Made by a program: the position numbers and the translations under genes
Part shown: one piece after another, positions 1 through 64,000 of the stretch
Layout of the letters: the number at the start of each line of letters is the position of its first letter
How positions within the stretch are numbered: the first letter of the stretch is position 1
Source: an uncultured Acidimicrobiia bacterium
Lineage (GTDB): Bacteria > Actinomycetota > Acidimicrobiia > Spongiisociales > DATADW01
Reading direction: 5' to 3'
DNA: 64,000 bases
Assembly (NCBI GenBank): GCA_963826825.1
Contig: CAWGYV010000016.1
Coordinates: 414,771-478,770 of the forward strand
The notes under the pieces: generated by a model
Seen by the model: only the letters and a program-made list of their open reading frames with translations
Told to the model about the DNA's origin: nothing
Databases searched by the model: none

Positions 1-520
1 TGACGAACTCCTGCTCGTAGAGGACGTTTTGGCGCAGGAACTGCTGGATCTTCCCCTCGACTATCCGGGGGACGACGTGCTCGGGCTTCCCTTCGTTCTC
101 GGCCTGGACGGTGGCCACCCGGCGCTCCTCCTCGAGTCGGTCCTCGGGGACGTCCTCGTTGCGGAGCCATGTGGGGTTGGCCCAAGAAACGTGTTTGGCG
201 ATCTCGTCGGCCGCGGCCATGAACTCCTCGCTCTTGGCGACGAAGTCGGTCTCCGCAGCCAATTCGACCATGGCCCCGATGGTCACCCGTCCTGCCTGAC
301 GGTGCAGGTAGGCACCGACCGCGCCCTCTGATGCCATCCGGTCGGCTCGCTTGGCCGAGGCGGCCAGCCCGCGCTCTCTCAACAACTGAAAGGCCCTGTC
401 GAAGTCGCCGCCCGCCTCGGTGAGCGCCGCCTTGGCATCCATCATCCCGACCGATGCGGTCTGTCGAAGCCGCTGGACGTCCTTGGCGGACACCGCCGGC
501 GCGCTGGTCTGCTCGGCCAT
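1..520 (-). CDS. tsf: Elongation factor Ts, N-terminal ~173 codons (3' end lies beyond the window start)
   Basis: My own minus-strand translation from ATG 520..518 reads [53 protein letters not shown]...VELAAETDFVAKSEEF, which matches the EF-Ts N-domain and core. The start overlaps the rpsB stop (TGATG), as expected for the canonical rpsB-tsf pair. It is missing from the ORF track because there is no stop inside the window. Confidence 0.93.
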   Translation of the reverse strand, partial: MAEQTSAPAVSAKDVQRLRQTASVGMMDAKAALTEAGGDFDRAFQLLRERGLAASAKRADRMASEGAVGAYLHRQAGRVTIGAMVELAAETDFVAKSEEFMAAADEIAKHVSWANPTWLRNEDVPEDRLEEERRVATVQAENEGKPEHVVPRIVEGKIQQFLRQNVLYEQEFV

Positions 521-1335
521 CAGCCGGCCGCCCCGACATCCACCGCTGCGGTGACGGGCTCCGTGACAGCGATCGCATCGGGAGTCTTGGTGGGCTCGGT
601 CTCGAGTTCGAACTCGGCAGCCGGCTCCTCGAAGGCCTCGTCTTCTTTGGAGGCGATCCCGGCACCCTCGCGCAGAGCATCAGCGATGACGCCGGCGATG
701 AGGTCGACCGCCCGGATGGCGTCGTCATTGCCGGGTATGACGTAATTCACCGGGTCGGGGTCGCAGTTGCTGTCGACCAGGGCGATGATCGGCAACCCGA
801 GGCGCGCCGCCTCGCGGATGGCCGTGTGCTCCACATTGAGGTCCACCACGAAGAGGGCTTCTGGAAGTCGGGTCAGCGACCGCACCCCGCCGAGGTTCTG
901 TTGGAGCTTGAGCAGTTCGCGCCGCAAACGGAGACGCTCCTTCTTGGGCAGCGAGTCCATCTCCCCTGACGCCTCCATCCGTTCCAGTTCCTTCATGTAG
1001 AAGATTCGCTTCTGGATGGTGGCGAAATTGGTCAGCATGCCGCCCAGCCAGCGGAAGTTGACGTACGGCATCCCGGACCGATCCGCCGCCTCGGCGATCG
1101 CCCCCTGGGCCTGGCGCTTGGTCCCCACAAAGAGGATCACGCCGCCGTCGGCGCCCAGGTCGCGGGCGAACTCGGCGGAGCGTTCGGTGAGCTCCAGGGT
1201 CTGACGGAGGTCGATGATGTGGATCCCGTTGCGCTCGCCGTATATGTAGGGGCGCATCTTTGGGTTCCAGCGCCGGGTCTGGTGCCCGAAATGGACGCCA
1301 GCCTCGAGCAGCTGCTTCATGGTGACATAGGCCAC
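520..1335 (-). CDS. rpsB: 30S ribosomal protein S2
   Basis: An intact 271-aa ORF reads [43 protein letters not shown]. It has a GTG start with GAGGAG 5 nt upstream. Confidence 0.97.
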
Positions 1336-1525
1336 GTTGGCTCCTCGGTGTTTCGGTTTCGGTTCCTCCGCCCACCGGTGCCGTCTGAGCCCGCCGATGA
1401 CGGGCGCGATGCGACGCAGCCGGGCCTACCGGCTCCTCCACCGGAGCGTTGCCGCTCCGACCGCTGGAGGACGGCGGGCGTGTGTGATGACCGGGAGTGT
1501 AAGCCCTCGCCGCTGGCCGGTGAAG

Positions 1526-2308
1526 TCAGGCTGCCGGCTCGGCCATCCTCCCGCGGAGGCTCATCACCGATTTGGTGTGGATCTGACAGACCCGGCTCTC
1601 GGTGACACCGAGCACCTTTCCGATCTCGGCCAGCGTGAGTCCCTCGAAGTAGTAGAGACCGAGCACGAGCCTTTCCCGTTCGGGGAGCCGGGATATGGCG
1701 TCATGCAGCATCTGGCGCGTTTCCTCGTCCTGGAACGCCGCCTCCGGCGTGATCCCACGGCGGTCGGGCACCATGTCGCCCGCCGATGCCCCGCCCCGCT
1801 CCGGTGAGAGCATCTGGTCGAGAGCCACCATCCCGAGATTGGAGATCTCGGCGAGGGCGTCTTGGAGGCCGTCCAACGGCATCGTCATGTGCTCGGCCAG
1901 CTCCTCCTCGCTGGGGGTGCGCTGCAGCCGGTGCTCCAACTCTGTCAGCGACCGCTCGATCTCGCGGGCACGTGCCCGCACCGACCGCGGAACCCAGTCG
2001 AGGGCCCTCAACTCGTCCAAGATCGCCCCACGGATCCGGTTTATGGCATATGTCTCGAACTTGAAGCCTCGGCTGAGGTCGAACTTGTCGATGGCATCGA
2101 TCAGACCGAACACGCCGTAGCTCACCAGGTCGGAGTTCTCGACGTTGGCCGGCAACCCGGCACCGACCCTGCCGGCGACGAACTTGACCAAAGGGGCGTA
2201 GTGGATGATCAGAGCCTCGCGCGCATGGGCGTCCGCTTTCGACTTCCACTGCTCCCAAAGGCTGCTGACCGGGTCGCTCACTTCATGCTCTCGGATGGGT
2301 GCGCTCAT
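1526..2308 (-). CDS. FliA/WhiG-family (sigma-28 type) RNA polymerase sigma factor
   Basis: Regions 2-4 are readable: [44 protein letters not shown] and [24 protein letters not shown]. The ORF-track start at 2566 is too long. The likely start is ATG 2308 ([10 protein letters not shown]), or the GTG 2 nt after the xerC stop. Confidence 0.88.
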
Positions 2309-3173
2309 AGGTGGATCTGAGATGGTGGCGGGTGACGGCAGTGTAAAGCTGTGTCGTCCCCAGTTCGCGATGGCCCAGCATCTCCTGGACGGCGCGCAGG
2401 TCGGCCCCACCCTCGAGCAGGTGGGTTGCGAATGAATGGCGGAGGGCATGGGGGAAGGTGGCCGCCCTTCGTTGGACAACCCTGCGGACTCCCCGCGAAC
2501 CGAGCGGGCCGCCGCGCTGGCCGAGCCATAGGGCATCGCCGCTCGCTGCCGACACCAAACGGCCACGGGCCGAGCGGAGGTAGGTGCTCACGGAGTCCTG
2601 GGCCGGGATGCCAAGGGGCACCACCCTCTCGGTCCCTCCCTTGCCGACAACCCTCACCCGGTCTGCACCGTGGACATCACCCACGGTCATCCCGGAAACC
2701 TCCGAGACACGCAGCCCGGTTGCGTAGAGCACCTCGAGAAGCGCTCGATCGCGCAAAGTCACCGGGTCATCGCCATCGATCTTCTCCAGCATCTCGCGGA
2801 CGGCCCGCTGAGGGAGAGCGTGCGGCAGCGAGGTGGGACGCTTTGGCCTGGCGACCTGGTCCGCCGGGTTTAGGGGCAGTTCGCCACGGCGAGTGGCGTC
2901 GGCGAAGAAGGCGCGCACCGCCGAGGCCTTGCGGGCGATCGAGCGGCGGGCGTACCGCCTCGTGTCGAGGTGAGCCAGGAAGCGTCGAACGTGCCGCCGA
3001 TCGATGTCGGCGAGCGACGCCACGCCTGATCGGTCGCAGAAGGCGAGGAATTGCGCCAGGTCGCCCCGGTAGGCGGCGACCGTGTGCGCCGACAGCCGTC
3101 GGTGGTGCCGCGCCCTGTCGAGATATGCCTCCACCGGGGACTCAGCCCACGGCGGGATAGCGGGGATGGCCAC
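2283..3173 (-). CDS. xerC: Tyrosine recombinase XerC/XerD family
   Basis: An intact 296-aa ORF carries [47 protein letters not shown] and a C-terminal LYT motif. It sits in the conserved position next to dprA. Confidence 0.9.
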
Positions 3174-3182
3174 GCCGCCATG

Positions 3183-4264
3183 CTACGGCGCACCTTCGCC
3201 TCCAGCCTGCCTCGCTCTCGCCTTGCCCGCCGTCGCCACGACCAGATCGGCCTGTCGCCGCACCCGGCCCTCCAGCTCCAGTTGCGTGATCCGGGTCAGC
3301 AGGTCAGAGATCGGCCACCCCAACTCGCCCGCCATCCAATCGACCGGTCGTCCCACCGGGCCGGCCAGCCGAACCACTGGGTCGGTGTCGGCCTCGATCC
3401 CGATGGGTGGTGGAGCCCCGGTGAGCAGCGAAAGCGCCTCGACCAGGTCTGCCTCACCGAGAACGGGATGGGCTCCGTCGCGAATGAGGAGGTTGCACCC
3501 CACCGACGTGTCGCGGTCGATGTCGCCGGGCAGGGCAAGAACCTCACGACCCTGTTCGAGCCCATATCGGGCGGTTATCAATGCCCCGCCGTCGGGCCGA
3601 GCCTCGACGACCACGACGGCGACGGCCAGCCCCGAGATGATCCGGTTGCGCAAAGGAAACCGCCAAGGCTCGGGGCGGGTGCCAGGCGGATACTCGCTCA
3701 CCACGGCCCCACCGGCGGCGAGCAGGTCCTCACCGAGCGAGCGGTGACCAGCCGGGTACCAGACGTCCACACCCGAGCCGAGAACGGCGACACCCGGCGT
3801 GGGGCCGTGAAGTCCGCCGCTGTGTGCTGCGCCGTCGACCCCACGCGCCAGGCCACTGATCACCGGCCAACCGGCCTCCGACAACGCAGCGCCGAAACGC
3901 TCCGCCAGCCGCAACCCGTAGCCCGTGGGTGTGCGAGTGCCCACGACGGCCACCCCGGGCAGTTCGGGCAACCGACCCTTGACGAAGATGACGTCCGGGG
4001 CGCCGGGGAGCGACGACATCCAGGGCGGGTACTCGGGGTCTTCCTTTGTCAGCACCGAGCAACGCGCCAATGGCGAGCCGCCGGCGCCATTCGGGTGACA
4101 TTCACCGAGGCAGCCTCACGGACTGGTTGCGTCGCTTTCACCCGCCCCGCCCGGAGCGCAGCGACCACAGCGTCCGGAGACCCGAGTGATGCCACCAGTG
4201 CCGCCGACCTCTCCGGGTGCAGCCCCACACAGGCGAGCACGAGCCGGGCGTCGGAGATCACCAC
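3183..4264 (-). CDS. dprA: DNA-processing protein DprA (frame broken once near 4050-4075 in this sequence)
   Basis: The Rossmann core lies in ORF 3183..4070: VAVVGTRTPTGYG, ISGLARGVDGAAH, FPLRNRIISGL. A SAM-like N-domain (VISDARLVLACVGLHPERSAALVASLGSPDAVVAAL) lies in the frame of ORF 4049..5125, starting at GTG 4264/4261 and overlapping the comM stop. Confidence 0.85.
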
Positions 4265-5738
4265 GACTCCCGAAAGGAGAGTGCTTCGGCGATGTGCGCC
4301 TCGGTGACGGCATCGCTGGCGGACAGGTCGGCCAGAGTGCGCGCCACCCGCCGCACCCGGTCGTAACCGCGTCCGCTGAGGGCGCTCCTCTCCACTGCTC
4401 GCTCGAGCAGACCGACACCGGCCGATTCCCAGGGGAGGGCGTCGAGGCGGCGCCGATCGAGCGACCGGTTGAGCGACCCTCTGTGCGGCTTGCCGCCGAC
4501 GTGCGGCGATCACCCTGCTTCTGACATCGGCGCTGCTCTCCCCTGCCGGGCCGGAGAGCGCCGACGAGCCGGGGCGGCTGACCGCAACCCTGAGGTCGAA
4601 CCTGTCGAGCAGCGGCCCCGAGAGCCGTCTCCGGTAGCGCTCCACACCACTCGGCCGGCAGCGGCACGCCACCGCACGATCACCTTCGAACCCACAGGGG
4701 CAGGGATTGGTGGCGGCGACGAGTTGGACATTGGCCGGGAACGTGACCGACCTTCCCGAGCGGGCGACCGTCACCCAGCCCTCCTCGACCGGCTGGCGGA
4801 GGGCATCGAGCAGGTTGGTCGGGAACTCACCCAACTCGTCGAGGAACAACAACCCATGGTGGGCGAGCGAGATCTCTCCGGGGGTGACGATGCCGCTCCC
4901 CCCTCCCACCAGCGCCGCAACCGTTGCGGTGTGGTGAGGGGCGCGGAACGGCGGGTACCGGCGTGGAGCGTCGCTCCTCCCCGCGGCCGACCAAACCTGG
5001 GCCACCTCGACCGCTGCATCGGGCGTCAACTCGGGGACCAGCCCAGGCATACACCGTGCGAGGAGCGTCTTCCCCGAACCGGGAGGTCCCCACATCAGAA
5101 GGTGGTGCCCCCCCGCCGCCGCCACCTCCAGGGCCCGGCGCGCCAGTGGCCTGACCCCTCACTACCGCCAGGTCGGGTGGGTCGGGTGGCTGGTCAGACG
5201 TCGGCACCATCGGTGGGGGCCGCCGATGAAGGCGCACCCAACGCCACGGCGACCGCTTCGGCCAAGGAGGTCACCGCCCTGGTGTCGGCACCCACCACCA
5301 GCGCGCCCTCCGCCATCAGCGCCGGTGGGAGCAGACAGGGCCGGCCGAGACCGGGCGGCCACCACCGCCGCCGCCATCCCTCCCCTGGCCGGGCGGACGG
5401 TCCCGTCGAGTGCCAGCTCTCCCAGCGCAACCACGTCGGCCAACCCCGGGGGTGCCCCGCCCGATGCCGCGATCACCCCAAGCGCGATGGGCAGGTCATA
5501 TGCCGAACCCGCCTTCGGCAGATCGGCCGGGGCGAGGTTGACCGTGACCCTGCGGTCCGGCATTCGGAACCCGGACGACTGGAGAGCCGCCTGCACCCGG
5601 TCTTTCGCCTCGCGGACCGCCGTATCGGGCAGCCCTACGAGACGAAGTGATGGGAGCTGACCGCCGACGTGGACCTCCACCCGGACCGGCCGTGGTTCCA
5701 CGCCGACCAATGGTCGCTGAGGTGACTGCGGCGAACAT
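4258..5738 (-). CDS. comM: YifB/ComM-family Mg-chelatase-like AAA+ ATPase (about 5 frame breaks at ~5710, 5345, 5215, 5150, 4480)
   Basis: Pieces lie in five frames. They read MFAAVTSAT / LVGVEPRPVRVEVHVGGQLPSLRLVGLPDTAVREAKDRV / CLLPPALMAEGALVVG / PDLAVVRGQ / ALEVAAAGGHHLLMWGPPGSGKTLLA...LFLDELGEF / RGYDRVRRVARTLADLSASDAVTEAHIAEALSFRESW-stop at 4258. Confidence 0.85.
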
Positions 5739-5868
5739 GGCGGCAACGTATGACCCACCTGCGACATTCTCCGTGGCCCCGGCGTCAACCGCTCACTGCC
5801 AGCGCGACGGGTCCACGGTGAGCGGGCGAGTGCTGTCCACACCCGTGGGCAACGACTTCTTCGCTGCC

Positions 5869-6495
5869 TCACGTATCGGCTTGGGCGCCACCTGACCGAG
5901 GCGGAGTCTCCCGTGCACCCAACGCCCCCAGTTCGAGAGCTGCGAGCGCCTCGATGACCTGGGTATCGCCCCGCAGCAATGCCGAGCCAGGGGCTGAGTC
6001 GATGGCGGCGAGCTGGCGGATCGGGCGGTTGGCCAGCGCTCGGATGGCGAAGAGGGTCGTGTCGTCGCGCATGGCGTTCGCCGCCTGGGAGGCCCGGATC
6101 CAGATCAGGCGGCCCGGCAGCCACAGGATGAGAGCGAATGCAATGGGGAGTGCGGCTACGACCACCCCGACCCAACGGGCGAGACGGACCGCCGCCTCCT
6201 GTTGTGACTCGCCGGCGTCTGCGATACCGGCAACAGCGGACTGCGCAGACTCGAAGGGGGTGGCGAGGGCATCGCCGAGCAGCGGCGCATCGGCCAAGGT
6301 GTCCGCCACAGTTCCAAACGCACCCGCGACCTCCTGGGCGGCGTCTTCGAGGAGCTCACCGGGGATCGCCAGTTGAGCGACCAACTCGTAGAGATTCACG
6401 CCGACCCAGATCCACAGGATGATCCAGCCCAAGACGATCAGGTCCACGATGATCTGGCGCCGGCGCACGGTGGGGAGATCGGCATACAGTCTCAT
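5869..6495 (-). CDS. Hypothetical membrane protein (2 predicted TM helices)
   Basis: The ORF is 5869..6567. The likely start is MRLYADLPTVRRRQIIVDLIVLGWIILWIWVGV at 6495, and a second hydrophobic span reads WVGVVVAALPIAFALILWLPG. I recognise no family. Confidence 0.55.
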   Translation of the reverse strand: MRLYADLPTVRRRQIIVDLIVLGWIILWIWVGVNLYELVAQLAIPGELLEDAAQEVAGAFGTVADTLADAPLLGDALATPFESAQSAVAGIADAGESQQEAAVRLARWVGVVVAALPIAFALILWLPGRLIWIRASQAANAMRDDTTLFAIRALANRPIRQLAAIDSAPGSALLRGDTQVIEALAALELGALGARETPPRSGGAQADT

Positions 6496-6591
6496 CCGCC
6501 CATTGTGCGCCGATGTGACCGACGCCGTCGTGCTGGGTCCAATCGCCGGCGGCGGGTCCGCCGGCAAGCTCCAGCCTCGTAGACTGCTGTC

Positions 6592-7479
6592 ATGCCGGAT
6601 CGTCCCCCGTTGACGTCACGCGCCCGCGACGCGCTCAGGGAACGGCTCTCGTTCACTGCTCGGCGGAGGATCGCCATCGCTCGGGTGACGGCGCGCCGTC
6701 CCACCTCGACGTGGCGGGCGCTCCCCGGGCTCTTGGTGATCGGCACCCAGCGGGGTGGCACCAGTTCTCTCTACCGATACCTCGGGTCTCACCCGCAGGT
6801 GGTGCCCTCGCTCCGCAAGGAGGTCGAGTACTTCACGCGGCGCTACACCGAAGGCGATGGTTGGTACCGGGCGCACTTCCCGCTTGCTACAGCCGAGGGA
6901 CCATGACCTTCGAGGCCGACCCGTACTACATGTTCCACCCCCTCGCCGCCGAGAGGGCGGCGAAACTGCTCCCAGACGCCCGGCTCGTGGTGATGCTGCG
7001 CGACCCGGTCAAGCGCGCCTTCTCCCATTGGCAGCACAACCGAAGGCTCGGTGTCGAGCCGCTCGACTTCGCCGCCGCGATCGAAGCGGAGCCCGAGCGG
7101 CTTGCCGGCGAGGAAGAGCGGATCATGGCCGACCCCGGCTACGACCCGTGGAACCACAACATGCTGTCCTACTCGGGTCGGGGCCGTTACGCCATCCAGC
7201 TGAAGAAGTGGCTGGAGCACTATCCCGAAGACCATCTTCTCGTGATTCGGAGCGAGGACTTCTACGCCGACACACCCGCCACCTTCGACCGAGTGGTGAG
7301 TTTCCTCCAACTGGAGCCGTGGCGGCCGTCCGAGTTCGCCAACTGGAGCTATTCGAGTAGCGGTGGACCGGCGAAGGAGAAGATCGACCCGGAGATCGCC
7401 ACGGCGCTCGCCGAGATCCTTCGCCGCCGACAACCGGGAGTTGGAGGCGATGCTGGGGTGGGATGCCAAATGGACCTGA
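6592..7479 (+). CDS. Sulfotransferase-family protein (frame breaks ~6900 and ~7425)
   Basis: A PAPS 5'-phosphosulfate loop (LLVIGTQRGGTSSLY), then LVVMLRDPVKRAFSHWQH and RGRYAIQLKKW. The C-terminus is recovered by shifting frame: FAADNRELEAMLGWDAKWT-stop at 7477..7479. Confidence 0.8.
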
Positions 7480-7483
7480 CCGC

Positions 7484-8754
7484 TCAGACGTGATGACTCA
7501 GACCTGACCGCTCAGCTACCACGTCGAGCGCTCGCAGGTAGAACCGCTCCACCCTCGCCGCCACCTCGTCGGCGTCGTACACGCTTGCCACCTCGTGGCG
7601 GGCGGCTGCGCCAAGCCGGTTCCGCTCCGCCGGGTCGGCGAAGAGTCGCGTCACCATCGCCGCGATCGCCGCCGGATCCTCTGCGGGAACGAGCACCCCG
7701 GTCTTGCCGTCGTCCACCACATCGCTCATCGGACGCCGGTCGGTGGTCACGACGGGGAGCGCCCGGCCCATCGCCTGGAGCAGCGAGACACCCAGACCCT
7801 CGAACAGCGAGGGGAAGACGAACACGTCGGCGGCGCCCAACAAGCCGGGGCACATCGGAACGCCGATCGAGGAGCATGACCCGGTCGGCGAGACCGAGTT
7901 GTTCGATGAGGGACTCCACCATCGGGCTGGATGCCCCGGGCCGACCCGCCACCAGGAGCACGGCGCCCGGAACCTGCTCCAAGATCGCCGGCATCGCCTC
8001 GATCAGGTAGCGGTGTCCCTTCTGAGGCTCGACCCGGCCCACGGCGAGCACGACGAAGGCATCGTCGGCCAAGCCCAGCTCGGAGAGGATCGATCGCCTC
8101 GCCTCGTCGCGGGAGCCGCCGGCGTCGAGCTCGGCCAGGTCGATCCCCCGCGGGATGACATCGATCCGTTCGGGGCGCAGCCCGACGACGCTCTGCCACG
8201 ACTCGGCAACCGCCGGGGTGAGCGCCTGGAAGCGCCTCACTGTTCTCATCGTGATCCGATCGAGCAGCCGGTGACCCTCCAGCTTGAGCTTGGTCACCCC
8301 CGGGTTGTCGGTCACCCGCACCGGCTCGTGGCTTATGTTGACCAGGCTCTCCACCACCGGGATTCGACGCCGGGCTCCGACCAGCCGGGCGGCCAGCCCG
8401 GCGTTGGCCAGCGAACCGTGGATCAGGTGGGGCCGGATCTCGGCGACCGCCCGGTCGAAGGTCCGCACCAGGTCCCAGCGGCCCGACGGCCGGGCGTCGC
8501 CCTGGTAGAGGAGGTGTATCGGCACCGTTCTCGGGCACTTCGTCGCTCCGGCTCCCGACTGTGTCCTCGTAGACCACGGCCAGGGCGTGACGGAGGCGCG
8601 GGTCGGTGAACCGGCGCAGGTTGGCGACGAGCTGCTGTTCAGCGCCGCCAACCGTGCCGAGCGAGTCGATCACGTGCAGTACGAGCCGGGGACATCGGGC
8701 GGCGAGGGTAACCCGGGGGATGTCCGCCGCGAGCCCGTCGAGGTCGCTTGACAC
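7484..8754 (-). CDS. Glycosyltransferase family 4 / group 1 (frame breaks ~8530 and ~7850)
   Basis: The N-terminus reads RLVLHVIDSLGTVGGAEQQ. The middle reads VLAVGRVEPQKGHRYLIEAM...LLVAGRPG. The C-terminus reads LLGAADVFVFPSLFEGLGVSLLQAMGRALPVVTTD (the EX7E region). The three parts lie in three frames. Confidence 0.85.
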
Positions 8755-8780
8755 CGGTCCGTCCTACCATCGCTCCGCCA

Positions 8781-9576
8781 ATGCGCTGGAAGTCCGCTCG
8801 TCCACTGCTCACAGCCGGGCTTGTCCTGGCGCTGGTGGCGTGCAGCGGTGGGGGCGCGGGCCCCACCGAGTTCAACCAGGCCGACGGACCGTCCCCGGGA
8901 CTCCATCACCCGGCCAAGCAGGCCGTCGACGACGCTGCCCACCAGGCCCTCGAGGACGACGGTTCCCTCGGCGACGCCAACCACCGCGGGCGGCCCGACC
9001 CCAACGGCGCCCGTCGGTGAGCCCACCGACGTAGACGGCCTGGTCGGTTTTGTGGGGTGCTCGATGACCGAGAACGCGGTGGACGGCTACGCCGCGCTGG
9101 GCGGAGACAAGTTCTGGCCCAGGTTCGGTCGCTACGGCGGGGGCACGGTGGGACGCTGGGCGTTCGGCGCCGAGGCCGGCAGCCGTCTGTGGGCCATTTT
9201 CCGCGGCCAGTTGAGGGATCAGCCCGACACCGCCGCCATCTGGTGGCAGCTGTGCACCTTCGCCGGAGGTGCTCAGGACGACCTCGACCGGGCGCTCGCC
9301 GTGCTCGAGGAGATCAAGGCCTCGGCGCCGGGCCTCCCCATCTACGTCTCACCCCAGCCTTCCTACACCGACGGCCACGTGTGCGAGATCGCGGGCGACG
9401 GCGGGCCTGAGCGCATGGCGCAGTTGGCCGCAGACGTGGTCGCAACCGGCGAGGTCATGGCTGGTCCTCCTCAAGGCCCTCTGCCCTCCGACGTGACCCG
9501 CGACGGTTGTCATGCCGATACCGCCGGCCAGGAGATCCTCGGTGAACAGCTCGAGGCGTTCTTCGACGCAGGATGA
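8781..9576 (+). CDS. Lipoprotein with SGNH-like C-terminal domain (one frame break ~8850-8950)
   Basis: A signal peptide plus lipobox (MRWKSARPLLTAGLVLALVAC-SGG) is followed by a Pro/Thr linker. Then come a block-I-like GFVGCSMTEN and a block-V-like RDGCHADTAGQ. The domain is homologous to the C-terminal domain of the 17329..18497 protein. Confidence 0.6.
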
Positions 9577-9721
9577 CGGGCGAATCTGTGCTCAGGAGGG
9601 TGGGGACTGCCGCCGATATACTCATCTGCTGGGTTGATCGTCGGCGCGACGCGCCGTGACCCCGTCCCGGCCGGCGATCTAGTCGCCGAGTGCCACCATC
9701 GTGAGCAGGGAGACCCCAACA

Positions 9722-10728
9722 ATGGCCGATGTCCCAGTCGGCGAGATACTCGTGTCCGTCGAGGACGTCTCCAAGGTGTATATCCCCTCGCCCACCTGGC
9801 TCCGGGTACTCATCCGTTCCTCGAGCAAGGAGGCGGTGACCGCGCTCGACCGGGTCAACCTGAAGGTCGGTGCAGGCGAGATATGCGCTGTCGTCGGCCC
9901 CAATGGCGCAGGCAAGTCGACCCTCTTCCGCATCCTCACCGGTCTCACCACCCCGAGCAGGGGCCGTGCATTGGTGGGCGGGCTCGACGCCACCCGCCAG
10001 TCGTCGCGGGTACGGCGGATTGTCGGCTTCATGCCCGCCGACGACCGCTCGCTCTACCTCCGCAACACCTGCGTCGAGAACTTGAGGTTCCACGGGCGTC
10101 TCCAGGGGATGGACTCCGGCGATATCGAGCGACCGGATCGACGAGGTCCTCGAGATGGTGGATCTGAGCTACGCCCGCGACCGTGTCGGCTTCGCCCTCT
10201 CCTCGGGGATGCGAGCCCGTCTCCAGTTGGCGCGTGCCCTCCTCCACCGGCCCCGGGTCCTGATCCTCGACGAGCCGACCTCATCGGTCGATCCGGTCGC
10301 CGCCTACGGGTTGGTCCAGCTGATCAAGCGGGTGGCAGAGGAGGGCAAGGTCGCCGTTCTCATCAGCTCGCACCGGCTGGAGGAGGTCGAGGAACTCCAT
10401 GACAACGTGGCCATGCTCAACAAGGGTCGGATCATCTACTGGGGCGACCTGGACGTGATGCGATCCAAGTGGGAGGAGTCGACGGTCGAGATCGAGTTCG
10501 TCACCGAGGCCATGGCGACCGAGGCCAGCATCCGGCTCGCTGCCATGGAAGGTCTGGAGCTCATCGAGTTGGATGGCACCCAGTTGACGGTGGCCACGCG
10601 CCGCCCCCACCGGAGCGCTGCTCGCCAGGCTCGACGGCCAGGTAGATGGGATCGTTTCCCTCCGTCACACCAAGATGCCGCTGCTCCGTCTCTTCAGCAA
10701 GATCGTCGCGGACGAGGTGACGGAATGA
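9722..10728 (+). CDS. ABC transporter ATP-binding protein, DrrA/ABC-2 type (frame breaks ~10125 and ~10605)
   Basis: Walker A is GPNGAGKST, the signature is LSSGMRARLQLARAL and Walker B is VLILDEPTSSVD. ATG 9722 is preceded by AGGGAG; the ORF track starts at GTG 9701. The stop overlaps the permease start (ATGA). Confidence 0.88.
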
Positions 10729-11562
10729 GCGCTCTCGCCACCGTCGGGGTCAGCACGCGCCGCGCCGCCGGCATCTCCGGGGCCTTCTTCCGGATGGGGT
10801 GGAACTACTCCACCAACTACCCACTCGGTTTCTGGCTCGGCCAGGTCAGCCAGTTGCTCCCGGTGGTGATCTTCTACTTCATCTCCCAGCTCAACGTGAA
10901 CTCACCGGCCGTCGGAGGCGACTACTACACCTTCGTCGTGCTCGGCTTCGTGGGGATGATGATCATGGCCCCGGGAGTCAACGGGCTGAGCTTCGAGCTA
11001 GAGGCGGCGATGCTCCACGGCCACTGGGAGATGCTCCTGGTGGAGCCGGTCCCCTGGCGACTCCTGCCTTTCACCATGGTTGTCTGGCCCACCGGTCTCC
11101 GGCTTCTCCTCATCATGGTGATGGTCGTCCTCTCGACCGTGCTCGGTGCGGTCTACGACCCATCGGGGCTCGGTGTGGCGATGCTCATCCTGCGTGCTCG
11201 GTCTCGGCACCGGGCTGGCCATCGGTGTGCTCTCCGCCAGCATCAAGGTGCTGGCCAAGAAGGGCGATCCGGTGCTCACGCTCTACATGCTCGCCACGCA
11301 GGTGCTGTCCGGGCAGTTCTTCAACATCGAGGCGCTACCCACGCCGCTCCGGATCCTGGCCTATGCCATCCCCCAGACCTACGTCAACCAGGGGCTGCGC
11401 AAGGCATTGATGCCGTCGGGTGACATCATCCCCGGATTCGGGATCCCCGAGTCGCTCATCGCCCTGGCCGCGTTCAACCTGCTGCTGCTCCCGGTGGCGA
11501 TATGGCTGTTCGGACGGTCGATGGAGTACGGGCGGTCGATCGGCGTCCTCAGCGGGTACTGA
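10725..11562 (+). CDS. ABC-2 type transporter permease (frame break ~11190)
   Basis: MSALATVGVSTRRAAGISGAFFRMGWNYSTNYPLGFWLGQVSQLLPVVIFYF begins a multi-TM protein. It continues in ORF 11146..11562 (GLGTGLAIGVLSASIKVLAK...LLLLPVAIWLF). Confidence 0.8.
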
Positions 11563-11565
11563 TCC

Positions 11566-12742
11566 TCACGAACTGAGTTCTCGCTCCAGAGGCGTCCGAA
11601 ACGCGACGTCACGCGCAAGGCTCCGAGGACGCCAGCGACCCGCTCGGCCTCGCAGGCCCACCGCCTCGGCGCCCTCAGTCGGGACATCCTCCAGAAACCG
11701 GATGGCGATCTCGCCATCCTTGCGTTGCGCCCATCCCCCCACGACCCGCCCCTCCCACCAGATCGTTGGGCCGGCGTTGCCGTTCCGGTCGAACAACTGT
11801 GGGCGATGATCGCCCAGGTACCAGGACCGCTCCGACCAGCCCATGATGGTGGAGTCGAGGGCGGGGAGAAGCGCCGCCCACGGTTCGACCTCGGCCACCT
11901 GGTCGGCGTCGTCGGCGAGCACCACACCGGTTCCGGTGTCGAGTGCCACCTCGACCAGTTGCAGCCCGGCGAGGGCGGCAGTGGTCTGTCGGGCCGTCCA
12001 CCCCGTCCACCAGGTGAGGTCGCTGACCGGTGCCGGACCGAAGGCGGCGAGCCAGCGGCGGGCAAGCTCGGTCCTCGCCTCGTCCACGGCAATCTCGGGG
12101 ATGCCCCCGGGCACCCAGGTTTCGCTCGGCGCCCATCGATAGAGGGTGCTCAACCATGTCCCCTTGGGGCGACCCCTCACGATCCGGCCGTCGGCCCCGA
12201 GAAGGAACAGGACCTGGGTGGACATCCCGATCTTCCCCGCGTAGTTCTTCCCCTGGTTGACCTCGACCTGCACTCTCAACTCGGGCACATCCGAGGACAG
12301 CTCGGCCGCGGTCGCCTCACCCCGGGCGGAGAGGGCCTCGAGTGTCGCCTCTTCGACACGGGCCAGCCACGCCCCTGGGTCGTCCCCCACGCCGGCCTGG
12401 GCGACCAGTTGGACGATGCGGCGCCGTTGCTTGACCGCGATATCGGCGGTGACCGCCGACTGGATCACTCCAGCCAGATCCGCTGGGTACCACGAACACG
12501 GTGCGGCGCATCCCGAGTAGCCGCACAAGCGAGCGGTCCTCGTAGAGAGCCCTCTCCAGCGCCGAAACGTCCGGCGGGTTCATCCGGGCGGTCGCACCGA
12601 GGAGCACCGTTGCCGGGTCGGTGGCGTGGAGCCCGACGAGAGCAGCGGCGACCGCAACCGGGTCGTCGGTTCTCTTGGCGAGCAGGTGCCGTCTCGCCAG
12701 CCGGGCGCGCCGCTGCTCCACGGTGATGCGGAGGGTGGTCAC
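11566..12742 (-). CDS. Winged-helix AlkZ/YcaQ-like (HTH_42) protein, putative DNA glycosylase (frame break ~12490)
   Basis: The N-terminus is VTTLRITVEQRRARLARRHLL...LVGLHATDPATVLLGATAR. The C-terminal part carries FGPAPVSDLTWWTGW and GNAGPTIWWEGRVVGGW. The GTG start overlaps the stop of the upstream hydrolase (GTGA). Confidence 0.7.
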
Positions 12743-13593
12743 AGCCTCCGGCGCACTATCGCGGTGATCAGTTCTATCGCGGTTTGCTGCGCCTCGAGCG
12801 AGCGGAAGCTGCTCAGATCGCCCCGCTCGGTGACCGCCACCTCGATCCCGGGTCGAGAGCGCTCCAGGTAGTCCCCGAGCGGACCCTGGCGGAGTGACTC
12901 GAACGAAACGAGTTCGAGGTCGTCCGCTCCGAAGACGAGATCGACGGTGACCCCTCGATCGCGAAGCTCGCCCATATCCGCTCGGAACGACCCCGGGGTG
13001 AGGCTGATGTCGCGCGCTTTGGGGCCGGCCGGGGCGGGGCGGAGTCGCCGTGTGGCCCACCTCGCCGCCGGCCGCCACAACTCGGGGTTGGTGGCGACGT
13101 TGGCCACACCCCGCCATCCCATCTTGCGGGCCCTCCAGTCGGCCTTGGTCTGCTCGGCGGGGAAGGGGAAGGAGACAAGCACCAGCCCGGAAAGGTTCTC
13201 CAACTGCGACGCCGCCGCCAGCGCCGATCGTCCGCCGAAACAGACACCGATCACTAGAAGCCGGTCGGCGGCCCCACTCAGCGTGTCGCACACCGCCACC
13301 ACATCGCCGACAAAGGGCCGGTCGAGCACGAAACGGTCGATCTCACCGCTGCTGTCTCCGACACCATGCCAGTCGAACCTGACGACGGTGTGCCCGAGAG
13401 CGGCTATCTCCCTCGCCAGCCTCACCACGACACGGTTGCGGTTGGTCGAGGTCCCGTACCAACCGCCCGGGCAGATCACCACTCCGGTGCCGGTGGGCAT
13501 CTCGGGTCTCGTGACCACCGCCGCCAGGGCACCCTCGGGACCATCGACGAACATCGCCTGCTCGTTGGCGATGATGCCGTCACCATGCGCCAT
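12739..13593 (-). CDS. Alpha/beta-hydrolase-fold protein with a Cys at the nucleophile elbow
   Basis: Intact, 284 aa. It carries VVICPGGWYG, RFDWHGVGDSSG and the elbow LLVIGVCFGGRSAL (G-x-C-x-G rather than G-x-S-x-G). Confidence 0.7.
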   Translation of the reverse strand: MAHGDGIIANEQAMFVDGPEGALAAVVTRPEMPTGTGVVICPGGWYGTSTNRNRVVVRLAREIAALGHTVVRFDWHGVGDSSGEIDRFVLDRPFVGDVVAVCDTLSGAADRLLVIGVCFGGRSALAAASQLENLSGLVLVSFPFPAEQTKADWRARKMGWRGVANVATNPELWRPAARWATRRLRPAPAGPKARDISLTPGSFRADMGELRDRGVTVDLVFGADDLELVSFESLRQGPLGDYLERSRPGIEVAVTERGDLSSFRSLEAQQTAIELITAIVRRRL

Positions 13594-14458
13594 CCCCGAG
13601 CAGGAACCCGAGGGTGAGGGTCACCGCCTCGGTGGCGGTCACCTCGACCTCGAGACGACCACCCTTGCCCGCCGACCCGAACCACCAGGACTCGGCAGCC
13701 GCCACCGTGTCGATCCGCACATCCGCTCCGTCGCCGCGCCATTGCTCGGCGAGGTCGAGGACGGCCGGACGCGGAGTCCCCTTGCGTGACATCTCCACGA
13801 TCTGGATCCGCCTGGCCACGTTCTCGACCCCCGACAACGGTTGCGACCTCGCCTCGTCGAGCAGCGTCCTGTCGACCGGATAGCCGACAACGTCCACCGG
13901 CCCATCGTCGGCCTGGTTCTCATCCTTGACGGATTCACCCGAGGCGAGTTCGGACAGCCTCCGGGCCCGCATCACCTCTTTTTCGTACGTCGCGCCGTCC
14001 ACCACCGGGTCCCAGAGAACCAGCGTCCCTCCGGCAGGGATGGTCCGAGCCGCCACCACTGCGGCCAGCCGGGTCCCGACGAGGGCAACCGGGAGGTCGC
14101 CGAACTGGGCGAGAAGCGCCCCCATGGCGTTGGAGGCGTCGGCCGACATCGAGGTCGAGCGTGAACGGGCCGTCTCCGAACTCTGCCCACTCCCGATGGG
14201 GTGAAATCGCATCGCAGCCACCCCACCTTCGGCCAGACCGGCGGCGAGTTGGTACTCGCGCCGGTAGTTGCGGGGTCCCTCGGCAAGGGGAGGCGGGCAG
14301 ATCAGGGCGACCCCTCTGGGCTCGCCGGTGGGGCCGTGCACCGCGGCGAACAGATCGCCGGTCGCCGTCTCGATGAAGCCGACCCGAACCCAGGCCCCGT
14401 CGGGTCTCTCGATACGATCGGGTGCTACCGATTTCCAGACATGATCGGAGTTCGCCAT
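13580..14458 (-). CDS. Alpha/beta-hydrolase-fold protein lacking an obvious Ser nucleophile
   Basis: The likely start is MANSDHVWKS at 14458. It carries VALICPPPLAEG, and the elbow position reads VALVGTRLAAVVAA. It overlaps the next hydrolase by 14 nt. Confidence 0.6.
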   Translation of the reverse strand: MANSDHVWKSVAPDRIERPDGAWVRVGFIETATGDLFAAVHGPTGEPRGVALICPPPLAEGPRNYRREYQLAAGLAEGGVAAMRFHPIGSGQSSETARSRSTSMSADASNAMGALLAQFGDLPVALVGTRLAAVVAARTIPAGGTLVLWDPVVDGATYEKEVMRARRLSELASGESVKDENQADDGPVDVVGYPVDRTLLDEARSQPLSGVENVARRIQIVEMSRKGTPRPAVLDLAEQWRGDGADVRIDTVAAAESWWFGSAGKGGRLEVEVTATEAVTLTLGFLLGDGAW

Positions 14459-14498
14459 GTCCAGAGGGTGGTCATCACCCCCTGAGGAGATGGTCACG

Positions 14499-14772
14499 TC
14501 AGCCCGGCTGCCGCCGGGTCTCGACCAGCCGGGCGATGGCTCCAACGGATTCGAAGTTGGCCACGGCCAGATCCTCGTCGGCGACCTCGATGTCGAATTC
14601 CTCCTCGATGAACGCCACCATCTGCTGGATTCCCATCGAGTCGAGGATCTCGGCCTCGAACAGAGATACGTCGTCGGTCAGCTCCTCGGAGGACCCCTCC
14701 CAGCCGAGGTCCTCGACGATGAAGGCTCGGATCGCGTCGGCGGTGCTCATCGACGACGTCATGGCTGCTGCT
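14499..14772 (-). CDS. Acyl carrier protein (standalone)
   Basis: MTSSMSTADAIRAFIVEDLGWEGSSEELTDDVSLFEAEILDSMGIQQMVAFIEEEFDIEV carries the phosphopantetheine Ser motif (L-D-S-M-G). The ORF-track N-terminal extension to 15311 is rejected. Confidence 0.8.
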
Positions 14773-14987
14773 GCTCTCCCAGATGGCTGCGCGGGCATGG
14801 TACCGCCTCGCAGACCGCAGGCCTCTTGTCCATGGTGGTTGCCGGTAATGGGTAAGGTGCCTTGCCCGCTCTCAAGCTTCTGGCTCTTACCGCCGATTAT
14901 GGCAACTAGGTCACACCGAGCCTGCCGCAATCGGTTCGGGCGGTGCCTTTGAGGGGCGGTCCAAAGATCAATGAGTGGTTTTAGATC

Positions 14988-15227
14988 ATGAGCGATGTCG
15001 GTGATGAGATCCTTCGGTTCGTCCAGTCCGAATTGTCGGACGGTTCGTTTCCGGTCGGCGTTGAGACCGACCTCCTGCAAGAGGAGATAATCGACTCGCT
15101 CGGGGTGTTCACCCTGATCGGGTTTCTCGAGCAGCGGTTCGGCGTCAAGATCGATGCGTCCGAGGTGGACCTGGACAACTTCCGCAACGTGACCGCCGTC
15201 GAGCAGTTGGTGGAGCGGTCGCGATGA
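14988..15227 (+). CDS. Acyl carrier protein (standalone), divergent from the first ACP
   Basis: Intact, 79 aa. LQEEIIDSLGVFTLIGFLEQRFGVKID carries the D-S-L-G motif. Confidence 0.85.
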   Translation: MSDVGDEILRFVQSELSDGSFPVGVETDLLQEEIIDSLGVFTLIGFLEQRFGVKIDASEVDLDNFRNVTAVEQLVERSR

Positions 15228-15865
15228 GCGAAGGCGAGATCCTCGGCGGCATGGACCCATTCCGGATCGCGGTGGCACAGGCCCCCGACACCGCCGCCGC
15301 CCTGCTCCCACCCGACGCTGCCGACCGTCTCACCGACCGGATCTACCGTCTGAGGGGATCGGCCCCCACGGTCGAAGTGGTGACGGTTCCCGACGTCGCT
15401 CTCGACCGCCTCGATCCCGCCGCCCTCATCGGGAGCGGCGCCCACGCCGTGATCCTCTCCGTCGCATCGGAGATCGATACCCCGGCGACAGAATTCGCCG
15501 CAGCCGCCGACCGCATCATCACGGCTGTCCGCAACGAGGACGGACCGCATCTCGCCTGGTTCACCGCCTCGACCGTCGAACCGGAAGGGGGCGATGCCTA
15601 CCGCACCCGACCCGAACGCTTCGCCCTCCGGGCGCTGCGGCTCGACGCCGAATTGGTCAGGCTTTCCAAGACTCGGGGGGTGGCGCTCATCGACGCCGAC
15701 CGGATCGTGGCGGAACTCGGTGGAGCCGACCATGTCGTGGCACCGCTCCACTACTCGCTGGCCGCTTCCGAGGCGCTTGCCGAGGAGACGGTGCGCGTGC
15801 TCGACGACATCGGGTTCTTCGAACCGCGCCCTCTGGTCGCCCAGATCGGCGCCGCTGGAGGCTGA
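15224..15865 (+). CDS. Hypothetical protein, paralog of the C-terminal half of the 16279..17316 protein (SGNH-like?)
   Basis: Intact, 213 aa, overlapping the ACP stop by 4 nt. AHAVILSVASEID...GVALIDADRIVAELGGADHVVAPLHYS aligns by eye with TVVVLSIAADLS...ASVVDVDRVLKLEGVKEQIDFAHFP. Confidence 0.5.
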   Translation: MSEGEILGGMDPFRIAVAQAPDTAAALLPPDAADRLTDRIYRLRGSAPTVEVVTVPDVALDRLDPAALIGSGAHAVILSVASEIDTPATEFAAAADRIITAVRNEDGPHLAWFTASTVEPEGGDAYRTRPERFALRALRLDAELVRLSKTRGVALIDADRIVAELGGADHVVAPLHYSLAASEALAEETVRVLDDIGFFEPRPLVAQIGAAGG

Positions 15866-15866
15866 G

Positions 15867-16268
15867 ATGCGCTACGACCTGAACCTTCCTCATCTCGACC
15901 GCAGAGTCGGACAAGCGCGACTTCTGGAGTGGCACGTCGCCGAAGGCTCCGAGGTCGGCTACGGGGACCCCCTGGTCGACATCCAAGCCGATGAGCTCAC
16001 CACGCTCGAGGTTCACCGTTCGGCCAAGTACCTGACCAAGCTGGCGGGACGCAAGGTGGCAACCGGAACCAAGACCACCCGGGTGAGTCTGGTGTGGCGG
16101 CTGGTTTCATCCGACCGCGGGGTGGTACGCCATCTGGTGGCAGCACCGGGCGACATGATCGAAATCGGTGACTCGCTCGCCGTGCTCACCACCACTACCG
16201 ATGAGGATCCCGCCGCGGGGCCCTCAGGGAAGTTCCGCGTGGTAACCGAGCCGGTGGCCCAATCGTGA
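15867..16268 (+). CDS. Biotinyl/lipoyl-like domain protein lacking the modifiable Lys
   Basis: MRYDLNLPHLDRRVGQARLLEWHVAEGSEVGYGDPLVDIQADELTTLEV...VAAPGDMIEIGDSLAVL. The position of the E-T-D-K motif reads Q-A-D-E. GGAG lies upstream of ATG 15867. Confidence 0.55.
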   Translation: MRYDLNLPHLDRRVGQARLLEWHVAEGSEVGYGDPLVDIQADELTTLEVHRSAKYLTKLAGRKVATGTKTTRVSLVWRLVSSDRGVVRHLVAAPGDMIEIGDSLAVLTTTTDEDPAAGPSGKFRVVTEPVAQS

Positions 16269-16278
16269 GGAGAGCTAG

Positions 16279-17316
16279 ATGAGCGCCGTGGCGCGCAACG
16301 TGCAGCGGCTTGTCCGCAAGATCGCCGGTGAGAACTCGGCGATCGAGCGCCGGCTACGCGGCACATACCGGCAGGCAGCGCTTCGCAACGAGGCCGGCGA
16401 TGACTCGAAGACCGAGCGTGCGATGCGCGGCGTGGTCTCCAGCGCACGGTTCCGCCTCCGCGGCGAGCTCACCACCCGCAGCGCCACCGTCTTCCGCCGA
16501 GGCAAGAGCGAAAACCGGTTGGGCATCTACATGCTCGGTGCCTGTGACCTTCCCACCGTCTTCGCAGCAAAGCCCTTCATCGAGCAAGACCTCAACGGGG
16601 TGTGCGCCATCATGCGCGACGGTGAGGTGGCAGATGCTCGTTCGGATTTTCTGCTCCAGGCACTCGACGGTGTAGACCCGGCTGCGGTCGCCGAGGCCGG
16701 TCAGTATCTCAAGCTGCCGCCCGATGCCTTCGAGCCGCGCCTGTTCAGACCCGAGTTCCGCATCCCGGCGGTTCCGTCTCTCGGCAGCTTCCCCAAGACC
16801 GTGGTGGTTCTGTCCATCGCCGCCGACCTGAGCCGCAGCCTGTACCGCAACAACGAGCACGGCTACCTGGTGGACCCGGGGGGTTGGTGGTTGACCACGC
16901 CGATGGGAGAGGTGATGGAGCACCTCGACAGGGTGGCGTGGATGAGGGAGAACTTCACCGCCATGGGCAAGATCCCCGTCGAGGAATTCCATCACAACAT
17001 GGGCCGGATCGTCACCGAGGTCAAGCAGCGAACCGGGGCGCATGTCGTGGTTTTCAACACCCTGACCGTGAGCCCGGGCGACCTGACCCACACCTACCAG
17101 TTCGTCAGAATCCCCCAGAACCTGAGACGTATCGAGTTCGACCTGGCCCTGGCCGACATCGCAGCCCAACACGACGCATCGGTGGTGGATGTCGACCGTG
17201 TGCTCAAGCTCGAGGGTGTCAAGGAGCAGATCGACTTCGCCCACTTCCCCATGGACCGGATGATCCCAATCGCCCGCGAGTTCCACCGCGTGCTGCGCGA
17301 TAGGGAGATCATCTGA
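16279..17316 (+). CDS. Hypothetical protein (345 aa), SGNH-like C-terminal region
   Basis: The ORF is intact. It has a D-x-x-H-like motif near the C-terminus (IDFAHFP). I recognise no family with confidence. Confidence 0.5.
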   Translation: MSAVARNVQRLVRKIAGENSAIERRLRGTYRQAALRNEAGDDSKTERAMRGVVSSARFRLRGELTTRSATVFRRGKSENRLGIYMLGACDLPTVFAAKPFIEQDLNGVCAIMRDGEVADARSDFLLQALDGVDPAAVAEAGQYLKLPPDAFEPRLFRPEFRIPAVPSLGSFPKTVVVLSIAADLSRSLYRNNEHGYLVDPGGWWLTTPMGEVMEHLDRVAWMRENFTAMGKIPVEEFHHNMGRIVTEVKQRTGAHVVVFNTLTVSPGDLTHTYQFVRIPQNLRRIEFDLALADIAAQHDASVVDVDRVLKLEGVKEQIDFAHFPMDRMIPIAREFHRVLRDREII

Positions 17317-17328
17317 GAGGTAGGGCGG

Positions 17329-18481
17329 TCAGTCGGTGTAGAAGCGGGCGATCTCCTCACCGATCGGTCCAACTGCCGCCTCGGTGAGGTGGCCCAGGTC
17401 GTCTCTGTAGTCAGCGCAGCTACGCACCTCGGGCGAGGCGCCCTTTTCGACGCCAACCGTGAGTTCGATCGCCTGGTCGATGATCGGATGGTTGACCGAG
17501 GCCCTGACACTCTCCCTGCGGTCCCCCGGACATAGCTGCTCGTCGGGACCGCCGACGATTGGCTGAAGCACGATTGCCGCGCCGGGGTACTTGACCCTGG
17601 CGGTGGCTACCGCCGACGTGATGTCCTCGACCCACTGCGCCACCGGACGCTCGGCACCCGTCACCGTAAGCAACAGCCGGCTCGGGGTCCCGTCCGAGCA
17701 CCCGATACGACCTGATTGCTCCAACCGACGAAACCCGGATCGGCCCATTTCTCGATCGTTGCTCCCGACTCCCAGAGGAGGTCCCACCCGGCGTCGCCTG
17801 CCACCGGCTCGAAGCCACCGCCGGTGAACCACTGCTCGGTCTGACTGAACCCGACCACCCTGGTGCAGGAGAAGGGGCCTGTTGCCGACAAGCCGAGCGC
17901 CCGGGCCAGGAAGCTCGCCATCTGGTCGCGCCTCACCGCCTGTTCCGGGCAGAAACGGATCCCGGACTCGTCGCACCCGGCGGTGATTGCTGCTGCGGCG
18001 ATGGAGTTGATGGCCTCCTCGTGAACGCTCTCCTCGTCGTCCACGAAGATGTCGGCGCTCGAAGCGGGGAATGCAAAGCCCCGCACCAAGAGACTTGCCA
18101 TCTGCGCCCTACTGAGCGCCTCAGACGGGCAGAAGCGCGTTCCGGCCGGGTTGCAGCCGATGGTGATGCCCGCCTGGGCAATGGCGTTGATCGCCTCCTC
18201 GTGAACGCTCTCCTCGTCGTCACCAAAAGCATCGGTCCCGGATATGGGGAGGTCAAGCGCTCGCTGCAGGAAGCTCGCCATCTGCCCCCTGGTCACCGCG
18301 CGGCCGGGGCAATAGAGGTTCGTGCTGCAGCCAACGGTGATGCCTTCGGCGGCGATCGCCTCGATGGCCGCCTCGTGGACATTGCCATCGTCGTCATCAA
18401 AGGTCCCCGCTGCTGTCGCCGGCGCGGCGGGGATCAACCAAACCGTAACCGCCAGGATGGCGGCGCCGGCCAGGCGGATCC

Positions 18482-18497
<16 letters not shown>
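17329..18497 (-). CDS. Secreted protein with 3 SLH repeats plus an SGNH-like C-terminal domain (frame break ~17705)
   Basis: A signal peptide (MRQPVRIRLAGAAILAVTVWLIPAAPATAAG) is followed by three copies of F.DD....H..AI.A.A..GIT.GC......FCP...V.R.QMASFL.RA. The C-terminal domain (VVGFSQTEQW...DDLGHLTEAA) continues in ORF 17329..17976. Confidence 0.8.
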
Positions 18498-20259
<1,762 letters not shown>

Positions 20260-20278
<19 letters not shown>

Positions 20279-20904
20279 TCGAGCGCCCGGACCAGGAATG
20301 AGGCCATCTGTCCCCTGGTCACCGGCTCATTTGGGCAAAAGCTGGTGCCGCCGCATCCCTGGGTGATCCCCGCTTCGGCCAGCGCGTTGATCTCCGCCTG
20401 GAACGTGCTGGTGCCGTCATCGGTGAAACGGTCGGGGCCGGGGGGGAGGTCCAGAGTTCGGGCGAGGAAGGCTGCCATCTGCCCGCGGGTCACCGAACTG
20501 TCGGGGCAGTAGGAGGATCCGCTGCCGCACCCGGTGGTGATCCCCACCGATGCGATCGAGTTGATCGAATCCTCGTGGGTGTTCCCCGAGTCGTCCCCGA
20601 AGTAGTCGAACTCGGCGTCGGGGGTGACGAACGATCGGGCGAGGAACGACGCCATCTGTGCCCTGGTCACCGGCTCCTCCGGGCAGAACAGTGTCCCTGC
20701 GTCGTTGCAACCCTTGGTGATCCCCCATTGGGCGAGGGCGACGATCGAGTCGGCGTGCACCGATCCTGCGATGTCGACGAACGGCTGGGGCTGCTGGGCG
20801 AGGGCCGGTGAGGGCGCCATCGTCATCGAGGTGACTGCGGACAGCGTCAGCCAGAGCACCCAACAACGCGGCCGCCTGGCTAGGCCCCTTCGGGATGTGG
20901 TCAC
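20260..20904 (-). CDS. Secreted protein consisting of 3 SLH repeats
   Basis: Intact, 214 aa, with a signal peptide ending ALAQQ. The three repeats include FVDIAGSVHADSIVALAQWGITKGCNDAGTLFCPEEPVTRAQMASFLARSF. The stop overlaps the beta-helix gene start by 19 nt. Confidence 0.85.
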
Positions 20905-20992
20905 AACTGACCCCCGATCCGCCGGCGCCTACTACCCCGCCGACAAGAGGCGGGAGTCAAACAACCTGAGACGCCGAGGTCAAATGGGACTT

Positions 20993-21021
20993 GAGTACTT
21001 AGTACTAAGTACTAAGTACTC
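20993..21021. promoter_or_regulatory. 29-bp AT-rich perfect palindrome made of four AGTACT hexamers at 7-bp spacing
   Basis: The sequence is gAGTACTtAGTACTaAGTACTaAGTACTc. The 14-bp arms are exact reverse complements around the central A at 21007. It lies 10 nt downstream of the methyltransferase stop and ~90-115 nt upstream of the SLH operon start. Confidence 0.8.
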
Positions 21022-21030
21022 AGACGAATC

Positions 21031-22257
21031 TCACACCGATACCACCTCAGGGTCGAGACCCATCTCTGTGAGCTGATTCGTGATCTCCTCTTGGTAGATC
21101 TGGTTCATCAGTACCACCAGGTCGGGCTTGAGCTCGATGAGACTCTCGGGGGCGAGCACCTCGTGGCCGGTCCCGGGGAGGAACATCCCCTGCTTGTAGG
21201 GGTTGATGTCTACCACTGCCGACACGCTGTCGCCGAGGCCGATTGTGGTGAGGAAGGCGACCGCCTTGGACCCGCCACCCCAGATGGCGACACGCTCGCC
21301 GCGTTCGGCCGAACCCTCTAGCCGTTGGCGCCAGCTCTCGATGTGGCGGTTGGCGCCGGAGGCGAAGGCGAGCACCATCTCGCCGACTTCGTCGGGTGAC
21401 TCCTCGACCGGCAGCGGATCGACTGATCCGCCGATGACCGAGTCGGCCAGCAGGTACTGGTCACCGAACCCGAGTGCGATATCGGTGACGGTGAACCCCG
21501 CTTCCCTGAGGGCTCGCCCCAGCGAGCCGGGTGTGTAGTACGAGCAGTGCTCGTAGTAGATGTCCCAGAAGGCGAACTCCCTCAAGACCCGTCCCGTGTC
21601 GGGGACCTCGGTGAACATCGCTGCTCCGTCGGTTGCCTCCACGGACCGTCGCAGCAGCCTGAAGAAGTCGCCGACCGGGGCGATGTGCTCCATGGTGTGG
21701 CGGGTGATGACCAGGTCGCCGGTCAGCGGGGTGTGCTCCTCACCGTAGAAAGCGCGGATCAGCTCAACCGAGCCATCGCCCGCTTCCCCAACCGGCGGCC
21801 TCCCGAATCCTGGGTCGATCCCAATGCCCCGGCCGATGCCGAGCTCGGCCAGGAGCATCAAGAAGTCCCCCTTGCCGCTCCCCACCTCGAGCACGGTCCG
21901 CCCTTCGAGGCCGTACCTCTCGACGAGATCGCCGGCGAGTCGGCGGGCGAAGTTGGTGAACAGCGGCGAGAAGGCCTGCGACTCCTCGGTGGGCTGTCCG
22001 TAGTCCACCTTGTCGGGCTCGAAGCAGATGTTGGTGATGAACCCGCAACGGGGGCACAGCCCGAGCACAAGATCGCCGATGGGGTAGGCAGACGCCGACG
22101 GTTGGTCGGGCAGCAACACACAGCTTTGTGTCGGGATCTCCCCCGCGGCGAAGAAGGAGAGCAGCCCGGTGGCGCCGCAACTCGGGCAGGTAGCTGAGGC
22201 ACCGAGATCGAGTAGGTCGTCGCCCACCAGAGGGCGCAGGTCGGTCGGGCCGATCAC
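21031..22257 (-). CDS. Class I SAM-dependent methyltransferase with N-terminal Zn-ribbon and C-methyltransferase C-terminal domain (NDP-hexose C-methyltransferase-like)
   Basis: The GTG start overlaps the upstream stop (GTGA). It carries CPSCGATG...CPRCGF, the SAM motif VLEVGSGKGDFL and the C-terminal domain VAIWGGGSKAVAFL. In the ORF track it is fused to the next gene as one 829-aa ORF. Confidence 0.8.
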   Translation of the reverse strand: MIGPTDLRPLVGDDLLDLGASATCPSCGATGLLSFFAAGEIPTQSCVLLPDQPSASAYPIGDLVLGLCPRCGFITNICFEPDKVDYGQPTEESQAFSPLFTNFARRLAGDLVERYGLEGRTVLEVGSGKGDFLMLLAELGIGRGIGIDPGFGRPPVGEAGDGSVELIRAFYGEEHTPLTGDLVITRHTMEHIAPVGDFFRLLRRSVEATDGAAMFTEVPDTGRVLREFAFWDIYYEHCSYYTPGSLGRALREAGFTVTDIALGFGDQYLLADSVIGGSVDPLPVEESPDEVGEMVLAFASGANRHIESWRQRLEGSAERGERVAIWGGGSKAVAFLTTIGLGDSVSAVVDINPYKQGMFLPGTGHEVLAPESLIELKPDLVVLMNQIYQEEITNQLTEMGLDPEVVSV

Positions 22258-23520
22258 AGGATGGTGGGTTGCGGCACAGGGACGATGAAACGCCCGCCCC
22301 TTGCGGCGTACTCCGCTTGCTGGCGCATGATCTCGTCCCTGAAGTTCCAGGCGAGTATCAGCAGATAGTCGGGCGGGTCGTCGAGAAGCCGCTCCGGGGA
22401 AAAGATGGGCAGCCGCACTCCTGGCATATGCAGTCCGTGTTTGTGGTCGTTCCGATCCACAACGTAATTCGAGGTACTCCGCCGCCCCGGTGTAGTTGAG
22501 AAGCGTGGCGCCCTTGGCCGCGGCGCCGTAGGCAGCGATTTTTGCCCCCTCGGAGGTGAGCCTGGAGAGGAGGTCGATCAGGTCCTGGCGGACCTGTTCG
22601 ACCCGATCGGAGAAGGCGGCGTAGTACGCAGCCTCTGTGAGCCCGATCCTTCGCTCCTCCTCGAGGTACTCCTCCACCGACGGCTCGGCTTCGGCCACCG
22701 CCGAGAAGGTCACACGGAGCGACCCACCGTGGATGGGGAAGTGCCTCACCCGGATCAAATCGAGTCCGTGTCTGCCAAAGAGAGCGGCGAGCGCGGTGAC
22801 GGAGAAAATGCAGTGGTGCTCGTGATAGATGGTGTCGAACTCGCAGTTATCCACCATGTCGCGCACGTAGGGGACCTCGATCTCGACCCTCCCCTCGGGG
22901 GCGAGGATCGTCGCGATGCCGGCGACGAACCGGTTCTGGTCGGGGACATGGGCGAGGACGTTGTTGCCCAGGACCACATCCGCCCTCACTCCGTCCGCCA
23001 GCAATCGATGCGCCAACTCGGGCGTGAAGAAGTCCCTGATCGTGGGGATGCCCCTCTGCTCGGCAGCGGCTGCAGGACCGGGCGCCGGGTCGATCCCGAG
23101 GACGGGCACCCCGGCCTTGAGGAACCATTGGAGCAGGTAGCCGTCATTGCTGGCCAGCTCCACCACCAGGTTGTGGTCGCCAAGGCCGAGCTCGTCGACC
23201 AATCCTTCGGCATGGGTCCGGGAGTGCTCCAGCACCTGATCGGAGAAGGAGGAAAAGTAGGGATAGTCCTCGTCGAAAAGCACGGTGGGTGGCACTGTCT
23301 CCTTGATCTGGACGAGCGAGCACCGCGGGCAAAACACCACGGTGAGCGGATAGTGGTGCTCGTCGGCGGCGGGGAGACCCGGTGCCACCAGCTCGTCGGC
23401 CAGCGGGACCATCCCGAGATCCAGCACGGGGACCAGATCGGTCGCCCCGCAGCTGCGGCACCCGGCTATTACCTCATGCACAGGTACATCATGCACGGGC
23501 ACATCATGCACGGGCATCAC
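22254..23520 (-). CDS. Class I SAM-dependent methyltransferase with Zn-ribbon, paralog of the previous gene (frame break ~22465)
   Basis: It carries CRSCGATD...CPRCSLVQ, VVELASNDGYLL and AAYGAAAKGATLLNY. The C-terminus (VVDRNDHKHGLHMPGVRLPIFSPERL...FIVPVPQPTIL) lies in ORF 22254..22460. Confidence 0.8.
23471..23515 (-). repeat. 3 x 15-bp tandem repeat encoding (VHDVP)-type pentapeptides at the methyltransferase 5' end
   Basis: The units acctcatgcacaggt / acatcatgcacgggc / acatcatgcacgggc give the protein N-terminus MMPVHDVPVHDVPVHEV. Confidence 0.9.
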
Positions 23521-24547
23521 CCGTCGAGCTCATGAGACGGAGATCCTGGCCCAGCACGCCGGCGTCCTGGAGCGACCTCACGTGTTTGACGCGGAGGAGC
23601 TTCCCCAAGAAGGCGTCGGTCCCGATACCGTAGTTGACGAAAGCTTCGTGAAGCTGCTCGGCACCACGCCTCACCGTCCACTGCGTGGCGAAGGCGGGTA
23701 GGACTTCCTCGATCTTCGAGCAGTCGACCCGGTAGTCCCTGATGTCGGGCCCCGCGGTGTCGGAGAGGACTATTTCGCTCCCCGGCACCATCTCCTGGAC
23801 TATGTCGGCCACATCGCGGATCTGGTAGTTCTCCTCCGAGCTTCCCACGTTGAGCACCTGGTCGTGGATCCGTTCCCGCGGCGCTTCGACGGCAGCGACA
23901 AATGCCCGGGAGATGTCCTCGATGTGCACCAGCGGTCGCCAGGGACTGCCATCGCTCTTCATCAACACCCGACCCTCGGTCACCGCAAAGCCCACGAGAT
24001 TGTTGACGACCAGGTCGGCCCTGACCCGCGGCGAGTAGCCGTATGCGGTGGCGCTTCGCAGGCAGGCGGGGCTGAACGAGGTCGAGGCCAGCGCCCGGAT
24101 GTCTCCCTCTGCATTGATCTTGGAGAACCCGTATGGAGTCACCGGGTTTATCTCCGACTCCTCGGTCACGAACGCTCCCGGTGACGCGCCGTAGATGCTG
24201 CACGACGATGAGAAGACGAAGCGCTCGACACCCACGGCGGCGGCGATCTCCGCCAAGCGCGCTGCCGCATGGTGGTTGATGGCATAGGTCGTGTCGGCGT
24301 CGAGGTCTCCCACCGGGTCGTTGGAGATCCCGGCGAGATGGCAGATCGCCTCCACACCGGCGATGTCGTCCGGCTCGACGTCGCGCAGGTCCTTGCGGAC
24401 CGCGGGAATGTCGGGCCAGTCGGGGCCGAGAGTGCAGTCGGCGAACATGTAGCTGTCGAAGCCGACGACCTCGTGGCCGGCCTGCTGCAACAGTCGCACC
24501 AGCACCGTTCCGATATAGCCGTTGTGGCCGGTGACCATGACCCGCAT
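23504..24547 (-). CDS. NAD-dependent epimerase/dehydratase family (extended SDR)
   Basis: MRVMVTGHNGYIGTVL is the Rossmann GxxGxxG motif and YGFSKINAE is the YxxxK catalytic motif. The protein is 347 aa from ATG 24547; the ORF-track extension is rejected. Confidence 0.85.
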   Translation of the reverse strand: MRVMVTGHNGYIGTVLVRLLQQAGHEVVGFDSYMFADCTLGPDWPDIPAVRKDLRDVEPDDIAGVEAICHLAGISNDPVGDLDADTTYAINHHAAARLAEIAAAVGVERFVFSSSCSIYGASPGAFVTEESEINPVTPYGFSKINAEGDIRALASTSFSPACLRSATAYGYSPRVRADLVVNNLVGFAVTEGRVLMKSDGSPWRPLVHIEDISRAFVAAVEAPRERIHDQVLNVGSSEENYQIRDVADIVQEMVPGSEIVLSDTAGPDIRDYRVDCSKIEEVLPAFATQWTVRRGAEQLHEAFVNYGIGTDAFLGKLLRVKHVRSLQDAGVLGQDLRLMSSTGDARA

Positions 24548-24552
24548 GGCCT

Positions 24553-25323
24553 TTAGTCCCAGATCTTCCAGGGCGGGTCGCCGCCATCCCAGAGCCGCTC
24601 CAACAGTGCCTTGTCCCTCATGGTGTCCATGCACTGCCAGAAGCCCTCGTGGCAGTAGGCCATCAACTCGCCGTCCGCGGCCAGATTCTCCATCGGCTCC
24701 CGCTCCCAGAGCGTGTCGTCGCCCTCGATGTAGTCGAAAACCCCGGGCTCGAGGACGAAGAATGCTCCGTTGATCCACCCGACGTCGAGCGGCTTCTCCG
24801 AGAAGTCCACCACCCGATTCCCCTCGATATGGAGGCCGCCAAATCGAGCGGGTGGGTGGACCGCGGTCACAGTGGCGAGCCTGCCGTGTGATCGGTGGAA
24901 GGCGAGCAGCCGGGAGAGGTCGATGTCGGACACCCCGTCTCCCCAGGTGAGCATGAATGTCTCATCTCCCAGCCAGGGCGCCAGCCGCTTGATCCGCCCG
25001 CCCGTATCGGTCCACCGGCCGGTCTCGATCAGGTCGACCACCCACTTCTCGGCCGCACCACCGTCGTGGACCCTGACATCGCCTGTGGAGACATCGACGC
25101 GGAGGCTGGAGGTCGTGGTGAGGTAGTCGGTGAAGAACAGCTTTATTTGATCGCCCTTGTAGCCGAGGGCAATGACGAATTGGTTGTACCCGAAATGGTC
25201 GTATTGGCGCATGATGTGCCACAGGATCGGATGGCCGCCGATCTCCACCATCGGCTTGGGCCTGATCTCGGTCTCCTCCGCCAGACGGCTTCCCAGACCG
25301 CCGGCGAGGATCGCCACCTTCAT
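24553..25323 (-). CDS. rfbF: Glucose-1-phosphate cytidylyltransferase
   Basis: Intact, 256 aa. MKVAILAGGLGSRLAEETEIRPKPMVEIGGHPILWHIMRQY...FWQCMDTMRDK is the typical RfbF sequence. Confidence 0.9.
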   Translation of the reverse strand: MKVAILAGGLGSRLAEETEIRPKPMVEIGGHPILWHIMRQYDHFGYNQFVIALGYKGDQIKLFFTDYLTTTSSLRVDVSTGDVRVHDGGAAEKWVVDLIETGRWTDTGGRIKRLAPWLGDETFMLTWGDGVSDIDLSRLLAFHRSHGRLATVTAVHPPARFGGLHIEGNRVVDFSEKPLDVGWINGAFFVLEPGVFDYIEGDDTLWEREPMENLAADGELMAYCHEGFWQCMDTMRDKALLERLWDGGDPPWKIWD

Positions 25324-25401
25324 GACGCAGTCATCGCGATGCGCTCCCCTCCCTCACTCAGCGTGGCGATCGTACCACTCGGGGCGACTCGTCGTTTCTG
25401 T

Positions 25402-26253
25402 ATGGGCCCGCCTACGCTCCCGGCCCTCATGCCCACAAACCAGCGGCCCACGAAGTTTCAGAAGCGCGTCACCGCGCTCAAACGCAAGGCACACCTCGGT
25501 GTCGAGCATCGCTCTGAATTCGACAATATCTACCATTGCTGTGTCCAGCGGACCGCCAGCCAGTGGCTCCGCAACATCTACAACGACGAGGTCTTCTATC
25601 GAAACACCGGACTGCGAGCCATCCCATACAAGGAGATGGGTTTGGCCGGTGCCCACATCGACGGACCATTCCCCAAGCGGACGATCGTCACCCACCTCTA
25701 CATCTCCTACCCAACCTACCTCTCGATCCCTAAGCCACGAGCGCACCGGTTCTTCTTCGTCCAGCGCGATCCGAGGGATGCGGTGGTCTCTTGGTACTTC
25801 GCTGCCCGCTACTCGCACAAGCCGATGGGGGCGATCCCGGAGATGCGCCGCGACCTGTCGTCCATGTCGCAGGAGGAGGGCATCCACTACATGATCGACG
25901 CCATCAGCGCACGCGGCTACTTCGATGCGCTCCGCTCGTGGACGGAAGTCGAGCCATCGGATTCGTTCCGTATCTTCCGCTATGAGGACATCGCCCTCGA
26001 CCTCCGCGGCTTCCTCGGCGATCTGTTCAAATTCCTCAAGATTCCGGCGCAATCTGCCGAGTTGGATTCGTTGGCGGAGCGCAAGAGCTTCCAGCAGGCG
26101 AGCGGCGGCCGCCAACAAGGCGAAGAGGACATACACGCCCATTTGAGGAAGGGAACTCCGGGCGACTGGCGGACCGCGCTCAATGACAGCGCCCTCGACC
26201 ACCTGCGCCGGGTATCGGGTGACCTGGTGGAGGTTCTGGGGTACGAGACATGA
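25402..26253 (+). CDS. Sulfotransferase-domain protein
   Basis: It carries FFFVQRDPRDAVVSWYF and the C-terminal HLRKGTPGDWR motif. Only the C-terminal ~280 aa of ORF 24895..26253 is credible. The start is ATG 25402 or 25429. Confidence 0.75.
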   Translation: MGPPTLPALMPTNQRPTKFQKRVTALKRKAHLGVEHRSEFDNIYHCCVQRTASQWLRNIYNDEVFYRNTGLRAIPYKEMGLAGAHIDGPFPKRTIVTHLYISYPTYLSIPKPRAHRFFFVQRDPRDAVVSWYFAARYSHKPMGAIPEMRRDLSSMSQEEGIHYMIDAISARGYFDALRSWTEVEPSDSFRIFRYEDIALDLRGFLGDLFKFLKIPAQSAELDSLAERKSFQQASGGRQQGEEDIHAHLRKGTPGDWRTALNDSALDHLRRVSGDLVEVLGYET

Positions 26254-26280
26254 CCGTCGGGTCGCCCGTTTCGGAGAGGG

Positions 26281-27198
26281 ATGGGAATGACCCCACTACC
26301 CAAAGTGTCTATCGGCTTACCGGTCTACAACGGCGAGAACCACATCGGTGATGCCATCGAGTCGATCGCATCGCAGTCTTTCGCAGACTTCGAACTGATC
26401 ATCTCCGACAACGCATCCACCGACTCCACCAGCGAGATCTGTCGGGGGTGGGCCGAGCGGGACGGACGGATCCGCTACTTCCGCAAGCCCACGAACATCG
26501 GGGCCGCGCCCAATTACCACCACGTCTTCCGGATGGCACGGGCCGATCTCTTCAAGTGGTCGGCGCACGACGACATGCTCGACCCGGGCTTCCTCGAGTC
26601 TTGCGTCGCCGCCCTCGACGATGATGCCGGCGCGGTGCTCGCATACACGGCGGCACGTCAGGTGGACGGCGATGGGAAGCCGCTCGGTGACATCCCACGC
26701 TTCTCGCAGGTGGTCTCCGCCGATCCCGTGGAGCGGTTCCGCGAAGTGGTCCGCCGGGAGCGGCTCAACCTCCCCATTTTCGGGCTTGTCAGGTCAGCGG
26801 CTCTCCGGGAGACCGCGTTACCCGGCTCCTACCACGCCAGTGCCCGGGTCCAACTCGCAGAACTGGCACTGCGCGGCACGTTCGCCTTCGTGCCGACTGT
26901 TCACTTCATCCATCGCAACCACCCTGCGGGCTCGCTGCGCGCCTATGACTCGGTCCACGCCCTCCGCAGCTGGTACGACACCGGCCGATCGGCTGGGACG
27001 TACATGCCCAGGTGGGAGTACATGAGCGGTCTGATGGGCGCTGCAACCCGCGCACCACTGTCGTGGCGGCAACGGGTCGACTGCTACGGAGAGGCCTTCA
27101 GGTGGGCGTTTGAGAAGCGCCGCAGCCTGGCATTGGATGTGGCCGAGGCGGGACGGCAATTGCTCGGCGGAGCAGTGCCTCGCCTCCGTCGCACCTGA
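26281..27198 (+). CDS. Glycosyltransferase family 2
   Basis: Intact, 305 aa. VSIGLPVYNGENHIGDAIESIASQSFADFELIISDNASTDST includes the D-x-D type region. Confidence 0.88.
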   Translation: MGMTPLPKVSIGLPVYNGENHIGDAIESIASQSFADFELIISDNASTDSTSEICRGWAERDGRIRYFRKPTNIGAAPNYHHVFRMARADLFKWSAHDDMLDPGFLESCVAALDDDAGAVLAYTAARQVDGDGKPLGDIPRFSQVVSADPVERFREVVRRERLNLPIFGLVRSAALRETALPGSYHASARVQLAELALRGTFAFVPTVHFIHRNHPAGSLRAYDSVHALRSWYDTGRSAGTYMPRWEYMSGLMGAATRAPLSWRQRVDCYGEAFRWAFEKRRSLALDVAEAGRQLLGGAVPRLRRT

Positions 27199-27226
27199 GC
27201 CGGGTCCCCCATTTAGACCCGGCTCA
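27196..27226. terminator. GC-rich hairpin between convergent GT2 and LPXTG-A genes (no U-tract)
   Basis: The sequence is tgagccgggtc-ccccattta-gacccggctca, an 11-bp stem. It includes the GT2 stop codon. Confidence 0.6.
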
Positions 27227-27259
27227 CTGTACGGACTACCCCTCAGCCGGCGGGCGTTA

Positions 27260-28145
27260 TCAGCCGGATGACCAGGGCTTGTCGGGGGCACCGTCTTCGC
27301 TCCGCCGACGCGTAGCGCCCAGCGCCACCGCGCCAGCCACCACTAGCGCCGCTCCCAGGCTCAGCCAACCACCACCGGCCCCGGGCCCGGTAAAGGGCAG
27401 GGTCTGCGCCACGGTGGTGGCGGAAATCGAGGTGCTGGTTATCTGAATCGAGGTGGTCGGCGTCGTTGGGTCGGTTGTCGAGGTGGTGGTCCGTCGGCGT
27501 GGTCTCCGGTGTCGTAGTCGTGGTCTCCGATGTTGTGGTCGTGGTCTCCGATGTTGTGGTCGTGGCCTCCGATGTTGTAGTCGTGGCCTCCGATGTCGTA
27601 GTCGTGGCCTCCGATGTTGTAGTCGTGGTCTGTTGAGCGGTGCAGGTGGCGGTCACCGAGTAGTCCACAGAGGTGGCAACAATCCCATTGGCGTCGGGAA
27701 CCATCACGTTGTACAGCTCGATGGTTGCGCCAAGCACCAGCGTGGCGTCCTGGAGGACGGTCTCGACAACATTGGGTAGCGACTCGGTCTGGAGAACGTC
27801 GGTCTCGTTGACGCCGGTGGCGATCACCCCGAAGTTGTTGAGATGGACGCTCTGGCCATTGGCGGCCGCCACGCTGAACGTGCACGTCCTCCCAATCAGG
27901 TCCCCATAGCCGTTGGCCGCCAGGTCGAAGGTGGTGAGCAGCCGCCTTACCCCCTCTTGGTCGGTCTGGTCCACCGGACGTGGGACGGAGAAATCCGCCC
28001 CGGTGAAGCTGAAGCTGACCGTCTGAGCCATGGCCGGTACCGCCAAAACGGCAGGCACCGCCACCAGCGCGGCCACGAACACTGCTCCGAGACGCCTTTT
28101 CAGCCCGGACAGGTTGAAAGAACCCCGGCTGCGTGATGCACGCAC
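27260..28145 (-). CDS. LPXTG-type cell-wall-anchored surface protein, copy A (frame break ~27480)
   Basis: The signal peptide is LGAVFVAALVAVPAVLAVPAMAQ. The N-domain reads FSFTGADFSVPRPVDQTDQEGVRR, followed by (TTTTSEx)6. After a frame shift the C-terminus reads ...TLPFTGPGAGGGWLSLGAALVVAGAVALGATRRRSEDGAPDKPWSSG-stop at 27260. Confidence 0.8.
27499..27624 (-). repeat. 6 x 21-bp tandem repeat encoding TTTTSE(A/T) heptads
   Basis: Six units of gtggtctccgatgttgtggtc and close variants are head to tail, in frame within LPXTG-A. Confidence 0.95.
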
Positions 28146-28158
28146 GACAAATCTCCCT

Positions 28159-28197
28159 CGTCAACCCCTTGTCCCCTTCCTACCGGGACGGTTGACG
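28159..28197 (-). promoter_or_regulatory. Conserved 5'-leader hairpin of LPXTG-A (paralogous element at 29646..29683 upstream of LPXTG-B)
   Basis: The stem cgtcaacc ... ggttgacg (8 bp, 23-nt loop) lies just upstream of the GAGGGAG Shine-Dalgarno. Copy B has cgtcacc ... ggttgacg. Confidence 0.5.
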
Positions 28198-28280
28198 ACC
28201 CAGGCGTTGAGGCAACTTAGATAGATCCCAAGGGAAACGCATCGCAAACCGACTGACTTCTTTAGCCAATTCGGTTATTG

Positions 28281-28386
28281 CAGATCCTGATCGGTGAAGC
28301 GGCGCACCATTAGTTCGAACCGGGGTAGCACGTTCCGAAGACGGCAGCTGCTCGGGGGCGCCGTCCCCCGGCTGCGCCGCACCTGA
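28281..28386. other. Duplication junction: degenerate copies of the CapK/PaaK-like gene 3' end and the GT2 gene 3' end
   Basis: 28281..28345 resembles 29775..29850 (gatcc..tcggtgaagcggcg..g.tcgaaccgggg.agc). 28346..28386 resembles 27150..27198 and still reads LGGAVPRLRRT-stop. Confidence 0.8.
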
Positions 28387-28411
28387 GCCGGGTCTCCCTA
28401 GACCCGGCTCA
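28384..28411. terminator. Second copy of the GC-rich hairpin, downstream of LPXTG-B
   Basis: The sequence is tgagccgggtc-tcccta-gacccggctca. It is a paralog of 27196..27226. Confidence 0.6.
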
Positions 28412-28461
28412 ACGTACGGACTACCCCTCAGCCGGCCAGCGTTCTAGCCGGACAAACTCGC

Positions 28462-29598
28462 TCAGCCGGAGGAGAAGGGCTTGTCGGGAGCGGTGTCCTC
28501 GCTCCGGCGCCTGGCCGCTCCTAGCGCCACTGCGCCCGCAATCAAGAGCGCCGCACCCAGGCTCAGCCAACCACCGCCACCGGGCCCGGTGTTGGGCAAC
28601 GTCGGGGGCACCGTCGTCACGACCGGGATGGTCGTGGGTGTGGTGGTGACGGTCGTCTGGAAGGGGGCGTTGCAAAGCGTCGACGCAGGCGGGTAGGGCA
28701 CCTCGAACACCTCGGTCTGAGGGTTGAGCGTGAGCTGGATGAAGATTGGCCGGTAACTCTCGGGCGGCCACGTGATCGGGTCGGTCGAGTCGTCGTAGCC
28801 CGGCCAGAGGCGGTTGACCGACACGTTCCCCTGGGCATCGGCGTTGACCGTCATCACCTCGATCTCGTTCATGTCACGGTCGTAGATGTGGAGCTGGATC
28901 CCGGTGGCGTTTGCCGGCCAGCCGCTCGACTCGACCACCAGGTGGGGTACGGCGTTGATGCACTCGCCGGTTGCCACCGGGACCGTGGGCGGCGCCGTCG
29001 TGGTCGTAGGCACCGTGGTTGATGTGGTAGTGGTTGACGAGGTGGTGGACGTGGTCGTGGTCGATGAGGTTGTCGATGTGGTCGTGGAAGTTGTCGTTGT
29101 GGTGGTCTGGTCTGCGCAGAACACCAACACCGTGTAGTCCACGGAGGTGCCCACGATGTCATCGTCATCGGGCATCCATGATGTTGTAGAGCTCCATCGT
29201 CTCGCCGAGGACGAGGGTGGGGTCGTCGAGCACGGTTCTCAGGACATTGGGCTCCGATTCCGTCTCGAGGACGTCGGTCTCGCTGCCCCCGGTCACGATC
29301 AGCCCGAGGTTGTTGACGTGGACGCTGTCGCCATTGGCCGCCAACACGATGATCCTGCAGGTCTGTCCGACCAGGTCCTCGAACCCGTTGGCCACCAGGT
29401 CAAAGCTGGCGACAAACCGCTGCACGCCTTCCTGGTCGGTCTGATCGGCGTCACGGGGGATGAAGAAGTCCGACCCCGTGAAGGTGAAGTCGGGAGTGGG
29501 AGCTGAGCCTGAGCCGGCACTGCCAGCACGAGAGGCACCGCCACCAACGCGGCAACCACGACTGCCGCCAAACGTCTTCTCAGCCCCGAAGCGGACAA
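28462..29598 (-). CDS. LPXTG-type cell-wall-anchored surface protein, copy B, with an extra middle domain (frame breaks ~29500 and ~29170)
   Basis: The signal peptide is LAAVVVAALVAVPLVLAVPAQAQ and the N-domain reads FTFTGSDFFIPRDADQTDQEGVQR. A Thr/Ser-rich linker and an extra domain follow. The anchor reads LPNTGPGGGGWLSLGAALLIAGAVALGAARRRSEDTAPDKPFSSG-stop. Confidence 0.85.
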
Positions 29599-29768
29599 GC
29601 CGCCATAACCCTATCGTGCGAACTCCACCCACGTCGCTCTCCCTTCGTCACCCCTTGCTTTCGCCTACCGGGCACGGTTGACGACCCTGGCGTATAAAGC
29701 CAATCTAGACAGACCCAAAAAGAAACGCGTGCACGCCGGTCCTTTTCCGCCAGCCGGCTGAGATCTCC

Positions 29769-31077
29769 TTACCGGAGATCCTTGCGGTGGTCGGTGAAGC
29801 GGCGTGCCTTGAGGTCGAACCGGGGAAGCGTCCCCATCGGAACCGTCGTGGCCAGCGGCCGGACTCCGATCCCGGTGTGGATCTCGCGGGCTACGGCGGC
29901 GGCGAGGGCGTCGGGATCACCCGTGGTGACCTCGATGCGCAGCTCCATCACGTCGAGCTCTTCCTTGCGGTAGACGTCGACAGCGAACTCGCCGATCTCG
30001 GGGAAGCGCCGCACCAGGTTCTCCACTGCGCTGGGGAAGATGTTGACGCCGCGCACGATGAGCACGTCGTCGACCCTCCCGGTGACACCACCCTCGAAGC
30101 GCATGAAGGTCCTGCCGTCCTCGCTGGGTTCGGAGGCGACGACCACATGGTCGCCGGTGCGGTAGCGGATCACCGGGAACCCGGGGCGACCCAGGTTGGT
30201 GATGATCAGCTCGCCGTCGTTCGACTCCTCACCGGTGGCGGGATCGATCACCTCGGCGAGGAACTCCGCCTCGTTGACGAACAGCCCGTTCTGGAGTTGT
30301 GACTCGAAGCCCCAGGCACCGACCTCGGTTGCGCCGGCATGGTCGTAGGCCCGTGCCCCCCACGCCTCTTCGATCCTCGCCCGGGTCGCCGGGATCCCTG
30401 CCCCGGGCTCGCCGGCGTGGATGGCCACTCGCACACCCGAGTTGGCGATGTCGATCCCCTCCTCGGCTGCCACCTCGGCGAGGTGGAGGGCGTAGGTGGG
30501 GGTGCACACCAGCACCGAGATGTCGTTGACCAGGATCGCCTTGAGCCGCTGCAGCGACGACATCCCACCGCCGGGGAAGGCGAGGGCGCCGATGAGACGG
30601 GCACCTTCATAGGCGCTCCAGAAACCGATGAACGGCCCGAACGAGAAGGCGAAGAAGATGCGGTCCATCGAGGTGACACCGGCACTGCGGTACACCTGCG
30701 ACCAGCAGCGGGCCCACCACCGCCAGCTGTCCTCGGTGTCGAGGCAGCGCAGCGGCTCACCCGTGGTACCGGACGTCTGATGGATCCGGGTGTACCGGGT
30801 GCGGGCATAGGTGAGGTTGGTCCCGTATGGCGGATTGGAGATCTGGTCGGTGGCCAGTTCCTGCTTGGTGGTGAACGGGATCTTCTTCAGGTCGTCCATG
30901 GTGCGGACGTCGTCGGAGCTGCGAATGCCGGCACGACCCAGCTTGCCCCGGTAGAAGGCGTTGCCGTCGAGCACCTCGTCCAGCAGAAGCTGAAAGCGGC
31001 GCAAGCTGGACCTCCTGCAAGGCGTTGCGGCCCAGCGTCTCGGCGAACCCGGTCGAAAACTCGAACTCCATCGTCAT
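29769..31077 (-). CDS. Adenylate-forming enzyme of the phenylacetate-CoA ligase / CapK / F390-synthetase-like family (frame break ~31004)
   Basis: It carries IHQTSGTTGEPLR, DHAGATEVG, RYRTGD and VDDVLIVRGVNIFP. An extra N-terminal 24 aa (MTMEFEFSTGFAETLGRNALQEVQ) lies in the adjacent frame, with GGAGGG upstream. Confidence 0.82.
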
Positions 31078-31103
31078 CCCTCCATGTCTCCTTGACCCCG
31101 CCC

Positions 31104-31716
31104 TCAATCGAGCGACGGAGCGGGGTCCACCCCCACTGGAAACTTCTCGTTTATCAGCATGAACGGCAGCCCATCGTGGACCACCCGGTAGGTGCGGGCG
31201 ATGAACTCGCCCAGCCCTCCGAGCCCTTCGGGCGGAACGGCATTGCGCTCCCGCCCGTACCAGAGGATGTCGCGCCTCGTCTCGAGACCGGCATCGTTCA
31301 TGATCCTGCCGAGCCCACCGGGGTGGGTGGCCAGTTCATCCTGGACGCTGCTCGGAAGCCGCTCGGCGACCAGGAGCGAGGCGGCGTGGGCGAACACGAC
31401 ACCACGCAATGTGCCTCGTGAGCAGCACCTCGCGGGCGATCACCCTTGTCCCGGCGGGAGCCTCGAGCCATTCGTGGTCGGCAGGGAGGACCAACTCCTC
31501 CTGCGACAACCGCTCGACCACGACCGGCTCCATGGTGAAGGCCTCGATGAACTTCGTCACCGTGCCGTCGATCACCAGCAGCGACCGGTAGAAGGGGCTC
31601 AACGCCCTGAAATTGACCGGCTGAAGCGTCTCCGGCCGGGCGAACTGGGCGACGAACACCTCGGCGGCGGGATCGAACCCGGCGGTGGTGCCGACAGCGG
31701 AGCTTTGGTGACCCAT
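31104..31716 (-). CDS. Chorismate pyruvate-lyase family protein (DUF98, Rv2949c-like; frame break ~31400)
   Basis: LLVIDGTVTKFIEAFTMEPVVVERL, VFAHAASLLVAERLP and FIARTYRVVHDGLPFMLINEKF align by eye with my memory of the mycobacterial chorismate pyruvate-lyase. Confidence 0.65.
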
Positions 31717-31717
31717 C

Positions 31718-33435
31718 TCAGCTCACCTGAACCTGCTGAAGCTCACCCGACTGGTACATCCGCTTGAAGTGGCTGTGACGGCGCTTGCCGCTCGAGGTCT
31801 TGGTGAGCGTGCCCGTCGGGACCAGCACGACGTCGACATTGATGCCCAGCCTGAGGAAGCTCTGGCGGCGAATCTCGCCGGCGATCTCGTCGGCGGGACG
31901 GGGCATGGGGTCGGTCACCTCGCTGACGACGACGACCCGCTGCGTCCCTTGGCCGCTCTCGTCCATACCAAAGGCGGCGAAACACCCCTTGCGCAGCCCC
32001 TGCACCTCGAGGAGGAAAGGCTCGAAATCGCTCGGGTCGAATTTCTTCCCCCGGACCGTGATCCGCTCCCGGACCCGACCGGCCCAGTAGAGCTCGTCGT
32101 CGCGCATGTAACCCAGGTCGCCTGTACGGAGAAGTTCGCCATGGATCGCCCGCTTGGTGGCCTCGGCGTTCTTCAGGTAGCCGTTCATCCGGGAAGCGGT
32201 GTCGAGGGCGATCTCGCCGACGTGACCCTCGGGGAGTGGCTCGCCGCGGGGCGAGAGGATCTGGATCTTGATCCCCGGATGGGGCTCGACCCGATCCGAC
32301 GATGCTCACCGCCTTCTCGTCGGTGGGGTCGACGATCCGCGCCGTCCGCGCCTCCGGCCAGGGCGTCGCGGTCCACGAACTCAACCCGGTACGGCTCCCC
32401 GGGACGGGTGAAGGTGGCACCGCCGATGTTCTCGGCGCAGCCGAAGTTGGTGCGCAGCCGGTCCCATGGCACTCCGAAGCTCTCGAACCGGCGGTGGAAC
32501 TCGACGAACGTCTCGTGGTGGATGCGCTCGGCGGCGTTCCACCAGCCGCGTACCCCGCTGAGATCGACACCCTCGATATCGCTGTCCTTGACCCTCTGTG
32601 CCGCCAGGGCGTACCCGAAGTTGGGCGACCAGGTGACGGTCGCGCCGGTGCGCTGCACTCCCTGGAGCCATGCCGCCGGCGACTTGACGAAGTCGTGGGG
32701 GCTCATCAACACCAGGGGGATGCCGGTGGCCATGCAGGTGAGGAAGTTGTTGACCAGACCCATGTCGTGATACAGCGGGGTCCAGTTGAAGAAGACGTCC
32801 TGGTCGGTCAGCTCCATGGCGGCCACCATCCCGTCGATGGCGGCGGTGAGCGCATGGTGCTCCCAAACACAGACCTTGGGGAGACCGGTCGTCCCCGAGG
32901 TGAGCTGGTACGCAACGACCTCGGAGGGGTCGGGGAGGTGACGGGGGACGGCGTCCACGTCGGGAGCGCCCAGCGCCTCGTCCTCGGAGAAGAGCCAGCG
33001 CGTCGAGCGTCGGACCCGTTCCAACTGATCGCGGTCGCGGGCCATCGAAGCCGGCGCCACCACCAGTTGCGCCTCGGTGCGGCGCACCGTCGCCGAGAGC
33101 ACCCTGGGCAGGTCGGAGTTGGCACCGAGCAGCGAAGGTGGCGCCACCAGAAGAGGACGGGCGCCCAGGAGCAGCGAGCCGAGCACCAACGTGGCCGCCG
33201 GCTCTGCGCTGCTGAGCACGATGACGACGGCGTCGCCCTGGCCTACACCTAGCTCTGCCATTCGCCCCGCCGACCCGGCGGCGGCAGCGTGGACCTCGGA
33301 GTAGGTGCGCCAGGTGGTCGTGCCGTCGGGTTGGTAGAAGGCGAGGGCGCGCTGCTCGGGAGCGCGCTCCAGACGCTCGTAGAGCCGCGCCGGCACGGTC
33401 TCGGGGAGGATGCTTGTGCGTATCACGGGGCTCAC
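31718..33435 (-). CDS. Fatty-acyl/aryl-AMP ligase (FAAL-like adenylating enzyme; frame breaks ~32345 and ~32283)
   Basis: It carries YQLTSGTTGLPKV and the FAAL-typical WTPLYHDMGLV. Shifted frames give ARIVDPTDEKAVSIVGSGR and PHPGIKIQILSPRGEPLPEGHVGEIAL. The C-terminus carries TGDLGY and TSSGKRRH. Confidence 0.82.
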
Positions 33436-33439
33436 CTCG

Positions 33440-34456
33440 TCAAAGGGTCCGGCCGATGGCCACCGATATCCGGCGGCACTCCTCGACCAGGTTGGAAAGC
33501 TGATCGGGGGTCACCGACTGGTCACCGTCGGACAGAGCCTGCTCCGGGTTCTGGTGCATCTCGATGAGCAGCCCGTCGGCCCCGCTGGCGATGGCGGCAC
33601 GCGCCATGGCCGTCACCAGCGAGCGCCGTCCGGTGGCGTGGCTCGGGTCGACCACCACCGGGAGGTGGCTCAACTCCTTGAGCACCGGGATGGCGTTGAG
33701 GTCGAGAGTGTTGCGGGTCGCCGTCTCGAACGTGCGGATCCCCCTCTCGCAGAGGATCACGTTGGTGTTCCCCTGCGACATGATGTACTCGGCGGAGAGC
33801 AGCAGCTCCTCGATCGTGGACATCATGCCCCGCTTGAGCAGGACCGGCTTGGGCTGACGGCCCGCAGCGAAGAGCAGATGGAAGTTCTGCATGTTGCGGG
33901 TACCGATCTGGAGGATGTCGGCGTACTCGGATACCAGCGGTACCGTCTCGGATGACATCACCTCGGTGATCACCGGCATCCCGGTGAGGTCCCGCGCCTC
34001 GGCGAGGATCTTGAGCCCCTCCTCGGCCATGCCCTGAAAGCTGTATGGCGAGGTTCTGGGCTTGAAGGCGCCGCCGCGGAGGACGGTGGCGCCGGCCTTC
34101 TGGGCGTGGATGGCGGCCTCGATCAGCAGGTCGCGGCTCTCGACCGAGCATGGCCCGGACATCACCACAACCTCTTCTCCGCCGATGACGACGCCGCCGC
34201 CGAGATCGATCTGGGTGGGCTCGGGCCGGTATTCACGGCTGGCCAGCCGGTAGGCGCGCTTGGTTGGGAGCACCCGCTCCACACCGCGCAACCCGGTGAA
34301 CGCCGACGGCGTCGCGTCGTCGAAGGAGCCCAGGATTCCGATGAGGACCTGGCCGCCGTCCTCGGAAACATGCGACTTGAGACCGAGGCTGTGGACCCGG
34401 GCCACGACGTACTCGACGTCCGCACGGGTCGCCGCCATCTTCATCTTGATGATCAT
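33440..34456 (-). CDS. aroF: 3-deoxy-7-phosphoheptulonate (DAHP) synthase, type I-beta with N-terminal regulatory domain
   Basis: The ORF is intact. It carries [38 protein letters not shown] and [11 protein letters not shown]. The start is [17 protein letters not shown] at 34456. Confidence 0.88.
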
Positions 34457-34675
34457 GCTTGCCGTTCTCCCCGACACTCGGACCCGGTCCGGTCCGCTCC
34501 ATTGGCATGCCCTCTCCGGGCATCCTGGAGCCGGCCGAAATGCCGGATCGCCCCTTCCCCGCAGTCATCGACTTGCGGGGGTCGGACCGGCTGCTGCTGC
34601 CACGCGCCCCGACCGTTGTCGATATCGGCACCGTCAGCGGGCAACTGAACAGGAAACTCCTGGTCAGGTCACACC

Positions 34676-35159
34676 CTATTCGACCGGGCAGGCCCGTTGC
34701 TCGGGGCCTCGTTGGGCGTGGTCTTCCCAGAACCTGGCGATGGCCGCGGTGTCGGCACCGTCGAGCCGCAGCATCACCGTCCACGCGGTGGCGACCACCG
34801 GCGCCGGCATGCCTGCCCTCGGGGCGATGATGACGTGGCTGCCCAGGTCGTCGGCGAGGCCCCGCAGCGCGGCGAGATCCTCTTCGTGCCAGGTCCGGGT
34901 CGTGCTGCACCACGACGACCCCGTGCTCCAGATCGTGCACCTGGACCACGTCGGGTATCGGCTCATCGTGTACCCCGCAACGCGACCACACCGGAGCGTG
35001 CGCCCCGCTCGTGGGTGGATCCGTCCCGTACTCAGGGAGAGGGTCACCGGCGGACAGGTGGTCGCGGCCCTCGTCGGGAAACTGCTCCACCGAACCGCTC
35101 GCAGCGCTGGCGGAACAGGCGGCGACTGCGACCAGCAGAATCGCCCCGAGGCGGATCAC
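34676..35159 (-). CDS. DUF3105-like secreted protein (frame break ~34890)
   Basis: A signal peptide (MIRLGAILLVAVAACSASA) is followed by YGTDPPTSGAHAPVW and VHDLEHGVVVVQHDP. After a shift it reads LGSHVIIAPRAGMPAPVVATAW. Confidence 0.6.
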
Positions 35160-35934
35160 CGGCCGCGAAAGGCCGGGTCACGCCCTTCGAGAAAGGCGGC
35201 GACACCTTCCGCAACGTCCTCCGTGCCGAGGCTGATCGCCTGGGCATGGGACTCGTGGGCCAGCATCTGCTCGAAGGTGGCGCCGAGCGAGCGGTCGAGT
35301 CCCTGCTTGATGAAGGATTGCGCCAGCGGGGCGCCTGCGGCGAGGCTCTCGGCCAGCTCGGTCACCACGACCTCCAACTCCCCTGGCTCCACGACCTCGA
35401 GCACCAAGCCGATTCGGCGCGCCTCGTCGGCCTCGACCATCCGACCGGTCAGCGCCAGTTCCTTGGCTCGTCTGCAGCCCGACGATCCGGGGCAGCAGCC
35501 AGGTGCCCGCGAAGTCGACCGCAAGACCGCGCTGGACGAAGAGCTCGGCGAACCGGGCCCGAGACGAGGCGACGACGAGGTCGCACCCCAGTGCCAGGTT
35601 CATCCCGGCACCAACGGCAGCACCATCGACCGCCGCCACAGTCGGCTTGGTCAGCCGGTGCAGCGATCGCGCCGCTGCGGCCACGGTCTGCAGCCGCTCG
35701 TAACGGTCTCGGTGCGAACCGAGCCCACTGCTGATGCCCGAGGCGGACAAGTCGGCGCCCGAGCAGAAGGCTCCACCTGCTCCGGTGATGACGAGCACAC
35801 GCTGGTCGGCCCGAGGAGAAGTCGTCGAACGCCTCGGCCAGTCCCACCCACCCGTCGGGCGGTATGGCGTTGCGGCGCTCCGGTCGGTCGAGGGTGAGCC
35901 ACCGCACAGGTCCGCGGTCCTCGATGGTCAGCAT
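35156..35934 (-). CDS. Enoyl-CoA hydratase/isomerase family (frame breaks ~35800 and ~35490)
   Basis: MLTIEDRGPVRWLTLDRPERRNAI / VLVITGAGGAFCSGADL...KPTVAAVDGAAVGAGMNLALGCDL / AKELALTGRMVEADEARRIGLV lie in three frames. Confidence 0.82.
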
Positions 35935-35940
35935 GGCTGG

Positions 35941-35989
35941 GACGGTAGACGGCGGACGGCGGACGGCGGACGGCGGACGGCAGACGGCG
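35941..35989. repeat. 7 x 7-bp tandem repeat GACGG(C/T)(G/A) in a divergent intergenic region
   Basis: The units are gacggta gacggcg gacggcg gacggcg gacggcg gacggca gacggcg. The array lies 7 nt from the enoyl-CoA hydratase ATG (minus strand) and 34-82 nt upstream of the CMD-family TTG start (plus strand). Confidence 0.95.
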
Positions 35990-36022
35990 GCCAGAATCGG
36001 ACAATACGGACAAGGAGGGTCT

Positions 36023-36607
36023 TTGGCCTTCATCGACTTGCTCTCGGAACGGAGCAGGCGGCTGACGCGGTTGGGGCTGCCTGCCGGGGAGGAGGTGCCC
36101 AATTACGCACGGTTGGGCGCGCTCCATCCCGATGCTTATGCGGGGTGGGAGGCGCTGATCGCCGCCATCAGGGAGGGAATGGACCGGCGGCGTTACGAGC
36201 TCGCCACGGTGGCGGCGGCGAAGCGACTCGGCTCGAGTTACTGCTCGCTTGCCCATGGCAAGGTGCTCGCTGAGCGGTTCTACGACCCCGATCAGGTACG
36301 CGCCATCTACTCCGATCGGACATCCGCTGGGCTCGACGAAGTGGACGTGGCGGTGATGGATCTTGCCGAGAAGGTGGCCGCCGATGCGACCTCGGTCGGC
36401 GAGAGGGACATCAAGCTGCTGTTGGAACTCGGGCTGAGCGAGCGTGACGTGCTCGACGTCGTGCTCGCCGCCGCCGCACGCAGCTTCTTCACCAAGCTCT
36501 TGGACGCCATGGGTGTCGCCCCGGACGGCTCATACCGCCGGCTCGACGCCGACCTCGTCGAAACACTCACCGTGGGACATCCCATCGAAGGGGCTGCTCC
36601 CCTCTAA
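36023..36607 (+). CDS. Carboxymuconolactone decarboxylase (AhpD-like) family protein
   Basis: TTG start at 36023, 4 nt after AAGGAGG (36012..36018). RYELATVAAAKRLGSSYCSLAHGKVL and DVVLAAAARSFFTKLLDAMG are present. The longer ORF-track N-terminus is rejected. Confidence 0.6.
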   Translation: MAFIDLLSERSRRLTRLGLPAGEEVPNYARLGALHPDAYAGWEALIAAIREGMDRRRYELATVAAAKRLGSSYCSLAHGKVLAERFYDPDQVRAIYSDRTSAGLDEVDVAVMDLAEKVAADATSVGERDIKLLLELGLSERDVLDVVLAAAARSFFTKLLDAMGVAPDGSYRRLDADLVETLTVGHPIEGAAPL

Positions 36608-36616
36608 CCTCTGCCT

Positions 36617-36730
36617 GTGGGCTTCAACCCGTTCCGTCAGCAGCGGCACAACGGCGCCGATGTGGCGATCGTCGTCATGGCGGTTCTGGTCACGGCGGCA
36701 GTGGTGGCGTGGGCGCTGCTCGGAGGGTGA
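36617..36730 (+). CDS. Possible 37-aa single-TM small protein
   Basis: My own translation is VGFNPFRQQRHNGADVAIVVMAVLVTAAVVAWALLGG-stop. The stop overlaps the next GTG (GTGA). It is not in the ORF track because it is under 60 aa. Confidence 0.35.
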   Translation: MGFNPFRQQRHNGADVAIVVMAVLVTAAVVAWALLGG

Positions 36731-36945
36731 GCGGGAAGGGCTGGCCCCAAGCCGAGGTGGTCACGCCGGTCCAGCCGCACGCCGCCCGAAAGTCGTACGT
36801 CTGCCCGGGTTGCGAGAGCCTCATCCCCCCCGGGACCTACCACGTGGTGGTGGTCCCCGAGGACGCACCCGACCTGCGCCGTCACTGGCATCGGGGCTGC
36901 TGGTACCGGGAGCAAAGGCGGCGGCACGGGACCGCTCCCAGCTAG
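36727..36945 (+). CDS. Small Cys-rich zinc-ribbon-like protein
   Basis: VSGKGWPQAEVVTPVQPHAARKSYVCPGCESLIPPGTYHVVVVPEDAPDLRRHWHRGCW contains the pattern CPGC...H..C. The ORF track gives the start at 36709. Confidence 0.5.
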   Translation: MSGKGWPQAEVVTPVQPHAARKSYVCPGCESLIPPGTYHVVVVPEDAPDLRRHWHRGCWYREQRRRHGTAPS

Positions 36946-37273
36946 CCCACCCCGGGGACCCAGCGCAACTCCACCGATTCTTCTCCCATCGTCACCGCCA
37001 ACAGGTCGATCCGGGTCGCCCCGAGCGCCGGGCGAGGGCGCGCAGCCGGTCGAGTTTGGTCGGAGTGATATGGGCCGCAGCGGTGATCCCCCCCTCTGTC
37101 CGGGAGACGGTCTTCACCTCGACCACCACGGTGGCATTGCCGATCCTGGCGAGGAGATCCACCTCGGACCTGCCGACCCTCCTGTTCCGCTCCACGATGG
37201 CGGCGCCGCGGCGGATCAGGAAGTCGGCGGCGAGCGTCTCGCCGATCGCACCGAGCTCGGTGCGCCCCCGGAT
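36942..37273 (-). CDS. yraN: YraN-family (UPF0102) endonuclease-like protein (frame break ~37030; start codon not identified)
   Basis: It carries ELGAIGETLAADFLIRRGAAIVERNRRVGRSEVDLLAR and VVVEVKT. The C-terminus, recovered by a shift, reads GATRIDLLAVTMGEESVELRWVPGVG-stop at 36942. There is no canonical start downstream of the DUF2469 stop. Confidence 0.7.
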
Positions 37274-37278
37274 GCCGG

Positions 37279-37575
37279 TTAGAGCCGGACCCCTGGCTCG
37301 AGCTGCTCGATGTTGACGTCGCGAAAGGTCATCACCCGGACGTTCTGGAGGAATCTGGCCGGGCGGTACATGTCCCAGACCCAGGCATCCTCCAATTCGA
37401 TCTCGAAGTACGTGGAGCCATCGACGTGGCGGGTGTTGATATCCACCTTGTTGGCCAGGTAGAAGCGCCGCTCCGTCTCGACCACGAACTTGAACATCGG
37501 GAGGACGTCGCGGTACTCCTTGTAGATCTGGAGCTCGACCTCGGTCTCGTACCTCTCCAGGTCCTCTTCGTTCAT
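37279..37575 (-). CDS. DUF2469 family protein (actinobacterial conserved)
   Basis: Intact, 98 aa: MNEEDLERYETEVELQIYKEYRDVLPMFKFVVETERRFYLANKVD. It sits in the conserved position beside yraN. Confidence 0.85.
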   Translation of the reverse strand: MNEEDLERYETEVELQIYKEYRDVLPMFKFVVETERRFYLANKVDINTRHVDGSTYFEIELEDAWVWDMYRPARFLQNVRVMTFRDVNIEQLEPGVRL

Positions 37576-37763
37576 CCCGCTTCTCCCGCGCCCCGTCTAA
37601 TCCTCCCCGTACACGCATCGCGCCCGAGCCGGGGTGGTGACCACGATCGTGGTCGGCGTTGCTGATACTACCCGCCGGCGGCTGGTTCGACCGCCTCGAT
37701 GGGGGGTTCATACCGGCAACCTCTACCACCGTGGTGCGACATCATCGGTACGGTGCGGCGCTC

Positions 37764-38983
37764 ATGGTCGTGACCGGCGAATCCACCGGCCGCCGCTTCG
37801 CCCTGGTGACCCTGCTCGCCCTGACGATGGCGGCGGGAACCTTCATCATCCCCGCCGTCGGCGTCCTCGCCTCCTCCGTCCGCCAGGATCTCGGGCTCGA
37901 GCTGTGGCAGGTCGGTCTGCTGGTCACCGGATCGCCGCTGGTCGGCGCCCTGCTTGCGCCGTCCTTGGGGAGAGTCACCGATCGGGTGGGAGGCAAGACG
38001 TCCATGGTTGCCACGTTGGGGCTGGGCGCGCTCACGCTCGCCCTGTTCGCTGCCAGCCCCACATTCCTGATCCTCGTCGGCGCCGCCCTCCTGACCGGGG
38101 TGAGCCAGGGTTGGGCCAACCCGGCGACCAACAAGGTCATCTCCCGCCACTACCCGCCTGGCGGCCGTGGCGTCGTCATCGGCATAAAGCAATCGGGGGT
38201 GCAGTTCGGCTCATTCCTCGCCGGGCTCGCTCTGCCGGCCGCGGCGCTCGCCCTGGGTTGGCGTGGGGCGTTGTTGGCGGCTTCGACCATCCCGCTGCTC
38301 GGGACGCTGTTGGCAACCATTTTCGTGCCCAACCGATCCGCCGGCGCCGCCGCTGGCCGACCGTGGCGAACGCCCTCCCCTCCCAGGCGAGGTCCGTTTC
38401 CTCGCCATCTACGGCTTTCTGCTGGGACTCACCGCCAGCGCCACCATCGCCTACACGGCGCTCTTCGCCGAGGACGTGCTCGGGCTGTCGCCGGCGACCG
38501 CCGGCGTGGTCGTCGCCGTTGCTGGGCTGGTGGGCGTTCTGGGACGGGTGGTGTGGGGAGGAGTCGCCGACGTTCGCGGTCGGCACATCGGAATCCTCGG
38601 GCTGCTCGGAGTCGATCGGGGCCGTCGCCGGATTGCTCATGGTCGGCGCCGCCACGATCGATCCGCGGCTCGTGTGGCCGGCAGCGGTAGCCACGGGTGC
38701 CGGGATCAACGCGTGGAACGCCGTGGGGATGCTGGCAGTGGTCTCGGTGGTGCCCGAGGAGGCGGCCGGCCACGCCTCGGGTGTGGTCCAGTTCGGTTTC
38801 CTCATGGGCCTCGCCCTCGGCGCCCCGATCTTTGGTGCCGTGGTCGACGCCACCGGCTCCTACCTGCCCGGTTGGCTCGGGGTGGTCTTCATCTGCCTGG
38901 TGGCATCGCTTCTGACCTTGCTCCGGCGCTCGCGCCGCTCGGCAGCTCTGAGTGGCCCGGCGGCTCAGGAGAATGGCCGCTGA
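37764..38983 (+). CDS. MFS transporter (frame breaks ~38350 and ~38590)
   Basis: TM-rich pieces lie in three frames: FALVTLLALTMAAGTFIIPAVG..GRVTDRVGGK; FLAIYGFLLGLTASATIAYTALF; GAVAGLLMVGAATI...GWLGVVFICLVASLL. Confidence 0.78.
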
Positions 38984-38994
38984 GCTGCAAAGGC

Positions 38995-39709
38995 TCAGAG
39001 CCCTCCCCATCGAGATGGGGGCCAGATCCGGACGAAGGCCCGGCCGATCACCTCTTCGACCGGGATCGGGCCGAAGACCCGGCTGTCCTGTGAGTGCTCT
39101 CTGTTGTCACCCATGACGAACAACTCGCCGGGGCCGATCCGAACCGCCCGCTCGTTCGGGCATCACGGTCCCCGGTGGCAGGTACGGCTCATCGATCGGT
39201 TCCCCGTTCACCAGCACCCGGTTCCCGCGATCCTCACCGTGTCGCCTTCCACCGCGATCACCCGCTTGATGAAGTCGTCGGTGGCGGCGGTCCGCAGCCC
39301 GATGGCTTCAGCTATGTGCCGCAGGACCCCCTCGACCACCGACTCGTCGACTTCGGGGCCGTTGCTGTCGAAGACCACCACGTCCCCCCGCTGTGGGTTC
39401 GCCAAAGCGGTAGGCCAGCTTGTTGACCAGCACCCGGTCGTTGATCTCGAGCGTGGGGATCATCGAGCCGGACGGTATGTAGAACGCCTGGACCAGGAAG
39501 GTCTTGATCAAGACGGCCACGGCCAATGCCACCAGCACCAGGATGGGAAGCTCGGTGAGGAAGGACTTGGCACCCGACCGCTGTGGTTTCTCGTCCACGC
39601 GGACATGCCTGCCCGGGCCGGTGCGATCGGTGCCCTGCTCGGGTGTCACCACCCCGCCGGGTGCGGGCTCAGGTGGTGCGTCGCTCACGGATTCGAGCCG
39701 ATTTCCCAA
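38995..39709 (-). CDS. lepB: Signal peptidase I (at least 3 frame breaks)
   Basis: It carries [23 protein letters not shown] (catalytic Ser box), RGDVVVFD and [11 protein letters not shown]. My own translation of the C-terminus is [44 protein letters not shown]-stop at 38995. Confidence 0.85.
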
Positions 39710-40016
39710 CCCGATCGCGCAAGTAGTAGAGCTTGCCGCGCCGCACCGCTCCGTCGACGTGTCACCTCGATCTTCTGGATGATGGGGGCGTGCACCGGGA
39801 AGATCCGCTCGACACCGACGCAGAAGCTGATCTTGCGGACGGTGAAGGTGGCGTTGAGCCGGCTGCCGTCACGGGCGATGACCACCCCCTCGAACACCTG
39901 GACCCGTTCGCGTCCACCCTCGACCACTCTCACGTGCACCTTGACGGTGTCGCCCGGTCTGAAGTCGGGGACGTCGTCGCGCAGTTGCGCGCTCTGCACG
40001 TGCTCGAGGTCGTTCA
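39669..40016 (-). CDS. rplS: 50S ribosomal protein L19 (frame break ~39735)
   Basis: [85 protein letters not shown]. After a shift it reads [23 protein letters not shown]. The ORF track fuses it to trmD. Confidence 0.92.
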
Positions 40017-40151
40017 TCGGGGGAGGCTCCTTCGGGACGCGGCAGACAGGAGCGCCGCGGCGGGATCCAATGTTACCAGGTCGCCCACAAGCACCTTTCT
40101 GCGGCGCCTTTCGGCGACACCTTTCGGCGGCATCACGGTTTCGGCATCGCA

Positions 40152-40818
40152 TCAGGTTCCAAGGTCGGGACGGCGTTGCTCGGTCCGCTCGTTCCTCTGC
40201 TGCTACCCGCCACCGCTCGATCCTCCCGTGGTCGCCGCTGAGCAGCACCTCGGGGACCGCCCAGCCTCGATACTCGGCGGGCCGGGTGTACTGCGGCTCT
40301 TCCAACAGACCGGAGCGGAACGACTCGGTCTCTGTCGACACCGGGTTCCCGACGACACCAGGGAGCAATCGGGCGATGCCCTCGATCACCGCCATCGCCG
40401 CCGGCTCGCCGCCGGCGATGACGAAGTCGCCGAGGGAGATCTCCTCGTCGACCAGGTTGTCGGCCACTCGCTGGTCGACACCTTCGTAACGGCCGCAGAC
40501 CAGGGCGATGTGCTCGAGCCCGGCCCAGCGGTCGAGCGTCGCCTGGTCGAGCCTGGCACCCGCCGGCGAGAAGAGCACCTTGTGGGCATCCTCGAGACCG
40601 GCGAGGGCGAGGTCGATCGGCTCGACCATCATCACCATCCCGGCCCCGCCACCGAACGGGGCGTCGTCCACCTGACGGTGCCTGCCCAACCCGTGCTGGC
40701 GAAGATCGAGCAGATCCACCTGGAGAGCGCCGTGGGCGATCGCCCGGGCGACGACGCTCACACCGAGCGGCGATTCGAACCACCCGGGGAAGATGGTGAC
40801 CACCGAGACCCGCACCAT
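40152..40818 (-). CDS. trmD: tRNA (guanine37-N1)-methyltransferase (frame break ~40205 removes the native stop)
   Basis: [53 protein letters not shown] and [20 protein letters not shown] are present. The shifted tail [16 protein letters not shown] ends at a stop at 40152. Confidence 0.92.
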
Positions 40819-41371
40819 GCCGACGGTAGCGGCGGTAGGCTCGCCGTCCCGAAGCGGAGCAGCCAGGTGGAACCCGACGATCGAGACCCGATCAGCTGAG
40901 ACGGGAGACGAGGAAGCGCCAAGAGGCTGTCGAGACCGACGACTCTGCGGTCACCGCCGAGCCCGATTCGGCCACCTCCGGACCAGTCGTCTCAGGCATC
41001 GAGCAGATCGCCCACCGAAGCTTCCGAGACCGGTCTCACAGCCGCCGATGGCGGACACGACCTACCGGCGGTGACCGGCGTGCAGGTCGACGACCCCACG
41101 GTTCCGACACCCCTCCAGGATGACCAAACCAGCCCGGCCGCCGACGTCCCGGTGACCCCACGGCGAAGTGGCTGCCCCGACAGGCCGAACCCAGGCGACC
41201 TGACGGCGCACGCCGGCCGGCACGACGAGCCTCGGGGCCGGCGACGACGTCACCGTTGCGGCACCAGCGAGCAAGGACTGCCGCCCACGCAGCCGGCACC
41301 GATCGACCTTCCCTGGCCGAGCGCCGCCGAGGCACCCGCCGCCAGCAGCGAGGCGGCGGCTTGGAGCATGG

Positions 41372-41734
41372 GTGCCGACAGATCGGGTACCTCCGGGATG
41401 GGGTGCGCTCTGGCGGCAGTCGGCACAGGGCTGGGTGGAGGATCCGGCGGGTCGAGCCGTGTGGCGTCCCATCGTCACCACCTCCGCCACGCTCTCCGAG
41501 TGGGAGGTCGACACCTATCTCGGACTGGTCACCGGGGAGCTGGCCGTCTCCGTCGACAACCTGGAGGGCGGTCTCCGCTCCGCCCGACAGGACGCGGTCG
41601 AGCGGATGGTCGACGATGCCCTGGCACGGGGAGCCCACGCCGTGATCGGCGTGTCTGTGGACCTGGTCGAGGTTGCCGGGAGGGTGGTCGTGTCGGCCGC
41701 GGGCACCGCGGTCACTCTCAAGACCAGCGAGTGA
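41372..41734 (+). CDS. YbjQ-family (UPF0145) domain protein; true N-terminus uncertain
   Basis: IVTTSATLSEWEVDTYLGLVTGE...ARGAHAVIGVSVDLVEV...VSAAGTAVTL. The upstream 40.9-41.37 kb shows acidic/Pro-rich coding-like signal in shifting frames. Confidence 0.65.
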   Translation: MPTDRVPPGWGALWRQSAQGWVEDPAGRAVWRPIVTTSATLSEWEVDTYLGLVTGELAVSVDNLEGGLRSARQDAVERMVDDALARGAHAVIGVSVDLVEVAGRVVVSAAGTAVTLKTSE

Positions 41735-41736
41735 GG

Positions 41737-42965
41737 TCAGGTCCGTAGCTGCAAAGGGCAGGTCCCGGTCGGGACGCGGTTCGCCGGGCAGGCCCAGGAT
41801 CCTCTCGGCGATGATGTTCTTCTGCACCTCGTCGGTGCCCCCGCCGATCCGCAGATCCGGGCGCTCCGAGGAATGCCGAGATCCACTCTGCCGGCCTCGT
41901 CTCGCCCTTCGAGCGTTCCGAAGGGACCGAGCAGGTCGAGTCCCAGGTCGTATGCCTCGCTCGAGGAACCTCGTAGCGGCCAGTTTGACCACCGAGCCCT
42001 CTGGGCCCGGGGGTCCGGCCCTGGGCGAGTGAGGTCAGCAGGCGCAGCTTGTGGAACTGGAGGAGCCGCGACCCAATGGCGACCTGGGCGAACCGCTCCC
42101 GAACCGTGCGACGGTCCGCCGGTGCCGGTCTCGCCGATGAGTGCCTTGAGCGCCTCCACGACGCCCTCGGTGTCGAAGATGATCCCCATCCTCTCGAACA
42201 TGAAGGTGGTGATCACCACCGCCCACCCCTGGCCGACTCCTCCGACCACCCGGTCATCGGGCACCGACGACCTCGTCGAGGAACACCTCGTTGAAGTTGG
42301 ACGACCCTGTCATCTGGACGAGCGGGTTGCAATCGCACCCCGGGGTGGCGCATGTCCACCACGAAGGCGGTCAGCCCGCGGTGCTTGGGGACACCGGGAT
42401 CGGTTCGGGCGATGCAGAGCCCCCAATCGGAGCGGTGGGCGAACGTGGTCCAGACCTTCTGGCCGGAGAGCACCCATTCCTCGCCGTCACGAACCGCCCG
42501 GGTCCTCAGCCCGGCGAGGTCGGAGCCGGCGTCGGGCTCGGAGAACAGCTGACACCACACCTCGTCGCCGCGCAGCAGGGGTGGCAGAAACCGGTCGCGC
42601 TGCTCGTCGCTCCCGTGGACGAGTATCGCCGGACCGCACCACCCAGCCCGACCGCAGAGCGCATCGCGGGGCAGATCGAACCGGGTCTCCTCCTCGTCGA
42701 AGATGACCGATTCGACGAACCCGGCACCGCGGCCCCCGTATCGGGTCGGCCAAGCGATCCCTGCCCAACCCTCGCTCGGCTTTGAGACGCTGCCAGTCGA
42801 TGGCTGCGCCGGAATCGGGCCTCCTCCTCTTCAGGAGACCATTCGGCGACTATCGCCGACGGAGCTATCGGCGGGCCGAGGCCGCGTCAGGGCGTGATTC
42901 TCGAGCCAGCTTCGTGCCTCGGCGCGGAAGGCGGCTTCCTCGGCCGAATCCCTGGGGTCCACCAC
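41737..42965 (-). CDS. Acyl-CoA dehydrogenase family protein (at least 5 frame breaks; 3' end uncertain)
   Basis: The reconstruction reads VVDPRDSAEEAAFRAEARSWLENHA / IDWQRLKAE / GWAGIAWPTRYGGRG...GPAILVHGSDEQRDRFLPPLLRGDEVWCQLFSEPDAGSDLAGLRTRAV / QGWAVVITTFMFER / LRIGGGTDEVQKNIIAERILGLPGEPRPD. Confidence 0.8.
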
Positions 42966-44209
42966 AGGGAGGGTAGAGCCGGCTTCGCGATGGCGGCGTA
43001 CGCGGAGGTCCCCGGACACCGATTTGAAGTTGAGCCGGGCCGAGCGCTCGACCGGCTGCTCGGCGGGTGCGGGATCGGGGAGAACCACCCGGCCCGACAT
43101 CGTGTCGGCTTCGAAACCCAACTCGGTGCCGGTCGGGATCCCCACGGTGAAGTCGCCGCTCACCGTCTTGACCGATAGACCGGCGCCGGTGAACCGCGAC
43201 ACGCGGACATTTCCGCTCGCAGTCTTGATCTCGCTGTTGCCGTCGGCCTCGTCGACCACCACGTCGCCCGACGCGGTCTTGCAGCCAACCGCTCCCGATG
43301 CGGCCGACTCGCAGCTCGCCGGATGCAGACGAGAAACGGAGCTCGCCACCGACCTCCTCGACCCTCACGTCACCCGAAGCCGTCTTCACCGCGGCATCGC
43401 CGATGACCGACCCGAGCCGAACATCACCCGAAGCGGTATCCGCCTGGAGCGATTCCAGTCGAAGCTCCACCACCAGGTCGGCCGAGGCGAGCGACGACTC
43501 CAAGCCGCGACCCCGTCCGGGGCTGTGATCGACACCCGGTGGGCGCCGCGACTGACCCGTTATGCCACGACCCGGTGAACTCCTGTCGCACGACGACCGA
43601 AGAGCCGGTCTGACTGACGACGAACTGCTCGGGGTGGGGGCCGTCGATCGTTACTTCGACCCATTCCTCGGCGCCCTCGACGATCTTGACCTCGCCAGAG
43701 CGGAGCGAGATCTCGATCCGTGGCGGCGCCTCGACCGTGAACTGTTCGTGCCTCACAGCCGGATCGTCCCCTTCATGCTCCTCCCTGATCCGGTCTGGCT
43801 GCTCGACTTCACGTTGCTGGGCCGCCAGGGTCCGCACGACGAAGGAGTTGACCGAGTCGCCAAGCTGCTGGGCAGCGGACTCCACGGCCAGCTTCAGGTT
43901 GGCGGGGACGCGCAGCGTGATCCGGGCGTCGAGGTCATCGGGGTCGACAACCTCATCGGTGACGGCGTGCCGGATACGGAGTACCGGCTCCCCTTCCTCG
44001 AGGACCACGTCCACCTCTCTGCCGGGAAGCTGGGCGGCCACCTCGTGGGCGGCTTGCTGGGCCAACTCGTAGGCCACCTGTCGGAACGCCGGCCGGAGGG
44101 CGGTGAGCAGGGCCTGCGAAGCCTGCTCGACCGATGGGTCGCTCCCGGTCAGGGCGAGATGGTCGGCCACTGCCCCCTCGATCTGGGTGAGTGCACCCGC
44201 TGTGTCCAT
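42831..44209 (-). CDS. Ribbon-helix-helix (Arc/CopG-like) N-domain fused to DUF4097 beta-strand-repeat domain (frame breaks ~43500 and ~43340; stop not resolved)
   Basis: ARITLRVPANLKLAVESAAQQLGDSVNSFVVRTLA has an RHH pattern. Repeated TASGDVRV / SASGELRV / TASGNVRV / TVSGDFTV / SVSGDLRV units follow. The frame runs without a stop into the ACAD N-terminus. Confidence 0.65.
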
Positions 44210-44413
44210 CGCTCAGTTCCCCCGACCCGCCGTTCCCGGCACCGCCGGGCGACGGTCGGCTGGGCGGGTGGCGTCCGAACGACGTGATGCCGGCCTGCTG
44301 TCTCGTCCCCGGGGACGCTGGCCCCTCGCCGCGGTGAACTGCCTCACCTTCTCTGCGTGGAAACGATCGCTGAATCCCAGGTACATGACTACTCCTCCCG
44401 CTATCGACATTGC

Positions 44414-44443
44414 TGACATCACTATGATGTCATAGTGATGTCA
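44414..44443. promoter_or_regulatory. Operator-like nested inverted repeats of the octamer TGACATCA in an AT-rich spacer
   Basis: The sequence is TGACATCA-cta-TGATGTCA-tag-TGATGTCA. The outer 11-mers TGACATCACTA and TAGTGATGTCA are exact reverse complements. It lies ~205-235 nt upstream of the RHH-DUF4097 start, in the region downstream of the M15 peptidase gene stop. Confidence 0.7.
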
Positions 44444-44465
44444 TCTTGTCAAGAGGATTTTGTTG

Positions 44466-45305
44466 TCACATGTCGAGGAGCGCCCTCCACGTATTCGGGC
44501 CGACAACACCGTCCACATCGATGGCGGCGGCGCCTTGGATCGAACGCACCGCTGCGTCTGTGTTCTTACCAAAGGAACCGTCGATTTCGAGCGGTGATCT
44601 GACGCTGAGCAGAGCCTGGAGCGATCGCACCGCGGTCCCCTTGTCCCCCTTTCTCAGGTATGGCAACTGGACCTCGACCGAGGCCTTCTTGGTCGATGCG
44701 ATTTCCGACACCATGGTGCTGTCGCTTTTGACAGCGCGTTGCCCGGCGATTCCGTGTCGCAGCTCGTCGGGATGACAGTCGATCTGAAAGTGCATCAGAT
44801 CGGCGTCTGGCCGCCAGTGGCCGCCCCACTTCCACACCCTCACCCCCCGTGTGGTGACGATGGCGTCCACCGCGCCGATCTGATCGGGGGTGAACCTGGT
44901 CTGGTGCCAGCCCGACCAGGGCACGTAGGGATTGGCCGCCGGGTCGAGGTCGATGGCGATCCCATAGCTGTGCAGGCTGGGCAGATCGCTGCCGGCGATG
45001 TTGCGCACGTTGAACGCCCATGAGGACTGCGGGGTGTAACCGCCGGCCCGTAGCGCCTGCTCGAGGGCGGCATAGGCCGGCGCGGCCAGGGTCGGGACAC
45101 CTCCCACTCCCCTACCGAAGAACTTGACGTCGGCGAACTCGGATTTACCTGCGTACCAGGGAGCCCACCAGGAGCGGAGCGTCGATGTCGGCGCCCGGTG
45201 CTCATCCTCCAACCACTTCTTGACCTCCGGATCGGAGCGCTCGGCGCCATCCGGGTCCATCTGGCCCGCCAGGTCGGCGGGCGGTTCCAAGGGAACATCA
45301 GCCAC
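44466..45305 (-). CDS. M15-family (VanY/D-Ala-D-Ala carboxypeptidase-like) peptidase with C-terminal peptidoglycan-binding domain
   Basis: Intact, 279 aa. It carries SLHSYGIAIDLD and ADLMHF (Zn ligands). The PG_binding_1 pattern is LRKGDKGTAVRSLQALL...IDGSFGKNTDAAVRSIQ...GVVGPNTWRAL. Confidence 0.8.
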   Translation of the reverse strand: MADVPLEPPADLAGQMDPDGAERSDPEVKKWLEDEHRAPTSTLRSWWAPWYAGKSEFADVKFFGRGVGGVPTLAAPAYAALEQALRAGGYTPQSSWAFNVRNIAGSDLPSLHSYGIAIDLDPAANPYVPWSGWHQTRFTPDQIGAVDAIVTTRGVRVWKWGGHWRPDADLMHFQIDCHPDELRHGIAGQRAVKSDSTMVSEIASTKKASVEVQLPYLRKGDKGTAVRSLQALLSVRSPLEIDGSFGKNTDAAVRSIQGAAAIDVDGVVGPNTWRALLDM

Positions 45306-45423
45306 GGGTCACCTCCCCACGAACGGAACGATACGCCCCAGGGCAGCCTGATACCCCGTCATCCGGTTGAGAACGGGTTGACGACATGTTCGCTCGAGAG
45401 ATCGGCGTGATCGGGGCAATACC

Positions 45424-47329
45424 CTATCGAGTCGGCGGGACCGTCACCTCGTCGAGGATCTCGTATGTGGTCGATCGCCTGGCAGGGACGCGGTTGGCGG
45501 CGATGATGGCCGTCTCGAAGTCGGAGGGGGTGACCTCCTGACCGTGAGCAGCGCCTGCGGAGCGGGTGATGATCTCGTTCATCAGTGTCCCGCCGAGGTC
45601 GTTGCAACCGGCGTCGAGCAGCCGGGCCCCCCCGTCGAGCCCGAGCTTGACCCACGAGGCCTGGATGTTCGGGATGAGGCCGTCGAAGGCGATGCGGGCG
45701 ACAGCGTGCACCAGCACCACCTCGTCCCAGGTCGGGCCGGGCCGCGACCGACCGCGCAGGAAGATCGGCGCCCCCATGTGGACGAACGGCAGCGGGACGA
45801 ACTCGGTGAAACCACCGGTGCGCCGCTGGATTGCCCGCAGCACCTCGTAGTGCTCCGCCCACGACGCCGGCCCGTCGATGTGACCGAACATCAGCGTCGA
45901 TGTGGCACGCAGACCCAACTCGTGGGCGGTGACCATCACCTCGGCCCACTCGGCGGTCCTCACCTTGTCCGGGCAGAGGTGGTGGCGGACACGGTCGTCG
46001 AGCACCTCAGCCGCGGTACCGGGGAGGGTTCCCAACCCGGCGTCGCGCAGCCTGGTGAGGAACTGCCGCACCGGCACGCCGAGCGTCTCGGCGCCCTGCC
46101 ACACCTCGAGCGGCGTGAAGCCGTGGATATGGATGTCGGGAAGCTCCGCCTTGATCGACTCGACCACGTCGGAGTAGAAGTCGCCGGTGAAGTCGGGGTG
46201 GATACCGCCTTGGAGACACACCTCGGTCGCCCCGCGCTCCCACGCCTCGCGGGCTCGCTCCACGATCTCCTCGACACCCATCAGGTAGGGCTCGCCCCTC
46301 AGGTTGAGCGAGCGGGGGCCCTTGGAGAAGGCGCAGAACCCGCAGCGGAAGTAGCAGAGGTTGGTGTAATTGATGTTCCGGTTGACCACATAGGTCACCC
46401 GGTCGCCGTTGGTCTGTTGCCGCAGCAGGTCGGCCACCCAGGCGACTGCGTCCACCTGGTCGCCACGGGCGCGGAACAGCGCCTCCACCTCCGACTTTGT
46501 CGGCGTCATGCCATCGAGCGACCGCTCCAAGATGGGGGCGAGGTCACCGGCGCCGTCCAACTCCTCCGGCGGCCGGCCCTCCACCCAGAGGGCGTCACCC
46601 CACTCCGCCGAGAGGCGCCGTCCCGGTACCGGGAGCGGTTCCTCGAGCCCAGGCGCCCACCGGTAGCGGGGTCGGGCGGCCCCCGACCCGTCCACCTGGC
46701 CAAGCCAGGCGGTGAAGAGCGGCGCGGGAAGCTCCGCCCGGACCTGATCCACGTCCGCCCCGACGGGGAGAGCGGTTCGCTCCACCAGGGCGTCGGGGGC
46801 GAGCGCAACGCGCAGCGCCGCCAGTTGCTCCACCCCCCAGTCGCGCAGGAGCAGATCCCCAGCCCCCGAGCGCAACCGCCGTCACGGCGTCCTCGATGGT
46901 GTCCACGAAAACCGAGACGGTGGCGACCAGACCGGGGAGCCCGGCGAGATCCGCGGCGTCGGCAACGCGGCTCCTCCCGGTCCGGAGGAAGACTGCCTGC
47001 GACCGGGCCAGCGCATCGAGCACGATCTCGCGGGGGCCCTCGTCAGCAACCGTCAAGCGGAAACCGGGTATCCCGTCAGCGGAGAGCGCCAGTGCCGTCG
47101 CCGGGAGCGCCACCCAGGCCGCCGGGACCGCCCCGACGAAATCGACACTGTCCGCCGGATCGCCGACCTCCACCGGGAGGATCCCGCCCGATCCGGCGGC
47201 AGCGACGTCGACCTCGCTCAAACCGGCCACCTCGAGCGTGGTGGTCCCCTCGCGCCTCCGGGTGGAGGCGGCGAGCTCGATTATCCGTTCGGCGGGGCGG
47301 ACACGCAGATAGCTGATGGTCCGGGGCAT
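45424..47329 (-). CDS. cofH: FO synthase subunit CofH (radical SAM) with an unusually long N-terminal region (frame break ~46870)
   Basis: VTYVVNRNINYTNLCYFRCGFCAFS (the CxxxCxxC motif), EVCLQGGIHPD, STLMFGHID and NDLGGTLMNE are present. The ATG at 47329 overlaps the cofG stop (TGATG). Confidence 0.85.
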
Positions 47330-48468
47330 CAAGCCGCTCCTTCCAGTTGCGGGGCCGCGGCATATCCCTCGGCGTCGATCGCTCCCCGAACCTTTTCGAG
47401 CAGCGAAGCGTCGATCCACGACGGGCGGATGTACTCCGGATAGACGGGCAGGCGTGGCATCAGACGGAAACCGGCGGCCTCGGTCCGCTCCCGCAACTCC
47501 TCGAGGTGCGGCCACGGGGCTTCCGGGTTGACCCAGTCGATGGTGAGCGGCGAGACGCCTCCCCAGTCGTTTATCCCGGCGTCGAGGTACTGCTCGAAAC
47601 GCTCGGTGAGGTTGGGCGGGACCTGGAGGTTCATCTCCGGGCCGAGGATCCAACGGGCGACGGCGACCACCAAGGCGAACCAAGCCGGGACCGGCTCGGC
47701 ATGCCGGCGCATCGGGGTGTCGGCCTTCGCCCTGAAGTTCTGGACGATCACCTCCTGGATGCACCCCCAGCGCTGCTGCAACTGGGCGAGGGCGAAGAGC
47801 GATTCGATCACCTCGTCGCGACGCTCCCCGATCCCGACCAGGATCCCGCTGGTGAACGGCACGCCCGCTCTCCCGGCGGCCTCGATGGTGGCCACCCGGA
47901 GACCAGGGTCCTTGTCGGGGCAGTCGTGATGGGGCATCCCTGGCTCCATCAGCCGGGGTGAGATGTTCTCCAGCATCAACCCCATCGACGGGTTGAAGGG
48001 ACGGAGCGAGAGGATCTCCGGTTCGGTCATCACACCAGGGTTGGCGTGGGGAAAGAGAGAGGTCTCGGCCGACACCCGCTGTGACATGGCGATGACGTAT
48101 TCCATCGTCGTGGCGTGGCCGTTCCGGTCGAGGAACGCCCGAGCCTGTGGCCAGCGCTCCTCGGGGCGGTCGCCGAGGGTGAAAAGCGCCTCGGTGCACC
48201 GGTGGGCCTCGCCCGCCCGCGCCACGGCCATCACCTCTTCGGGTTCGAGGTAGACGCCACCTGCACCGGGAGGTTTGGCGAACGTGCAGTAGGAGCAGCG
48301 GTCGCGGCAGAGAGTCGTGAGCGGGATGAAGACCTTGCGGCTGTAGGTGACCGTCCGACCTCTCCCCTCGTCGCGCAGCCGTCTCGCTTCGGCGAGGAGC
48401 GGTCCGGAGGGACGGGCACCCTCGAGGTACTCCAAGGCGAGCCCGGGGTCGGGGGCGGGGTGGGCCAT
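47329..48468 (-). CDS. cofG: FO synthase subunit CofG (radical SAM)
   Basis: Intact. VTYSRKVFIPLTTLCRDRCSYCTFA and GILVGIGERRDE are present. The likely start is MAHPAPDPG at 48468; the ORF track gives 48537. Confidence 0.88.
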   Translation of the reverse strand: MAHPAPDPGLALEYLEGARPSGPLLAEARRLRDEGRGRTVTYSRKVFIPLTTLCRDRCSYCTFAKPPGAGGVYLEPEEVMAVARAGEAHRCTEALFTLGDRPEERWPQARAFLDRNGHATTMEYVIAMSQRVSAETSLFPHANPGVMTEPEILSLRPFNPSMGLMLENISPRLMEPGMPHHDCPDKDPGLRVATIEAAGRAGVPFTSGILVGIGERRDEVIESLFALAQLQQRWGCIQEVIVQNFRAKADTPMRRHAEPVPAWFALVVAVARWILGPEMNLQVPPNLTERFEQYLDAGINDWGGVSPLTIDWVNPEAPWPHLEELRERTEAAGFRLMPRLPVYPEYIRPSWIDASLLEKVRGAIDAEGYAAAPQLEGAA

Positions 48469-48501
48469 GAGAGGCGGCACGCTAGTCCCGGCACCGGTGC
48501 C

Positions 48502-48536
48502 GGCCGACCAATCTGGCCGACCAATCTGGCCGACCA
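48502..48536. repeat. 2.7 x 13-bp tandem repeat GGCCGACCAATCT in the cofG/lipoprotein divergent intergenic region
   Basis: The sequence is ggccgaccaatct ggccgaccaatct ggccgacca. It lies 34 nt upstream of the cofG ATG (minus strand) and 43 nt upstream of the lipoprotein ATG (plus strand). Confidence 0.9.
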
Positions 48537-48578
48537 CCGTGGCACCACGCTCGAGGACGGCGCTTTACCCTCGGCACG

Positions 48579-49470
48579 ATGGCGATCCGGCTTCTCGCCC
48601 TCCTGATCCTGCTTGCCGGGTGCGTCCCCGACGGCGCCGCCCAGACGACCGATGTCCCGGCGAGCACCACGACCACCAGCCAGGTGACCACCACCACCGA
48701 CCCGGGCCCGCCCCCGACGACCGCGGCCGCCGCACCCCCGTGCCTCGCCGGTGACGAGCCGTTCACCTCGCGGACGACCGGCGTGGTCGGGCGGCCCGAC
48801 GGCGATGCCGCCGCCATCGCCGGGCTGCGATGGGAGGACTTCGATGGGTGCCAGCGTGTGGTCGTCTCGCTCGCCACCGCCGACCAGGCACCGGCAACCC
48901 GCAGCGGTCAGGTCGAGGTGTCGGTCCGCTCCGACCTGGGGGTGGTTCGGATCGACTTCGGCACAGAGGTGGAGCACACCGCCGTCGCCGACGCGGTGAT
49001 GGACACAAGCCTCGTTGCAGGCGCCTATGTGGTTCGCGACATCGAGGGCGGTCTCTTCCTCGACCTGCATACCGAGACCAGCGTCGAGGTGAGGGCGATG
49101 ACCCCGAGTGCGCCCGCCCGCGTCGTGGTGGACCTGCGGCCCGTCGGCGAGCGAGGGCTCAGGTTCGGCGGCCACCGGACCGCTTGCGGTCCTGATGACA
49201 CCCAACCAGCCGGCGACGTCCTACCCCATCGAGGTGAGCGGCTACGCCAGGACGCCCGAAGCGGCGGTGGTGATCCGCCTCACCGTGGACGGGGAGCAGG
49301 TGGCCACTCTCGGTACCCCCGCCACCGACTGGCTGGAGACGTGGGGGGTCTTCGCCGCCACCATCCAGGACGGGCCGCCCGGTGAAGGCGAGTTGATGGT
49401 GGGGGACGGGTCGGAGTTGGACACCGTCTTCGGATTCACGATTCGAGAAGGCCCGGAAGCGGAGCGATGA
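48579..49470 (+). CDS. Lipoprotein with Thr-rich linker and Ig-like (Gmad2-like?) C-terminal domain (frame break ~49160)
   Basis: The lipobox is MAIRLLALLILLAGC. It is followed by TTTTSQVTTTTDPGPPPTT. After a shift the C-terminus reads SYPIEVSGYARTPEAAVVIRLTVDGEQVA. Confidence 0.6.
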
Positions 49471-49943
49471 CCACCGACCCCGAGTCGAGATCCACCTCGG
49501 GGACGAGCGGTTCGACGAACGGGACCTCGAAACGGTCTTCTCCCCGCTCGATGACAAGCCGGTCCTGGGCGCCACCGACGATCACGTCGACGACGCGGCC
49601 GACCACCTGGCCGTCGCCGGTGTGCGCCTCGAGCCCGACCAGGTCCTCCGGCCAGTACTCCCCTGCCTCCAGCGGCCGCAGCTCGTCTTCCTCGATGGTG
49701 AGCTCTACGTTCGCCAGGTCCTCGGCTGCGGTGATGGTCGCCACGCCGGCGAAGCTGACCAGCATCGCTCCTCGATGGGGGCGGACGTCGGACGACCGTG
49801 AGCTGACGCGGCGGCTGTGTCGCCGCCGTGAGGCGCGCTCCGGCCACGAAGCGCTGCGGATTGTCGGTGTCGGGGAAGAGAACGAGTTCGCCGTTGAGAC
49901 CGTGCGGCCGGCCCAACCGGCCCACCGTCACCGGCTGGCCCAT
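49436..49943 (-). CDS. rimM: Ribosome maturation factor RimM (frame break ~49770)
   Basis: The N-terminus is MGQPVTVGRLGRPHGLNGELVLFPDTDNP. The PRC-barrel C-terminus is EYWPEDLVGLEAHTGDGQVVGRVVDVIVGGAQDRLVIE. Confidence 0.88.
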
Positions 49944-49947
49944 CGCC

Positions 49948-50203
49948 TCACTCGTCGAGGAATTCGACTCCCGCTTGGAGCCCTTCCTCGTCTGCTGCAG
50001 CTTGGGCGAGGGTGCGGATGGCCCTGCGCCACGCGGCCGCGCCGCCCGATGACCCTGCCCATGTCGCCGCGTGCGGTTGTCACCTCGACCACGACGTCTT
50101 CCGGGCCCTGCTCGACAACATCGAGGCGCACCGCCTCCGGTTTGGAGACGATCTGTGAGACGACGTAGCCCACCACGCGCTCGGTTATGTCGCTCCGGCT
50201 CAC
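49948..50203 (-). CDS. KH-domain RNA-binding protein (KhpA/UPF0109; frame break ~50040)
   Basis: [52 protein letters not shown]. The shifted tail ends ...GVEFLDE-stop at 49948. It lies between rpsP and rimM, as in other actinobacteria. Confidence 0.82.
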
Positions 50204-50490
50204 GATCCCGCCACGGTGTGGATCTCGCCCTTTGCCACCTTGAAGCGCGACCAGGCACCCGACGACTCGAGCAGCCTGCGGACCGGCTCGGTTGGCTGGG
50301 CTCCCTTGCGGAGCCAGTCGACCGCTTTGTCGTTGTCGATCTCGATGAGAGTCGGCTCCTGGCGGGGGTCGTACCGCCCGATCTGCTCGATGTACCGGCC
50401 GTCCCGCGGGGTGCGGCCATCGGCGACGACCACCCGGTACACCGGCTGCTTCTTCTTACCCATTCGGATGAGGCGGATCTTCACCGCCAT
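50200..50490 (-). CDS. rpsP: 30S ribosomal protein S16
   Basis: [42 protein letters not shown]. The ORF-track start at 50511 is trimmed to ATG 50490. Confidence 0.95.
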
Positions 50491-50511
50491 CGCATCACCA
50501 TCCTGTCCCAA

Positions 50512-51893
50512 TCAGTCAGCGCTGTCCATCAGCGCTTGCCGCGCTCGGTCCATCAGCGCTTGCCGACGCTTGCCGCCGAGCAACCCGGGTAGCCCGGGTA
50601 TGCCCTTTCCCTCCGCCACCATCTTCATGAGCCGCTGTGTCTCTCCGAACTGCTTGAGCAGCCCGTTGACCTCCTGCGACGTTGTGCCCGAGCCCGACGC
50701 GATTCGCCGCTTCCTGCTGCCGTTGATCAGCTTGGGATTTTGGCGCTCCTCGAGCGTCATCGATCGGATGATCGCCTCGACCCGTCCCACGTCGCGGTCC
50801 GAAACCTCGACATTGCGGAGGAGGGACCCGGCGCCGGGAAGCATAGCAACCACCTGGTCGAGCGACCCCATCCGTCTTCACCTGCTGGAACTGATCGAGG
50901 AAGTCGTCGAAGGTGAAGCTGGCGGTCCTCATCTTGTCGGCGAGCTTCTCTGCCTGCTGGGCATCCCAGGTCTGCTCCGCCTTCTCGATCAGGGTGAGCA
51001 CATCGCCCATGCCCGAGGATCCGCGAAGCCATGCGATCGGGGTGGAACACCTCGAAGTCGTCGAGCTTCTCCCCCACTCCGGCGAACTTGATCGGGCTCC
51101 CCGTCACCTCGCGCACAGATATGGCCGCCCCGCCCCTCGCATCCCCGTCGAGCTTGGAGAGAACGATCCCGGTCAAGTCGACGTACTCGAGAAAGCCCTT
51201 GGCGACGTTTACCGCGTCCTGGCCGGTCATGGCGTCGACGACGAGCAGCGTCTCGGTGGGGTTGGAGGCCTTGTCCAGATCGGAGAGCTCGCCCATCAGC
51301 TGGCGGTCGATCTGCAGTCTCCCCGCGGTGTCAACCACCACGACGTCGCGGCCCAATCGGTTGCCTCCTTGAGGGCCGCCTTGACGAGACGGGCGGGTCG
51401 CTGGGTGCGGTCGGTGAACACCGGGAACGCCGGCACGCTCGCCGAGCGTCTGCAGTTGCTCGATCGCCGCCGGACGCTGCAGGTCGGCTGCCACCAGCAT
51501 CGGCTGCTTTCCCTGGCGGACCAGATGGCGCGAGAGCTTGGCCGCGGATGTGGTCTTTCCCGACCCCTGCAGGCCGACCATGAGGATCACGGTGGGAGGG
51601 GAAGGGGCCATGGATAGCCGCGCCGGTTCGGTCCCGAGAGTCGCCACCAACTCCTCGTTGACGATCTTCACCACCTGCTGACCGGGGGTGAGGCTCTTGG
51701 TCACCTCGGCGCCGACGGCACGTTCCTTCACCCGGTTGAGCAGATCGCGGGCCACGACGACGTTGACGTCCGCTTCGAGCAGGGCCAGCCTGATCTCGCG
51801 CAGCGATGCGTCCACGTCGGCCTCGGAGAGCCGGCCCTTGCCGCGCATCCGGTCGAAGATCCCGCCGAGCCGATCGGTGAGTGTGTCGAACAC
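50512..51893 (-). CDS. ffh: Signal recognition particle protein Ffh (frame breaks ~51422, ~51361, ~51005, ~50875)
   Basis: MFDTLTDRLGGIFDRMRGKGRLSE, MVGLQGSGKTT, DTAGRL and LSKLDGDARGGAA are present. The M-domain reads GDVLTLIEKAE...FTFDDFLDQ / MGSLDQVVAMLPG...MTLEERQNP in other frames. Confidence 0.93.
50524..50565 (-). repeat. In-frame 24-bp-period tandem duplication at the ffh 3' end
   Basis: gtccatcagcgcttgccg occurs at 50524..50541 and 50548..50565. It encodes RQALMD twice (..KRRQALMDRARQALMDSAD-stop). Confidence 0.9.
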
Positions 51894-51999
51894 GGTCGAG
51901 ATGTTACGGGTATCGCGAAACTGACCGAATTGTGCTAATAATTGAGGGCTTGACCGCGGCCGTCAGCCGCGGGTTGCCTGGGGGGAATCGTGGAGATCT

Positions 52000-52878
52000 A
52001 TGGATAACCTCTGGGTGGTCGTTCTATCGGCCGTGGTAGCGCTCGTTGTTGGGGGCATAGCGGGCTATTCACTGGCCTACTTCCGACTCCGGCGTCTCGA
52101 AGAGCGCTGGCGATCATTCGTTGCCAGGCACAAGCATGAGGCTGAGATCGCCCAGGGGCGCGCCACCGAGCTGGCCAACCGTCTGGAGGCGGTTCAATCG
52201 GGCGCCGAAACGGGCGAACTGCAGACCGCCCTCGATGAGGCGCAGCGCGAGCTGGCCAGAGCGGAGGGACAGGCCGCTCTGCTCAGACCCGAGGTCGATG
52301 CCCTCCACCGCCTGCTCACCGAGAAGGAGCAGGAGATCCTCCTGCTCAAGGAGTCCATCAGGGAGTCGGCGGGACCGACGGCCATCGAAGGATCAACGAG
52401 GCAGCCGGTGGCTGCGCCGGTCGATGCCGGTCATCGGAGGTGGCCGAGCCGGTGACAGCGCCCGTCGTCGAGGAGGTGGCCGAGGAGGTGAGGGAGCCGG
52501 TGGCTGCGCCGGTCGTCGAGGTCGAGGATGATGTGTCCGAGATCGTCGCGCCCCCCGAAGCAGATCCCGTCCTCCCACCGCCCAACGAGTTGCCCCCCGA
52601 GTTCGCCCCACCCGTGTCACCTGTCCCGAGCGCACGGCGAGGAAGCGGCAAGGCTCAACGGGGAAGTCGAGGATGATCTCACCGCCATTTCCGGGATAGG
52701 CCCGGCAACGGCCCGCCGGCTCCGCCACGAGGGACTCACCAGCTTCGCCCAGATCGCCGAGCTCAACGACGAGGCGATCGACGAGCTCGCACCCAAGCTG
52801 AAGAACAGGGCCGAACGCATCAGACGCGACCGCTGGGTGGAGCAGGCGAGAAAGCTGGCCGCGGAACGCGCCGATTGA
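52000..52878 (+). CDS. Membrane-anchored coiled-coil protein with C-terminal helix-hairpin-helix-like domain (frame breaks ~52440 and ~52640)
   Basis: The N-terminal TM is MDNLWVVVLSAVVALVVGGIAGYSLAYF. The coiled coil reads ELQTALDEAQRELARAEGQAALLRPE, followed by an acidic Pro-rich spacer. The C-terminus reads DDLTAISGIGPATARRLRHEGLTSFAQIAELNDEAIDEL. Confidence 0.55.
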
Positions 52879-52906
52879 ATCTCGCCGCTCTTCACCCAGA
52901 TCCCAG

Positions 52907-55642
52907 ATGACGGGTCCGCCGGCGGTCGACCGCGACGAGGCGCTGCGAGCCGACATCCGCCGCCTCGGCACCCAGCTTGGCGAGGCGCTCGCCCGCCAAC
53001 ACGGCACCGAACTGCTCGACCTGGTCGAGCACGTGCGAGCGCTCTGCAAATCGATACGACACGACCACGACCCAGAAGCGACCAAGCAACTCGATGCGAC
53101 GCTTGAGCTCGCTCGATCTCGGGACCGTCATCCAACTGGTACGAGCCTTCACCGCCTACTTCTATCTGGCCAACGTCGCCGAGCAGACCCATCGGGTTGG
53201 TGAGATGGTCGACGAGGACCGCCGCTTCGAAGCCACGGTTGATCGCATCATCGAAGCCGGACTCGACAAGGACCTGATCGCGTCGGTCGTGTCCAGGCTC
53301 GAGCTGCGCCCCGTCTTCACCGCCCACCCGACCGAGGCCGCCCGCCCGACCACGCTCAACAAGCTGCGCACAGTGGCCGACCTGCTCGACGACCGGCTCG
53401 ACCCACGGGCAACCGAAGCCGACCGGGTGCGGATCGACCGCAGGGTCGCCGAGGTGATCGACCAGATCTGGGAAACCGACGAGCTACGCATGGACAAGCC
53501 CGAGCCGGTGGACGAGGCCCGCTCGGCGATCTTCTACTTCGACCGGTTGGAAAGCGACGTCTTTCCTGATCTGGGCGAGGAGTTGGCGCTCCAGTTGGAA
53601 CGGCTCGATCCCAACCGGGACCGCACCCAGACACCGATCCGATTCGGGACCTGGGTTGGTGGCGACCGCGACGGCAATCCCTCGGTCACCGCAGATGTCA
53701 CCCGGCGGGTTCTCGAACTGCAGCACGACCATGGTCTTACGGCGGCTGATCGAGGCGGTCGAGCGGCTCGCCGAGGATCTGTCGATCTCCGACAGGACGT
53801 GGAATGTCTCCGCCGAGTTGATGGCATCCCTGGAGCGCGACCGCGAGATGCTCCCTCTCACCTGGCAGCGTTTCCACGGACTCAACGCCCACGAGCCCTA
53901 CCGGCTAAAGCTCGCCTACATCCACAGCCGGCTGGGCGCCACCAGAACGCGAATCCGCGAGGGCGCCCGGCATCAGCCCGGGGTCGACTATGCGGGGCCA
54001 TCCGAGCTGGCCGCCGAGCTCGAGTTGTTGCGCTCATCGCTGTGCGAGAACGCCGGTCTGCTCATCGCAGAGGGTTCGGTGATGCGGCTGATCAGGGTGG
54101 TGGCCACGTTCGGGTTCCACCTCGCCACGATGGATGTCCGCGAGCACGCCGACCGGATCCACGATGTCGTCGCTCAACTCCTCGACAGAGTCGGTATCGC
54201 GTATGCGGACCGCAGCTCCGAGGAGCGTCTCGAGTTGCTGGCCAGGGAGCTCGCCGAGGGCAGACCCTTGGCAACCGCGGCTGCCCGCCTTGGTGAAGGT
54301 GCCGAGGAAACCATGGCCACTTTCGCAGGCATCGCCTCCGCCCTCGACCGGTATGGGCCCGCGGTCATCGAGTCGTACATCGTCTCGATGACGAGGGGAG
54401 CCGACGACATCCTCGCCGCGGCGGTGCTGGCTCGTGAGGCCGGGACTGATCGACCTCCACGACGGTCTTGCCCGGGTGGGGTTCGTGCCGCTCTTCGAGA
54501 CCATCGACGAGTTGAGACGCTGCGGCGAGATCCTCGACCAGTTGCTCTCCGACCTCTCCTACCGCCAGGTGGTCTCGCTGCGGGGCGATGTCCAGGAGGT
54601 GATGCTGGGGTATTCCGACTCGAACAAGCAGGGCGGGATAACCACCAGCCAGTGGGAGATCTACAAGGCGCAGCGACAGCTGCGGAACACGGCGCGCCAC
54701 CACGGGGTCACGCTCCGGCTATTCCACGGACGCGGCGGCACCATCGGCCGGGGTGGAGGCCCGACCCACCAGGCGATCCTCGCCCAGCCATTCGGCACAA
54801 TCGACGGGCCGCTCAAGGTGACCGAGCAGGGCGAGGTCATCTCCGACAAGTACGGGCTCCCCGGGCTGGCGGCGCGCAACCTCGAGCTGGCAGCGGGCTC
54901 GGTGCTCGAGGCGTCGCTGCTCCACCGGTCGTCGCGCCAGCCCAAGGAGGTGCTCGACCGCTGGACCGAGGCGATGGAGGTGGTGTCCGATGCGGCGTAC
55001 TCGTCATACCGCACCCTGGTTGACGACCCCGGGATGGTGCGGTTCTTCCTCTCCGCCACCCCGGTCGAGGAGTTGGCATCGATGAACATCGGGTCGCGTC
55101 CCTCGCGACGTCCCGGCAGCGGAACGGGGCTCGACGACTTGCGCGCCATACCTTGGGTCTTCGGATGGACCCAGTCACGCATGATCATCCCCGGCTGGTA
55201 CGGGGTGGGCACCGGTCTCGTCGAGGCACGCAAACGCGGTTACGGGGAAGTGCTCGACGAGATGCACGAACAGTGGTGGTTCCTCCAAACCTTCGTCTCG
55301 AACGTCGAGATGACGCTGACCAAGGCCGACCTGGGGATCGCCCGACGGTACGTGGAGGAACTGGTCGACCCCGAAGTGCAACAGCTACTCGACATGATCC
55401 TCGAGGAGCACGACACGACCATGGGCGAGGTCCTCCGGCTCACCGACCGGCCCGGGCTGCTCGCCGGCAACCCATTGCTCCGCCGCACCCTCGAGGTGCG
55501 CGACGTCTACCTCGACCCGCTCAACTACCTCCAGATCGCCCTCCTGGCGAGAAGCAGGGCGGGCGAGACCGATCCACTTCTGCAACGGGCCCTCCTGCTC
55601 ACTGTGAACGGAATCGCCGCTGGGATGCGCAACACCGGCTGA
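52907..55642 (+). CDS. ppc: Phosphoenolpyruvate carboxylase (frame breaks ~53120, ~53740, ~54440)
   Basis: [47 protein letters not shown] and the C-terminal [11 protein letters not shown] are spread over four frames. Confidence 0.93.
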
Positions 55643-55666
55643 CGTTGAAGAGCCGCTATCTCGCTG

Positions 55667-55696
55667 CCGTCCGACTTCCGCCGTCCGTCTTCCGTC
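55667..55696. repeat. Cluster of four CCGTC (= GACGG) motifs between ppc and upp, related to the 35941 heptamer array
   Basis: CCGTC starts at 55667, 55681, 55685 and 55692 (spacings 14, 4 and 7). The reverse complement reads gacagacggaagacggacggcggaagtcggacggc. Confidence 0.6.
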
Positions 55697-55734
55697 TGTC
55701 TCGGTAGCCTGCCGCAGCCGAGGAGTCGAGGCCT

Positions 55735-56355
55735 GTGCCCCTTACCGTCGTCGAGCACCCATTGACGCGTCACTACCTGTCGATCCTCCGTCGCGCCGAC
55801 ACCGGGTCGGAGCTGTTCAGGGAGACCACCCGCCGTCTCGCGTACACCCTGGTGATGGAGGCAACATCGGATCTTCCCGTGGAAGAGATCTCCATCGAGA
55901 CCCCGCTCGAGCAGGCAGCCGGCCACCGTTTGGGGAAGGACCTGGTGGCGGTGGCGGTGCTGCGCGCCGGTCTTGGACTGCTCCAAGCGGTGCTCGACCT
56001 CCTCCCCGGGGTCAAGGTCGGATACGCCGGAGTCCAGCGCGACGAGGAGACCGCGCTCCCACTCGAGTACTACACCAAGCTCCCCAAGCTGGCCGAGGCT
56101 CGCGTCCTGGTGCTCGAGCCGATGCTGGCCACGGGCGGGTCGCTGTCATGGGCCATCGGGAAGGTCAAGGAGGGTGGCGCCCGTGACATCGTGGCTCTTT
56201 GCGTGGTTGCGGCGCCACAGGGTGCCGCCGTCATCGAGCGTGACCACCCCGATGTCCGGGTCGTGGCCGCCTCGCTCGACCGCGACCTCGACGACCACTT
56301 CTACATCCGTCCCGGCCTCGGCGACATGGGCGACCGGCTGTTTGGGACGCTGTGA
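55735..56355 (+). CDS. upp: Uracil phosphoribosyltransferase
   Basis: Intact, 206 aa. VVEHPLTRHYLSILR, VLVLEPMLATGGS and YIRPGLGDMGDRLFGT are present. Confidence 0.92.
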   Translation: MPLTVVEHPLTRHYLSILRRADTGSELFRETTRRLAYTLVMEATSDLPVEEISIETPLEQAAGHRLGKDLVAVAVLRAGLGLLQAVLDLLPGVKVGYAGVQRDEETALPLEYYTKLPKLAEARVLVLEPMLATGGSLSWAIGKVKEGGARDIVALCVVAAPQGAAVIERDHPDVRVVAASLDRDLDDHFYIRPGLGDMGDRLFGTL

Positions 56356-56639
56356 GCTCGTCGTTCCGCGAAACCGTCATCGGCGTGGTGAGATCCTTGA
56401 GCCCAGGCGAGGTCGTCTCCTACGGCGAGGTGGCGGCCCAGGCGGGCCGGCCAGGTGCCGGCCGGGCCGTTGGCCGCATCCTCGCCGAGGTCGAGAGCCC
56501 CATCCCCTGGTGGCGAGTGGTCGGCCACGATGGGCGGCTCCGGTCGCCGTCGGTACATCGCCAGGCTGAAAGGCTGGCCAGCGAGGGCGTCATCGTGACC
56601 GAAGGGCGGGTGCGCATCGTCTCGCCCTCCGGCCGCTGA
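56352..56639 (+). CDS. MGMT-family DNA-binding protein without the catalytic Cys (alkyltransferase-like, ATL)
   Basis: Intact, 95 aa. VVSYGEVAAQAGRPGAGRAVGRIL...PIPWWRVV has P-W-W-R where methyltransferases have P-C-H-R. It overlaps the upp stop by 4 nt. Confidence 0.75.
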   Translation: MSSSFRETVIGVVRSLSPGEVVSYGEVAAQAGRPGAGRAVGRILAEVESPIPWWRVVGHDGRLRSPSVHRQAERLASEGVIVTEGRVRIVSPSGR

Positions 56640-56710
56640 TCCAACGTCTCCCGATCGCAATCCGACCGTGGTCCGATGACACCCACCCTACGATCGTCCA
56701 TGGTTCCCCT

Positions 56711-58554
56711 ATGACGACTAGAGAGTCGCCCCTTCAGGTCTTGCGCGACGGCTACCGACTGGTCGCCGGGTTCGTGCGCGTCCACCCTGTCTCGTTCCTG
56801 GTGGCCGTGAGCGGGGCAGCCATCTTCGCCTCAGGCGTGATTCTCTCGGCGTGGGTCATCGGCCGGGCAACCGATCAGCTCATCATCCCCGTGCTCGACG
56901 AGGGAGCCTCGCCCTCCGGTCTGGTCCTCCCCGTCGTACTCGCAATATTGGCGGTGGCGGTGTGGAAGGCGGCCGGGATCGTGCTCCGCCGTACCGGTGC
57001 GGGGTGGCTCCAGTTCCAGACAAGGGCCGATGTCCGCAAGAAGCTGATCTCCCACCAGCTTCGGCTCGGGCTGAGCTGGTTCCGTCGCCAGTCGGTGGGC
57101 GATCTCCTCGCGGTGAGCGAGACCGACGCCAACCAGGGCACCTTCATCCTCGCTCCGCTCCCCTTCGGCACCGGCGCCGTCCTACTCCTGGTGGGCACGA
57201 TCGTCGTGATCTTCGCCCTCGACCCGATCCTCGCCCTGCTCACGTTTGTCGCGCTCGTTGTGGTGACGGCGGTGGACGTGCGCGGCTCGTGGAAGTTGTT
57301 CGAGGCCTTCCAGGAGGTGCAGCGGCTGCGCGGCGAGACCAGCGCGGTAGCGCACGAGAGCTTCGACGGTGCCCTGACGGTCAAGGCGCTGGGAAGGGAG
57401 GACTTCGAGACCGAGCGGTTCTCTCGGGCAGCGCACAGGCTGCGTGACAAGGTGATCACCGTCGAGCGGGCCGCGGCGACATACCGGTCGGTGGTCGAGT
57501 CGTTTCCCGCCGTGACCACGGTTCTCGTGCTGACCTTCGGAACGATGCGGATCGCCGCCGGCGCCATCACGCCCGGCGAGTTGGTGTCGGTTGCCTATCT
57601 GCTCTCGCTCATCTCGGTCCCGATGCGGCTGATCGGCTACGTGTTGTGGGACCTCGCCGAGAGCCTGGCTGGCTGGCGGCGCGTTCGGGAGGTTCTCGAC
57701 GCCGACGAACTGGTGGAGCACGGCTCGCTGCTCGCAGTGGACGACGAGTCCGGGGCAAGGGTCGGAGGAGAGGGCATCGGGTTCGGGTACGACGAGGGTG
57801 AGCACCATCATCTCCGAGCTCGAGCTGGACGTCCCACCGGGAAAGGTGGTGGCGATGGTGGGCCGCACCGCTTCGGGCAAGTCCACCCTCGCCGTTCTGC
57901 TCGCTCGGCTTTGGGATCCCTCCACCGGAACCATCCATCTCGACGGTCGCGACTTGAGATCGTTCGCCCGCTCCGAGCTGGCTAGAGAGGTCGCCTTCGT
58001 TTCCCAGGAGACTTTCCTCTTCGACGACACGGTGCGGGGCAACATCACACTCGGCCTCACCATCCCCGACGACGAAGTCAGAGAAGCCGCCCGTCTCGCC
58101 GGTGCCGACGAGTTCATCAACGAGTTGCCCGCTGGCTTACGACACCCGGATCGGGGAACGCGGCACCTCGTTATCCGGTGGCCAGCGGCAACGTCTGGCG
58201 CTGGCACGTGCCCTGGTCCGCCGTCCCCGGCTCCTCATCCTCGACGACGCCACCTCGGCGGTGGACCCCTCGGTCGAGTCCGAGATCCTGCGGGGACTGC
58301 GCCGAGCCGGGCTGCCGTCCACCGTCGTGGTGGTCGCCTACCGGCGCTCGAGCATCGTGCTGGCCGACGAGGTGATCTACGTCGAGGACGGCCGGGTCGT
58401 GGCGCAGGGAAGCCATGCCGAACTGCTGGATAGGGCCCCCGGGTACGCCCGATTGCTGCGCGCCTATGACGAAGATGCCGCAGTCCGCAAACAGGAGGCC
58501 GAGGAGCGAAGGCTTGACCGGGCTCATCGGGCGCCCGACGAGGTGCGCACGTGA
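56711..58554 (+). CDS. ABC transporter permease/ATP-binding fusion protein, exporter type (frame breaks ~57810 and ~58150)
   Basis: A six-TM N-domain is followed by Walker A GRTASGKST, the signature LSGGQRQRLALARAL and Walker B LILDDATSAVD. It overlaps the start of its partner gene. Confidence 0.85.
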
Positions 58555-60329
58555 GCACCATCGCCCCTTCCGCGACGACGACCTCGGCCCTGGCGCGCGC
58601 CTTCCGACTGGCGCCGGCACTTGGCCGCGGACTCTGGTTCACGATCGTGCTCGCTTTTGCCGGCACCGCCTCGCAGGTGGTGGTGCCGATCCTCATCCAG
58701 CAGATGACCGACAACGAGATCCTCGCCGAGGGCGGCGTGGACGTTCAGGGCGCAGTCACCCTCGGCGGTATCGCCCTTCTCGCCATCGCTGCCGGGGTGG
58801 CTGCGCAACGAGCGGCATTGGCGCGGCTCGCCACCTCGTCGGCCACCGGGCTGGCCGACCTCAGGGTCGGCACCTTCCGCCATCTCCACCAACTTTCGAT
58901 GCTCCATGTCCAGTCGCAGCGCCGTGGTGCCCTCGTGGCGCGGGTGACGTCGGACCCGGAAACCATCCAGGACTTCATGGGTTGGGGCGGCGTGGGCATG
59001 TTGGTCGGATCGGCGCAGGTGGTCCTCGCCTTCACGGTGATGGCCATCTACCGCTGGTACCTGGCGCTGCTCGTCCTCGGTGGTGTGGTGCTCTACGCAC
59101 TCCTCCTCCTCTGGTTCCAACGCATACTCCGCCGGGCACACGATCACGTCAGGGAACGGGTCGCCGACAGCCTCTCGGCATTGAGCGAGGCGATCGCCGG
59201 TCTCCCGGTGGTGCGCGCCTATGGGGCAGAGAGGGCCACCACCGCCAAGGTGGAGGGGGCGCTCGACGCCCAGTTCGAGGCCGAGTTCCGCACCGCTCGG
59301 CTCGGCGCCGGGCTGTTCTCCTCGGCCGACCTCTTCGCCGGGACACTCACCGCGGCGGTGGTTGCGGTCGGGGTGATCAGCGGTGTCGCCGACGGGACAT
59401 CTGCCGGGACGCTTCTCGCCTTCCTCTTCCTTCTCAACCTCTTGGTGGAGCCGGTCCAGATCCTGGTGGAGACGCTCGATCAGGCACAGACCGCAGGTGC
59501 CGGGTTGCGACGCATCCTCGGGGTCCTCGACACTCCGGTGGATGTGGCCGACCCCCCCGGCGGGGTGGACCTGCCCGATGGCGGGCTCGATGTCCAGATG
59601 GAGGCGGTCAACTACCGCTATCCCGATGGGGCCGAGGATGTCCTCAGCGACGTATCGGTGCAGATCGACTCGGGGCGGCGGGTCGCCGTGGTGGGCGAAA
59701 CCGGATCGGGGAAGACCACGTTCGCCAAGCTGGTCACCAGGCTCTTCGACCCTATCGGGGGCGAGGTCATCGTGGGGGGAATCCCGGTGGACCGGGTCAG
59801 GTTCGCATCGCTCCGCTCCCGCGTGGCATATGTCCCCCAGGAGGGCTTTCTCTTCGACGCCTCGGTAGCGGACAACGTCCGCTACGGGCGTCTCGCCGCC
59901 AGTGACGACGGCGTGCGGGCCGCCTTCTACGACCTCGGTCTCGACGAGTGGATGGATTCACTGCCTGAGGGGTTGGACACCTTCGTCGGCGAACGGGGTG
60001 GCCGATTGTCCGCCGGGGAGCGGCAGCTTGTCGCCCTTGTGCGCGCCTGGATCACCGACCCCGACCTGCTCGTCCTCGACGAGGCAACCTCTGCGGTGGA
60101 CCCAGCCCTCGAGGTCCAGCTCCGACGTGCCATCGAACGCCTCACCGCCGGCCGGACCTCGATAACCGTCGCCCACCGCCTGTCGACGGCCGAGGCCGCC
60201 GACGAGATTCTGGTATTCGACCAGGGGCGTCTCGTGGAGAGGGGCAACCACGCCGAGCTGCTCGAAGGGGGCGGCGTCTACGCCCGTCTCCATGCCGACT
60301 GGGCGGCAGGCACCGTCAGCGTCGCCTGA
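58551..60329 (+). CDS. ABC transporter permease/ATP-binding fusion protein, exporter type (heterodimer partner)
   Basis: Intact, 592 aa. It carries GETGSGKTT, LSAGERQLVALVRA and LLVLDEATSAVD. Confidence 0.9.
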   Translation: MSTIAPSATTTSALARAFRLAPALGRGLWFTIVLAFAGTASQVVVPILIQQMTDNEILAEGGVDVQGAVTLGGIALLAIAAGVAAQRAALARLATSSATGLADLRVGTFRHLHQLSMLHVQSQRRGALVARVTSDPETIQDFMGWGGVGMLVGSAQVVLAFTVMAIYRWYLALLVLGGVVLYALLLLWFQRILRRAHDHVRERVADSLSALSEAIAGLPVVRAYGAERATTAKVEGALDAQFEAEFRTARLGAGLFSSADLFAGTLTAAVVAVGVISGVADGTSAGTLLAFLFLLNLLVEPVQILVETLDQAQTAGAGLRRILGVLDTPVDVADPPGGVDLPDGGLDVQMEAVNYRYPDGAEDVLSDVSVQIDSGRRVAVVGETGSGKTTFAKLVTRLFDPIGGEVIVGGIPVDRVRFASLRSRVAYVPQEGFLFDASVADNVRYGRLAASDDGVRAAFYDLGLDEWMDSLPEGLDTFVGERGGRLSAGERQLVALVRAWITDPDLLVLDEATSAVDPALEVQLRRAIERLTAGRTSITVAHRLSTAEAADEILVFDQGRLVERGNHAELLEGGGVYARLHADWAAGTVSVA

Positions 60330-60351
60330 TCAACCGGATAGCTTCCGGGGG

Positions 60352-61658
60352 ATGAACGCCGTCGAGTTGATAGAGCGGAAGCGCGACCGGGGGGCGCTCA
60401 CCGCCGACCAGATCCGATGGTTCATCGCAGGGGTCGCCGATGGGAAGATCCCCGACTACCAGGCGGCGGCGATGCTCATGGCGGTGTTCATCAACGGGAT
60501 GGATCCCGACGAGCTGGCGACCTGGACCGACGCCATGCTCCACTCCGGAGAGGTGCTCGACCTCTCCTCGATCGAGGCGCCGAAGGTGGACAAGCACTCG
60601 ACCGGTGGCGTGGGTGACAAGGTGAGCATCCCGCTCGCACCAATCGTGGCCGTCTGCGGCGCCGCGGTCCCCATGATGAGCGGGAGGGGGCTGGGGCACA
60701 CCGGTGGCACCCTGGACAAGCTGGAGTCGATCCCGGGCTTCACCACCGCTCTCGAGCCCGACCGGTTCAACCAGGTGCTCGCCGCCGAGGGTCTCGTCCT
60801 GGCGGGCCAGTCGGAAAGCCTGGTCCCCGCCGACAGGCGGCTCTATGCGCTGCGAGACGCCACGGGCACCGTCCCTTCGATCCCTCTGATCGCTTCGTCG
60901 ATCATGTCGAAGAAGCTCGCCGAGGATCTCGACGCCCTCGTGCTCGATGTCAAGGTGGGGTCGGGTTCGTTCATGGGCGACATCGAGCGTGCCCGCCTGC
61001 TGGCCACCACCATGGTCGGGCTGGGGGCGGCACACGGGCTGACCGTCGAGGCGGTCCTCACCGACATGAGCGAGCCGCTCGGGGTGGAGGTGGGCAACGC
61101 CAACGAGGTCGCAGAGTCGATCGAGGTTCTGCGCGGGGAAGGGCCCGACGACCTCATCGAGTTGGTCACCGACCTCGCCGCCCGGATGCTCACCGCGGCG
61201 GGCATCACCGGCTCGGCGGACGAGGCGGCGCTCTCGGTTGCAGGCGCCATCGAGTCGGGTGCTGCGCTCGACGCCTTCCGCCGCGTCGTCGCCGCCCAAG
61301 GCGGTGACACCTCGGTGGTGGACGATCCGGCCGGCCTCCCATCGGCACCCGAGATCGCCGAGGTGACGGCCGGACGTGCAGGCTGGGTGACGAGGTGCGA
61401 TGCCCGTACCGTGGGCGTGGCTGCGATGCGGCTAGGTGCCGGGAGAGAACGCAAGGAGGACGAAGTGGACCATGGTGTCGGGATCACGCTCCTCGCCAAG
61501 GCGGGCGACCCGGTGGACAAGGGACAGCCAGTGGCCAGGGTTCGCTACCGGTCCCGAGGAACGGTGGGAGGACACGGCTCCGTTCCTCGCCGGGGCCTGG
61601 CAGGTTGGTGACGACGCCCCGAGCACTCAGCCCTCTCGTGATCGAACGGGTCGGCTGA
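60352..61658 (+). CDS. deoA: Thymidine/pyrimidine-nucleoside phosphorylase (frame breaks ~61545 and ~61625)
   Basis: MNAVELIERKRDRGALTADQIRWFI, KHSTGGVGDKVS, SGRGLGHTGGTLDKLE and SIMSKKLAE are present. The shifted tail is ...PLVIERVG-stop at 61656..61658. Confidence 0.9.
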
Positions 61659-62509
61659 TGCCACCTGAGCTACATCCCGCCGGCACGATTCGAGACGGTC
61701 CGGGCCGGCGCCGACCTGATCGCCGAGCGCACCGGGCGCACCAGGCACGATCTCGCCCTGGTCTTGGGTAGCGGACTCGGCGGCTATGCCGCCACGCTGT
61801 CCGATCCGGTCGAAGTTGGGCTACGACGAGATTCCGGGGATGCCGGTCCCCGCGGTGGAAGGGCACGGCGGCGTCCTCGTGTCGGCGATGGCAAATGGTT
61901 ACCCGGTGCTTGCCTTCACCGGGCGGGTACACGCCTACGAAGGGTGGGACCTGGCGGAGGTCGTCTTTGGGGTGCGGGCCGCAGTCCTCGCCGGTTGCCG
62001 CACGGTTGTGCTCACCAACGCCGCCGGCGGTATCGGCGAAGGGCTTTCGCCGGGAGACCTGGTCGTGATCCGAGACCACCTCAACCTCACAGGACGCACC
62101 CCGCTCCAGGGCCGCAACGACGAAAGGCTCGGGCTGCGGTTCCCCGACATGACCGAGGTGTACACCGCCGGGCTGCGCCAACGCCTGGCCGAGACCGCTG
62201 CGGGTCTCGGCGAGTCACTCGGAAGCGGTGTCTATGCCTGGCTGCTCGGTCCCGCATACGAGACGCCCGCCGAGGTGGAGATGGCGCGCCGTCTCGGCGC
62301 CGACCTGGTGGGCATGTCAACGGTGCCCGAGGCGATCGCGGCCCGTCACATGGGTGCCAGGGTGGTCGGTATCTCGCTGGTGACCAACCTCGCCGCCGGG
62401 ATGTCGGCCAACCCGCTGTCACACGACGAGGTGCAGGAGACCGCCACCGCCGCCCAAGGAGCGGTTCACGCGGCTGCTCGACGCCGCCCTCCCCGTCCTC
62501 GTCCCCTGA
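61658..62509 (+). CDS. punA: Purine nucleoside phosphorylase, PunA (trimeric PNP) type (frame breaks ~61690, ~61830, ~62455)
   Basis: LALVLGSGLGGYA / VEGHGGVLV..FTGRVHAYEG..VLTNAAGGI..GMSTVPEAIAARHMG / KERFTRLLDAALPVLVP-stop at 62507..62509. The ATG overlaps the deoA stop (TGATG). Confidence 0.85.
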
Positions 62510-62511
62510 TC

Positions 62512-63299
62512 TCAGATACCGAGCACCTGATCGAGCCCGACAGTCGACGCCGACGGCTCCCACCACATGCCGGATGGACAGAACCGCACCTAGGGCGAAC
62601 GACGCATAGGTGGTGCTCTGGTGGATCACCGAGAACAACTCACCGCTGTTGGAGAAGGCGACCTCCTGTTGCGAGATGACACCTTCGAGGCGGACGAGTG
62701 GACTCGCACCCCGCCGACATCGGCACCCCTCGCCCCGGCGACGAGTTCCGAGGAGGCGGTCGAGGACGACCCTCCTGCAGCGGCGATCCGTGAGGCGGTG
62801 TTCAAAGACGTGCCCGACGGGGCGTCGGGCTTGTCGGCGTGGTGGCGCTCGATCACCTCGGCCTGCTCGAAGTGGGGCGCAGCCAGCTCGGCGAAAGCGC
62901 GCCATCAGCACCGCTCCCACCGAGAAGTTGGGCACCACCAGACAGCCCGGTCTTTCGTCCCCCCAGAGCCGGCGCAGCTCGTCGAGCCGTTCCTCGGTGA
63001 ACCCGGATGTCCCGACCACGGCTCCAAACCCCCGCCGGCGCCAAGCGCGCAGGTTGTCCATGACCACCGTCGGGTTGGTCGACTCGACCATCACGTCGGC
63101 CTCGACCTCATCGGGATCGGCAACCACCTCCAAACCGGCGAAATGAACTGCCCCCGCGGTTCGGGTTGTAGGCGCCGGTGAGCTCGAGGTCGTCGGCGGC
63201 CTCGACGGCCTCGGCCACCGCGGTGGCGAGACGACCAGGCGCCCCGGAGATCGCGACACGTATCAGACAGGAGCCCCCATCGGCGGCCGACAGTACCAT
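62512..63299 (-). CDS. dapB: 4-hydroxy-tetrahydrodipicolinate reductase (about 4 frame breaks)
   Basis: [16 protein letters not shown] / [27 protein letters not shown] / [14 protein letters not shown] / [33 protein letters not shown] lie in different frames. The shifted tail is VGLDQVLGI-stop at 62512. Confidence 0.85.
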
Positions 63300-63328
63300 C
63301 CGGCGTCCTCCCCACCCGGAGCCTCCTG

Positions 63329-64000
63329 GTGCCCGATCTCCCGCAAACCGCTGCCGTCGTCGTCGTCGGTGGAGGCGTGACCGGTACCAGTGCCCTCTAC
63401 CACCTGACGGCGGCTGGGTGCCAGGACGTGCTGTTGCTGGAAAGGGACACGCTCTGCGCGGGCTCCACCAGCAAGGCGGCAGGGGGCATCCGCGCCCAGT
63501 TCTCCGACGAGCTCAACATCAGGATGGCGCTGGAGAACATCCGTCGCTTCGAGCGATTCGGTGACGAGATCGGGGTGGACATCGACTTCAAGCAGTGGGG
63601 CTACCTGATCATGGTCGGATCGGGCTCGCTGCCGCAGTTCCGGGAGGCGCTCGACCTGCAGCACCGGCTCGGCGTCCCGTCGGAGCTGCTCGGTCCCGAC
63701 GAGATCGCCCGGATCGTCCCCCAACTGGCCACTGACGATCTGGCTGGAGCCACCTTCTGTCCCATAGACGGTTACGCCACCCCCGAGAGCGTGGGCCAGG
63801 GATATGCCGGAGCCGCGACCCGCCGCGGGGCTCGGGTGATCCAGGGCTGCGAGGTCACCGTCGGTGACCGTCGAGGAAGGAAGCGTCACCGGAGTGGCCA
63901 CGACGATGGGCACGATCTCGTCACCTCTTGTGATCCTCGCCGCCGGTGTGTGGTCGGTGGATCTGGCCGCGGCGGCGGGGCTCCACCTCCCGGTGACACC
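63329..64000 (+). CDS. FAD-dependent oxidoreductase (DAO / sarcosine-oxidase-beta-like), 5' part running off the window end (frame break ~63860)
   Basis: My own translation from GTG 63329 (GGAG upstream) is VPDLPQTAAVVVVGGGVTGTSALYHLTAAGCQDVLLLERDTLCAGSTSKAAGGIR (dinucleotide-binding GxGxxG). Confidence 0.75.
   Translation, partial: MPDLPQTAAVVVVGGGVTGTSALYHLTAAGCQDVLLLERDTLCAGSTSKAAGGIRAQFSDELNIRMALENIRRFERFGDEIGVDIDFKQWGYLIMVGSGSLPQFREALDLQHRLGVPSELLGPDEIARIVPQLATDDLAGATFCPIDGYATPESVGQGYAGAATRRGARVIQGCEVTVGDRRGRKRHRSGHDDGHDLVTSCDPRRRCVVGGSGRGGGAPPPGDT

Follow-up and report, generated by a model that had tools for sequence, protein, structure and literature searches.

Frame breaks along a soil actinobacterial contig are very probably consensus errors of a long-read metagenome assembly

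The genes of the 64,000-nucleotide stretch of DNA analysed here, referred to below as the window, are interrupted by frequent frame breaks, which are very probably consensus errors that arose when noisy long reads were assembled into a metagenome contig. What look like pseudogenes and gene fusions are therefore almost certainly artefacts, and the genes of the organism show marks of ongoing purifying selection. The window is a soil actinobacterial contig with a GC content of 67% and Acidimicrobiia-like sequence. The first-pass annotation had already attributed the breaks to assembly indels and not to biology. This attribution is upheld by the restriction of the indels to the window, by their absence from soil contigs at all the sites spanned, by the lack of nonsense codons, by the preserved codon-position bias and by the same signature in related Nanopore assemblies.

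Number and distribution of the indels

Indels were identified in multiple alignments of the window with three to four related genomes (83-95% identity to the window), covering 8.4-64 kb, and break positions were determined with a purpose-written, frameshift-aware protein-to-DNA dynamic-programming alignment. The closest public relatives were drawn from a collection that holds one genome per GTDB species. The use of GC3 and ORF filters alone as a gene caller was abandoned as too noisy, because shadow ORFs are long at 67% GC. The coding tally refers to 48 high-confidence aligned coding intervals, from which trmD, rplS, an MFS transporter and the first ABC transporter of a pair were excluded.

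The multiple alignments revealed 86 window-private indels of 1-2 bp within 8.4-64 kb. The frameshift-aware alignment added three in the same region and at least five in dprA/comM, bringing the total to at least 94 private one- or two-base indels, about 1.5 per kb of window. None of them is found in any of the three to five aligned relatives (83-95% identity). Sixty-two fall within the high-confidence coding intervals and affect 24 of the 48, and about 75 are estimated for coding sequence once the left-out genes are allowed for. The breaks comprise both +1 and -1 shifts, some private indels lie outside the aligned coding intervals, and 53 break clusters in the frameshift-aware alignment have support from at least two genomes. 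The comparison with relatives by frameshift-aware alignment, which the first-pass annotation had proposed as a check, thus confirmed the breaks and tabulated their positions. The earlier figure of 60-70 frame breaks is about right for coding breaks (62-75) but low for all indels, and the rate of about one per kb, correct in that breaks are frequent, was slightly understated.

The indels are significantly clustered (index of dispersion 2.95 over 2-kb bins, p = 7e-7), as expected from the uneven error rate suspected earlier, and hot spots alternate with clean stretches of 3-5 kb. The longest indel-free stretch (43801-49148, 5.3 kb) carries an M15 peptidase gene and two radical-SAM CofH/MqnC-like genes (Pfam). 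Another (17702-22465, 4.8 kb) contains a beta-helix protein of 598 aa (18482-20278, minus strand; Pfam CEMIP_beta-hel) that shows no frameshift relative to four relatives, including one contig with a short-read-assembler name. A third (58138-61555, 3.4 kb) contains the second ABC transporter of the pair (58551-60329, plus strand, 592 aa; Pfam ABC_membrane and ABC_tran), which is equal in length to its orthologue in MFD05747.bin.2.155 and has no private indel. Both genes are full length, in agreement with their earlier description as intact. At the start of the window, the region containing tsf (partial), rpsB, a sigma-70 factor and a xerC-like recombinase (1-4086; Pfam) showed no window-specific break in a frameshift-aware comparison with at least 30 Acidimicrobiia genomes, a comparison of lower power that included one close relative.

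Genes affected by frame breaks

The signal recognition particle GTPase gene ffh (50553-51893, minus strand; Pfam SRP54_N and SRP54) carries five private indels when compared with intact orthologues of 445 aa: +1 at 50563, 50875, 51011 and 51421, and -1 at 51360. Alignment with relatives shows that one G is missing at 51360 and one C is extra at 51421. A +1/-1 pair had been described near 51422 and 51361, and both peptides quoted for it are exact: the minus strand reads VFTDRTQRPARLVKAALKEA over 51362-51421 and GVHRPHPATRPSRQGGPQGGN over 51360-51422. In ppc (PEP carboxylase; 52802-55639, plus strand), three +1 insertions at 53103, 53737 and 54440 are backed by three to four genomes, including intact 910-aa copies in a JGI genome and in MFD00962.bin.2.219. 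When the private indels are taken out, full-length and continuous reading frames are obtained for ffh and ppc. At trmD and rplS, private insertions at 40205 and 39753 create a false fusion ORF of 377 aa (39685-40818, minus strand) that contains the Pfam domains tRNA_m1G_MT (aa 25-218) and Ribosomal_L19 (aa 271-363). The signal peptidase I gene lepB (38998-39751, minus strand; Pfam Peptidase_S26 on the orthologue of a relative) is broken by +1 at 39155, -1 at 39223 and +1 at 39398, each break being backed by three to four genomes.

The hot spot is an acyl-CoA dehydrogenase gene (41744-43159, minus strand; Pfam Acyl-CoA_dh N, M and C domains), which within 1.4 kb has ten private +1 insertions (41854, 41892, 41963, 42006, 42116, 42266, 42334, 42773, 42811 and 42870). 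The Mg-chelatase-like ATPase gene comM (4261-5776, minus strand; Pfam ChlI, Mg_chelatase and Mg_chelatase_C) has at least four private +1 insertions, at 4486, 5147, 5353 and 5711, backed by 8-20 independent Acidimicrobiia genomes that include contigs with short-read-assembler names. Four breaks (+1 at 62546, -1 at 62694, +1 at 62897 and +1 at 63141) were found in dapB (62515-63302, minus strand; DapB_N and DapB_C in the relatives' gene call). The neighbouring purine nucleoside phosphorylase gene (61615-62506, plus strand) has three private insertions (61680, 61813 and 62453), and the thymidine phosphorylase gene upstream of it (60292-61611) has one, at 61556. An enoyl-CoA hydratase gene (35159-36529, minus strand; Pfam ECH_1) contains five private indels (35470, 35810, 35938, 36049 and 36065). 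In the first ABC transporter of the pair (56640-58554, plus strand), with private insertions at 57802 and 58137, the window ORF 56711-57985 retains ABC_membrane only, whereas its orthologues of 613 aa have both ABC_membrane and ABC_tran. Most of the gene-by-gene claims made from the first reading hold: three breaks in ppc, at least three in lepB (three found), at least five in the acyl-CoA dehydrogenase (ten found), about four in dapB and the fusion of rplS with trmD, which both domains of the single ORF substantiate. For comM, repeated breakage is confirmed, and the five breaks originally counted become at least four.

Selection, soil sequences and related assemblies

The view that the indels record genuine recent decay, with roughly every second gene carrying a true frameshift mutation, is very improbable. 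It can appeal to the fact that the indels stand in the deposited sequence and that all of them lie on the terminal branch of the window, which is compatible with very recent events, and the window shares with decaying genomes such as Mycobacterium leprae and recent host-restricted pathogens a large number of frameshifted ORFs. Unlike those genomes, however, it shows neither nonsense codons, nor deletional bias, nor relaxed selection; its breaks are private and they reach core translation and secretion genes. Internal nonsense codons were absent from all 16,490 codons aligned, whereas at least 62 frameshifts were counted. Seven in-frame stop candidates were considered and discarded, since each lies at a gene boundary or towards the upstream end of a stop-to-stop reference ORF. 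The third codon position holds 68% of the window-private substitutions in broken genes, read in the corrected frame, and 73% in intact ones (21, 9 and 63 substitutions at positions 1, 2 and 3 in broken genes; 28, 12 and 107 in intact genes), a bias that is unchanged by breakage in a test that is blind to very recent decay. Essential single-copy genes are not spared, since ffh has five breaks, lepB has three, and the broken rplS and trmD are joined in one ORF. Natural bacterial indels are biased towards deletions and concentrated in runs, the opposite of the roughly 9:1 excess of insertions outside homopolymers that is observed here.

Further evidence against decay came from sequences obtained independently of the contig. 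Soil-metagenome contigs with at least 93% identity lacked the indel at each of the 12 private sites that they spanned (39753, 41398, 42266, 43800, 50027, 51011, 51360, 51421, 61556, 62453, 62897 and 63141). The base inserted at 39753, in the trmD/rplS fusion, is absent from three soil runs, and soil contigs are likewise free of the ffh indels at 51011, 51360 and 51421, of the dapB bases at 62897 and 63141, and of those at 61556 and about 62453 in the two phosphorylase genes; a contig across 42189-42331, in the acyl-CoA dehydrogenase gene, shows one gap. In most of these comparisons, all the indels displayed by the soil contigs coincide with window-private sites. The best public runs had only 10-21% of sampled 31-mers in common with two queried stretches of the window, and the covering contigs are therefore from related strains and not from the same genome. 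These runs are presumably short-read data. An exact look-up of the intact 598-aa protein gave no match, and neither did two scans of JGI metagenome contigs for exact DNA patterns, one that included the ffh insertion and one in which the insertion was optional.

The related assemblies divide according to how they were produced. Five related MAGs from the Nanopore-only Microflora Danica long-read catalogue of Danish soils each have their own set of private frameshifts, at 0.27-0.75 per kb, and these are insertion-biased and non-homopolymer, as in the window. The relatives used as references thus carry errors themselves: ppc is split in three of the five and ffh in one. By contrast, 12.4 kb of relatives whose contigs bear short-read-assembler names, or that come from JGI, contained no private frameshift; the pooled rate of the Nanopore relatives predicts about 5.4 (P ~0.005). 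Flye and a single Medaka round were used to build the Microflora Danica long-read MAGs, whose authors report Nanopore-associated errors at lower coverage (PMC12313526). Other studies found that short-read polishing is needed for bins below 40-fold coverage (PMC9262707) and that, in soil data, frameshift errors are commoner with ONT than with HiFi (PMC13087279).

Error profile and origin of the breaks

About 85% of the errors are single-base insertions, and strict flank criteria gave 58 insertions versus 6 deletions. The inserted base matches neither neighbour in 57% of cases, compared with 53% if insertion were random. The run that results from the insertion is one base long in 33 of the 58 cases, two in 21 and three in 4; random insertion would give 53%, 28% and 13%, and 6% for runs of at least four. 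A homopolymer origin was rejected on the basis of this lack of run enrichment (57% singletons versus 53% at random), and the earlier suggestion that several breaks sit in short runs did not survive the same comparison. Around the indel sites, no 3- or 4-mer was enriched after correction for multiple testing, so that a sequence or methylation motif was also rejected as the cause.

The notion that the DNA is correct and that frames are restored by recoding (programmed ribosomal frameshifting, transcriptional slippage or RNA editing) is the least credible of all the readings considered. Programmed sites such as those of prfB, dnaX and IS-element transposases also need a +1 or -1 shift to give the full protein, but they are conserved and have a defined slippery signal. 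The sites in the window are private, none being conserved even in relatives at 94-95% identity, and share no motif or slippery context. Recoding would also have to operate at up to ten sites in one 1.4-kb gene, in both directions, and would leave the private indels outside aligned coding intervals unaccounted for. Taken as a whole, the proposal that the indels are real and that the lineage tolerates or decodes about one frameshift per kb, through very recent mass pseudogenisation or a new recoding mechanism, is highly unlikely; a methodological error mode is the more likely reading.

Consensus error as the preferred explanation leaves the source of the errors to be considered. The most likely route would be Nanopore reads assembled with Flye and given one Medaka round, without short-read polishing, from coverage that was low or varied locally; differences in depth or read quality from place to place might then account for the clustering. 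The process would add single bases, and less often drop them, at essentially random positions. Gene callers would then split true genes and at times fuse neighbours, the genes of the organism itself probably being intact. The assignment to Nanopore is made because the signature matches that of the related MAGs, although insertion-rich, non-homopolymer errors are not the textbook profile of the platform. As in Nanopore-only assemblies with indel-truncated proteins of the type revealed by IDEEL, about half of the window genes are split or fused, essential genes are affected and the rate is uneven; polishing would be expected to remove such indels, and the closest relatives, Flye and Medaka MAGs from Danish soil, have the same defect. 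Unlike classical Nanopore errors, which occur in homopolymers and are often deletions, those of the window are mostly insertions that show no preference for runs. The insertions appear random as regards the base, its context and the length of the run. A noisy platform of another kind, such as PacBio CLR with its insertion-rich random errors, or computationally added noise would explain this no less well than the classical Nanopore profile does. Such an origin is unlikely, given that the same signature appears in five Nanopore-only MAGs and that uniform random noise would not give the observed clustering.

It is possible, though a good deal less probable than not, that low depth is not the whole cause and that the artefact arose mainly because a mixture of co-occurring strains was collapsed, with mixed read piles at polymorphic sites keeping extra bases. 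Within 6 nt of private indels, window-private substitutions reach about twice the density seen elsewhere (17 of 914 sites versus 480 of 50,227), a two-fold enrichment that could also be alignment noise beside gaps. The clustering of the indels and the presence of several related populations (90-97% identity) together in the same soil metagenomes point in the same direction. Against this, the window is about 93-97% identical to its two closest relatives all along its length, and no mosaic pattern follows the density of indels. The mixture overlaps with the main explanation and is not an alternative that excludes it. A related idea, that indel-rich segments are near-identical to a relative, was dropped: the inverse relation between indel density and private substitutions was not significant (rho = -0.28, p = 0.16) and vanished when per-kb identity to each relative was used.

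Consensus error of a long-read contig involves no biological novelty, and the value of the finding is as a warning on database quality. Systematic, random, non-homopolymer insertion errors may be present in low-depth Nanopore/Flye/Medaka soil MAGs, including GTDB species representatives. Until this contig is polished, calls of pseudogenes, gene fusions or missing genes on it are unreliable. The same defect, at a lower rate, affects the closest public relatives, and protein catalogues built on them inherit the fragments. Quality checks and correction tools that target homopolymers would overlook most of the errors, since the majority are insertions outside homopolymers.

Frame breaks counted against related genomes

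The closest relatives of the window in a GTDB collection with one genome per species are MAGs of uncultured Acidimicrobiia/Actinomycetes from the Microflora Danica (MFD) project, namely MFD09267.bin.2.26 (~95% nucleotide identity), MFD00962.bin.2.219 (~94%), MFD05747.bin.2.155 (~86%) and MFD00962.bin.2.16 (~83%). They are joined by one contig of the ENA assembly ERZ25039531 (~87% identity) and by fragments (SMAG_U6761 and JGI Ga0683585_0086431) with short-read-assembler contig names or JGI origin. All relatives are collinear with the window and none is identical to it. The window has a GC content of 67% and contains no tRNA genes. Multiple alignments of the window with four relatives (8.4–44.7 kb) and with three (42.8–64 kb), from which gaps found in the window alone were listed, yielded 86 such private events of 1–2 bp between 8.4 and 64 kb: 70 insertions of 1 bp, four of 2 bp, 11 deletions of 1 bp and a single deletion of 2 bp. 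Because gene calls from ORFs cannot be relied on at such a GC content, a frameshift-aware protein-to-DNA alignment was written for the purpose and queried with 226 ORFs of the relatives in their true coding frame. This approach, which the first-pass annotation had proposed as a check of its claim of about one frame break per kb, recovered 53 break clusters with at least two supporting genomes; nearly all match alignment-derived events, and three events were additional (13564, 35938 and 41892). For 1–8.4 kb, covered by a single close relative, about 30 more distant Acidimicrobiia genomes were used, many of them with short-read-assembler contig names. Here, comM carries four +1 breaks, each supported by 8–20 Acidimicrobiia genomes, and dprA carries one. 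The total amounts to at least 94 events in the window, or ~1.5 per kb. High-confidence coding intervals contain 62 of them, distributed over 24 of 48 intervals; as the interval table omits trmD, rplS, an MFS transporter and the first ABC transporter, the number of coding breaks is estimated at ~75.

The breaks reported earlier were confirmed as such. Translation reproduced both peptides quoted for ffh (50553..51893, minus strand), where, in comparison with three relatives, a G is missing from the window at 51360 and an additional C is present at 51421; this +1/−1 pair belongs to a full count of five. Three breaks each in ppc (52802..55639, plus strand) and lepB and four in dapB agree with the first reading, the acyl-CoA dehydrogenase gene (ACAD; 41744..43159, minus strand) holds 10 where at least five had been seen, and comM has at least four where five had been counted. 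The false fusion of trmD and rplS was confirmed, with one ORF (39685–40818, minus strand) carrying both TrmD and ribosomal L19 domains. The two genes described as intact (18482..20278 and 58551..60329) are so.

Evidence on the origin of the frame breaks

A cell cannot have ffh, rplS, trmD and lepB all null, and all four carry breaks in the window. Full-length frames of ffh and ppc return once the private indels are taken out. Across 16,490 aligned codons no internal nonsense codon was found, versus at least 62 frameshifts. With the frames of the broken genes corrected, private substitutions at codon positions 1, 2 and 3 number 21, 9 and 63 in these genes and 28, 12 and 107 in the intact ones. 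Each event is unique to the branch that leads to the window. Independent sequence came from contigs of public soil-metagenome runs, representing related populations, that were aligned to four parts of the window. Soil contigs with at least 93% identity span 12 private sites, and at none of these do they share the window's extra or missing base. In three of the four parts, every indel shown by these contigs coincides with a private site, and alignment over stretches without private indels was gap-free.

Natural bacterial indels are deletion-biased and associated with runs, whereas those of the window are the opposite in both respects. Under strict flank criteria, insertions outnumber deletions by 58 to 6, with an overwhelming dominance of single-base insertions. 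Errors of the homopolymer type, suggested by the first-pass placement of several breaks in short runs, were not borne out: in 57% of cases the inserted base differs from both of its neighbours (random insertion would give 53%), runs of three or more are rarer than expected at insertion sites, and no 3-mer or 4-mer is enriched around the events. The events are clustered (index of dispersion 2.95 over 2-kb bins, p = 7e-7), with a hot spot of 10 events in 1.4 kb in the ACAD gene and longest event-free stretches of 5.3 kb (43.8–49.1 kb), 4.8 kb (17.7–22.5 kb), 3.5 kb and 3.4 kb. Identity to the relatives along the window revealed no mosaic that tracks indel density. Between 8400 and 64000, the frequency of private substitutions is about twice as high up to 6 nt from a private indel (1.9%) as elsewhere (0.96%). 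As to the cause of the clustering, this excess hints at low-quality or strain-heterogeneous pile-ups, and substitution errors may accompany the indel errors; alignment noise next to gaps could also account for it. The evidence as a whole supports the interpretation of the frame breaks as an artefact and not a biological feature.

The same artefact in related Nanopore assemblies

The artefact of the window recurs in related public MAGs built from Nanopore reads. Five of them each have their own private frameshifts, at 0.27–0.75 per kb of aligned coding sequence, and these are insertion-biased and mostly outside homopolymers. In 12.4 kb from relatives that have short-read-assembler contig names or originate from JGI, no private frameshift was found; the pooled rate of the Nanopore relatives predicts ~5.4 (P ~0.005). 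A ppc product of 910 aa is encoded both by MFD00962.bin.2.219 and by a JGI contig, and the gene is split in three other assemblies: into 323 + 402 aa in ERZ25039531 contig_78164, into 483 + 333 + 126 aa in MFD05747.bin.2.155, and on a further 481,753-bp contig that holds a 402-aa fragment. MFD05747.bin.2.155, which is among the genomes drawn from the one-genome-per-GTDB-species collection, also has ffh split into 216 + 304 aa.

For the long-read MAGs of the MFD project, Nanopore reads alone were assembled with Flye, followed by a single round of Medaka, and their authors noted Nanopore-associated errors in MAGs of lower coverage (PMC12313526). From the match between the error signature of the MFD relatives and that of the window, we infer that the window assembly is also of Nanopore origin. 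The frame breaks are best explained as consensus errors left in a long-read metagenome assembly that had low or locally variable depth and was not polished. This explanation fits the reports that Nanopore bins under ~40-fold coverage require short-read polishing (PMC9262707) and that frameshift errors in soil data are still commoner in ONT than in HiFi (PMC13087279).

Other segments of the window

An 829-aa ORF with two sets of C-methyltransferase domains (21031–23520, minus strand) looks like a second false fusion because of a private insertion at 22466, and MFD00962.bin.2.219 has two ORFs (394 and 404 aa) at this place. The fusion might alternatively be real in some lineages, as MFD00962.bin.2.16 has an 834-aa ORF there. 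This ORF lies within a gene cluster for the cell envelope and for glycan modification (6500–27200), part of which overlaps the cleanest stretch of the window and which encodes two sulfotransferases, GT4 and GT2 glycosyltransferases, C-methyltransferases, an NDP-sugar epimerase/dehydratase, a nucleotidyl transferase, an SLH-domain protein and a 598-aa beta-helix protein. The segment 27400–29700 is variable: the alignment to MFD09267.bin.2.26 skips from 27586 to 29090, MFD00962.bin.2.219 matches poorly (82–87% identity) and a block of 128 bp at 28658 is private to the window. It may correspond to a strain-specific insertion or to a local mis-assembly; an ORF at 28462–29610 (minus strand) emerges upon indel correction. 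Finally, two neighbouring radical-SAM genes of the CofH/MqnC type (45424–48537, minus strand) are intact in the window and would fit biosynthesis of F420 (FO synthase) or of menaquinone by the futalosine pathway.

Follow-up and report, generated by a model that had tools for sequence, protein, structure and literature searches.

A probable lineage-specific cell-envelope supercluster between comM and yraN in an uncultured Acidimicrobiia genus

The window analysed here, a stretch of 64,000 nucleotides from an uncultured Acidimicrobiia bacterium, raises the question of how ~31 genes came to lie between comM and yraN, which are close neighbours elsewhere. The two genes are ~31.2 kb apart in the window, whereas in the 43 other Actinomycetota loci where both were detected the distance has a median of 165 nt and never exceeds 4880 nt. 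This bears out the ~31-kb separation by about 30 genes described in the initial annotation, as well as its account of their content (surface glycans and proteins, acyl-carrier chemistry and export), with which the Pfam and NCBIfam assignments agree: nearly all encode glycosyltransferases, sulfotransferases, NDP-sugar enzymes, ABC exporter parts, acyl carrier proteins (ACPs), adenylating enzymes or SLH/LPXTG proteins. The flanking genes, confirmed by Pfam, are as follows:

2-520, minus: tsf, left flank
520-1335, minus: rpsB, left flank
1526-2281, minus: sigma factor, left flank
2283-3173, minus: xerC, left flank
3183-~4259, minus: dprA, left flank
~4256-5741, minus: comM, left anchor, Mg-chelatase-like ATPase (Mg_chelatase 5e-75, ChlI 3e-37)
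~36950-37290, minus: yraN (UPF0102), right anchor (UPF0102 5e-13)
37279-37575, minus: DUF2469, right flank
37659-39093, plus: MFS gene, right flank
39208-39709, minus: lepB, right flank
39685-40818, minus: rplS and trmD, right flank
49436-49765, minus: rimM, further right
ffh at 50512-51893, minus: KH protein, rpsP and ffh, beyond rimM

Indels in the window spread comM over at least two frames, whereas L087 and L088 both carry an unbroken gene (491-501 aa); mapping of the intact L088 orthologue moves its start slightly, from the 5738 first given to about 5741. A 98-aa yraN gene is present in L082, L084 and L085. The deeply conserved gene order known from Mycobacterium and Streptomyces is overstated for this class, to which it applies only in part: Acidimicrobiia retain an enoyl-CoA hydratase/isomerase gene (ECH) between the anchors, lack rnhB and carry varied genes in the interval. 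Indeed, rnhB was not found beside lepB in any Acidimicrobiia locus examined, the window included, such that its absence is real but not special to the window, while the MFS gene near lepB is genus-specific. The synteny block has a second break, from trmD to rimM (40.8-49.4 kb).

The window assembly is error-prone, with indels causing frameshifts in rplS, ffh, lepB, comM and ppc, which could point to a contig that is chimeric at one or both borders. However, assemblies made independently from five other samples traverse the junctions with the same gene order, the left junction being spanned by L087 and L088 and the right junction by L081-L085, and indel density shows no step at either block border. 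With both junctions spanned in this way, a chimeric contig, which the initial annotation had itself named as a possible refutation, is rejected as vanishingly improbable.

Family-level relatives were compared over 20-kb loci, and at least eight of them have the order yraN-ECH-comM with zero block genes. This arrangement spans 1.3-4.9 kb in L002, L011, L013, L015, L020, L045, L065 and L171, with ECH lying between yraN and comM in L011, L013, L015, L020, L045, L065 and L171. ECH occupies the interval in most Acidimicrobiia relatives, and other Acidimicrobiia carry assorted unrelated genes there, which, with the gene fragments of relatives at the comM edge, suggests a soft spot in the chromosome. 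Because the block-free family-level relatives have yraN-ECH-comM, ECH is the ancestral resident of the interval in Acidimicrobiia, from which it follows that the insertion proper spans ~5742-35155 (~29 kb) and the rightmost 1.8 kb of the interval (ECH and CMD) forms an older layer. The compact junctions of other Acidimicrobiia and other Actinomycetota thus uphold the claim that the block is an insertion. Its right edge comprises:

34676-35158, minus: DUF3105 protein, rightmost gene of the insertion (Pfam DUF3105)
35156-35935, minus: ECH, with a frameshifted N-terminus in the window (Pfam ECH_1)
36023-36607, plus: CMD/AhpD-like peroxidase-related protein (Pfam CMD; TIGR01926 2e-20)

The start of DUF3105 overlaps the ECH stop codon in relatives (10774-11256 versus 10001-10777 for ECH in L084 and L085), and DUF3105 was not found at the locus in family-level relatives. 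The CMD gene, shared with L170, is likewise a minor addition of older date and lies between yraN and ECH.

We suggest that the block accumulated in the ~100 nt that separated the stop codon of ECH from the start codon of comM, in an ancestor of one uncultured Acidimicrobiia genus, and would have been inherited vertically since. The compact yraN-ECH-comM junction could instead be derived, the block being ancient in Acidimicrobiia and lost repeatedly, as its fully native composition, the homologous units in other, probably related, 60%-GC contigs and the assorted genes in the interval of several relatives would allow. Yet at least eight separate family-level loci have no block gene at the site, three of these retain ~75-150 nt between ECH and comM without remnants, the homologous units elsewhere do not adjoin yraN or comM, and a single gain is a more parsimonious history than a long series of separate clean deletions, which makes repeated loss unlikely. 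For a gain, the source of the units may be intragenomic relocation or horizontal acquisition, which are inseparable over 20-kb loci because the units could sit elsewhere in those genomes.

Within the genus, sampled as six long-read contigs from one set of ENA assemblies, all eight junction-spanning loci (L081-L088) have the block, with site and gene order unchanged. These share 83-96% nucleotide identity with the window and represent at least two species, two block-carrying contigs being at just 83-89%. The block has diverged to the same extent as the backbone, with substitution identities for block and backbone, respectively, of 0.905 and 0.883 in L083, 0.862 and 0.837 in L087, and 0.945 and 0.950 in L088. 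Variation at the genus level is limited to the Thr-rich protein genes and to small changes at the comM edge, where relatives carry an APH fragment, or DUF2382 genes and a GH43 fragment. The short-read contigs L001, L012 and L170, from the clade or near relatives, end at or beside the locus, and a genus member without the block may exist.

The composition of the block is fully native. GC3 is almost the same in block and flanks (0.831 versus 0.830, p=0.94), relative synonymous codon usage (RSCU) correlates between block and flanks (r = 0.983) as it does between flank halves (0.982), and the tetranucleotide correlation between block and flanks is r = 0.973. A GC dip of 2-4 points at 17-31 kb is restricted to first codon positions. 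No tRNA was found, no integrase or transposase domains were detected in the block with Pfam, and comparison of the two border zones gave no common word of at least 11 bases, consistent with the initial annotation, which had seen no recognisable mobile island. A recently acquired, horizontally transferred and strain-variable genomic island might nevertheless be proposed from the large size and cell-surface content of the block, the interruption of a conserved gene pair, the GC dip, the breaks in the short-read contigs and the gene-fragment differences at the comM edge. The absence of mobility genes and border repeats, the match of GC3, codon usage and tetranucleotides to the flanks, the first-codon-position nature of the dip, the backbone-like divergence, and the constant presence and gene order of the block across all retrieved contigs of the genus, even at 83% nucleotide identity, argue strongly against such an island, which we regard as highly improbable. 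Rather, because site and order are shared in the genus, divergence is equal and composition is native, the block appears to have been fixed in the genus, by acquisition or accretion, and not to vary from strain to strain as an island would. The synteny and composition checks proposed with the initial annotation divide: the insertion relative to the family level is supported, but the genus-level loci keep the block and no foreign signature is seen. The label "accessory" is abandoned, since the block genes of close relatives are the same, lie at the same locus and resemble the backbone in composition, an outcome named in advance as contradicting it.

The block appears to be a mosaic of at least three units, two of which occur separately in unrelated contigs:

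~6.7-17.3 kb: unit 1, sulfotransferase, GT4, b04, ABC-2 exporter, two hydrolases, two ACPs, and a three-gene set ending in an SGNH-like gene
~29.8-34.5 kb: unit 2, DAHP synthase, chorismate pyruvate-lyase, FAAL and PaaK-like ligase
~17.3-29.7 kb: unit 3, SLH and beta-helix proteins, CDP-hexose C-methylation genes, GT2, sulfotransferase and LPXTG Thr-rich proteins

In L090 and L091, hydrolase-hydrolase and DAHPS-FAAL-CPL-PaaK-ACP are contiguous in a different context. L172 and L173 carry GT4, b04, the b11-b13 set and the ABC pair, along with two hydrolases, an ACP and a sulfotransferase. Unit 3 is nested between the PaaK-like gene and an ACP gene, which adjoin each other elsewhere. The leftmost block gene and the genes of unit 1 are:

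5869-6495, minus: 208-aa predicted membrane protein, conserved in L087 and L088, no family match
6702-7493, plus: sulfotransferase (Pfam Sulfotransfer_1, Sulfotransfer_3), 263 aa in L088
7484-8680, minus: GT4 glycosyltransferase (Pfam Glycos_transf_1, Glyco_transf_4)
9064-9576, plus: b04, secreted protein with Pro/Thr-rich N-terminus, no family match
9720-11562, plus: ABC exporter pair, ATPase and ABC-2 type permease (Pfam ABC_tran)
11566-12741, minus: AlkZ-like winged-helix protein (Pfam AlkZ-like 2e-46), 391 aa in L088
12739-14545, minus: two alpha/beta-hydrolase genes (Pfam Abhydrolase_1)
14499-14750, minus: stand-alone ACP (Pfam PP-binding)
14988-15227, plus: stand-alone ACP (Pfam PP-binding)
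15224-17316, plus: b11-b13, conserved set of an uncharacterised 213-aa protein, a lipoyl-domain-like protein (133 aa) and an SGNH/GDSL-like protein (345 aa)

The GT4 gene and the ABC pair are frameshifted in the window; GT4 is intact in L088 (395 aa) and has a homologue with 50-52% identity in L172, and intact 334-aa and 278-aa exporter genes with ABC2_membrane are present in L086, L087 and L088. L172 also encodes three paralogues of b04. The hydrolases are distantly related to the families of exosortase-A-associated hydrolases 1 and 2 (TIGR03100 1e-15 and TIGR03101 2e-22, both below the curated cut-off); their homologues adjoin the aromatic unit in L090 and L091 and are present in L172. The two ACP genes are divergently transcribed, and in L090 and L091 the PaaK-like gene is followed by ACP homologues. 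The b11-b13 set is found again in L089 and L172, and a lipoyl-SGNH fusion protein exists (P0197). The AlkZ-like protein is a functional misfit with the rest of the block.

Units 3 and 2 comprise:

17329-20859, minus: SLH protein, twin-arginine beta-helix protein and second SLH protein (Pfam SLH, CEMIP_beta-hel, Beta_helix)
21031-25323, minus: nucleotide-sugar unit (Pfam Methyltransf_13, Methyltransf_14, Methyltransf_23, Epimerase, NTP_transferase)
25429-27198, plus: second sulfotransferase and GT2 glycosyltransferase (Pfam Sulfotransfer_1 9e-19, Glycos_transf_2 2e-24)
27243-29632, minus: two Thr-rich secreted proteins, from translations
29769-31070, minus: PaaK-like adenylating ligase (Pfam AMP-binding_C_2)
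31104-31716, minus: Rv2949c-like chorismate pyruvate-lyase (Pfam Rv2949c-like)
31718-33435, minus: FAAL-type acyl-AMP ligase (Pfam AMP-binding)
33440-34456, minus: class I-beta DAHP synthase (Pfam DAHP_synth_1)

The first SLH protein is split by a frameshift in the window (393 aa in L086), and the twin-arginine signal of the beta-helix protein is an RRTFIK motif in the translation. The nucleotide-sugar unit comprises two C-methyltransferases, merged into a single ORF by an indel in the window, an NAD-dependent epimerase/dehydratase and a glucose-1-phosphate cytidylyltransferase (TIGR02623, 353 bits, above the 300-bit cut-off). The second Thr-rich protein carries a C-terminal LPNTG sorting signal with a hydrophobic stretch and a basic tail behind it. 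The Thr-rich genes contain 21- and 27-nt tandem repeats and vary more between relatives than any other part of the block (74-88% identity, with copy-number differences). In the aromatic-acid unit, NF006421 scores 479 bits, above its 335-bit cut-off, whereas the FAAL, PaaK-like, lyase and hydrolase matches all fall below curated family cut-offs. PDB matches for this unit are 2nwi and solved FAAL structures; the block FAAL is a relative of the latter and also of McyG.

The gene content suggests that the product is likely to be an acylated, sulfated surface glycoconjugate. The dedicated DAHP synthase would increase chorismate, from which the lyase would form 4-hydroxybenzoate (for the roles of Rv2949c and FadD22, see bioRxiv 10.1101/2020.02.20.950329); an adenylating ligase would attach this acid, or one like it, to one of the stand-alone ACPs (for PaaK-like FevW/BagE and a dedicated DAHP synthase in an aromatic cluster, see PMC6692506), and the paired hydrolase-fold enzymes would transfer it to the glycan. 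GT2 and GT4 would build the glycan from a CDP-activated, C-methylated hexose, with sulfation afterwards and export by the ABC-2 transporter, while the co-encoded SLH-anchored and sortase-anchored proteins would occupy the same surface. The substrates of ligases, lyase and hydrolases are guesses. The block was not found to encode an initiating phosphoglycosyl transferase, a flippase or a polymerase, and the AlkZ-like gene, DUF3105 and several uncharacterised genes fit the glycoconjugate model poorly.

Since co-location is no proof of a single pathway, the three units could also be functionally unrelated neighbours gathered in a permissive gap, with no single product linking them. The separate occurrence of units elsewhere, the odd AlkZ-like, DUF3105 and CMD members and the unrelated genes in the same gap of other relatives are compatible with this, and we regard it as a lesser but serious possibility. 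It is opposed by L090 and L091, where the aromatic unit has the hydrolase pair and ACP attached to it, and by L172, where a similar pair and ACP are attached to the glycan/ABC/SGNH unit, whereas a single hydrolase pair serves both units in the window. Overall, we consider it reasonably probable that the block is a lineage-specific cell-envelope supercluster, vertically inherited, mosaic and non-mobile. A functional link between the units is further suggested by the sulfotransferase and ABC ATPase homologue near the aromatic unit in L091, and by a gene order kept across at least two species.

Genes were called with a self-trained codon model and named by Pfam, ORF lists being noisy in DNA with the 67% GC of the window. 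The closest species-representative genome is an Acidimicrobiia MAG (L001), with 98% amino acid identity in DUF2469 and 83–88% identity at the DNA level, and the source of the window is thus an uncultured Acidimicrobiia bacterium, outside the Mycobacterium and Streptomyces groups used as reference for the gene order of this region. The flanking genes identified by Pfam are those named in the initial annotation:

2–520, minus strand: tsf
520–1335, minus strand: rpsB
1526–2281, minus strand: sigma factor
2283–3173, minus strand: xerC
3183–~4259, minus strand: dprA
~4256–5741, minus strand: comM
~36950–37290, minus strand: yraN
37279–37575, minus strand: DUF2469
37659–39093, plus strand: MFS gene
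right flank beyond the MFS gene, minus strand: lepB, rplS, trmD, then rimM, KH protein, rpsP and ffh

The order tsf-rpsB-...-xerC-dprA-comM-yraN-DUF2469-lepB-rplS-trmD-rimM-KH-rpsP-ffh is kept in the window, with rnhB alone missing, and is broken between comM and yraN (31 kb), between DUF2469 and lepB (the MFS gene) and between trmD and rimM (8.6 kb). The first of these breaks holds ~31 genes over an anchor distance of ~31.2 kb, and the separation is indeed as unusual as originally claimed: among 43 Actinomycetota loci with both genes (tblastn), yraN and comM lie a median of 165 nt and at most 4880 nt apart, and are adjacent in 33. A break in textbook synteny does not on its own show that a region is accessory or mobile, and the Mycobacterium and Streptomyces orders do not transfer unchanged to the Acidimicrobiia. 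rnhB is not found beside lepB in any Acidimicrobiia locus seen, and its absence is therefore a class trait. The MFS gene (37659–39093) is present only in genus-level relatives (L001, L081–L085 and L170), and is absent in family-level Acidimicrobiia, in which DUF2469 comes immediately after lepB. The interruption between trmD and rimM (40819–49435, ~8.6 kb), a second break of the same synteny block, contains YbjQ, acyl-CoA dehydrogenase and DUF4097 genes, an M15 peptidase with a PG-binding domain, cofH/cofG (F420) and a secreted protein; of these genes, cofG/cofH also occur in the family-level loci L011, L015 and L020, and rimM adjoins trmD in the relatives L019, L033 and L076.

Single-ORF readings of the window are unreliable. 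comM is split over two frames (4049–5741), a single fused ORF spans trmD and rplS (39685–40818), with the C-terminus of L19 out of frame, and ffh (50512–51893), lepB (39208–39709), ppc (52977–55642) and the MFS gene are split by frameshifts, as are the genes for GT4, the ABC ATPase, the FAAL-type adenylating ligase and chorismate lyase inside the block between comM and yraN; two C-methyltransferases are, in addition, fused. Indels relative to related contigs occur at 1–8 per kb over the entire window, with 37 positions common to all four comparisons and no step in indel density at either block border. Pseudogenisation of comM, rplS, ffh, lepB and ppc was considered and rejected, as essential genes are affected, their orthologues are intact in the related contigs and the 37 indel positions are shared; rather, we read the frameshifts as assembly errors. 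Twenty-two of the 37 shared positions cluster at 41000–44000, within the acyl-CoA dehydrogenase and DUF4097 genes, which may represent a poorly polished stretch or real gene decay.

The block is missing in eight family-level Acidimicrobiia loci (L002, L011, L013, L015, L020, L045, L065 and L171), whose backbone proteins are ~55–80% identical to those of the window; the family-level order is DUF2469-yraN-ECH-comM-dprA-xerC-sigma-rpsB-tsf, with a yraN–comM span of 1.1–4.9 kb. Besides ECH, the enoyl-CoA hydratase gene, which lies ~75–150 nt from comM in L013, L015 and L020, block-gene matches in these loci are confined to the generic ABC ATPase family (L045 and L171), and in L002 not even ECH is matched. 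The presence of ECH (35156–35935) in family-level relatives makes it an old resident, and the insertion proper therefore spans ~5742–35155, its right edge being the ECH stop codon, which is overlapped by the start of DUF3105 in relatives. L170, the ECH of which is 81% identical, also has the AhpD-like CMD gene that separates ECH from yraN in the window, and this gene looks like a separate, slightly older addition. Short-read contigs of relatives end at or near the locus, namely 75 nt (L001) and 58 nt (L012) past DUF2469 and 119 nt past ECH (L170), which could reflect strain heterogeneity or coverage problems.

Genus-level relatives were found by exact-protein look-ups and homologue searches in six long-read contigs from five ENA samples, with identities to the window of 93–96% (L081, L082, L084, L085, L086 and L088), 86–89% (L083) and 83–85% (L087). 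All eight junction-spanning loci, a limited sampling from the six genus-level contigs, carry the block at the same site and in the same order. Together these contigs span both junctions in the order of the window, and a 793-kb contig covers the whole interior, which rules out a chimeric contig, the artefact against which the insertion had to be weighed. The substitution identity of the block is equal to or slightly higher than that of the adjacent backbone (L083, 0.905 vs 0.883; L087, 0.862 vs 0.837; L088, 0.945 vs 0.950), and these sequence comparisons indicate that block and backbone diverged together after one ancestral event.

Composition, proposed in the initial annotation as a check on the block (GC3, tetranucleotide and codon usage), did not set it apart from its flanks. 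GC3 is 0.831 for 29 block genes and 0.830 for 27 flank genes (p=0.94), the RSCU correlation between block and flanks (0.983) matches that between the two flank halves (0.982), and the tetranucleotide usage deviations of block and backbone correlate with r = 0.973; when each flank window was excluded from its own reference, tetranucleotide usage did not differ significantly between the windows of block and flanks (p=0.18). Low GC at 17–31 kb was rejected as a foreign signature, since the drop is confined to GC1 (0.631 vs 0.717), reflecting the amino acid content of the Thr-, Ser- and Asn-rich secreted proteins encoded there, with GC3 and codon usage unchanged.

Hallmarks of mobility were likewise not observed. 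Pfam searches of all block ORFs gave no integrase, recombinase or transposase in the block or at its edge, and the sole tyrosine recombinase nearby is the housekeeping xerC (2283–3173), which occupies the same place in all relatives. ARAGORN found no tRNA or tmRNA and Rfam no family at gathering score anywhere in the 64 kb. At the borders (5500–6000 vs 34400–37050), no word of at least 11 bases is shared in direct or inverted orientation, where about one shared 12-mer would be expected by chance. Nor is the presence of the block patchy, as it is found in eight of eight junction-spanning loci at 83–96% nucleotide identity within this limited sampling. Genomic islands that target comM exist, for example those of AbaR type in Acinetobacter, and resemble the present arrangement in placing a large block of non-core genes at comM. 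However, the block lies next to comM, not within it, L087 and L088 both have an intact comM, and neither transposition genes nor target duplication nor compositional deviation accompany it; AbaR-style integration was thus rejected, and the block is not a comM-targeting island. Of the original description as an accessory, non-mobile insertion, the inserted and non-mobile parts hold, but the block is not accessory, being present in all eight loci with native composition. Rather, the break between comM and yraN is a fixed genus-level trait and not surprising: a lineage-specific envelope cluster settled in a permissive gap of a housekeeping region and was then inherited like core genes, which is an ordinary architecture.

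The yraN–comM interval is a soft spot rather than a target site. In other Acidimicrobiia it holds genes unrelated to those of the block, namely an ABC pair, a deaminase and a gamma-glutamyltranspeptidase (L045), a HAD hydrolase (L002), a PfkB kinase (L006) or five small genes of unknown function (L171). Comparison of the genus-level sequences shows that small-scale gene turnover continues at the comM junction, where the window has only ~130 nt (~5773–5917). Extra DNA at this edge comprises an APH (aminoglycoside phosphotransferase-like) fragment in L088 (7399–8432) and two DUF2382 genes with a GH43 fragment in L087 (6466–8129). The genes for Thr-rich secreted proteins (27243–29632) are the most variable part of the block, with 74–88% nucleotide identity in relatives and differing copy number, and contain 21-nt and 27-nt tandem repeats (27498–27631, 6.4 copies; 29015–29103). 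Further repeats are a 7-nt tandem repeat (GGACGGC x 7.3) at 35940–35990, in the divergent region between the ECH and CMD starts, a (CGC)n run at 18538–18608 that gives the beta-helix protein a tract of ~24 glycines close to its C-terminus, and a 15-nt repeat (x 2.9) at 23474–23516, owing to which the first C-methyltransferase ORF begins with repeats of the pentapeptide VPVHD in its N-terminal part.

The genes of the block fall into three units:

~6.7–17.3 kb, unit 1: sulfotransferase, GT4, secreted protein of unknown family, ABC-2 ATPase and permease, AlkZ-like protein, two alpha/beta-hydrolases, two stand-alone acyl carrier proteins (ACPs), and a three-gene set of unknown, lipoyl-like and SGNH-like proteins
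~17.3–29.7 kb, unit 3: two SLH proteins, beta-helix protein with twin-arginine signal, two C-methyltransferases, SDR epimerase/dehydratase, glucose-1-phosphate cytidylyltransferase, second sulfotransferase, GT2, and two Thr-rich proteins, one with LPNTG and a membrane anchor
~29.8–34.5 kb, unit 2: PaaK-like ligase, Rv2949c-like chorismate pyruvate-lyase, FAAL-type ligase and DAHP synthase

Two assignments reach equivalog level, namely the cytidylyltransferase (TIGR02623, 353 bits, cut-off 300) and the DAHP synthase (NF006421, above cut-off). The putative chorismate lyase gene, although frameshifted in the window, matches PF01947 (3e-8, 34 bits, cut-off 22), and its intact orthologues of 203 aa also carry an unmarked precomputed match to the lyase family. 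With 568 aa and no ACP domain, the FAAL-like enzyme scores below the FAAL family cut-offs, its closest solved relatives being ACP-loading FAALs and McyG, and an exact-sequence look-up of the window ACP (14499–14750) gave no record. GT2, GT4, ABC_tran and ABC2_membrane are all matched by Pfam, ABC2_membrane weakly. The best NCBIfam matches of the two hydrolases are TIGR03100 and TIGR03101, at 57.7 bits (cut-off 168) and 79.7 bits (cut-off 203). For the DAHP synthase and PaaK-like ligase, matches to NF041229 (368 vs 700 bits) and NF041217 (93 vs 800 bits) are well under the exception-level cut-offs. Of a surface system that anchors SLH proteins to pyruvylated cell-wall polymer, the SLH family (PF00395, cut-off 20.8) is matched in secreted proteins with 51.7 bits at 20260–20904 and 35.2 bits at 17661–18497, and no PS_pyruv_trans (CsaB-type pyruvyl transferase) match was found among the block ORFs.

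By analogy, the block appears to function as a surface glycan locus of the ABC-transporter-dependent kind to which a branch for acyl-ACP decoration has been joined. Nucleotide-sugar activation, an SDR protein, C-methyltransferases, GT2/GT4 and an ABC-2 pair are clustered here as in O-antigen, teichoic-acid and capsule loci of this kind. In contrast to such loci, the block has no initiating phosphoglycosyl transferase (neither Bac_transf nor the MraY-like Glycos_transf_4 is matched in the block by Pfam, although a related cluster, L172, does carry Bac_transf), its two sulfotransferases, two stand-alone ACPs and aromatic-acid unit are non-standard, and it lies inside housekeeping synteny, not in a dedicated polysaccharide region.

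The aromatic-acid unit recalls mycobacteria, where Rv2949c makes 4-hydroxybenzoate and FadD22 then adenylates the acid (bioRxiv 10.1101/2020.02.20.950329). As in the mycobacterial p-HBA/PGL module (Rv2949c, FadD22 and Pks15/1), an Rv2949c-like lyase stands directly beside a FAAL-type enzyme that requires a carrier protein, with glycosyl- and methyl-transferases nearby. However, Pfam detects no PKS domain in the window, the ACP is separate and not fused to the ligase, the lyase and FAAL matches are weak or below family cut-offs, the DAHP synthase, PaaK-like ligase and paired hydrolases are extras, and the Acidimicrobiia host has no mycolate envelope. With no PKS and no fused ACP, the block does not belong to the mycobacterial PGL/p-HBAD system. 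In bagremycin and ferroverdin clusters, a DAHP synthase dedicated to the pathway (BagF/FevY) occurs together with a condensing ligase of PaaK type (BagE/FevW; PMC6692506). The block shares this pairing of a dedicated DAHP synthase with a PaaK-family adenylating enzyme, but carries neither 3,4-AHBA synthase nor tyrosine ammonia-lyase and has the context of a glycan locus rather than of a small-molecule cluster.

A third likeness is with the exosortase-A (PEP-CTERM) cassette of exopolysaccharide loci, in which hydrolase 1, hydrolase 2, an ACP and an AMP-forming ligase lie together in the neighbourhood of TIGR03100 and TIGR03101. We know of no test of the function of this cassette, and a literature search on exosortase-associated hydrolases returned nothing directly usable. 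The block, too, has two unlike alpha/beta-hydrolases side by side, close to a small ACP and adenylating ligases within a polysaccharide locus. Yet no exosortase or PEP-CTERM protein was found in the 64-kb window, the sorting signal is LPXTG and the hydrolase scores are far under the cut-offs; the block is thus not a member of the exosortase-associated cassette.

Starting from what can be read directly, namely the gene families, their order, the conservation of that order across relatives and the two equivalog-level assignments, we propose the following working model. The extra DAHP synthase would feed chorismate to the lyase, yielding 4-hydroxybenzoate as with Rv2949c in mycobacteria, and the FAAL-type enzyme would load this acid onto a stand-alone ACP. 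The PaaK-like enzyme may activate a second acid or form an ester, as proposed for FevW/BagE (PMC6692506), with the paired hydrolase-fold proteins, for which exosortase-A-associated hydrolases 1 and 2 are the nearest named families, acting as putative acyltransferases or thioesterases. The predicted acceptor is a glycan of C-methylated CDP-hexose that would be built by GT2/GT4, sulfated and exported by the ABC-2 transporter, with the SLH and LPXTG proteins as candidate co-encoded surface partners. Weak points of this model are that the block has no initiating transferase, that most enzyme matches fall below cut-offs and that several genes have no role in it. We consider it unlikely, and suggest it only tentatively, that the product is a so-far undescribed aryl-acylated, sulfated C-methyl-hexose glycoconjugate, exported by the ABC-2 transporter, which an uncharacterised acylation device would make without a polyketide synthase from 4-hydroxybenzoate or a related aromatic acid. 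In function, such a product would distantly resemble the p-HBAD and phenolic glycolipids of mycobacteria.

Parts of the block recur in unrelated metagenome contigs. A metagenome scan with the DAHP synthase identified two JGI contigs of 60% GC (L090 and L091), while a scan with the FAAL protein gave no confirmed relative. In L090 and L091, the hydrolase pair and the DAHP synthase-FAAL-lyase-PaaK-ACP genes form one unbroken unit in a different genomic context, with proteins 29–70% identical to those of the window; in L091, lpdA, an E2 gene and lipoate genes adjoin the unit, and genes for a sulfotransferase and an ABC ATPase are found close by. The PaaK-like gene directly precedes the ACP in both contigs, whereas 15 kb, occupied by unit 3, separate them in the window, which gives unit 3 the appearance of being nested within an older aromatic unit. 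Homologues of several block genes are arranged differently again in two Logan contigs (L172 and L173), namely those of GT4, the secreted protein (in three copies), the three-gene set and the ABC pair, together with genes for two hydrolases, an ACP and a sulfotransferase. Thus, the hydrolase pair and ACP accompany aromatic genes in one place and glycan and export genes elsewhere, which argues that pair and ACP link both in the window.

The hydrolase pair, ACP and ligases with an on-site supply of aromatic acid constitute the recurrent core and the part worth following. This by-product of the analysis, the recurrent association of a hydrolase pair with a small ACP and adenylating ligases in the window as well as in unrelated metagenome contigs, is of more interest than the interrupted synteny. 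If the product is an aryl-acylated glycoconjugate of the kind suggested above, the hydrolase 1/hydrolase 2/ACP/ligase core of the window, L090, L091 and L172 would represent a widespread glycan-acylation device, kin to the exosortase-A cassette, and if the association marks general acylation of surface glycans, it would provide a testable function for cassettes that bear only "exosortase-associated" names and give insight into the envelope chemistry of the Acidimicrobiia, a common, uncultured class of soil and freshwater.

In L091, a gene resembling FAD-dependent halogenases or monooxygenases (14672–16405) follows the aromatic unit, and lpdA, an E2 acyltransferase and a fused LipB-LipA gene (3113–7652) lie ahead of it. 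From these neighbours, a link between the lipoyl-like protein of the window (15867–16268) and lipoyl-type swinging-arm chemistry is possible. The gene for this protein is adjacent to that of the SGNH-like protein (16279–17316), and both domains are joined in a single 476-aa fusion protein (P0197), which supports the two proteins working together. The pair also lies beside the rpsI-rplM ribosomal cluster in another contig, and the three-gene set is found with an ACP in yet another context (L089). At identities between 97% and 56%, no homologue of the SGNH-like protein is found among 5.8 billion proteins, a distribution that fits a genus-restricted version of a wider family.

Follow-up and report, generated by a model that had tools for sequence, protein, structure and literature searches.

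Two divergent carrier-protein modules with putative thiol-based acyl transfer in a surface-glycan gene cluster

Results

Organization of the locus

The window, which is the whole 64-kb stretch of DNA analyzed, from an uncultured actinobacterium of soil, harbors a cassette of seven intact ORFs on two divergent operons, and the ORF check confirmed what the initial annotation had observed of the ORFs, their strands, the nucleophile elbows and the plus-strand junctions. The features are as follows:

8821..9576, plus strand: p251, no known family; motifs GFVGCSMT and DGCHAD
11566..12745, minus strand: AlkZ-like gene, directly downstream of hyd1C, its start overlapping or abutting the hyd1C stop; Pfam AlkZ-like, 163 bits
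12739..13593, minus strand: hyd1C, alpha/beta-hydrolase fold, 284 aa; Cys118 at the nucleophile elbow (GVCFGG); putative acyl-S-enzyme transferase
13580..14458, minus strand: hyd2R, alpha/beta-hydrolase fold, 292 aa; Arg130 in the nucleophile place; no conserved His
14499..14798, minus strand: PCP1 (earlier ACP1), first gene of its operon; 99 aa from ATG 14798, or 87 aa from ATG 14762 (14499-14762); Ser in ILDSMG
14799..14987, no strand: divergent intergenic region, 189 bp (225 bp if PCP1 starts at 14762)
14988..15227, plus strand: PCP2 (earlier ACP2), first gene of its operon, 79 aa; Ser in IIDSLG
15224..15865, plus strand: p213, degenerate SGNH-like paralogue of p345, 213 aa; Pro at the Cys position (AQAPD), neither block-I nucleophile nor DxxH
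15867..16268, plus strand: lipoyl-like protein, barrel-sandwich domain, 133 aa; no modifiable Lys (IQADELTTLEV); basic insertion
16279..17316, plus strand: p345, 345 aa; three N-terminal helices followed by an SGNH-fold domain; Cys89 in GxCDLP, D319-x-x-H322

The minus-strand operon runs PCP1, hyd2R, hyd1C and then the AlkZ-like gene, with a 14-nt overlap of the hyd2R stop and the hyd1C start. The plus-strand operon runs PCP2, p213, the lipoyl-like gene and p345, with junctions overlapping or at most 10 nt apart as described before: a 4-nt overlap (15224-15227), a 1-nt gap (15865/15867) and a 10-nt gap (16268/16279). The range 14499-14772 formerly given for ACP1 is wrong, being 274 nt long and out of frame with a translation that matches nothing; since the true start is ATG 14798 or ATG 14762, the spacer is 189 or 225 bp and not 215 bp. 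This region is presumed, from the layout only, to act as a bidirectional promoter region; a search of it for the sigma-70 consensus gave no match, and its inverted repeats are short and imperfect. None of the cassette proteins has a hydrophobic segment or signal peptide, and all are predicted to be cytoplasmic.

The identical seven-gene arrangement was found in six related MAG contigs (71-98% amino-acid identity), and each of the seven genes is under purifying selection (dN/dS 0.06-0.23), so that the arrangement is not due to chance. The values separate the putative catalysts (0.06-0.13) from the putative dead partners (0.16-0.23).

A surface-glycan cluster surrounds the cassette, with GT4 and GT2 glycosyltransferases, two sulfotransferases, C-methyltransferases, a nucleotidyl transferase, an ABC-2 exporter, SLH proteins and a beta-helix protein. 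A frameshift lies near 12,52x in the window's AlkZ-like gene, whose orthologue in L005 is intact, and no such gene lies beside the modules in L010, L034, L047, L050, L052 and L054; as it is co-transcribed with the modules only in the present lineage, its membership in the acyl-transfer system is doubtful. p251 matched nothing in Pfam or NCBIfam. In L034 and L047 its homologues adjoin the hydrolase pair, in L042 and L044 the p213/lipoyl-like/p345 triad, and this recurrence makes it a possible accessory. The AMP-forming ligase once placed "nearby" proved to be two genes 12-16 kb off (29769-31004 and 32185-33435), one FAAL-like and one PaaK-like, neither of the cognate adenylation type. Neither a cognate adenylation enzyme nor a PigA-like dehydrogenase is encoded in the 64-kb window, which also has no condensation, KS or TE genes.

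Carrier proteins

Both small proteins passed the Pfam PP-binding cut-off of 20.8 bits (PCP1, read in frame, 30.5; PCP2, 24.5) and carry the Ser of (I/L)DS(M/L)G, bearing out their earlier description as carriers. They share 33% identity (E 6e-11). The closest PDB matches were PltL, CcbZ, 6cxt_A, PigG and DltC for PCP1, which by sequence classes as a PltL/PigG-like peptidyl carrier, and 2my5, 6cxt_A, PigG, DltC and PltL for PCP2. PCP1 is 42-49% identical to the carriers preceding hyd2-hyd1 in L050 and L052, while PCP2 is 45% identical to the carrier upstream of the p213 homologue in L054.

The hyd2R/hyd1C pair

The odd elbows reported at first, Arg without Ser in one protein and Cys for Ser in the other, are family-wide in hyd2 and hyd1 relatives. 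The hyd1C elbow segment reads ...LLVIGVCFGGRS..., and in HMM alignments with solved alpha/beta hydrolases its Cys occupies the column of the nucleophilic Ser in 2fuk and 3trd (GFSFGA); the protein also matched Pfam Abhydrolase_1/6. C118 is invariant in 24 of 24 homologues, down to 30% identity, and D225 is near-invariant, with a dN/dS of 0.11-0.13 for the gene. The catalytic His is kept in only about half of these homologues and is replaced by Ser in the present clade (GDLSSF), so that catalysis here would depend on the Cys alone. An active-site Cys is used by SyrC and CmaE.

The hyd2R elbow (...ALVGTRLAAVV...) has an Arg that the family profile aligns with the Ser of 9pic (LGFSLGG); across 38 distant hyd2 relatives this Arg is nearly invariant. 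No Pfam match was obtained for hyd2R. In its AF2 model (pLDDT 89.2), R130 lies at the elbow between strand 124-129 and helix 131-139, and Foldseek aligned the model with feruloyl esterases and monoglyceride lipases (TM 0.6-0.73). Natural hyd2-hyd1 fusions, with hyd2 first, exist in some organisms, as do adenylation-carrier-hyd2 (A-T-hyd2) fusions in which hyd2 takes the usual position of a release domain. The putative role of hyd2R is that of a partner to hyd1C that either is non-catalytic or docks the carrier.

The p213/lipoyl-like/p345 triad

The order of the triad is fixed across 46 genome loci, and its members are often fused. More than 120 p345 homologues were collected. In 38 sequences compared, Cys89 at the block-I Ser position is invariant and D319/H322 are invariant or near-invariant; dN/dS of the gene is 0.06-0.07. 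The p345 profile matched no PDB sequence and the hhalign comparison with TesA was not significant. The SGNH assignment, which had been proposed before, rests on the predicted model (AF2, pLDDT 89.0), in which strand 80-86 precedes C89 and helix 91-102 follows it: the top 11 and most of the top 20 Foldseek matches in the PDB were SGNH/GDSL proteins, with a best E of 1.5e-5 and a TM of 0.35 relative to the query. On this model, p345 is a putative thiol acyltransferase drawing its acyl group from PCP2.

p213 is a paralogue of p345 (BLASTP E 6e-9, 29% identity across 114 aa), as suspected; the likeness is not limited to the C-terminal half of p345, since homologues elsewhere align to residues 83-341, the whole SGNH-like domain. 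Its family alignments show neither a conserved nucleophile nor DxxH; a p213 homologue stands directly upstream in 37 of the 42 triad loci, frequently fused to the lipoyl-like domain, and its dN/dS is 0.16-0.21. By sequence, p213 appears to be a catalytically dead, non-catalytic subunit. The lipoyl-like protein scored 27.8 bits against Pfam Biotin_lipoyl (cut-off 22.1), and no Lys is conserved at the hairpin tip across about 40 orthologues; on the lack of the Lys the initial annotation was silent. In many loci its domain forms one protein with p213, and in P0091 with p345; it is considered a putative adaptor between the two.

The modules in other genomes

Neighborhoods were counted over 42 non-redundant triad loci within a radius of 10 kb. 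The hydrolase pair and the triad lie that close in only four of the 42 non-redundant lineages; L052 and L050 have the pair without the triad, and L054, L012 and others the triad without the pair. Contrary to what had been supposed, the gene set is not conserved as one unit and consists of two separable modules. Elsewhere, each is co-operonic with an amino-acid adenylation enzyme (A) and a PigA/RedW-like prolyl-carrier dehydrogenase (ProDH). The order is PCP-hyd2-hyd1-A in L050 and ProDH-PCP-A-hyd2-hyd1 in L052, where a pyruvyl transferase, three GT4 genes and a beta-helix protein follow; in L054 a single operon reads PCP(ACP2-type)-p213-[lipoyl-p345]-ProDH-A, preceded by sugar dehydratase, aminotransferase and GT genes. 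The dehydrogenases scored 440-446 bits against PigA and 412-424 against RedW, and the A domain passes the amino-acid adenylation model. The initial annotation had overlooked the link to thiotemplated-pyrrole-type enzymes.

Halogenases, sulfotransferases and glycosyltransferases also occur near the modules. Within 10 kb of the triad (n = 42), an A domain was found in 11 loci, ProDH in 10, a halogenase-like gene in six, a sulfotransferase in 25 and GT4 in 13. Sulfotransferase genes are the commonest neighbors, not carriers, which were present in only nine of the 42 loci. In L036, L037, L043 and L049 the triad module sits between rplY and mfd, without glycan or carrier genes.

Discussion

The modules probably attach an acid group to a surface sugar polymer. 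The fuller proposal, that two carrier-dependent, thiol-based acyl-transfer modules decorate the glycan of the cluster, possibly with a pyrrole-type acid, is one we hold with about even confidence. Two cytoplasmic modules would share a divergent promoter region. In module A (PCP1, hyd2R and hyd1C) the alpha/beta-fold proteins would act as a pair, with hyd2R, bearing an elbow Arg and no His, as the non-catalytic or carrier-docking subunit; hyd1C would accept the acyl group on Cys118 from the phosphopantetheine thioester before handing it to the acceptor. In module B, p213, the lipoyl-like protein and p345 would form a single enzyme served by PCP2: p345 would receive the acyl group on Cys89, aided by D319/H322, and pass it to the acceptor, with p213 as a dead paralogue and the Lys-less lipoyl-like domain as a structural adaptor. 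We infer acyl-S-Cys intermediates in both cases. The acceptor would most likely be a hydroxyl or amino group of a glycan sugar, acylated in the cytoplasm ahead of export by the ABC system, and the acyl group most likely an amino-acid-derived acid of the pyrrole-2-carboxyl type. It would be loaded by an adenylation enzyme and oxidized by a PigA/RedW-like dehydrogenase, both of which must then be encoded outside the window in this genome. As the window holds neither, the acyl identity is extrapolated from other genomes. The missing loader, the His-less hyd1C, the rplY-mfd loci, the small share of carrier-linked triads (9/42), the sulfotransferase as commonest neighbor and the model-based SGNH assignment count against this proposal. 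No experimental work on any of the cassette families was found in the literature.

The modules might instead act in series, with the acyl group built on PCP1, shuttled by hyd2R/hyd1C to PCP2 in the manner of CmaE, SyrC and CysB, and delivered to the sugar by the p345 complex, in parallel with aminocoumarin biosynthesis with its second carrier CouN1 and final acyltransferase CouN7. CouN7, CmaE, SyrC and CysB, which are a precedent for our main proposal too, move acyl or aminoacyl groups from carriers (PMC7966384, PMC8748450). A Cys alpha/beta-fold transferase fits the carrier-to-carrier shuttle type. Two distinct carriers, one per module, under a common divergent control region agree with such a relay, as does the proximity of the modules in 4/42 lineages, against about 0.5% per lineage expected at random in a 4-Mb genome by our own estimate. 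We nevertheless regard it as rather unlikely, for each module is also found without the other, next to one carrier, A and ProDH, and thus seems able to off-load by itself.

AlkZ homologues are resistance genes in genotoxin clusters, and the position of the AlkZ-like gene directly after hyd1C in the operon of the present lineage could mean that this DNA glycosylase confers self-resistance against a DNA-damaging product of a small-molecule pathway. Typical members of natural-product pathways include carriers of the PltL/PigG type, PigA-like dehydrogenases and halogenases, and in L003 the hydrolase pair adjoins a giant PKS/NRPS and a PPTase. Such a secondary metabolite is unlikely to be the product, however: AlkZ is missing beside the modules in all other lineages, the window is without condensation, KS or TE genes, and the neighbors are overwhelmingly glycan genes (sulfotransferases, GT4, deacetylase, sugar dehydratase, aminotransferase and ABC-2 exporters).

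The alpha/beta and SGNH folds are esterase folds, and type II thioesterases accompany carrier proteins (PMC8748450), so the proteins could be proofreaders of mis-loaded carriers or glycan esterases rather than transferases. This appears quite improbable given a hyd2R with neither nucleophile nor His, Cys for Ser in hyd1C and p345, a hyd1C that here lacks His, and the cytoplasmic location predicted for all cassette proteins; likewise, simple editing does not easily explain why there are two dedicated carriers or why selection has kept the dead paralogues. That the cassette is a decaying remnant, non-functional in this genome after losing its loaders and the hyd1C His, is very improbable: the window does lack A and ProDH, that His is gone and several genes close by are frameshifted, but none of the seven ORFs is disrupted, they are conserved across six related MAGs and purifying selection acts on them, the frameshifts vary between contigs and resemble long-read errors, and the loaders may be encoded elsewhere in the genome.

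The initial annotation had likened the locus to the hydrolase/ACP/ligase cassette of exosortase-A (PEP-CTERM) systems, an interpretation that is partly supported overall. The likeness holds only at the superfamily level: the top NCBIfam matches were TIGR03101 hydr2_PEP for hyd2R (80.2 bits, E 2e-22) and TIGR03100 hydr1_PEP for hyd1C (57.7 bits, E 1e-15), far under the equivalog cut-offs of the two models (202.75 and 168.45), so that neither is a member of the exosortase-A families, and no exosortase was present among the approximately 45 window ORFs scanned. In other genomes the hyd2/hyd1 pair is exosortase-A-like in its association with a carrier and an adenylating enzyme; the exosortase-A ligase TIGR03098 is the second-best family of that enzyme (326-333 bits). 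PCP1 and PCP2 themselves are most like stand-alone prolyl, pyrrolyl or aminoacyl carriers, such as PltL, PigG, DltC and CcbZ.

Organization and Integrity of the Cassette Locus

The cassette comprises seven intact genes arranged in two divergent operons, each headed by a stand-alone carrier protein (PCP1 or PCP2), as listed below.

Genes of the two divergent operons and the adjoining minus-strand gene (window coordinates)
14499-14798 (alternative start 14762), minus strand: PCP1, carrier, PP-binding
13580-14458, minus strand: hyd2R, Arg-elbow protein, alpha/beta-hydrolase fold
12739-13593, minus strand: hyd1C, Cys-elbow protein, alpha/beta-hydrolase fold
11566-12745, minus strand: AlkZ-like gene after hyd1C, frameshifted
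14988-15227, plus strand: PCP2, carrier, PP-binding
15224-15865, plus strand: p213, paralogue of p345
15867-16268, plus strand: lipoyl-like protein of 133 aa, Biotin_lipoyl
16279-17316, plus strand: p345, predicted SGNH fold

PCP1 lies upstream of hyd2R and hyd1C, which overlap by 14 nt. Along the plus strand, PCP2 and p213 overlap by 4 nt, and the next two junctions leave gaps of 1 nt and 10 nt. No hydrophobic segment or signal peptide was detected in any cassette protein, and the divergent spacer contained neither a sigma-70-like promoter nor a strong repeat. The G+C content of the window is about 66-70%, and Danish soil MAGs labelled Actinomycetes or Acidimicrobiia show 92-97% protein identity to it; CAVTEU01, CAVWWM01, CAWACT01 and CAWGRK01 are close relatives. 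Exact-sequence database look-ups of the window proteins returned no match, and the context was therefore taken from homologues.

Several genes around the cassette are split by frameshifts, namely those of an ABC ATPase and ABC-2 permease (9701-11562), the AlkZ-like gene, an SLH protein (17329-18497) whose C-terminal part (a 215-aa ORF) is fused in the related locus L001, and a FAAL-like ligase (31743-33435). Different genes are broken in the related contigs L002, L004, L007 and L046, which makes errors of long-read assembly more likely than pseudogenes. Paralogy between p251 (a 251-aa window protein), p215 and the SLH C-termini was rejected, as BLASTP revealed no similarity.

Carrier Proteins

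Both carriers exceeded the cut-off of the Pfam PP-binding model (PF00550, 20.8 bits), PCP1 with 30.5 bits and the attachment motif LDSMG, and PCP2 with 24.5 bits and the motif IDSLG; the two share 33% identity (E 6e-11). They are predicted to be phosphopantetheine-dependent carriers, and the initial annotation, which had called both small proteins ACPs, is supported in this respect, with the Ser lying in DSxG in each. The range which it gave for the first carrier (14499-14772) had to be corrected, being 274 nt long and out of frame, so that its translation initially matched nothing. A match to the OlsH/OlsI ornithine-lipid carriers was rejected because it leads to a GH3-type pathway unrelated to the cassette locus.

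The Hydrolase Pair

No Pfam family was matched by hyd2R. Its best NCBIfam match was TIGR03101 (hydr2_PEP, 'hydrolase 2, exosortase A system-associated'), with 80.2 bits (E 1.8e-22) over model positions 2-246 of 266, and that of hyd1C was TIGR03100 (hydr1_PEP, 'hydrolase 1'), with 57.7 bits (E 1.1e-15) over positions 3-153 only of 274. A protein belongs to one of these families if its full-length score reaches the curated cut-off, and both proteins score below it (202.75 bits for TIGR03101 and 168.45 bits for TIGR03100).

In HMM alignments with solved alpha/beta hydrolases, Cys118 of hyd1C and Arg130 of hyd2R align exactly with the nucleophile Ser, in agreement with the non-canonical elbows noticed in the initial annotation. 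The AF2 model of hyd2R (pLDDT 89.2) contains the complete alpha/beta-hydrolase fold, with R130 placed between strand 124-129 and helix 131-139. Neither protein has a canonical Ser-Asp-His triad: in hyd1C, Cys118 occupies the elbow and Ser replaces the His, and in hyd2R the elbow residue is Arg130 and no His is conserved.

An exhaustive search with the hyd2 profile recovered 17,282 representative clusters at E <= 1e-3 and 2,555 clusters (50% identity) at E <= 1e-30. All 38 members sampled had TIGR03101 as their best match, yet scored below its cut-off; among them the elbow reads G-x-R-x-G with a near-invariant Arg, the motif LWDPVxDG is kept and no His is conserved. Across 24 relatives of hyd1C, down to 30% identity, Cys118 is invariant within GxCxG and D225 is near-invariant, and the canonical His is found in only about half of the members, with Ser there in the window clade. 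The conservation of both elbows is thus that of relatives scoring below the TIGR03100/TIGR03101 cut-offs. In natural hyd2(Arg)-hyd1(Cys) fusions (535-594 aa), the N-terminal half matches TIGR03101 (up to 142 bits) and the C-terminal half TIGR03100 (up to 134 bits), and adenylation-carrier-hyd2 fusion proteins also occur naturally. From these fusions we infer that hyd2R and hyd1C work together on carrier-bound substrates.

The Plus-Strand Triad

More than 120 homologues of p345, with 36-56% identity, were found in Acidimicrobiia, Chloroflexota and other MAGs. Their invariant residues include G82, G87 and C89 (in GxCDLP), the motif VDPGGWWL and D319, and H322 is near-invariant. In the AF2 model of p345 (pLDDT 89.0), C89 is located between the first core strand (80-86) and the first helix (91-102), and the DxxH motif (D319, H322) just before the last helix. 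A Foldseek search of the PDB with this model revealed that the top 11 and most of the top 20 matches were SGNH/GDSL proteins (probability 1.0, best E 1.5e-5, TM relative to the target 0.46-0.63), including the acyltransferase MsAcT and, lower down, the acyltransferase PatB. The block-I Ser (GDS) is absent, the invariant Cys89 of GxCD standing at that position, and the Pfam Lipase_GDSL_2 score of 17.9 bits is below the cut-off of 32.9. The family profile matched none of the sequences of solved structures, and its hhalign comparison with E. coli TesA was not significant (probability 1.7); in that alignment block II is matched by VVVLSIAADL and block III by LVDPGG, which was not counted as evidence. 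Based on the placement of C89 in the model and the SGNH matches, p345 looks like an SGNH-fold enzyme in which Cys replaces the block-I Ser.

The second member, p213, is related to p345 (BLASTP E 6e-9), and in other loci the alignment covers p345 residues 83-341; in the p213 family the nucleophile position is not conserved and DxxH is missing. The third member, of 133 aa, passed the Pfam Biotin_lipoyl gathering score (PF00364, 27.8 bits vs 22.1), being matched in two stretches. Its segment IQADELTTLEV has Glu where the hairpin-tip Lys is expected, and no conserved Lys was observed at the hairpin tip in about 40 orthologues, so a role as a lipoylated or biotinylated swinging arm was rejected. 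Many loci encode p213 fused to the lipoyl-like domain, and in P0091 the lipoyl-like domain is fused to p345; given these fusions, the three proteins are best seen as one enzyme.

Surroundings of the Cassette

The cassette is embedded in a surface-glycan cluster. In addition to the sulfotransferase, GT4 and p251 listed below, the cluster contains the frameshifted ABC-2 exporter, SLH proteins, a secreted beta-helix protein, a double C-methyltransferase, an epimerase/dehydratase, a nucleotidyl transferase, a second sulfotransferase, a GT2 and an LPXTG protein.

Genes around the cassette (window coordinates)
6.7-8.7 kb: sulfotransferase and GT4
8821-9576, plus strand: p251, 251 aa, motifs GFVGCSMT and DGCHAD
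29769-34477, minus strand: PaaK-like ligase, chorismate pyruvate-lyase (Rv2949c-like) fragment, FAAL-like acyl-AMP ligase and DAHP synthase

The set at 29769-34477 is reminiscent of the genes that provide p-hydroxybenzoate for mycobacterial phenolic glycolipids (FadD22/Rv2949c) and is a possible source of an aromatic acid for the cassette. FAAL enzymes require a carrier as acceptor, and in the window no carriers other than PCP1 and PCP2 were found. No homologue of the adenylation (A) domain or dehydrogenase of the related locus L012 was found in the 64-kb window, and a Pfam scan of approximately 45 of its ORFs revealed no exosortase domain.

No Pfam or NCBIfam family was assigned to p251. An ORF upstream of it in another frame (8748-9020) encodes a lipoprotein-like signal, LLTAGLVLALVACSGGG, which suggests that p251 may be a frameshifted secreted protein; its homologues adjoin the hydrolase pair in L034 and L047 and the triad in L042 and L044. 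The beta-helix protein (598 aa, 18482-20278, minus strand) combines an N-terminal twin-arginine-like signal peptide with a right-handed beta-helix (CEMIP-type), carries a run of about 24 Gly near its C-terminus, poly-Pro when the opposite strand is translated, and is flanked by SLH-domain proteins (17661-18497 and 20260-20904). Its homologues recur near the triad (L013, L014 and L027) and near the hydrolase pair (L052). The double C-methyltransferase, an 829-aa ORF (21031-23520, minus strand), consists of two tandem sugar C-methyltransferase-like units (Methyltransf_13/14/23); its equivalent in L001 is called as separate genes, and the ORF is either a real fusion or the product of a lost stop codon.

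Conservation and Partners in Other Genomes

When one genome per GTDB species was scanned with a 15-sequence alignment, the triad was found in the same order in 46 loci. The genes found within 10 kb of the triad were counted in 42 non-redundant loci, as listed below.

Genes near the triad (loci out of 42)
Sulfotransferase: 25/42
GT4: 13/42
Amino-acid adenylation enzyme: 11/42
Acyl-CoA-dehydrogenase-like protein: 10/42
Carrier protein: 9/42
FAD halogenase-like gene: 6/42
p251 homologue: 5/42
Hydrolase pair: 4/42

In the related loci, the adenylation enzyme scores above the threshold of the amino-acid adenylation model, and TIGR03098 (the exosortase-A ligase) ranks second or third among its families. 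For the dehydrogenase, the scores are 440-446 bits with PigA (cut-off 500) and 412-424 bits with RedW, an L-prolyl-carrier dehydrogenase (cut-off 650), below the cut-off in both cases. These putative loading enzymes are present in L012-L015, L017, L019, L020, L025, L027, L046, L052 and L054. A single operon in L054 runs from sugar genes (deacetylase, GT4/GNAT, priming transferase, dehydratase and DegT aminotransferase) into a PCP2-type carrier, p213, a lipoyl-p345 fusion, the dehydrogenase and the A domain. In L052, a PPTase (ACPS gene) is followed by dehydrogenase, PCP1-type carrier, A domain, hyd2 and hyd1, and then by a pyruvyl transferase, three GT4 genes and a beta-helix protein, while the order in L050 is carrier-hyd2-hyd1-A. 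These operons show that each module, the hydrolase pair and the triad, is independently tied, with its own carrier type, to the same loaders and glycan genes.

One Acidimicrobiia lineage (L036, L037, L043 and L049, about 8700-10900) carries a p213-lipoyl fusion and p345 between rplY and mfd, in a housekeeping block (ksgA/ispE, glmU/prs, aceK, rplY ... mfd), and no carrier, glycan or loader genes were found near the triad in these four loci. This arrangement falls outside what the model proposed below explains.

In the Chloroflexota loci L020 (131-8637) and L011 (4064-8641), the region upstream of the triad encodes two carriers, a membrane Acyl_transf_3 protein and two or three FAD halogenase-like proteins (CmlS-like), which suggests that in this phylum the acyl groups are halogenated and a membrane acyltransferase takes part; L020 additionally carries the dehydrogenase and A domain. 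The triad is also prone to duplication: L013, L015, L016, L023, L025-L028, L034 and L045 carry either a further, fourth member of the p345/p213 family right after p345 or another full copy of the triad (L016, L034 and L045).

Proposed Function and Alternatives

As the most far-reaching reading, we put forward, tentatively and with low confidence, that the sulfated cell-surface glycans of uncultured Acidimicrobiia, and of some Chloroflexota and Gemmatimonadota, are esterified or amidated with pyrrole-2-carboxyl-type acids that are thiotemplated and in some cases halogenated, through two unrecognised thiol-dependent off-loading enzymes. One would be a Cys-SGNH enzyme with three parts, a catalytic subunit, a dead paralogue and a lipoyl-like adaptor that lacks the Lys, and the other a heterodimer of Cys-elbow and Arg-elbow alpha/beta-fold proteins, which would also explain the 'hydrolase 1/hydrolase 2' genes of exosortase-A EPS loci. 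The mechanism that we propose with moderate confidence is that thiol enzymes off-load the carrier-bound acyl groups. The acyl group would be taken onto Cys118 by hyd1C with hyd2R assisting, whilst p345, complexed with p213 and the lipoyl-like adaptor, would rely on Cys89 together with D319/H322, and the acyl group would be delivered to a glycan sugar in the cytoplasm, ahead of ABC export. Precedents are CouN7 and the CmaE, SyrC and CysB shuttles.

A relay from PCP1 through hyd1C and PCP2 to p345 seems unlikely, and is less favoured than two separate modules because each module occurs alone in other genomes. Rather improbable is a small-molecule pathway in which an AlkZ-type protein confers resistance, the AlkZ-like gene following hyd1C, and hydrolytic editing is given still less credence. 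The cassette is hardly a decaying remnant; dN/dS values against two relatives range from 0.06 to 0.23 across all seven cassette genes, indicating purifying selection, with the two presumed non-catalytic proteins evolving fastest.

If the glycan acylation by two separate modules is correct, natural-product chemistry (carrier-bound amino-acid-derived acids, a dehydrogenase and a halogenase) would decorate envelope polysaccharides in abundant, uncultured soil actinobacteria. Carrier off-loading would then have two new enzyme solutions, a Cys-using SGNH fold assembled with a pseudo-enzyme and a lipoyl-like adaptor, and an alpha/beta-fold pair with Cys and Arg elbows. The family of this pair is large and takes in the unexplained hydrolase 1/2 genes of PEP-CTERM/exosortase-A EPS loci, so the mechanism would extend to floc and biofilm polysaccharides of Proteobacteria. 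The residues C118, R130, C89, D319 and H322 are directly testable.

Comparison with Known Systems

The exosortase-A (PEP-CTERM type 1) cassette contains TIGR03100, TIGR03101, the AMP-forming ligase TIGR03098 and an acyl carrier protein, and the proteobacterial set has a PLP decarboxylase in place of the PigA-like dehydrogenase that goes with the set in the related loci. The present cassette resembles it in the best NCBIfam matches of hyd1C and hyd2R, which are paired and adjacent with a carrier in the operon, in a partner ligase that ranks TIGR03098 second-best in related loci, and in its polysaccharide-locus context. However, hyd2R and hyd1C score 80 and 58 bits where 203 and 168 are required, the window scan revealed neither an exosortase nor a PEP-CTERM context, the host is an Acidimicrobiia-like actinobacterium, and the TIGR03098-like ligase adjoins the hydrolase pair only in L050 and L052, not in the window. 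The exosortase-A link proposed in the initial annotation holds for the superfamily and the cassette logic, but not for family membership, which fails on score. Literature searches on the characterisation of TIGR03100/TIGR03101 or on pyrrole-acylated glycans returned annotation-level mentions only, and no characterisation of these hydrolases or of the triad was found; Bcam1334 of a Burkholderia EPS cluster is annotated as TIGR03100 (PMC3584217).

By motif and carriers, the cassette is like SyrC, CmaE and CysB: SyrC and CmaE use Cys, and in the cassette an alpha/beta-fold protein with an invariant Cys in the GxCxG nucleophile box is joined by two stand-alone carriers, PCP1 and PCP2. It differs in its obligatory Arg-elbow partner, in the His missing from the window clade and in lying in a glycan cluster rather than an NRPS line. 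SyrC, CmaE and CysB shuttle aminoacyl groups between carrier proteins (PMC7966384, PMC8748450).

A further likeness is to the aminocoumarin biosynthesis proteins CouN1/CouN7 (CloN1/CloN7) and the thiotemplated pyrrole pathways PltF/PltL/PltE, PigI/PigG/PigA and RedM/RedO/RedW, since the related loci carry an A domain, a PigA/RedW-like dehydrogenase and halogenase-like genes, and PCP1 and PCP2 resemble PltL and PigG. CouN7 is a hydrolase-fold acyltransferase that moves pyrrole acid from a carrier to a sugar (PMC8748450), and the cassette would follow the same carrier-to-sugar logic. Unlike in these pathways, the dehydrogenase is below the PigA (446 vs 500) and RedW (424 vs 650) cut-offs, the window has no loaders, so that A domain, PCP and prolyl-PCP dehydrogenase do not occur together there, and the off-loading enzymes belong to other families; the presumed acceptor is a polymer rather than an antibiotic.

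The Dlt system of teichoic acid D-alanylation (DltA ligase, DltC carrier, DltB MBOAT and SGNH-like DltD) shares with the cassette a stand-alone carrier, here with weak DltC similarity, an adenylating enzyme, which in related loci has strong DltA-family similarity, an SGNH-like enzyme at the last step and a target polymer in the cell envelope. The cassette differs from it in a Cys rather than Ser nucleophile and in the extra dead-paralogue and lipoyl-like subunits. A Dlt-like system as such was rejected, as no MBOAT was recognised in a crude motif scan and all cassette proteins are predicted to be cytoplasmic. Among SGNH/GDSL acyltransferases and esterases (PatB, MsAcT and sialate O-acetylesterases), p345 is similar in its fold, its C-terminal DxxH and its faint Lipase_GDSL_2 match, and differs in the invariant Cys at the block-I Ser, a long insertion, three extra N-terminal helices, and its partners, a dead paralogue and a lipoyl-like domain. 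Overall, carrier-dependent acylation of envelope polymers or sugars is already known from Dlt and CouN, and the cassette enzymes, whose function is putative, are undescribed variants of it.

Follow-up and report, generated by a model that had tools for sequence, protein, structure and literature searches.

The gene in focus, from the metagenome-assembled genome (MAG) of an uncultured and probably Acidimicrobiia-like actinobacterium, encodes, to judge from its sequence, an ordinary and widely conserved DNA-repair glycosylase of the AlkZ/YcaQ family. We consider it quite probable that the enzyme is of the housekeeping AZL2 type, serving general genome protection and not self-resistance, that it is carried along passively as the last cistron of an envelope operon, and that the indels interrupting its reading frame are artefactual. 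Nothing suggests that the locus makes a DNA-damaging toxin. The features of the locus, all within the 64-kb window (the whole stretch of DNA that was analysed), are listed in Table 1.

Table 1. Features of the glycosylase locus, in window coordinates
Feature	Position	Strand	Evidence
ABC transporter ATPase, generic DrrA-type subfamily, two frameshifts in the window	9722..10728	+	tblastn in three frames
ABC-2 type permease, one frameshift in the window	10725..11562	+	tblastn in two frames; Pfam ABC2_membrane on relatives
Putative AlkZ-like (HTH_42, AZL2-type) DNA glycosylase gene	11566..12742	-	three-frame translations; Pfam PF06224; intact 391-aa orthologs (93%, 82%); DNA alignment; AlphaFold and Foldseek
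Indel 3, one base missing (TTC-GGA versus TTCGGGA/TTCCGGA)	11597..11598	-	alignment column 1146; translations
Indel 2, one extra base in GGTGGGCCTGCGAGG	11651..11659	-	alignment columns 1084/1092; translations
Indel 1, one extra base (CCCA versus CCT-/CCC- in relatives)	12484..12487	-	alignment column 259; tblastn HSPs
H39-A40-T41-D42 codons, predicted catalytic-motif position	12617..12628	-	sequence; profile alignment to AlkZ 5UUJ; AZL2 motif match
GTGA start/stop overlap, glycosylase GTG with upstream hydrolase TGA	12739..12742	-	sequence; ORF ends; relatives
Upstream alpha/beta hydrolase	12739..13593	-	Pfam Abhydrolase_1/6; best NCBIfam TIGR03100 (hydrolase 1, exosortase A system-associated)
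Second hydrolase-like gene	13580..14458	-	best NCBIfam TIGR03101 (hydrolase 2, exosortase A system-associated)
Carrier protein of 87 aa (PP-binding) that opens the ACP-hydrolase-hydrolase-glycosylase string	14499..14762	-	Pfam PP-binding, E 3e-7

Family, fold and catalytic motif

The deposited gene is split over three reading frames and, once repaired, specifies a product of 391 aa. This product matches Pfam PF06224 (AlkZ-like/HTH_42) over profile positions 2-327 of 329 (E 7.9e-65; 220.1 bits for a cutoff of 25.9), and its AlphaFold (AF2) model (pLDDT 78.9, pTM 0.80) displays three tandem winged-helix domains and a C-terminal beta-barrel. Foldseek placed AlkZ (5UUJ) at the top of the matches to this model (TM 0.71/0.75, E 3e-13), followed by the AlkX/YcaQ-DNA structure 9ZD6 (TM 0.69, E 2e-9), the next match reaching only E 0.06. 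Both the full-length Pfam match and the fold thus place the protein in the HTH_42 superfamily, and the family assignment proposed in an earlier note on this DNA is borne out. A single-sequence phmmer search of the PDB returned no AlkZ or YcaQ match; a profile made from 21 sequences of the family matched AlkZ 5UUJ at E 9e-12 and no AlkX/YcaQ chain at E ≤ 1. No NCBIfam model matched the glycosylase. The family is large, with 8000 scored matches and ~60% identity among the matches listed.

The peptide LVGLHATDP, where the catalytic residues were expected, had appeared to the earlier note as not obviously canonical. In the profile alignment to 5UUJ, 'lvglhatd' falls on 'LCGVQAQV', with H39 (the H39-A-T-D42 codons run from 12628 to 12617) at the position of AlkZ Q37 and T41 at that of Q39. 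H-A-T-D agrees with H-φ-(S/T)-(D/E), the motif of the AZL2 subclade (Bradley et al, 2022; PMC9040887), and not with the (Q/H)-φ-Q of the AZL clade that resides in biosynthetic gene clusters (BGCs; PMC9040887), since the glycosylase and all 80 genomic orthologs examined carry Thr (or Ser) in third place. It also departs from the Q-φ-D of the YQL group, with His in first place, Thr in third and the acid shifted by one residue. All 80 orthologs show the form H-[AGS]-[ST]-D; they represent Nocardia, Amycolatopsis, Actinomadura, Micromonosporaceae, Acidimicrobiia, Gaiellaceae, Chloroflexi and Dormibacterota. The protein is conserved at ~55-60% identity across classes and phyla. We therefore read the enzyme as AZL2-type, an assignment by motif and by greater sequence similarity to AlkZ (AZL) than to YcaQ/AlkX (YQL), not by a tree with the Streptomyces AZL2 proteins.

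AZL2 proteins can be active: that of Streptomyces caeruleatus (WP_062718823.1) excises 7mG, and the Streptomyces AZL2 genes are single-copy and never lie less than 20 kb from a BGC (PMC9040887). Our search of the later literature on AZL2 found nothing beyond Bradley et al (2022). As the motif described from Streptomyces is invariant in the examined orthologs from many Actinomycetota and from Chloroflexi and Dormibacterota MAGs, this clade, on which little work exists, would range more widely than known so far.

Operon junction and conservation of the neighbourhood

As the earlier note had seen, the GTG start of the glycosylase (12742-12740) shares bases with the TGA that ends the upstream hydrolase ORF; the intact relatives L001 and L002 keep this 4-nt overlap (9156..10004 versus 10001..11176). 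Given the GTGA arrangement, the glycosylase is likely co-transcribed with the hydrolase genes. A scan for sigma-70 promoters and intrinsic terminators between 9 and 16 kb gave nothing above shuffled expectation and is thus uninformative for this GC-rich organism. Both hydrolases score below the cutoffs of their best NCBIfam models, the upstream one against TIGR03100 (E 3e-16, 59.4 bits, cutoff 168.45; run on the 98% identical L001 protein) and the second against TIGR03101 (E 4e-22, 79 bits, cutoff 202.75), and can thus be regarded as distant relatives of exosortase A hydrolases 1 and 2. The 87-aa carrier protein that opens the string is 100% identical to the 87-aa L001 product. On the opposite strand, the ABC-2 permease converges on the glycosylase, the stop codons of the two genes lying 3 nt apart. 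The facing exporter pair is therefore there as described before, but it scores under the DrrAB cutoffs: the ATPase reaches 210.9 bits against the drrA model TIGR01188 (cutoff 312.45) and the permease 34.9 bits against the drrB model TIGR01247 (cutoff 223.05), which makes it a generic ABC-2 exporter.

Gene finding over the window with a relaxed GC3-based finder revealed GT4 and GT2 glycosyltransferases, two sulfotransferases, C-methyltransferases, an epimerase, a KDO8P/DAHP-synthase-like gene, SLH proteins and a beta-helix protein. The island contains two ACPs and two AMP-ligases, one of them PaaK-like and the other FAAL-like. The longest open frame in the window is 832 aa, and no PKS, NRPS or other core- or scaffold-forming enzyme was found in the scanned parts of the 64 kb. 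From this content, the ACP/hydrolase string appears to belong to an island of ~29 kb (5.8-34.6 kb of the window) for envelope polysaccharide or glycolipid. At a distance of 6-9 kb from the glycosylase are the competence genes comM and dprA.

Linkage of the glycosylase to the ACP and hydrolase genes is restricted to three close relatives, L001, L003 and L002 (93, 91 and 82% identity, respectively). Among the 79 loci with 54-60% identical orthologs, none carries a homolog of the ACP, of either hydrolase or of the ABC-2 permease within 10 kb; the neighbours there are lineage-specific housekeeping genes, such as nadABC in Nocardia and gap-pgk in Pseudonocardiales. Conversely, the ACP/AMP-ligase/hydrolase-2/hydrolase-1 cassettes found in distant genomes sit in polysaccharide loci and contain no AlkZ-like gene. 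Note that the GTGA overlap and the 3-nt convergent spacing are kept among relatives whose orthologs are only 82% identical, so that some functional coupling of the glycosylase to the operon may exist.

Frame-breaking indels in the glycosylase gene and its neighbours

In DNA alignment with the intact 1176-nt orthologs, the glycosylase gene is not one ORF and differs by three 1-nt indels. The first, at about 12484 and beside a CCC run, shifts the frame after ...RTVFVVP, the second shifts it before EAERVAGVLG and the third restores it for the terminal RTPLERELSS and stop codon. Because the gene is split in this way, the ORF finder yields fragments only, one of 320 aa (11566..12528) and one in which the N-terminal part is joined to a different frame; the advice of the earlier note to repair the protein before aligning it was correct. 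We reject programmed frameshifting in view of three separate indels of both signs, none of them in intact orthologs, and of neighbours that are broken likewise.

The three indels are most likely assembly consensus errors and not biology. Comparison of the window with L001 gives 31 indels of a length not divisible by three in 18.3 kb of coding DNA, and 25 of the 31 fall between 4.2 and 12.7 kb, across seven different genes. It speaks against consensus errors that the indels are mostly insertions and fall only in part within homopolymers. It could be argued from the three breaks in the glycosylase gene, from the clustering of indels in one 8.5-kb stretch where an even spread might be looked for, and from the public gene call on this contig, a truncated 300-aa product (P0004), that the glycosylase and the ABC, GT4, sulfotransferase and comM genes are genuine pseudogenes decaying by real frameshifts in this strain. 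We hold this to be unlikely. The dN/dS of the glycosylase between the window and L001 (0.146, with dS 0.21) cannot be told apart from the value for L001 and L002, both intact (0.159), and thus gives no sign of relaxed selection; the shifted genes are 92-97% identical to L001 at the nucleotide level, equal to their unshifted neighbours; and there are no large deletions, nor premature stops other than those made by the shifts. With frameshifts so pervasive in the neighbours and a dN/dS of 0.15, assembly error is the likeliest cause. Consensus errors are further indicated by a sister contig of the same lineage from another sample, equally fragmented in different places, and by an intact 391-aa form that falls in the same 90% cluster. 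The closest relatives are long contigs from metagenome bins whose names begin with MFD. In practice, single-base indels break at least seven genes at ~4.2-12.7 kb of the window, and gene calls there are unreliable at face value.

Probable role and comparison with known systems

By homology, the glycosylase would form a C-shaped scaffold of three winged-helix domains and a beta-barrel that clamps duplex DNA. H-A-T-D, which falls where AlkZ has Q-x-Q and YcaQ has Q-x-D, would hold a water molecule in place to hydrolyse the N-glycosidic bond in N7-alkylguanine adducts, and perhaps in interstrand crosslinks, leaving abasic sites to base excision repair. In this lineage only, the gene stands as last cistron of the ACP/hydrolase-2/hydrolase-1 string, and its co-expression with the envelope operon is likely passive. 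The housekeeping member of the superfamily in E. coli, ycaQ, likewise lies in an operon with the ABC exporter gene msbA and with lpxK (PMC7367128), and residence in an envelope/exporter operon is thus not diagnostic of self-resistance.

The combination of a glycosylase, a pump and carrier-protein chemistry had led the earlier note to raise the possibility of a genotoxic metabolite, the ACP, hydrolases and AMP-ligases building a DNA alkylator or crosslinker, the ABC-2 pair exporting it and the glycosylase excising its adducts from the producer's DNA. Such an arrangement has precedent, AlkZ, HedH4, TxnU and LldU being BGC-embedded resistance glycosylases of the same superfamily, and it would accommodate the 4-nt overlap with the hydrolase, the abutting exporter, the retention of the gene order in three relatives and the AMP-ligases and ACPs of the island. 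We nevertheless find it scarcely credible here. The motif is that of AZL2, whose Streptomyces members keep away from BGCs; the resistance AZL enzymes are fast-evolving, whereas this glycosylase is well conserved across classes and phyla; the locus has the content of a glycan locus, with no warhead-forming enzyme found; and the ABC pair scores under the DrrA/DrrB cutoffs. That orthologs be unlinked to these neighbours was, in the terms of the note itself, an outcome adverse to the proposal, and with 0/79 loci sharing them and the cassettes of polysaccharide loci free of glycosylase, this is largely what was observed.

It has also to be considered that the glycosylase was recruited as a partner, deliberately co-expressed with envelope-glycan acylation and export, its lesions arising from reactive acyl or aldehyde intermediates or from envelope stress, or its substrate being a glycosidic bond outside DNA. 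The junctions kept at 82% protein identity, the independent placement of E. coli ycaQ and the proximity of comM and dprA would be in line with this, but the association recurs neither in the 79 other lineages nor in the other copies of the cassette, and its conservation is within the range of shared ancestry alone; we give the proposal hardly any weight. A related and still very unlikely view, drawn by analogy with ycaQ, is that an AZL2 glycosylase was captured as the coupled last gene of a carrier-protein-dependent polysaccharide operon, back-to-back with an ABC-2 exporter, and that the two cases reflect a recurrent tie between HTH_42 proteins and envelope or export functions. If that tie were true, the glycosylase might guard the DNA against lesions that arise from reactive envelope-synthesis intermediates.

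The housekeeping AZL2 reading, which we prefer, is a warning to those who mine genomes by resistance genes: when an AlkZ-family gene lies beside an ABC pump and a carrier protein, this alone is no evidence for a genotoxin cluster. Before such a cluster is proposed, the subclade should be read from the motif, which may be (Q/H)-x-Q, Q-x-D or H-x-(S/T)-(D/E), and it should be examined whether the neighbourhood is conserved.

Among known systems, the neighbouring genes resemble the exosortase A (PEP-CTERM) cassette in that two hydrolases with TIGR03100 and TIGR03101 as best NCBIfam models are paired with a carrier protein, in that the nearby GT4 has a PEP-CTERM/XrtA-system glycosyltransferase as its best match, and in the gene order of the distant relatives, where the ACP is followed by the AMP ligase, hydrolase 2 and hydrolase 1. 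They differ from it by scores far under the cutoffs, by AMP-ligases that lie 17-20 kb away in the window, and by an actinobacterial host with SLH proteins, in which no exosortase was seen.

The glycosylase itself is like E. coli YcaQ/AlkX in its probable housekeeping role on N7-alkylguanine lesions and crosslinks and in its association with envelope and ABC-exporter genes, and its fold is similar to that of DNA-bound T. fusca AlkX (PDB 9ZD6, TM 0.69). It is unlike YcaQ/AlkX in the absence of any sequence-profile match to AlkX at E ≤ 1, and its H-x-T-D differs from the Q-x-D of the YQL proteins by an acid shifted by one position. With AlkZ of Streptomyces sahachiroi (5UUJ) and the AZL enzymes HedH4, TxnU2/4 and LldU1/5 it shares the fold, the Pfam family and the location of the motif in the first winged-helix domain. 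Identity to AlkZ is only ~20%, however, with H-A-T-D in the place of Q-φ-Q, and the glycosylase is not found in a genotoxin BGC but in glycan and envelope surroundings; while the AZL enzymes form a fast-evolving, multi-copy resistance set, it is part of a slowly evolving and widely distributed orthologous group.

The closest counterpart is AZL2 of S. caeruleatus (WP_062718823.1; PMC9040887), which the glycosylase resembles in the H-φ-(S/T)-(D/E) motif, here H-A-T-D, in being a well-conserved single-domain protein of ~390 aa closer in sequence to AlkZ than to YcaQ, and probably in its location outside secondary-metabolite clusters, none being recognisable in the scanned parts of the window. Unlike the Streptomyces AZL2 proteins, it comes from an uncultured actinobacterial lineage other than Streptomyces, and its gene closes, by an overlap, an ACP/hydrolase string in a probable glycan island.

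Reading frames of the glycosylase gene

The features of the locus are collected in the table. The earlier note was correct in its coordinates, its family call, the start/stop overlap and the facing exporter, as verified from ORFs, Pfam and translation. Read from the GTG at 12742, the frame yields VTTLRITVEQRRARL...RTVFVVP and nonsense afterwards; the glycosylase continues in the next frame (ADLAGVIQSAV...TEGAEAVG), then in the third (EAERVAGVLGALRVTSRF), after which the second frame gives the ending RTPLERELSS*. The sole piece listed by the ORF finder is 11566..12528 (320 aa). Once joined, the protein has 391 aa and matches Pfam PF06224 (AlkZ-like) with E 7.9e-65, covering positions 2-327 of the 329 in the profile. 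Its GTG shares bases with the stop codon TGA of the alpha/beta-hydrolase ORF upstream (GTGA). On the other side, the spacing of the convergent stops (window 11560-11568) leaves no room for terminators, and the transcripts of the permease and the glycosylase must therefore overlap.

Features of the glycosylase locus and its surroundings (positions in the window)
Feature	Position	Strand	Basis or remark
AlkZ-like gene	11566..12742	minus	three-frame translation and Pfam match
Indel 1: extra base adjoining CCC run	~12484	minus	alignment with L001/L002 genes
Indel 2: extra base	~11651-11659	minus	alignment with L001/L002 genes
Indel 3: base absent	between 11598 and 11597	minus	alignment with L001/L002 genes
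ABC ATPase	9722..10728		converges on glycosylase gene
ABC-2 permease	10725..11562		converges on glycosylase gene; 3 nt separate stop codons
Hydrolase 1	12739..13593	minus
Hydrolase 2	13580..14458	minus
ACP	14499..14762	minus	87 aa
SLH-domain proteins	17329-18497 and 20260-20859
Beta-helix protein	18482..20278	minus	598 aa; glycine run within 18482-18700
Methyltransferase frame	21034-23529		832 aa

Two loci of close relatives, L001 and L002, carry intact 391-aa orthologs on long metagenomic contigs (P0001, 93% identity, and P0002, 82%, respectively). Aligned with these 1176-nt genes, the 1177-nt window gene differs by exactly three 1-nt indels. Over 18.3 kb of coding DNA, the window and L001 are separated by 31 indels of a length not divisible by three; 4258-12742 has 25 of these (about one every 320 coding nt) and 12.7-22.1 kb only 6, and tblastn shows changes of frame as well. 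The 25 are distributed over ComM (8), GT4 (6), the sulfotransferase (3), the glycosylase (3), the ABC ATPase (2), a small ORF (2) and the ABC-2 permease (1), and this stretch looks like a local consensus-quality problem of the assembly.

Less probably, the breaks mark a pseudogene of very recent origin. For the repaired gene, Nei-Gojobori dN/dS comes to 0.146 with L001 and 0.169 with L002, close to the 0.159 between the two intact genes, indicating that selection on the glycosylase gene is not relaxed. A 300-aa database entry (P0004) is identical to the window frame-2 product, out-of-frame C-terminus included, and evidently represents the gene as publicly called on the window's own contig. In L003, of the same lineage and from another sample, the contig is fragmented throughout, and an intact 391-aa form belongs to the same 90% cluster. 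We infer that consensus errors are most likely the cause of the breaks in the glycosylase gene.

Further along, two methyltransferase units (Methyltransf_13/14/23) share the 832-aa open frame, at a place where L001 and L002 carry separate ~350-aa genes, and this fusion is probably a further frameshift or lost-stop artefact. The beta-helix gene shares bases with the beginning of the next SLH-domain gene and ends C-terminally in an unbroken run of ~24 glycines, a poly-proline run on the opposite strand, which may be variable in length or prone to assembly error.

Catalytic motif and family assignment

In Streptomyces, HTH_42 proteins divide into YQL (motif Q-phi-D), AZL (motif (Q/H)-phi-Q) and a third group, AZL2, which is nearer in sequence to AZL (PMC9040887). 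Like YQL, AZL2 is single-copy in 90-95% of genomes and was 'not observed within 20 kb of a BGC' and 'always found outside clusters'; the AZL2 enzyme of S. caeruleatus excises 7mG (PMC9040887). In the profile alignment, 'lvgLHATd' pairs with AlkZ 'LCGVQAQV', H39 corresponding to AlkZ Q37 and T41 to Q39. LVGLHATDP, earlier judged not obviously canonical, fits exactly the AZL2 motif H-phi-(S/T)-(D/E), to which all 80 genomic orthologs conform (HATD 65, HGTD 5, HSSD 4, HSTD 3, HGSD 2, HASD 1). Thus, the catalytic residues, whose absence was to be checked by alignment to AlkZ, are present, and of the type known from a subclade that is active and lies outside BGCs.

The glycosylase has over 8000 database matches at E<1e-10 and, among the matches listed, those outside the immediate lineage are ~58-62% identical to it. 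A scan with one genome per species gave 80 loci with orthologs 54-60% identical, in Nocardia, Amycolatopsis, Actinomadura, Micromonosporaceae, Pseudonocardia, Acidimicrobiia, Gaiellaceae, and Chloroflexi and Dormibacterota MAGs. Against the PDB, a profile of 21 family members matched AlkZ (5UUJ, E 9e-12) and none of the AlkX/YcaQ chains. The AlphaFold2 model (pLDDT 78.9, pTM 0.80) has AlkZ as its best Foldseek match (TM 0.71/0.75, E 3e-13), followed by the AlkX-DNA complex 9ZD6 (TM 0.69), with no other match below E 0.05. On its sequence, the gene is an AZL2-type HTH_42 glycosylase of predicted activity, in a family already known.

By analogy with the family (PMC9040887, PMC13303869), the concave basic surface of three winged-helix domains would bind duplex DNA, and the motif of the first domain would adjoin the lesion nucleotide and orient a water for attack on C1', His39 and Asp42, with Thr41, standing in for the Gln/Gln or Gln/Asp pair. 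N7-alkylguanine would be released, leaving an abasic site for base excision repair.

Neighbourhood and nature of the island

L001, L002 and L003 (ortholog identity of L003, 91%) share one gene arrangement, with ACP, hydrolase 2, hydrolase 1 and glycosylase in succession and the ABC-2 permease and ATPase facing them; L001 and L002 have in addition the 4-nt overlap and 3-nt convergent gap. These are close relatives in which the remaining 20 kb is syntenic as well. When all 22 L001 neighbour proteins were compared by tblastn with the other 79 genome loci, within 10 kb, homologs of the ABC-2 permease, the two hydrolases, the ACPs or other island genes were found in 0/79, the only signal being generic ABC ATPase similarity (13/79). 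Clustered neighbours of the ortholog loci form lineage-specific sets only, identified from sequences as nadC/nadB/nadA in Nocardia and gap-pgk in Pseudonocardiales. In the reverse direction, the hydrolase-1-like protein is rare (22 database matches), and its relatives, 40-45% identical, lie in a string of acyl-CoA dehydrogenase, ACP, AMP-ligase, hydrolase and hydrolase, flanked by GT4 (x3), GT2, polysaccharide pyruvyl transferase, polysaccharide deacetylase and an ABC exporter; the AlkZ-like gene is absent from the distant cassette loci examined. Together, the two surveys limit the association of glycosylase, ACP and hydrolases to one shallow lineage. In L084-L088, loci of distant relatives of the hydrolase, the cassette lies within polysaccharide loci.

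Window 5800-34600 is a glycan or glycolipid island of ~29 kb set between conserved core genes. One flank has tsf, rpsB, a sigma factor, xerC, dprA and comM, the opposite flank trmD-rplS, ffh and ppc. Among the island's products are a GT4, a GT2, two sulfotransferases, fused domains of the sugar C-methyltransferase type, an NAD-dependent epimerase/dehydratase, adenylating enzymes (PaaK-like and FAAL-like), a DAHP/KDO8P-synthase-family enzyme, two ACPs, and SLH-domain and beta-helix proteins. The two carrier-protein genes (14499-15227) are divergent, ~225 nt apart, and each first in its own string; the 79-aa plus-strand one precedes genes for a 213-aa protein without family, a protein of 133 aa whose N-terminus is lipoyl/biotinyl-like, and one of 345 aa that matches SGNH/GDSL weakly. 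The SLH (S-layer homology) proteins of this actinobacterial MAG and the polysaccharide pyruvyl-transferase of L084 hint that this lineage has an anchoring system of the SLH/pyruvylated cell-wall-polymer kind.

The earlier note had raised the possibility of a genotoxin cluster with a resistance glycosylase and a DrrA/DrrB-like exporter. The convergent ABC-2 pair is there, with scores under the cutoffs of the drrA and drrB models. In the scanned parts of the window, no ketosynthase, condensation domain or megasynthase-sized ORF was found, the longest open frame being 832 aa. The non-BGC subclade with its AZL2 motif, the 0/79 linkage, the missing megasynthase and the glycan-type gene content rule against this reading and leave it unsupported. 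As far as gene content can tell, this is an island for envelope polysaccharide or glycolipid with no recognisable genotoxin cluster, and in this lineage the glycosylase gene happens to come last in a probable glycan-modification operon.

The best NCBIfam matches of the two hydrolases, far under cutoffs, are 'hydrolase 2 / hydrolase 1, exosortase A system-associated', giving the ACP/hydrolase-2/hydrolase-1 string a distant likeness to the exosortase-A-associated hydrolase pair, and the best match of GT4 is a PEP-CTERM/XrtA-system glycosyltransferase. Note that E. coli ycaQ, an HTH_42 member, lies in the envelope/ABC-exporter operon msbA-lpxK (PMC7367128) and thus, free of any link to toxin production, already provides a precedent for a member of this superfamily in an operon of that kind.
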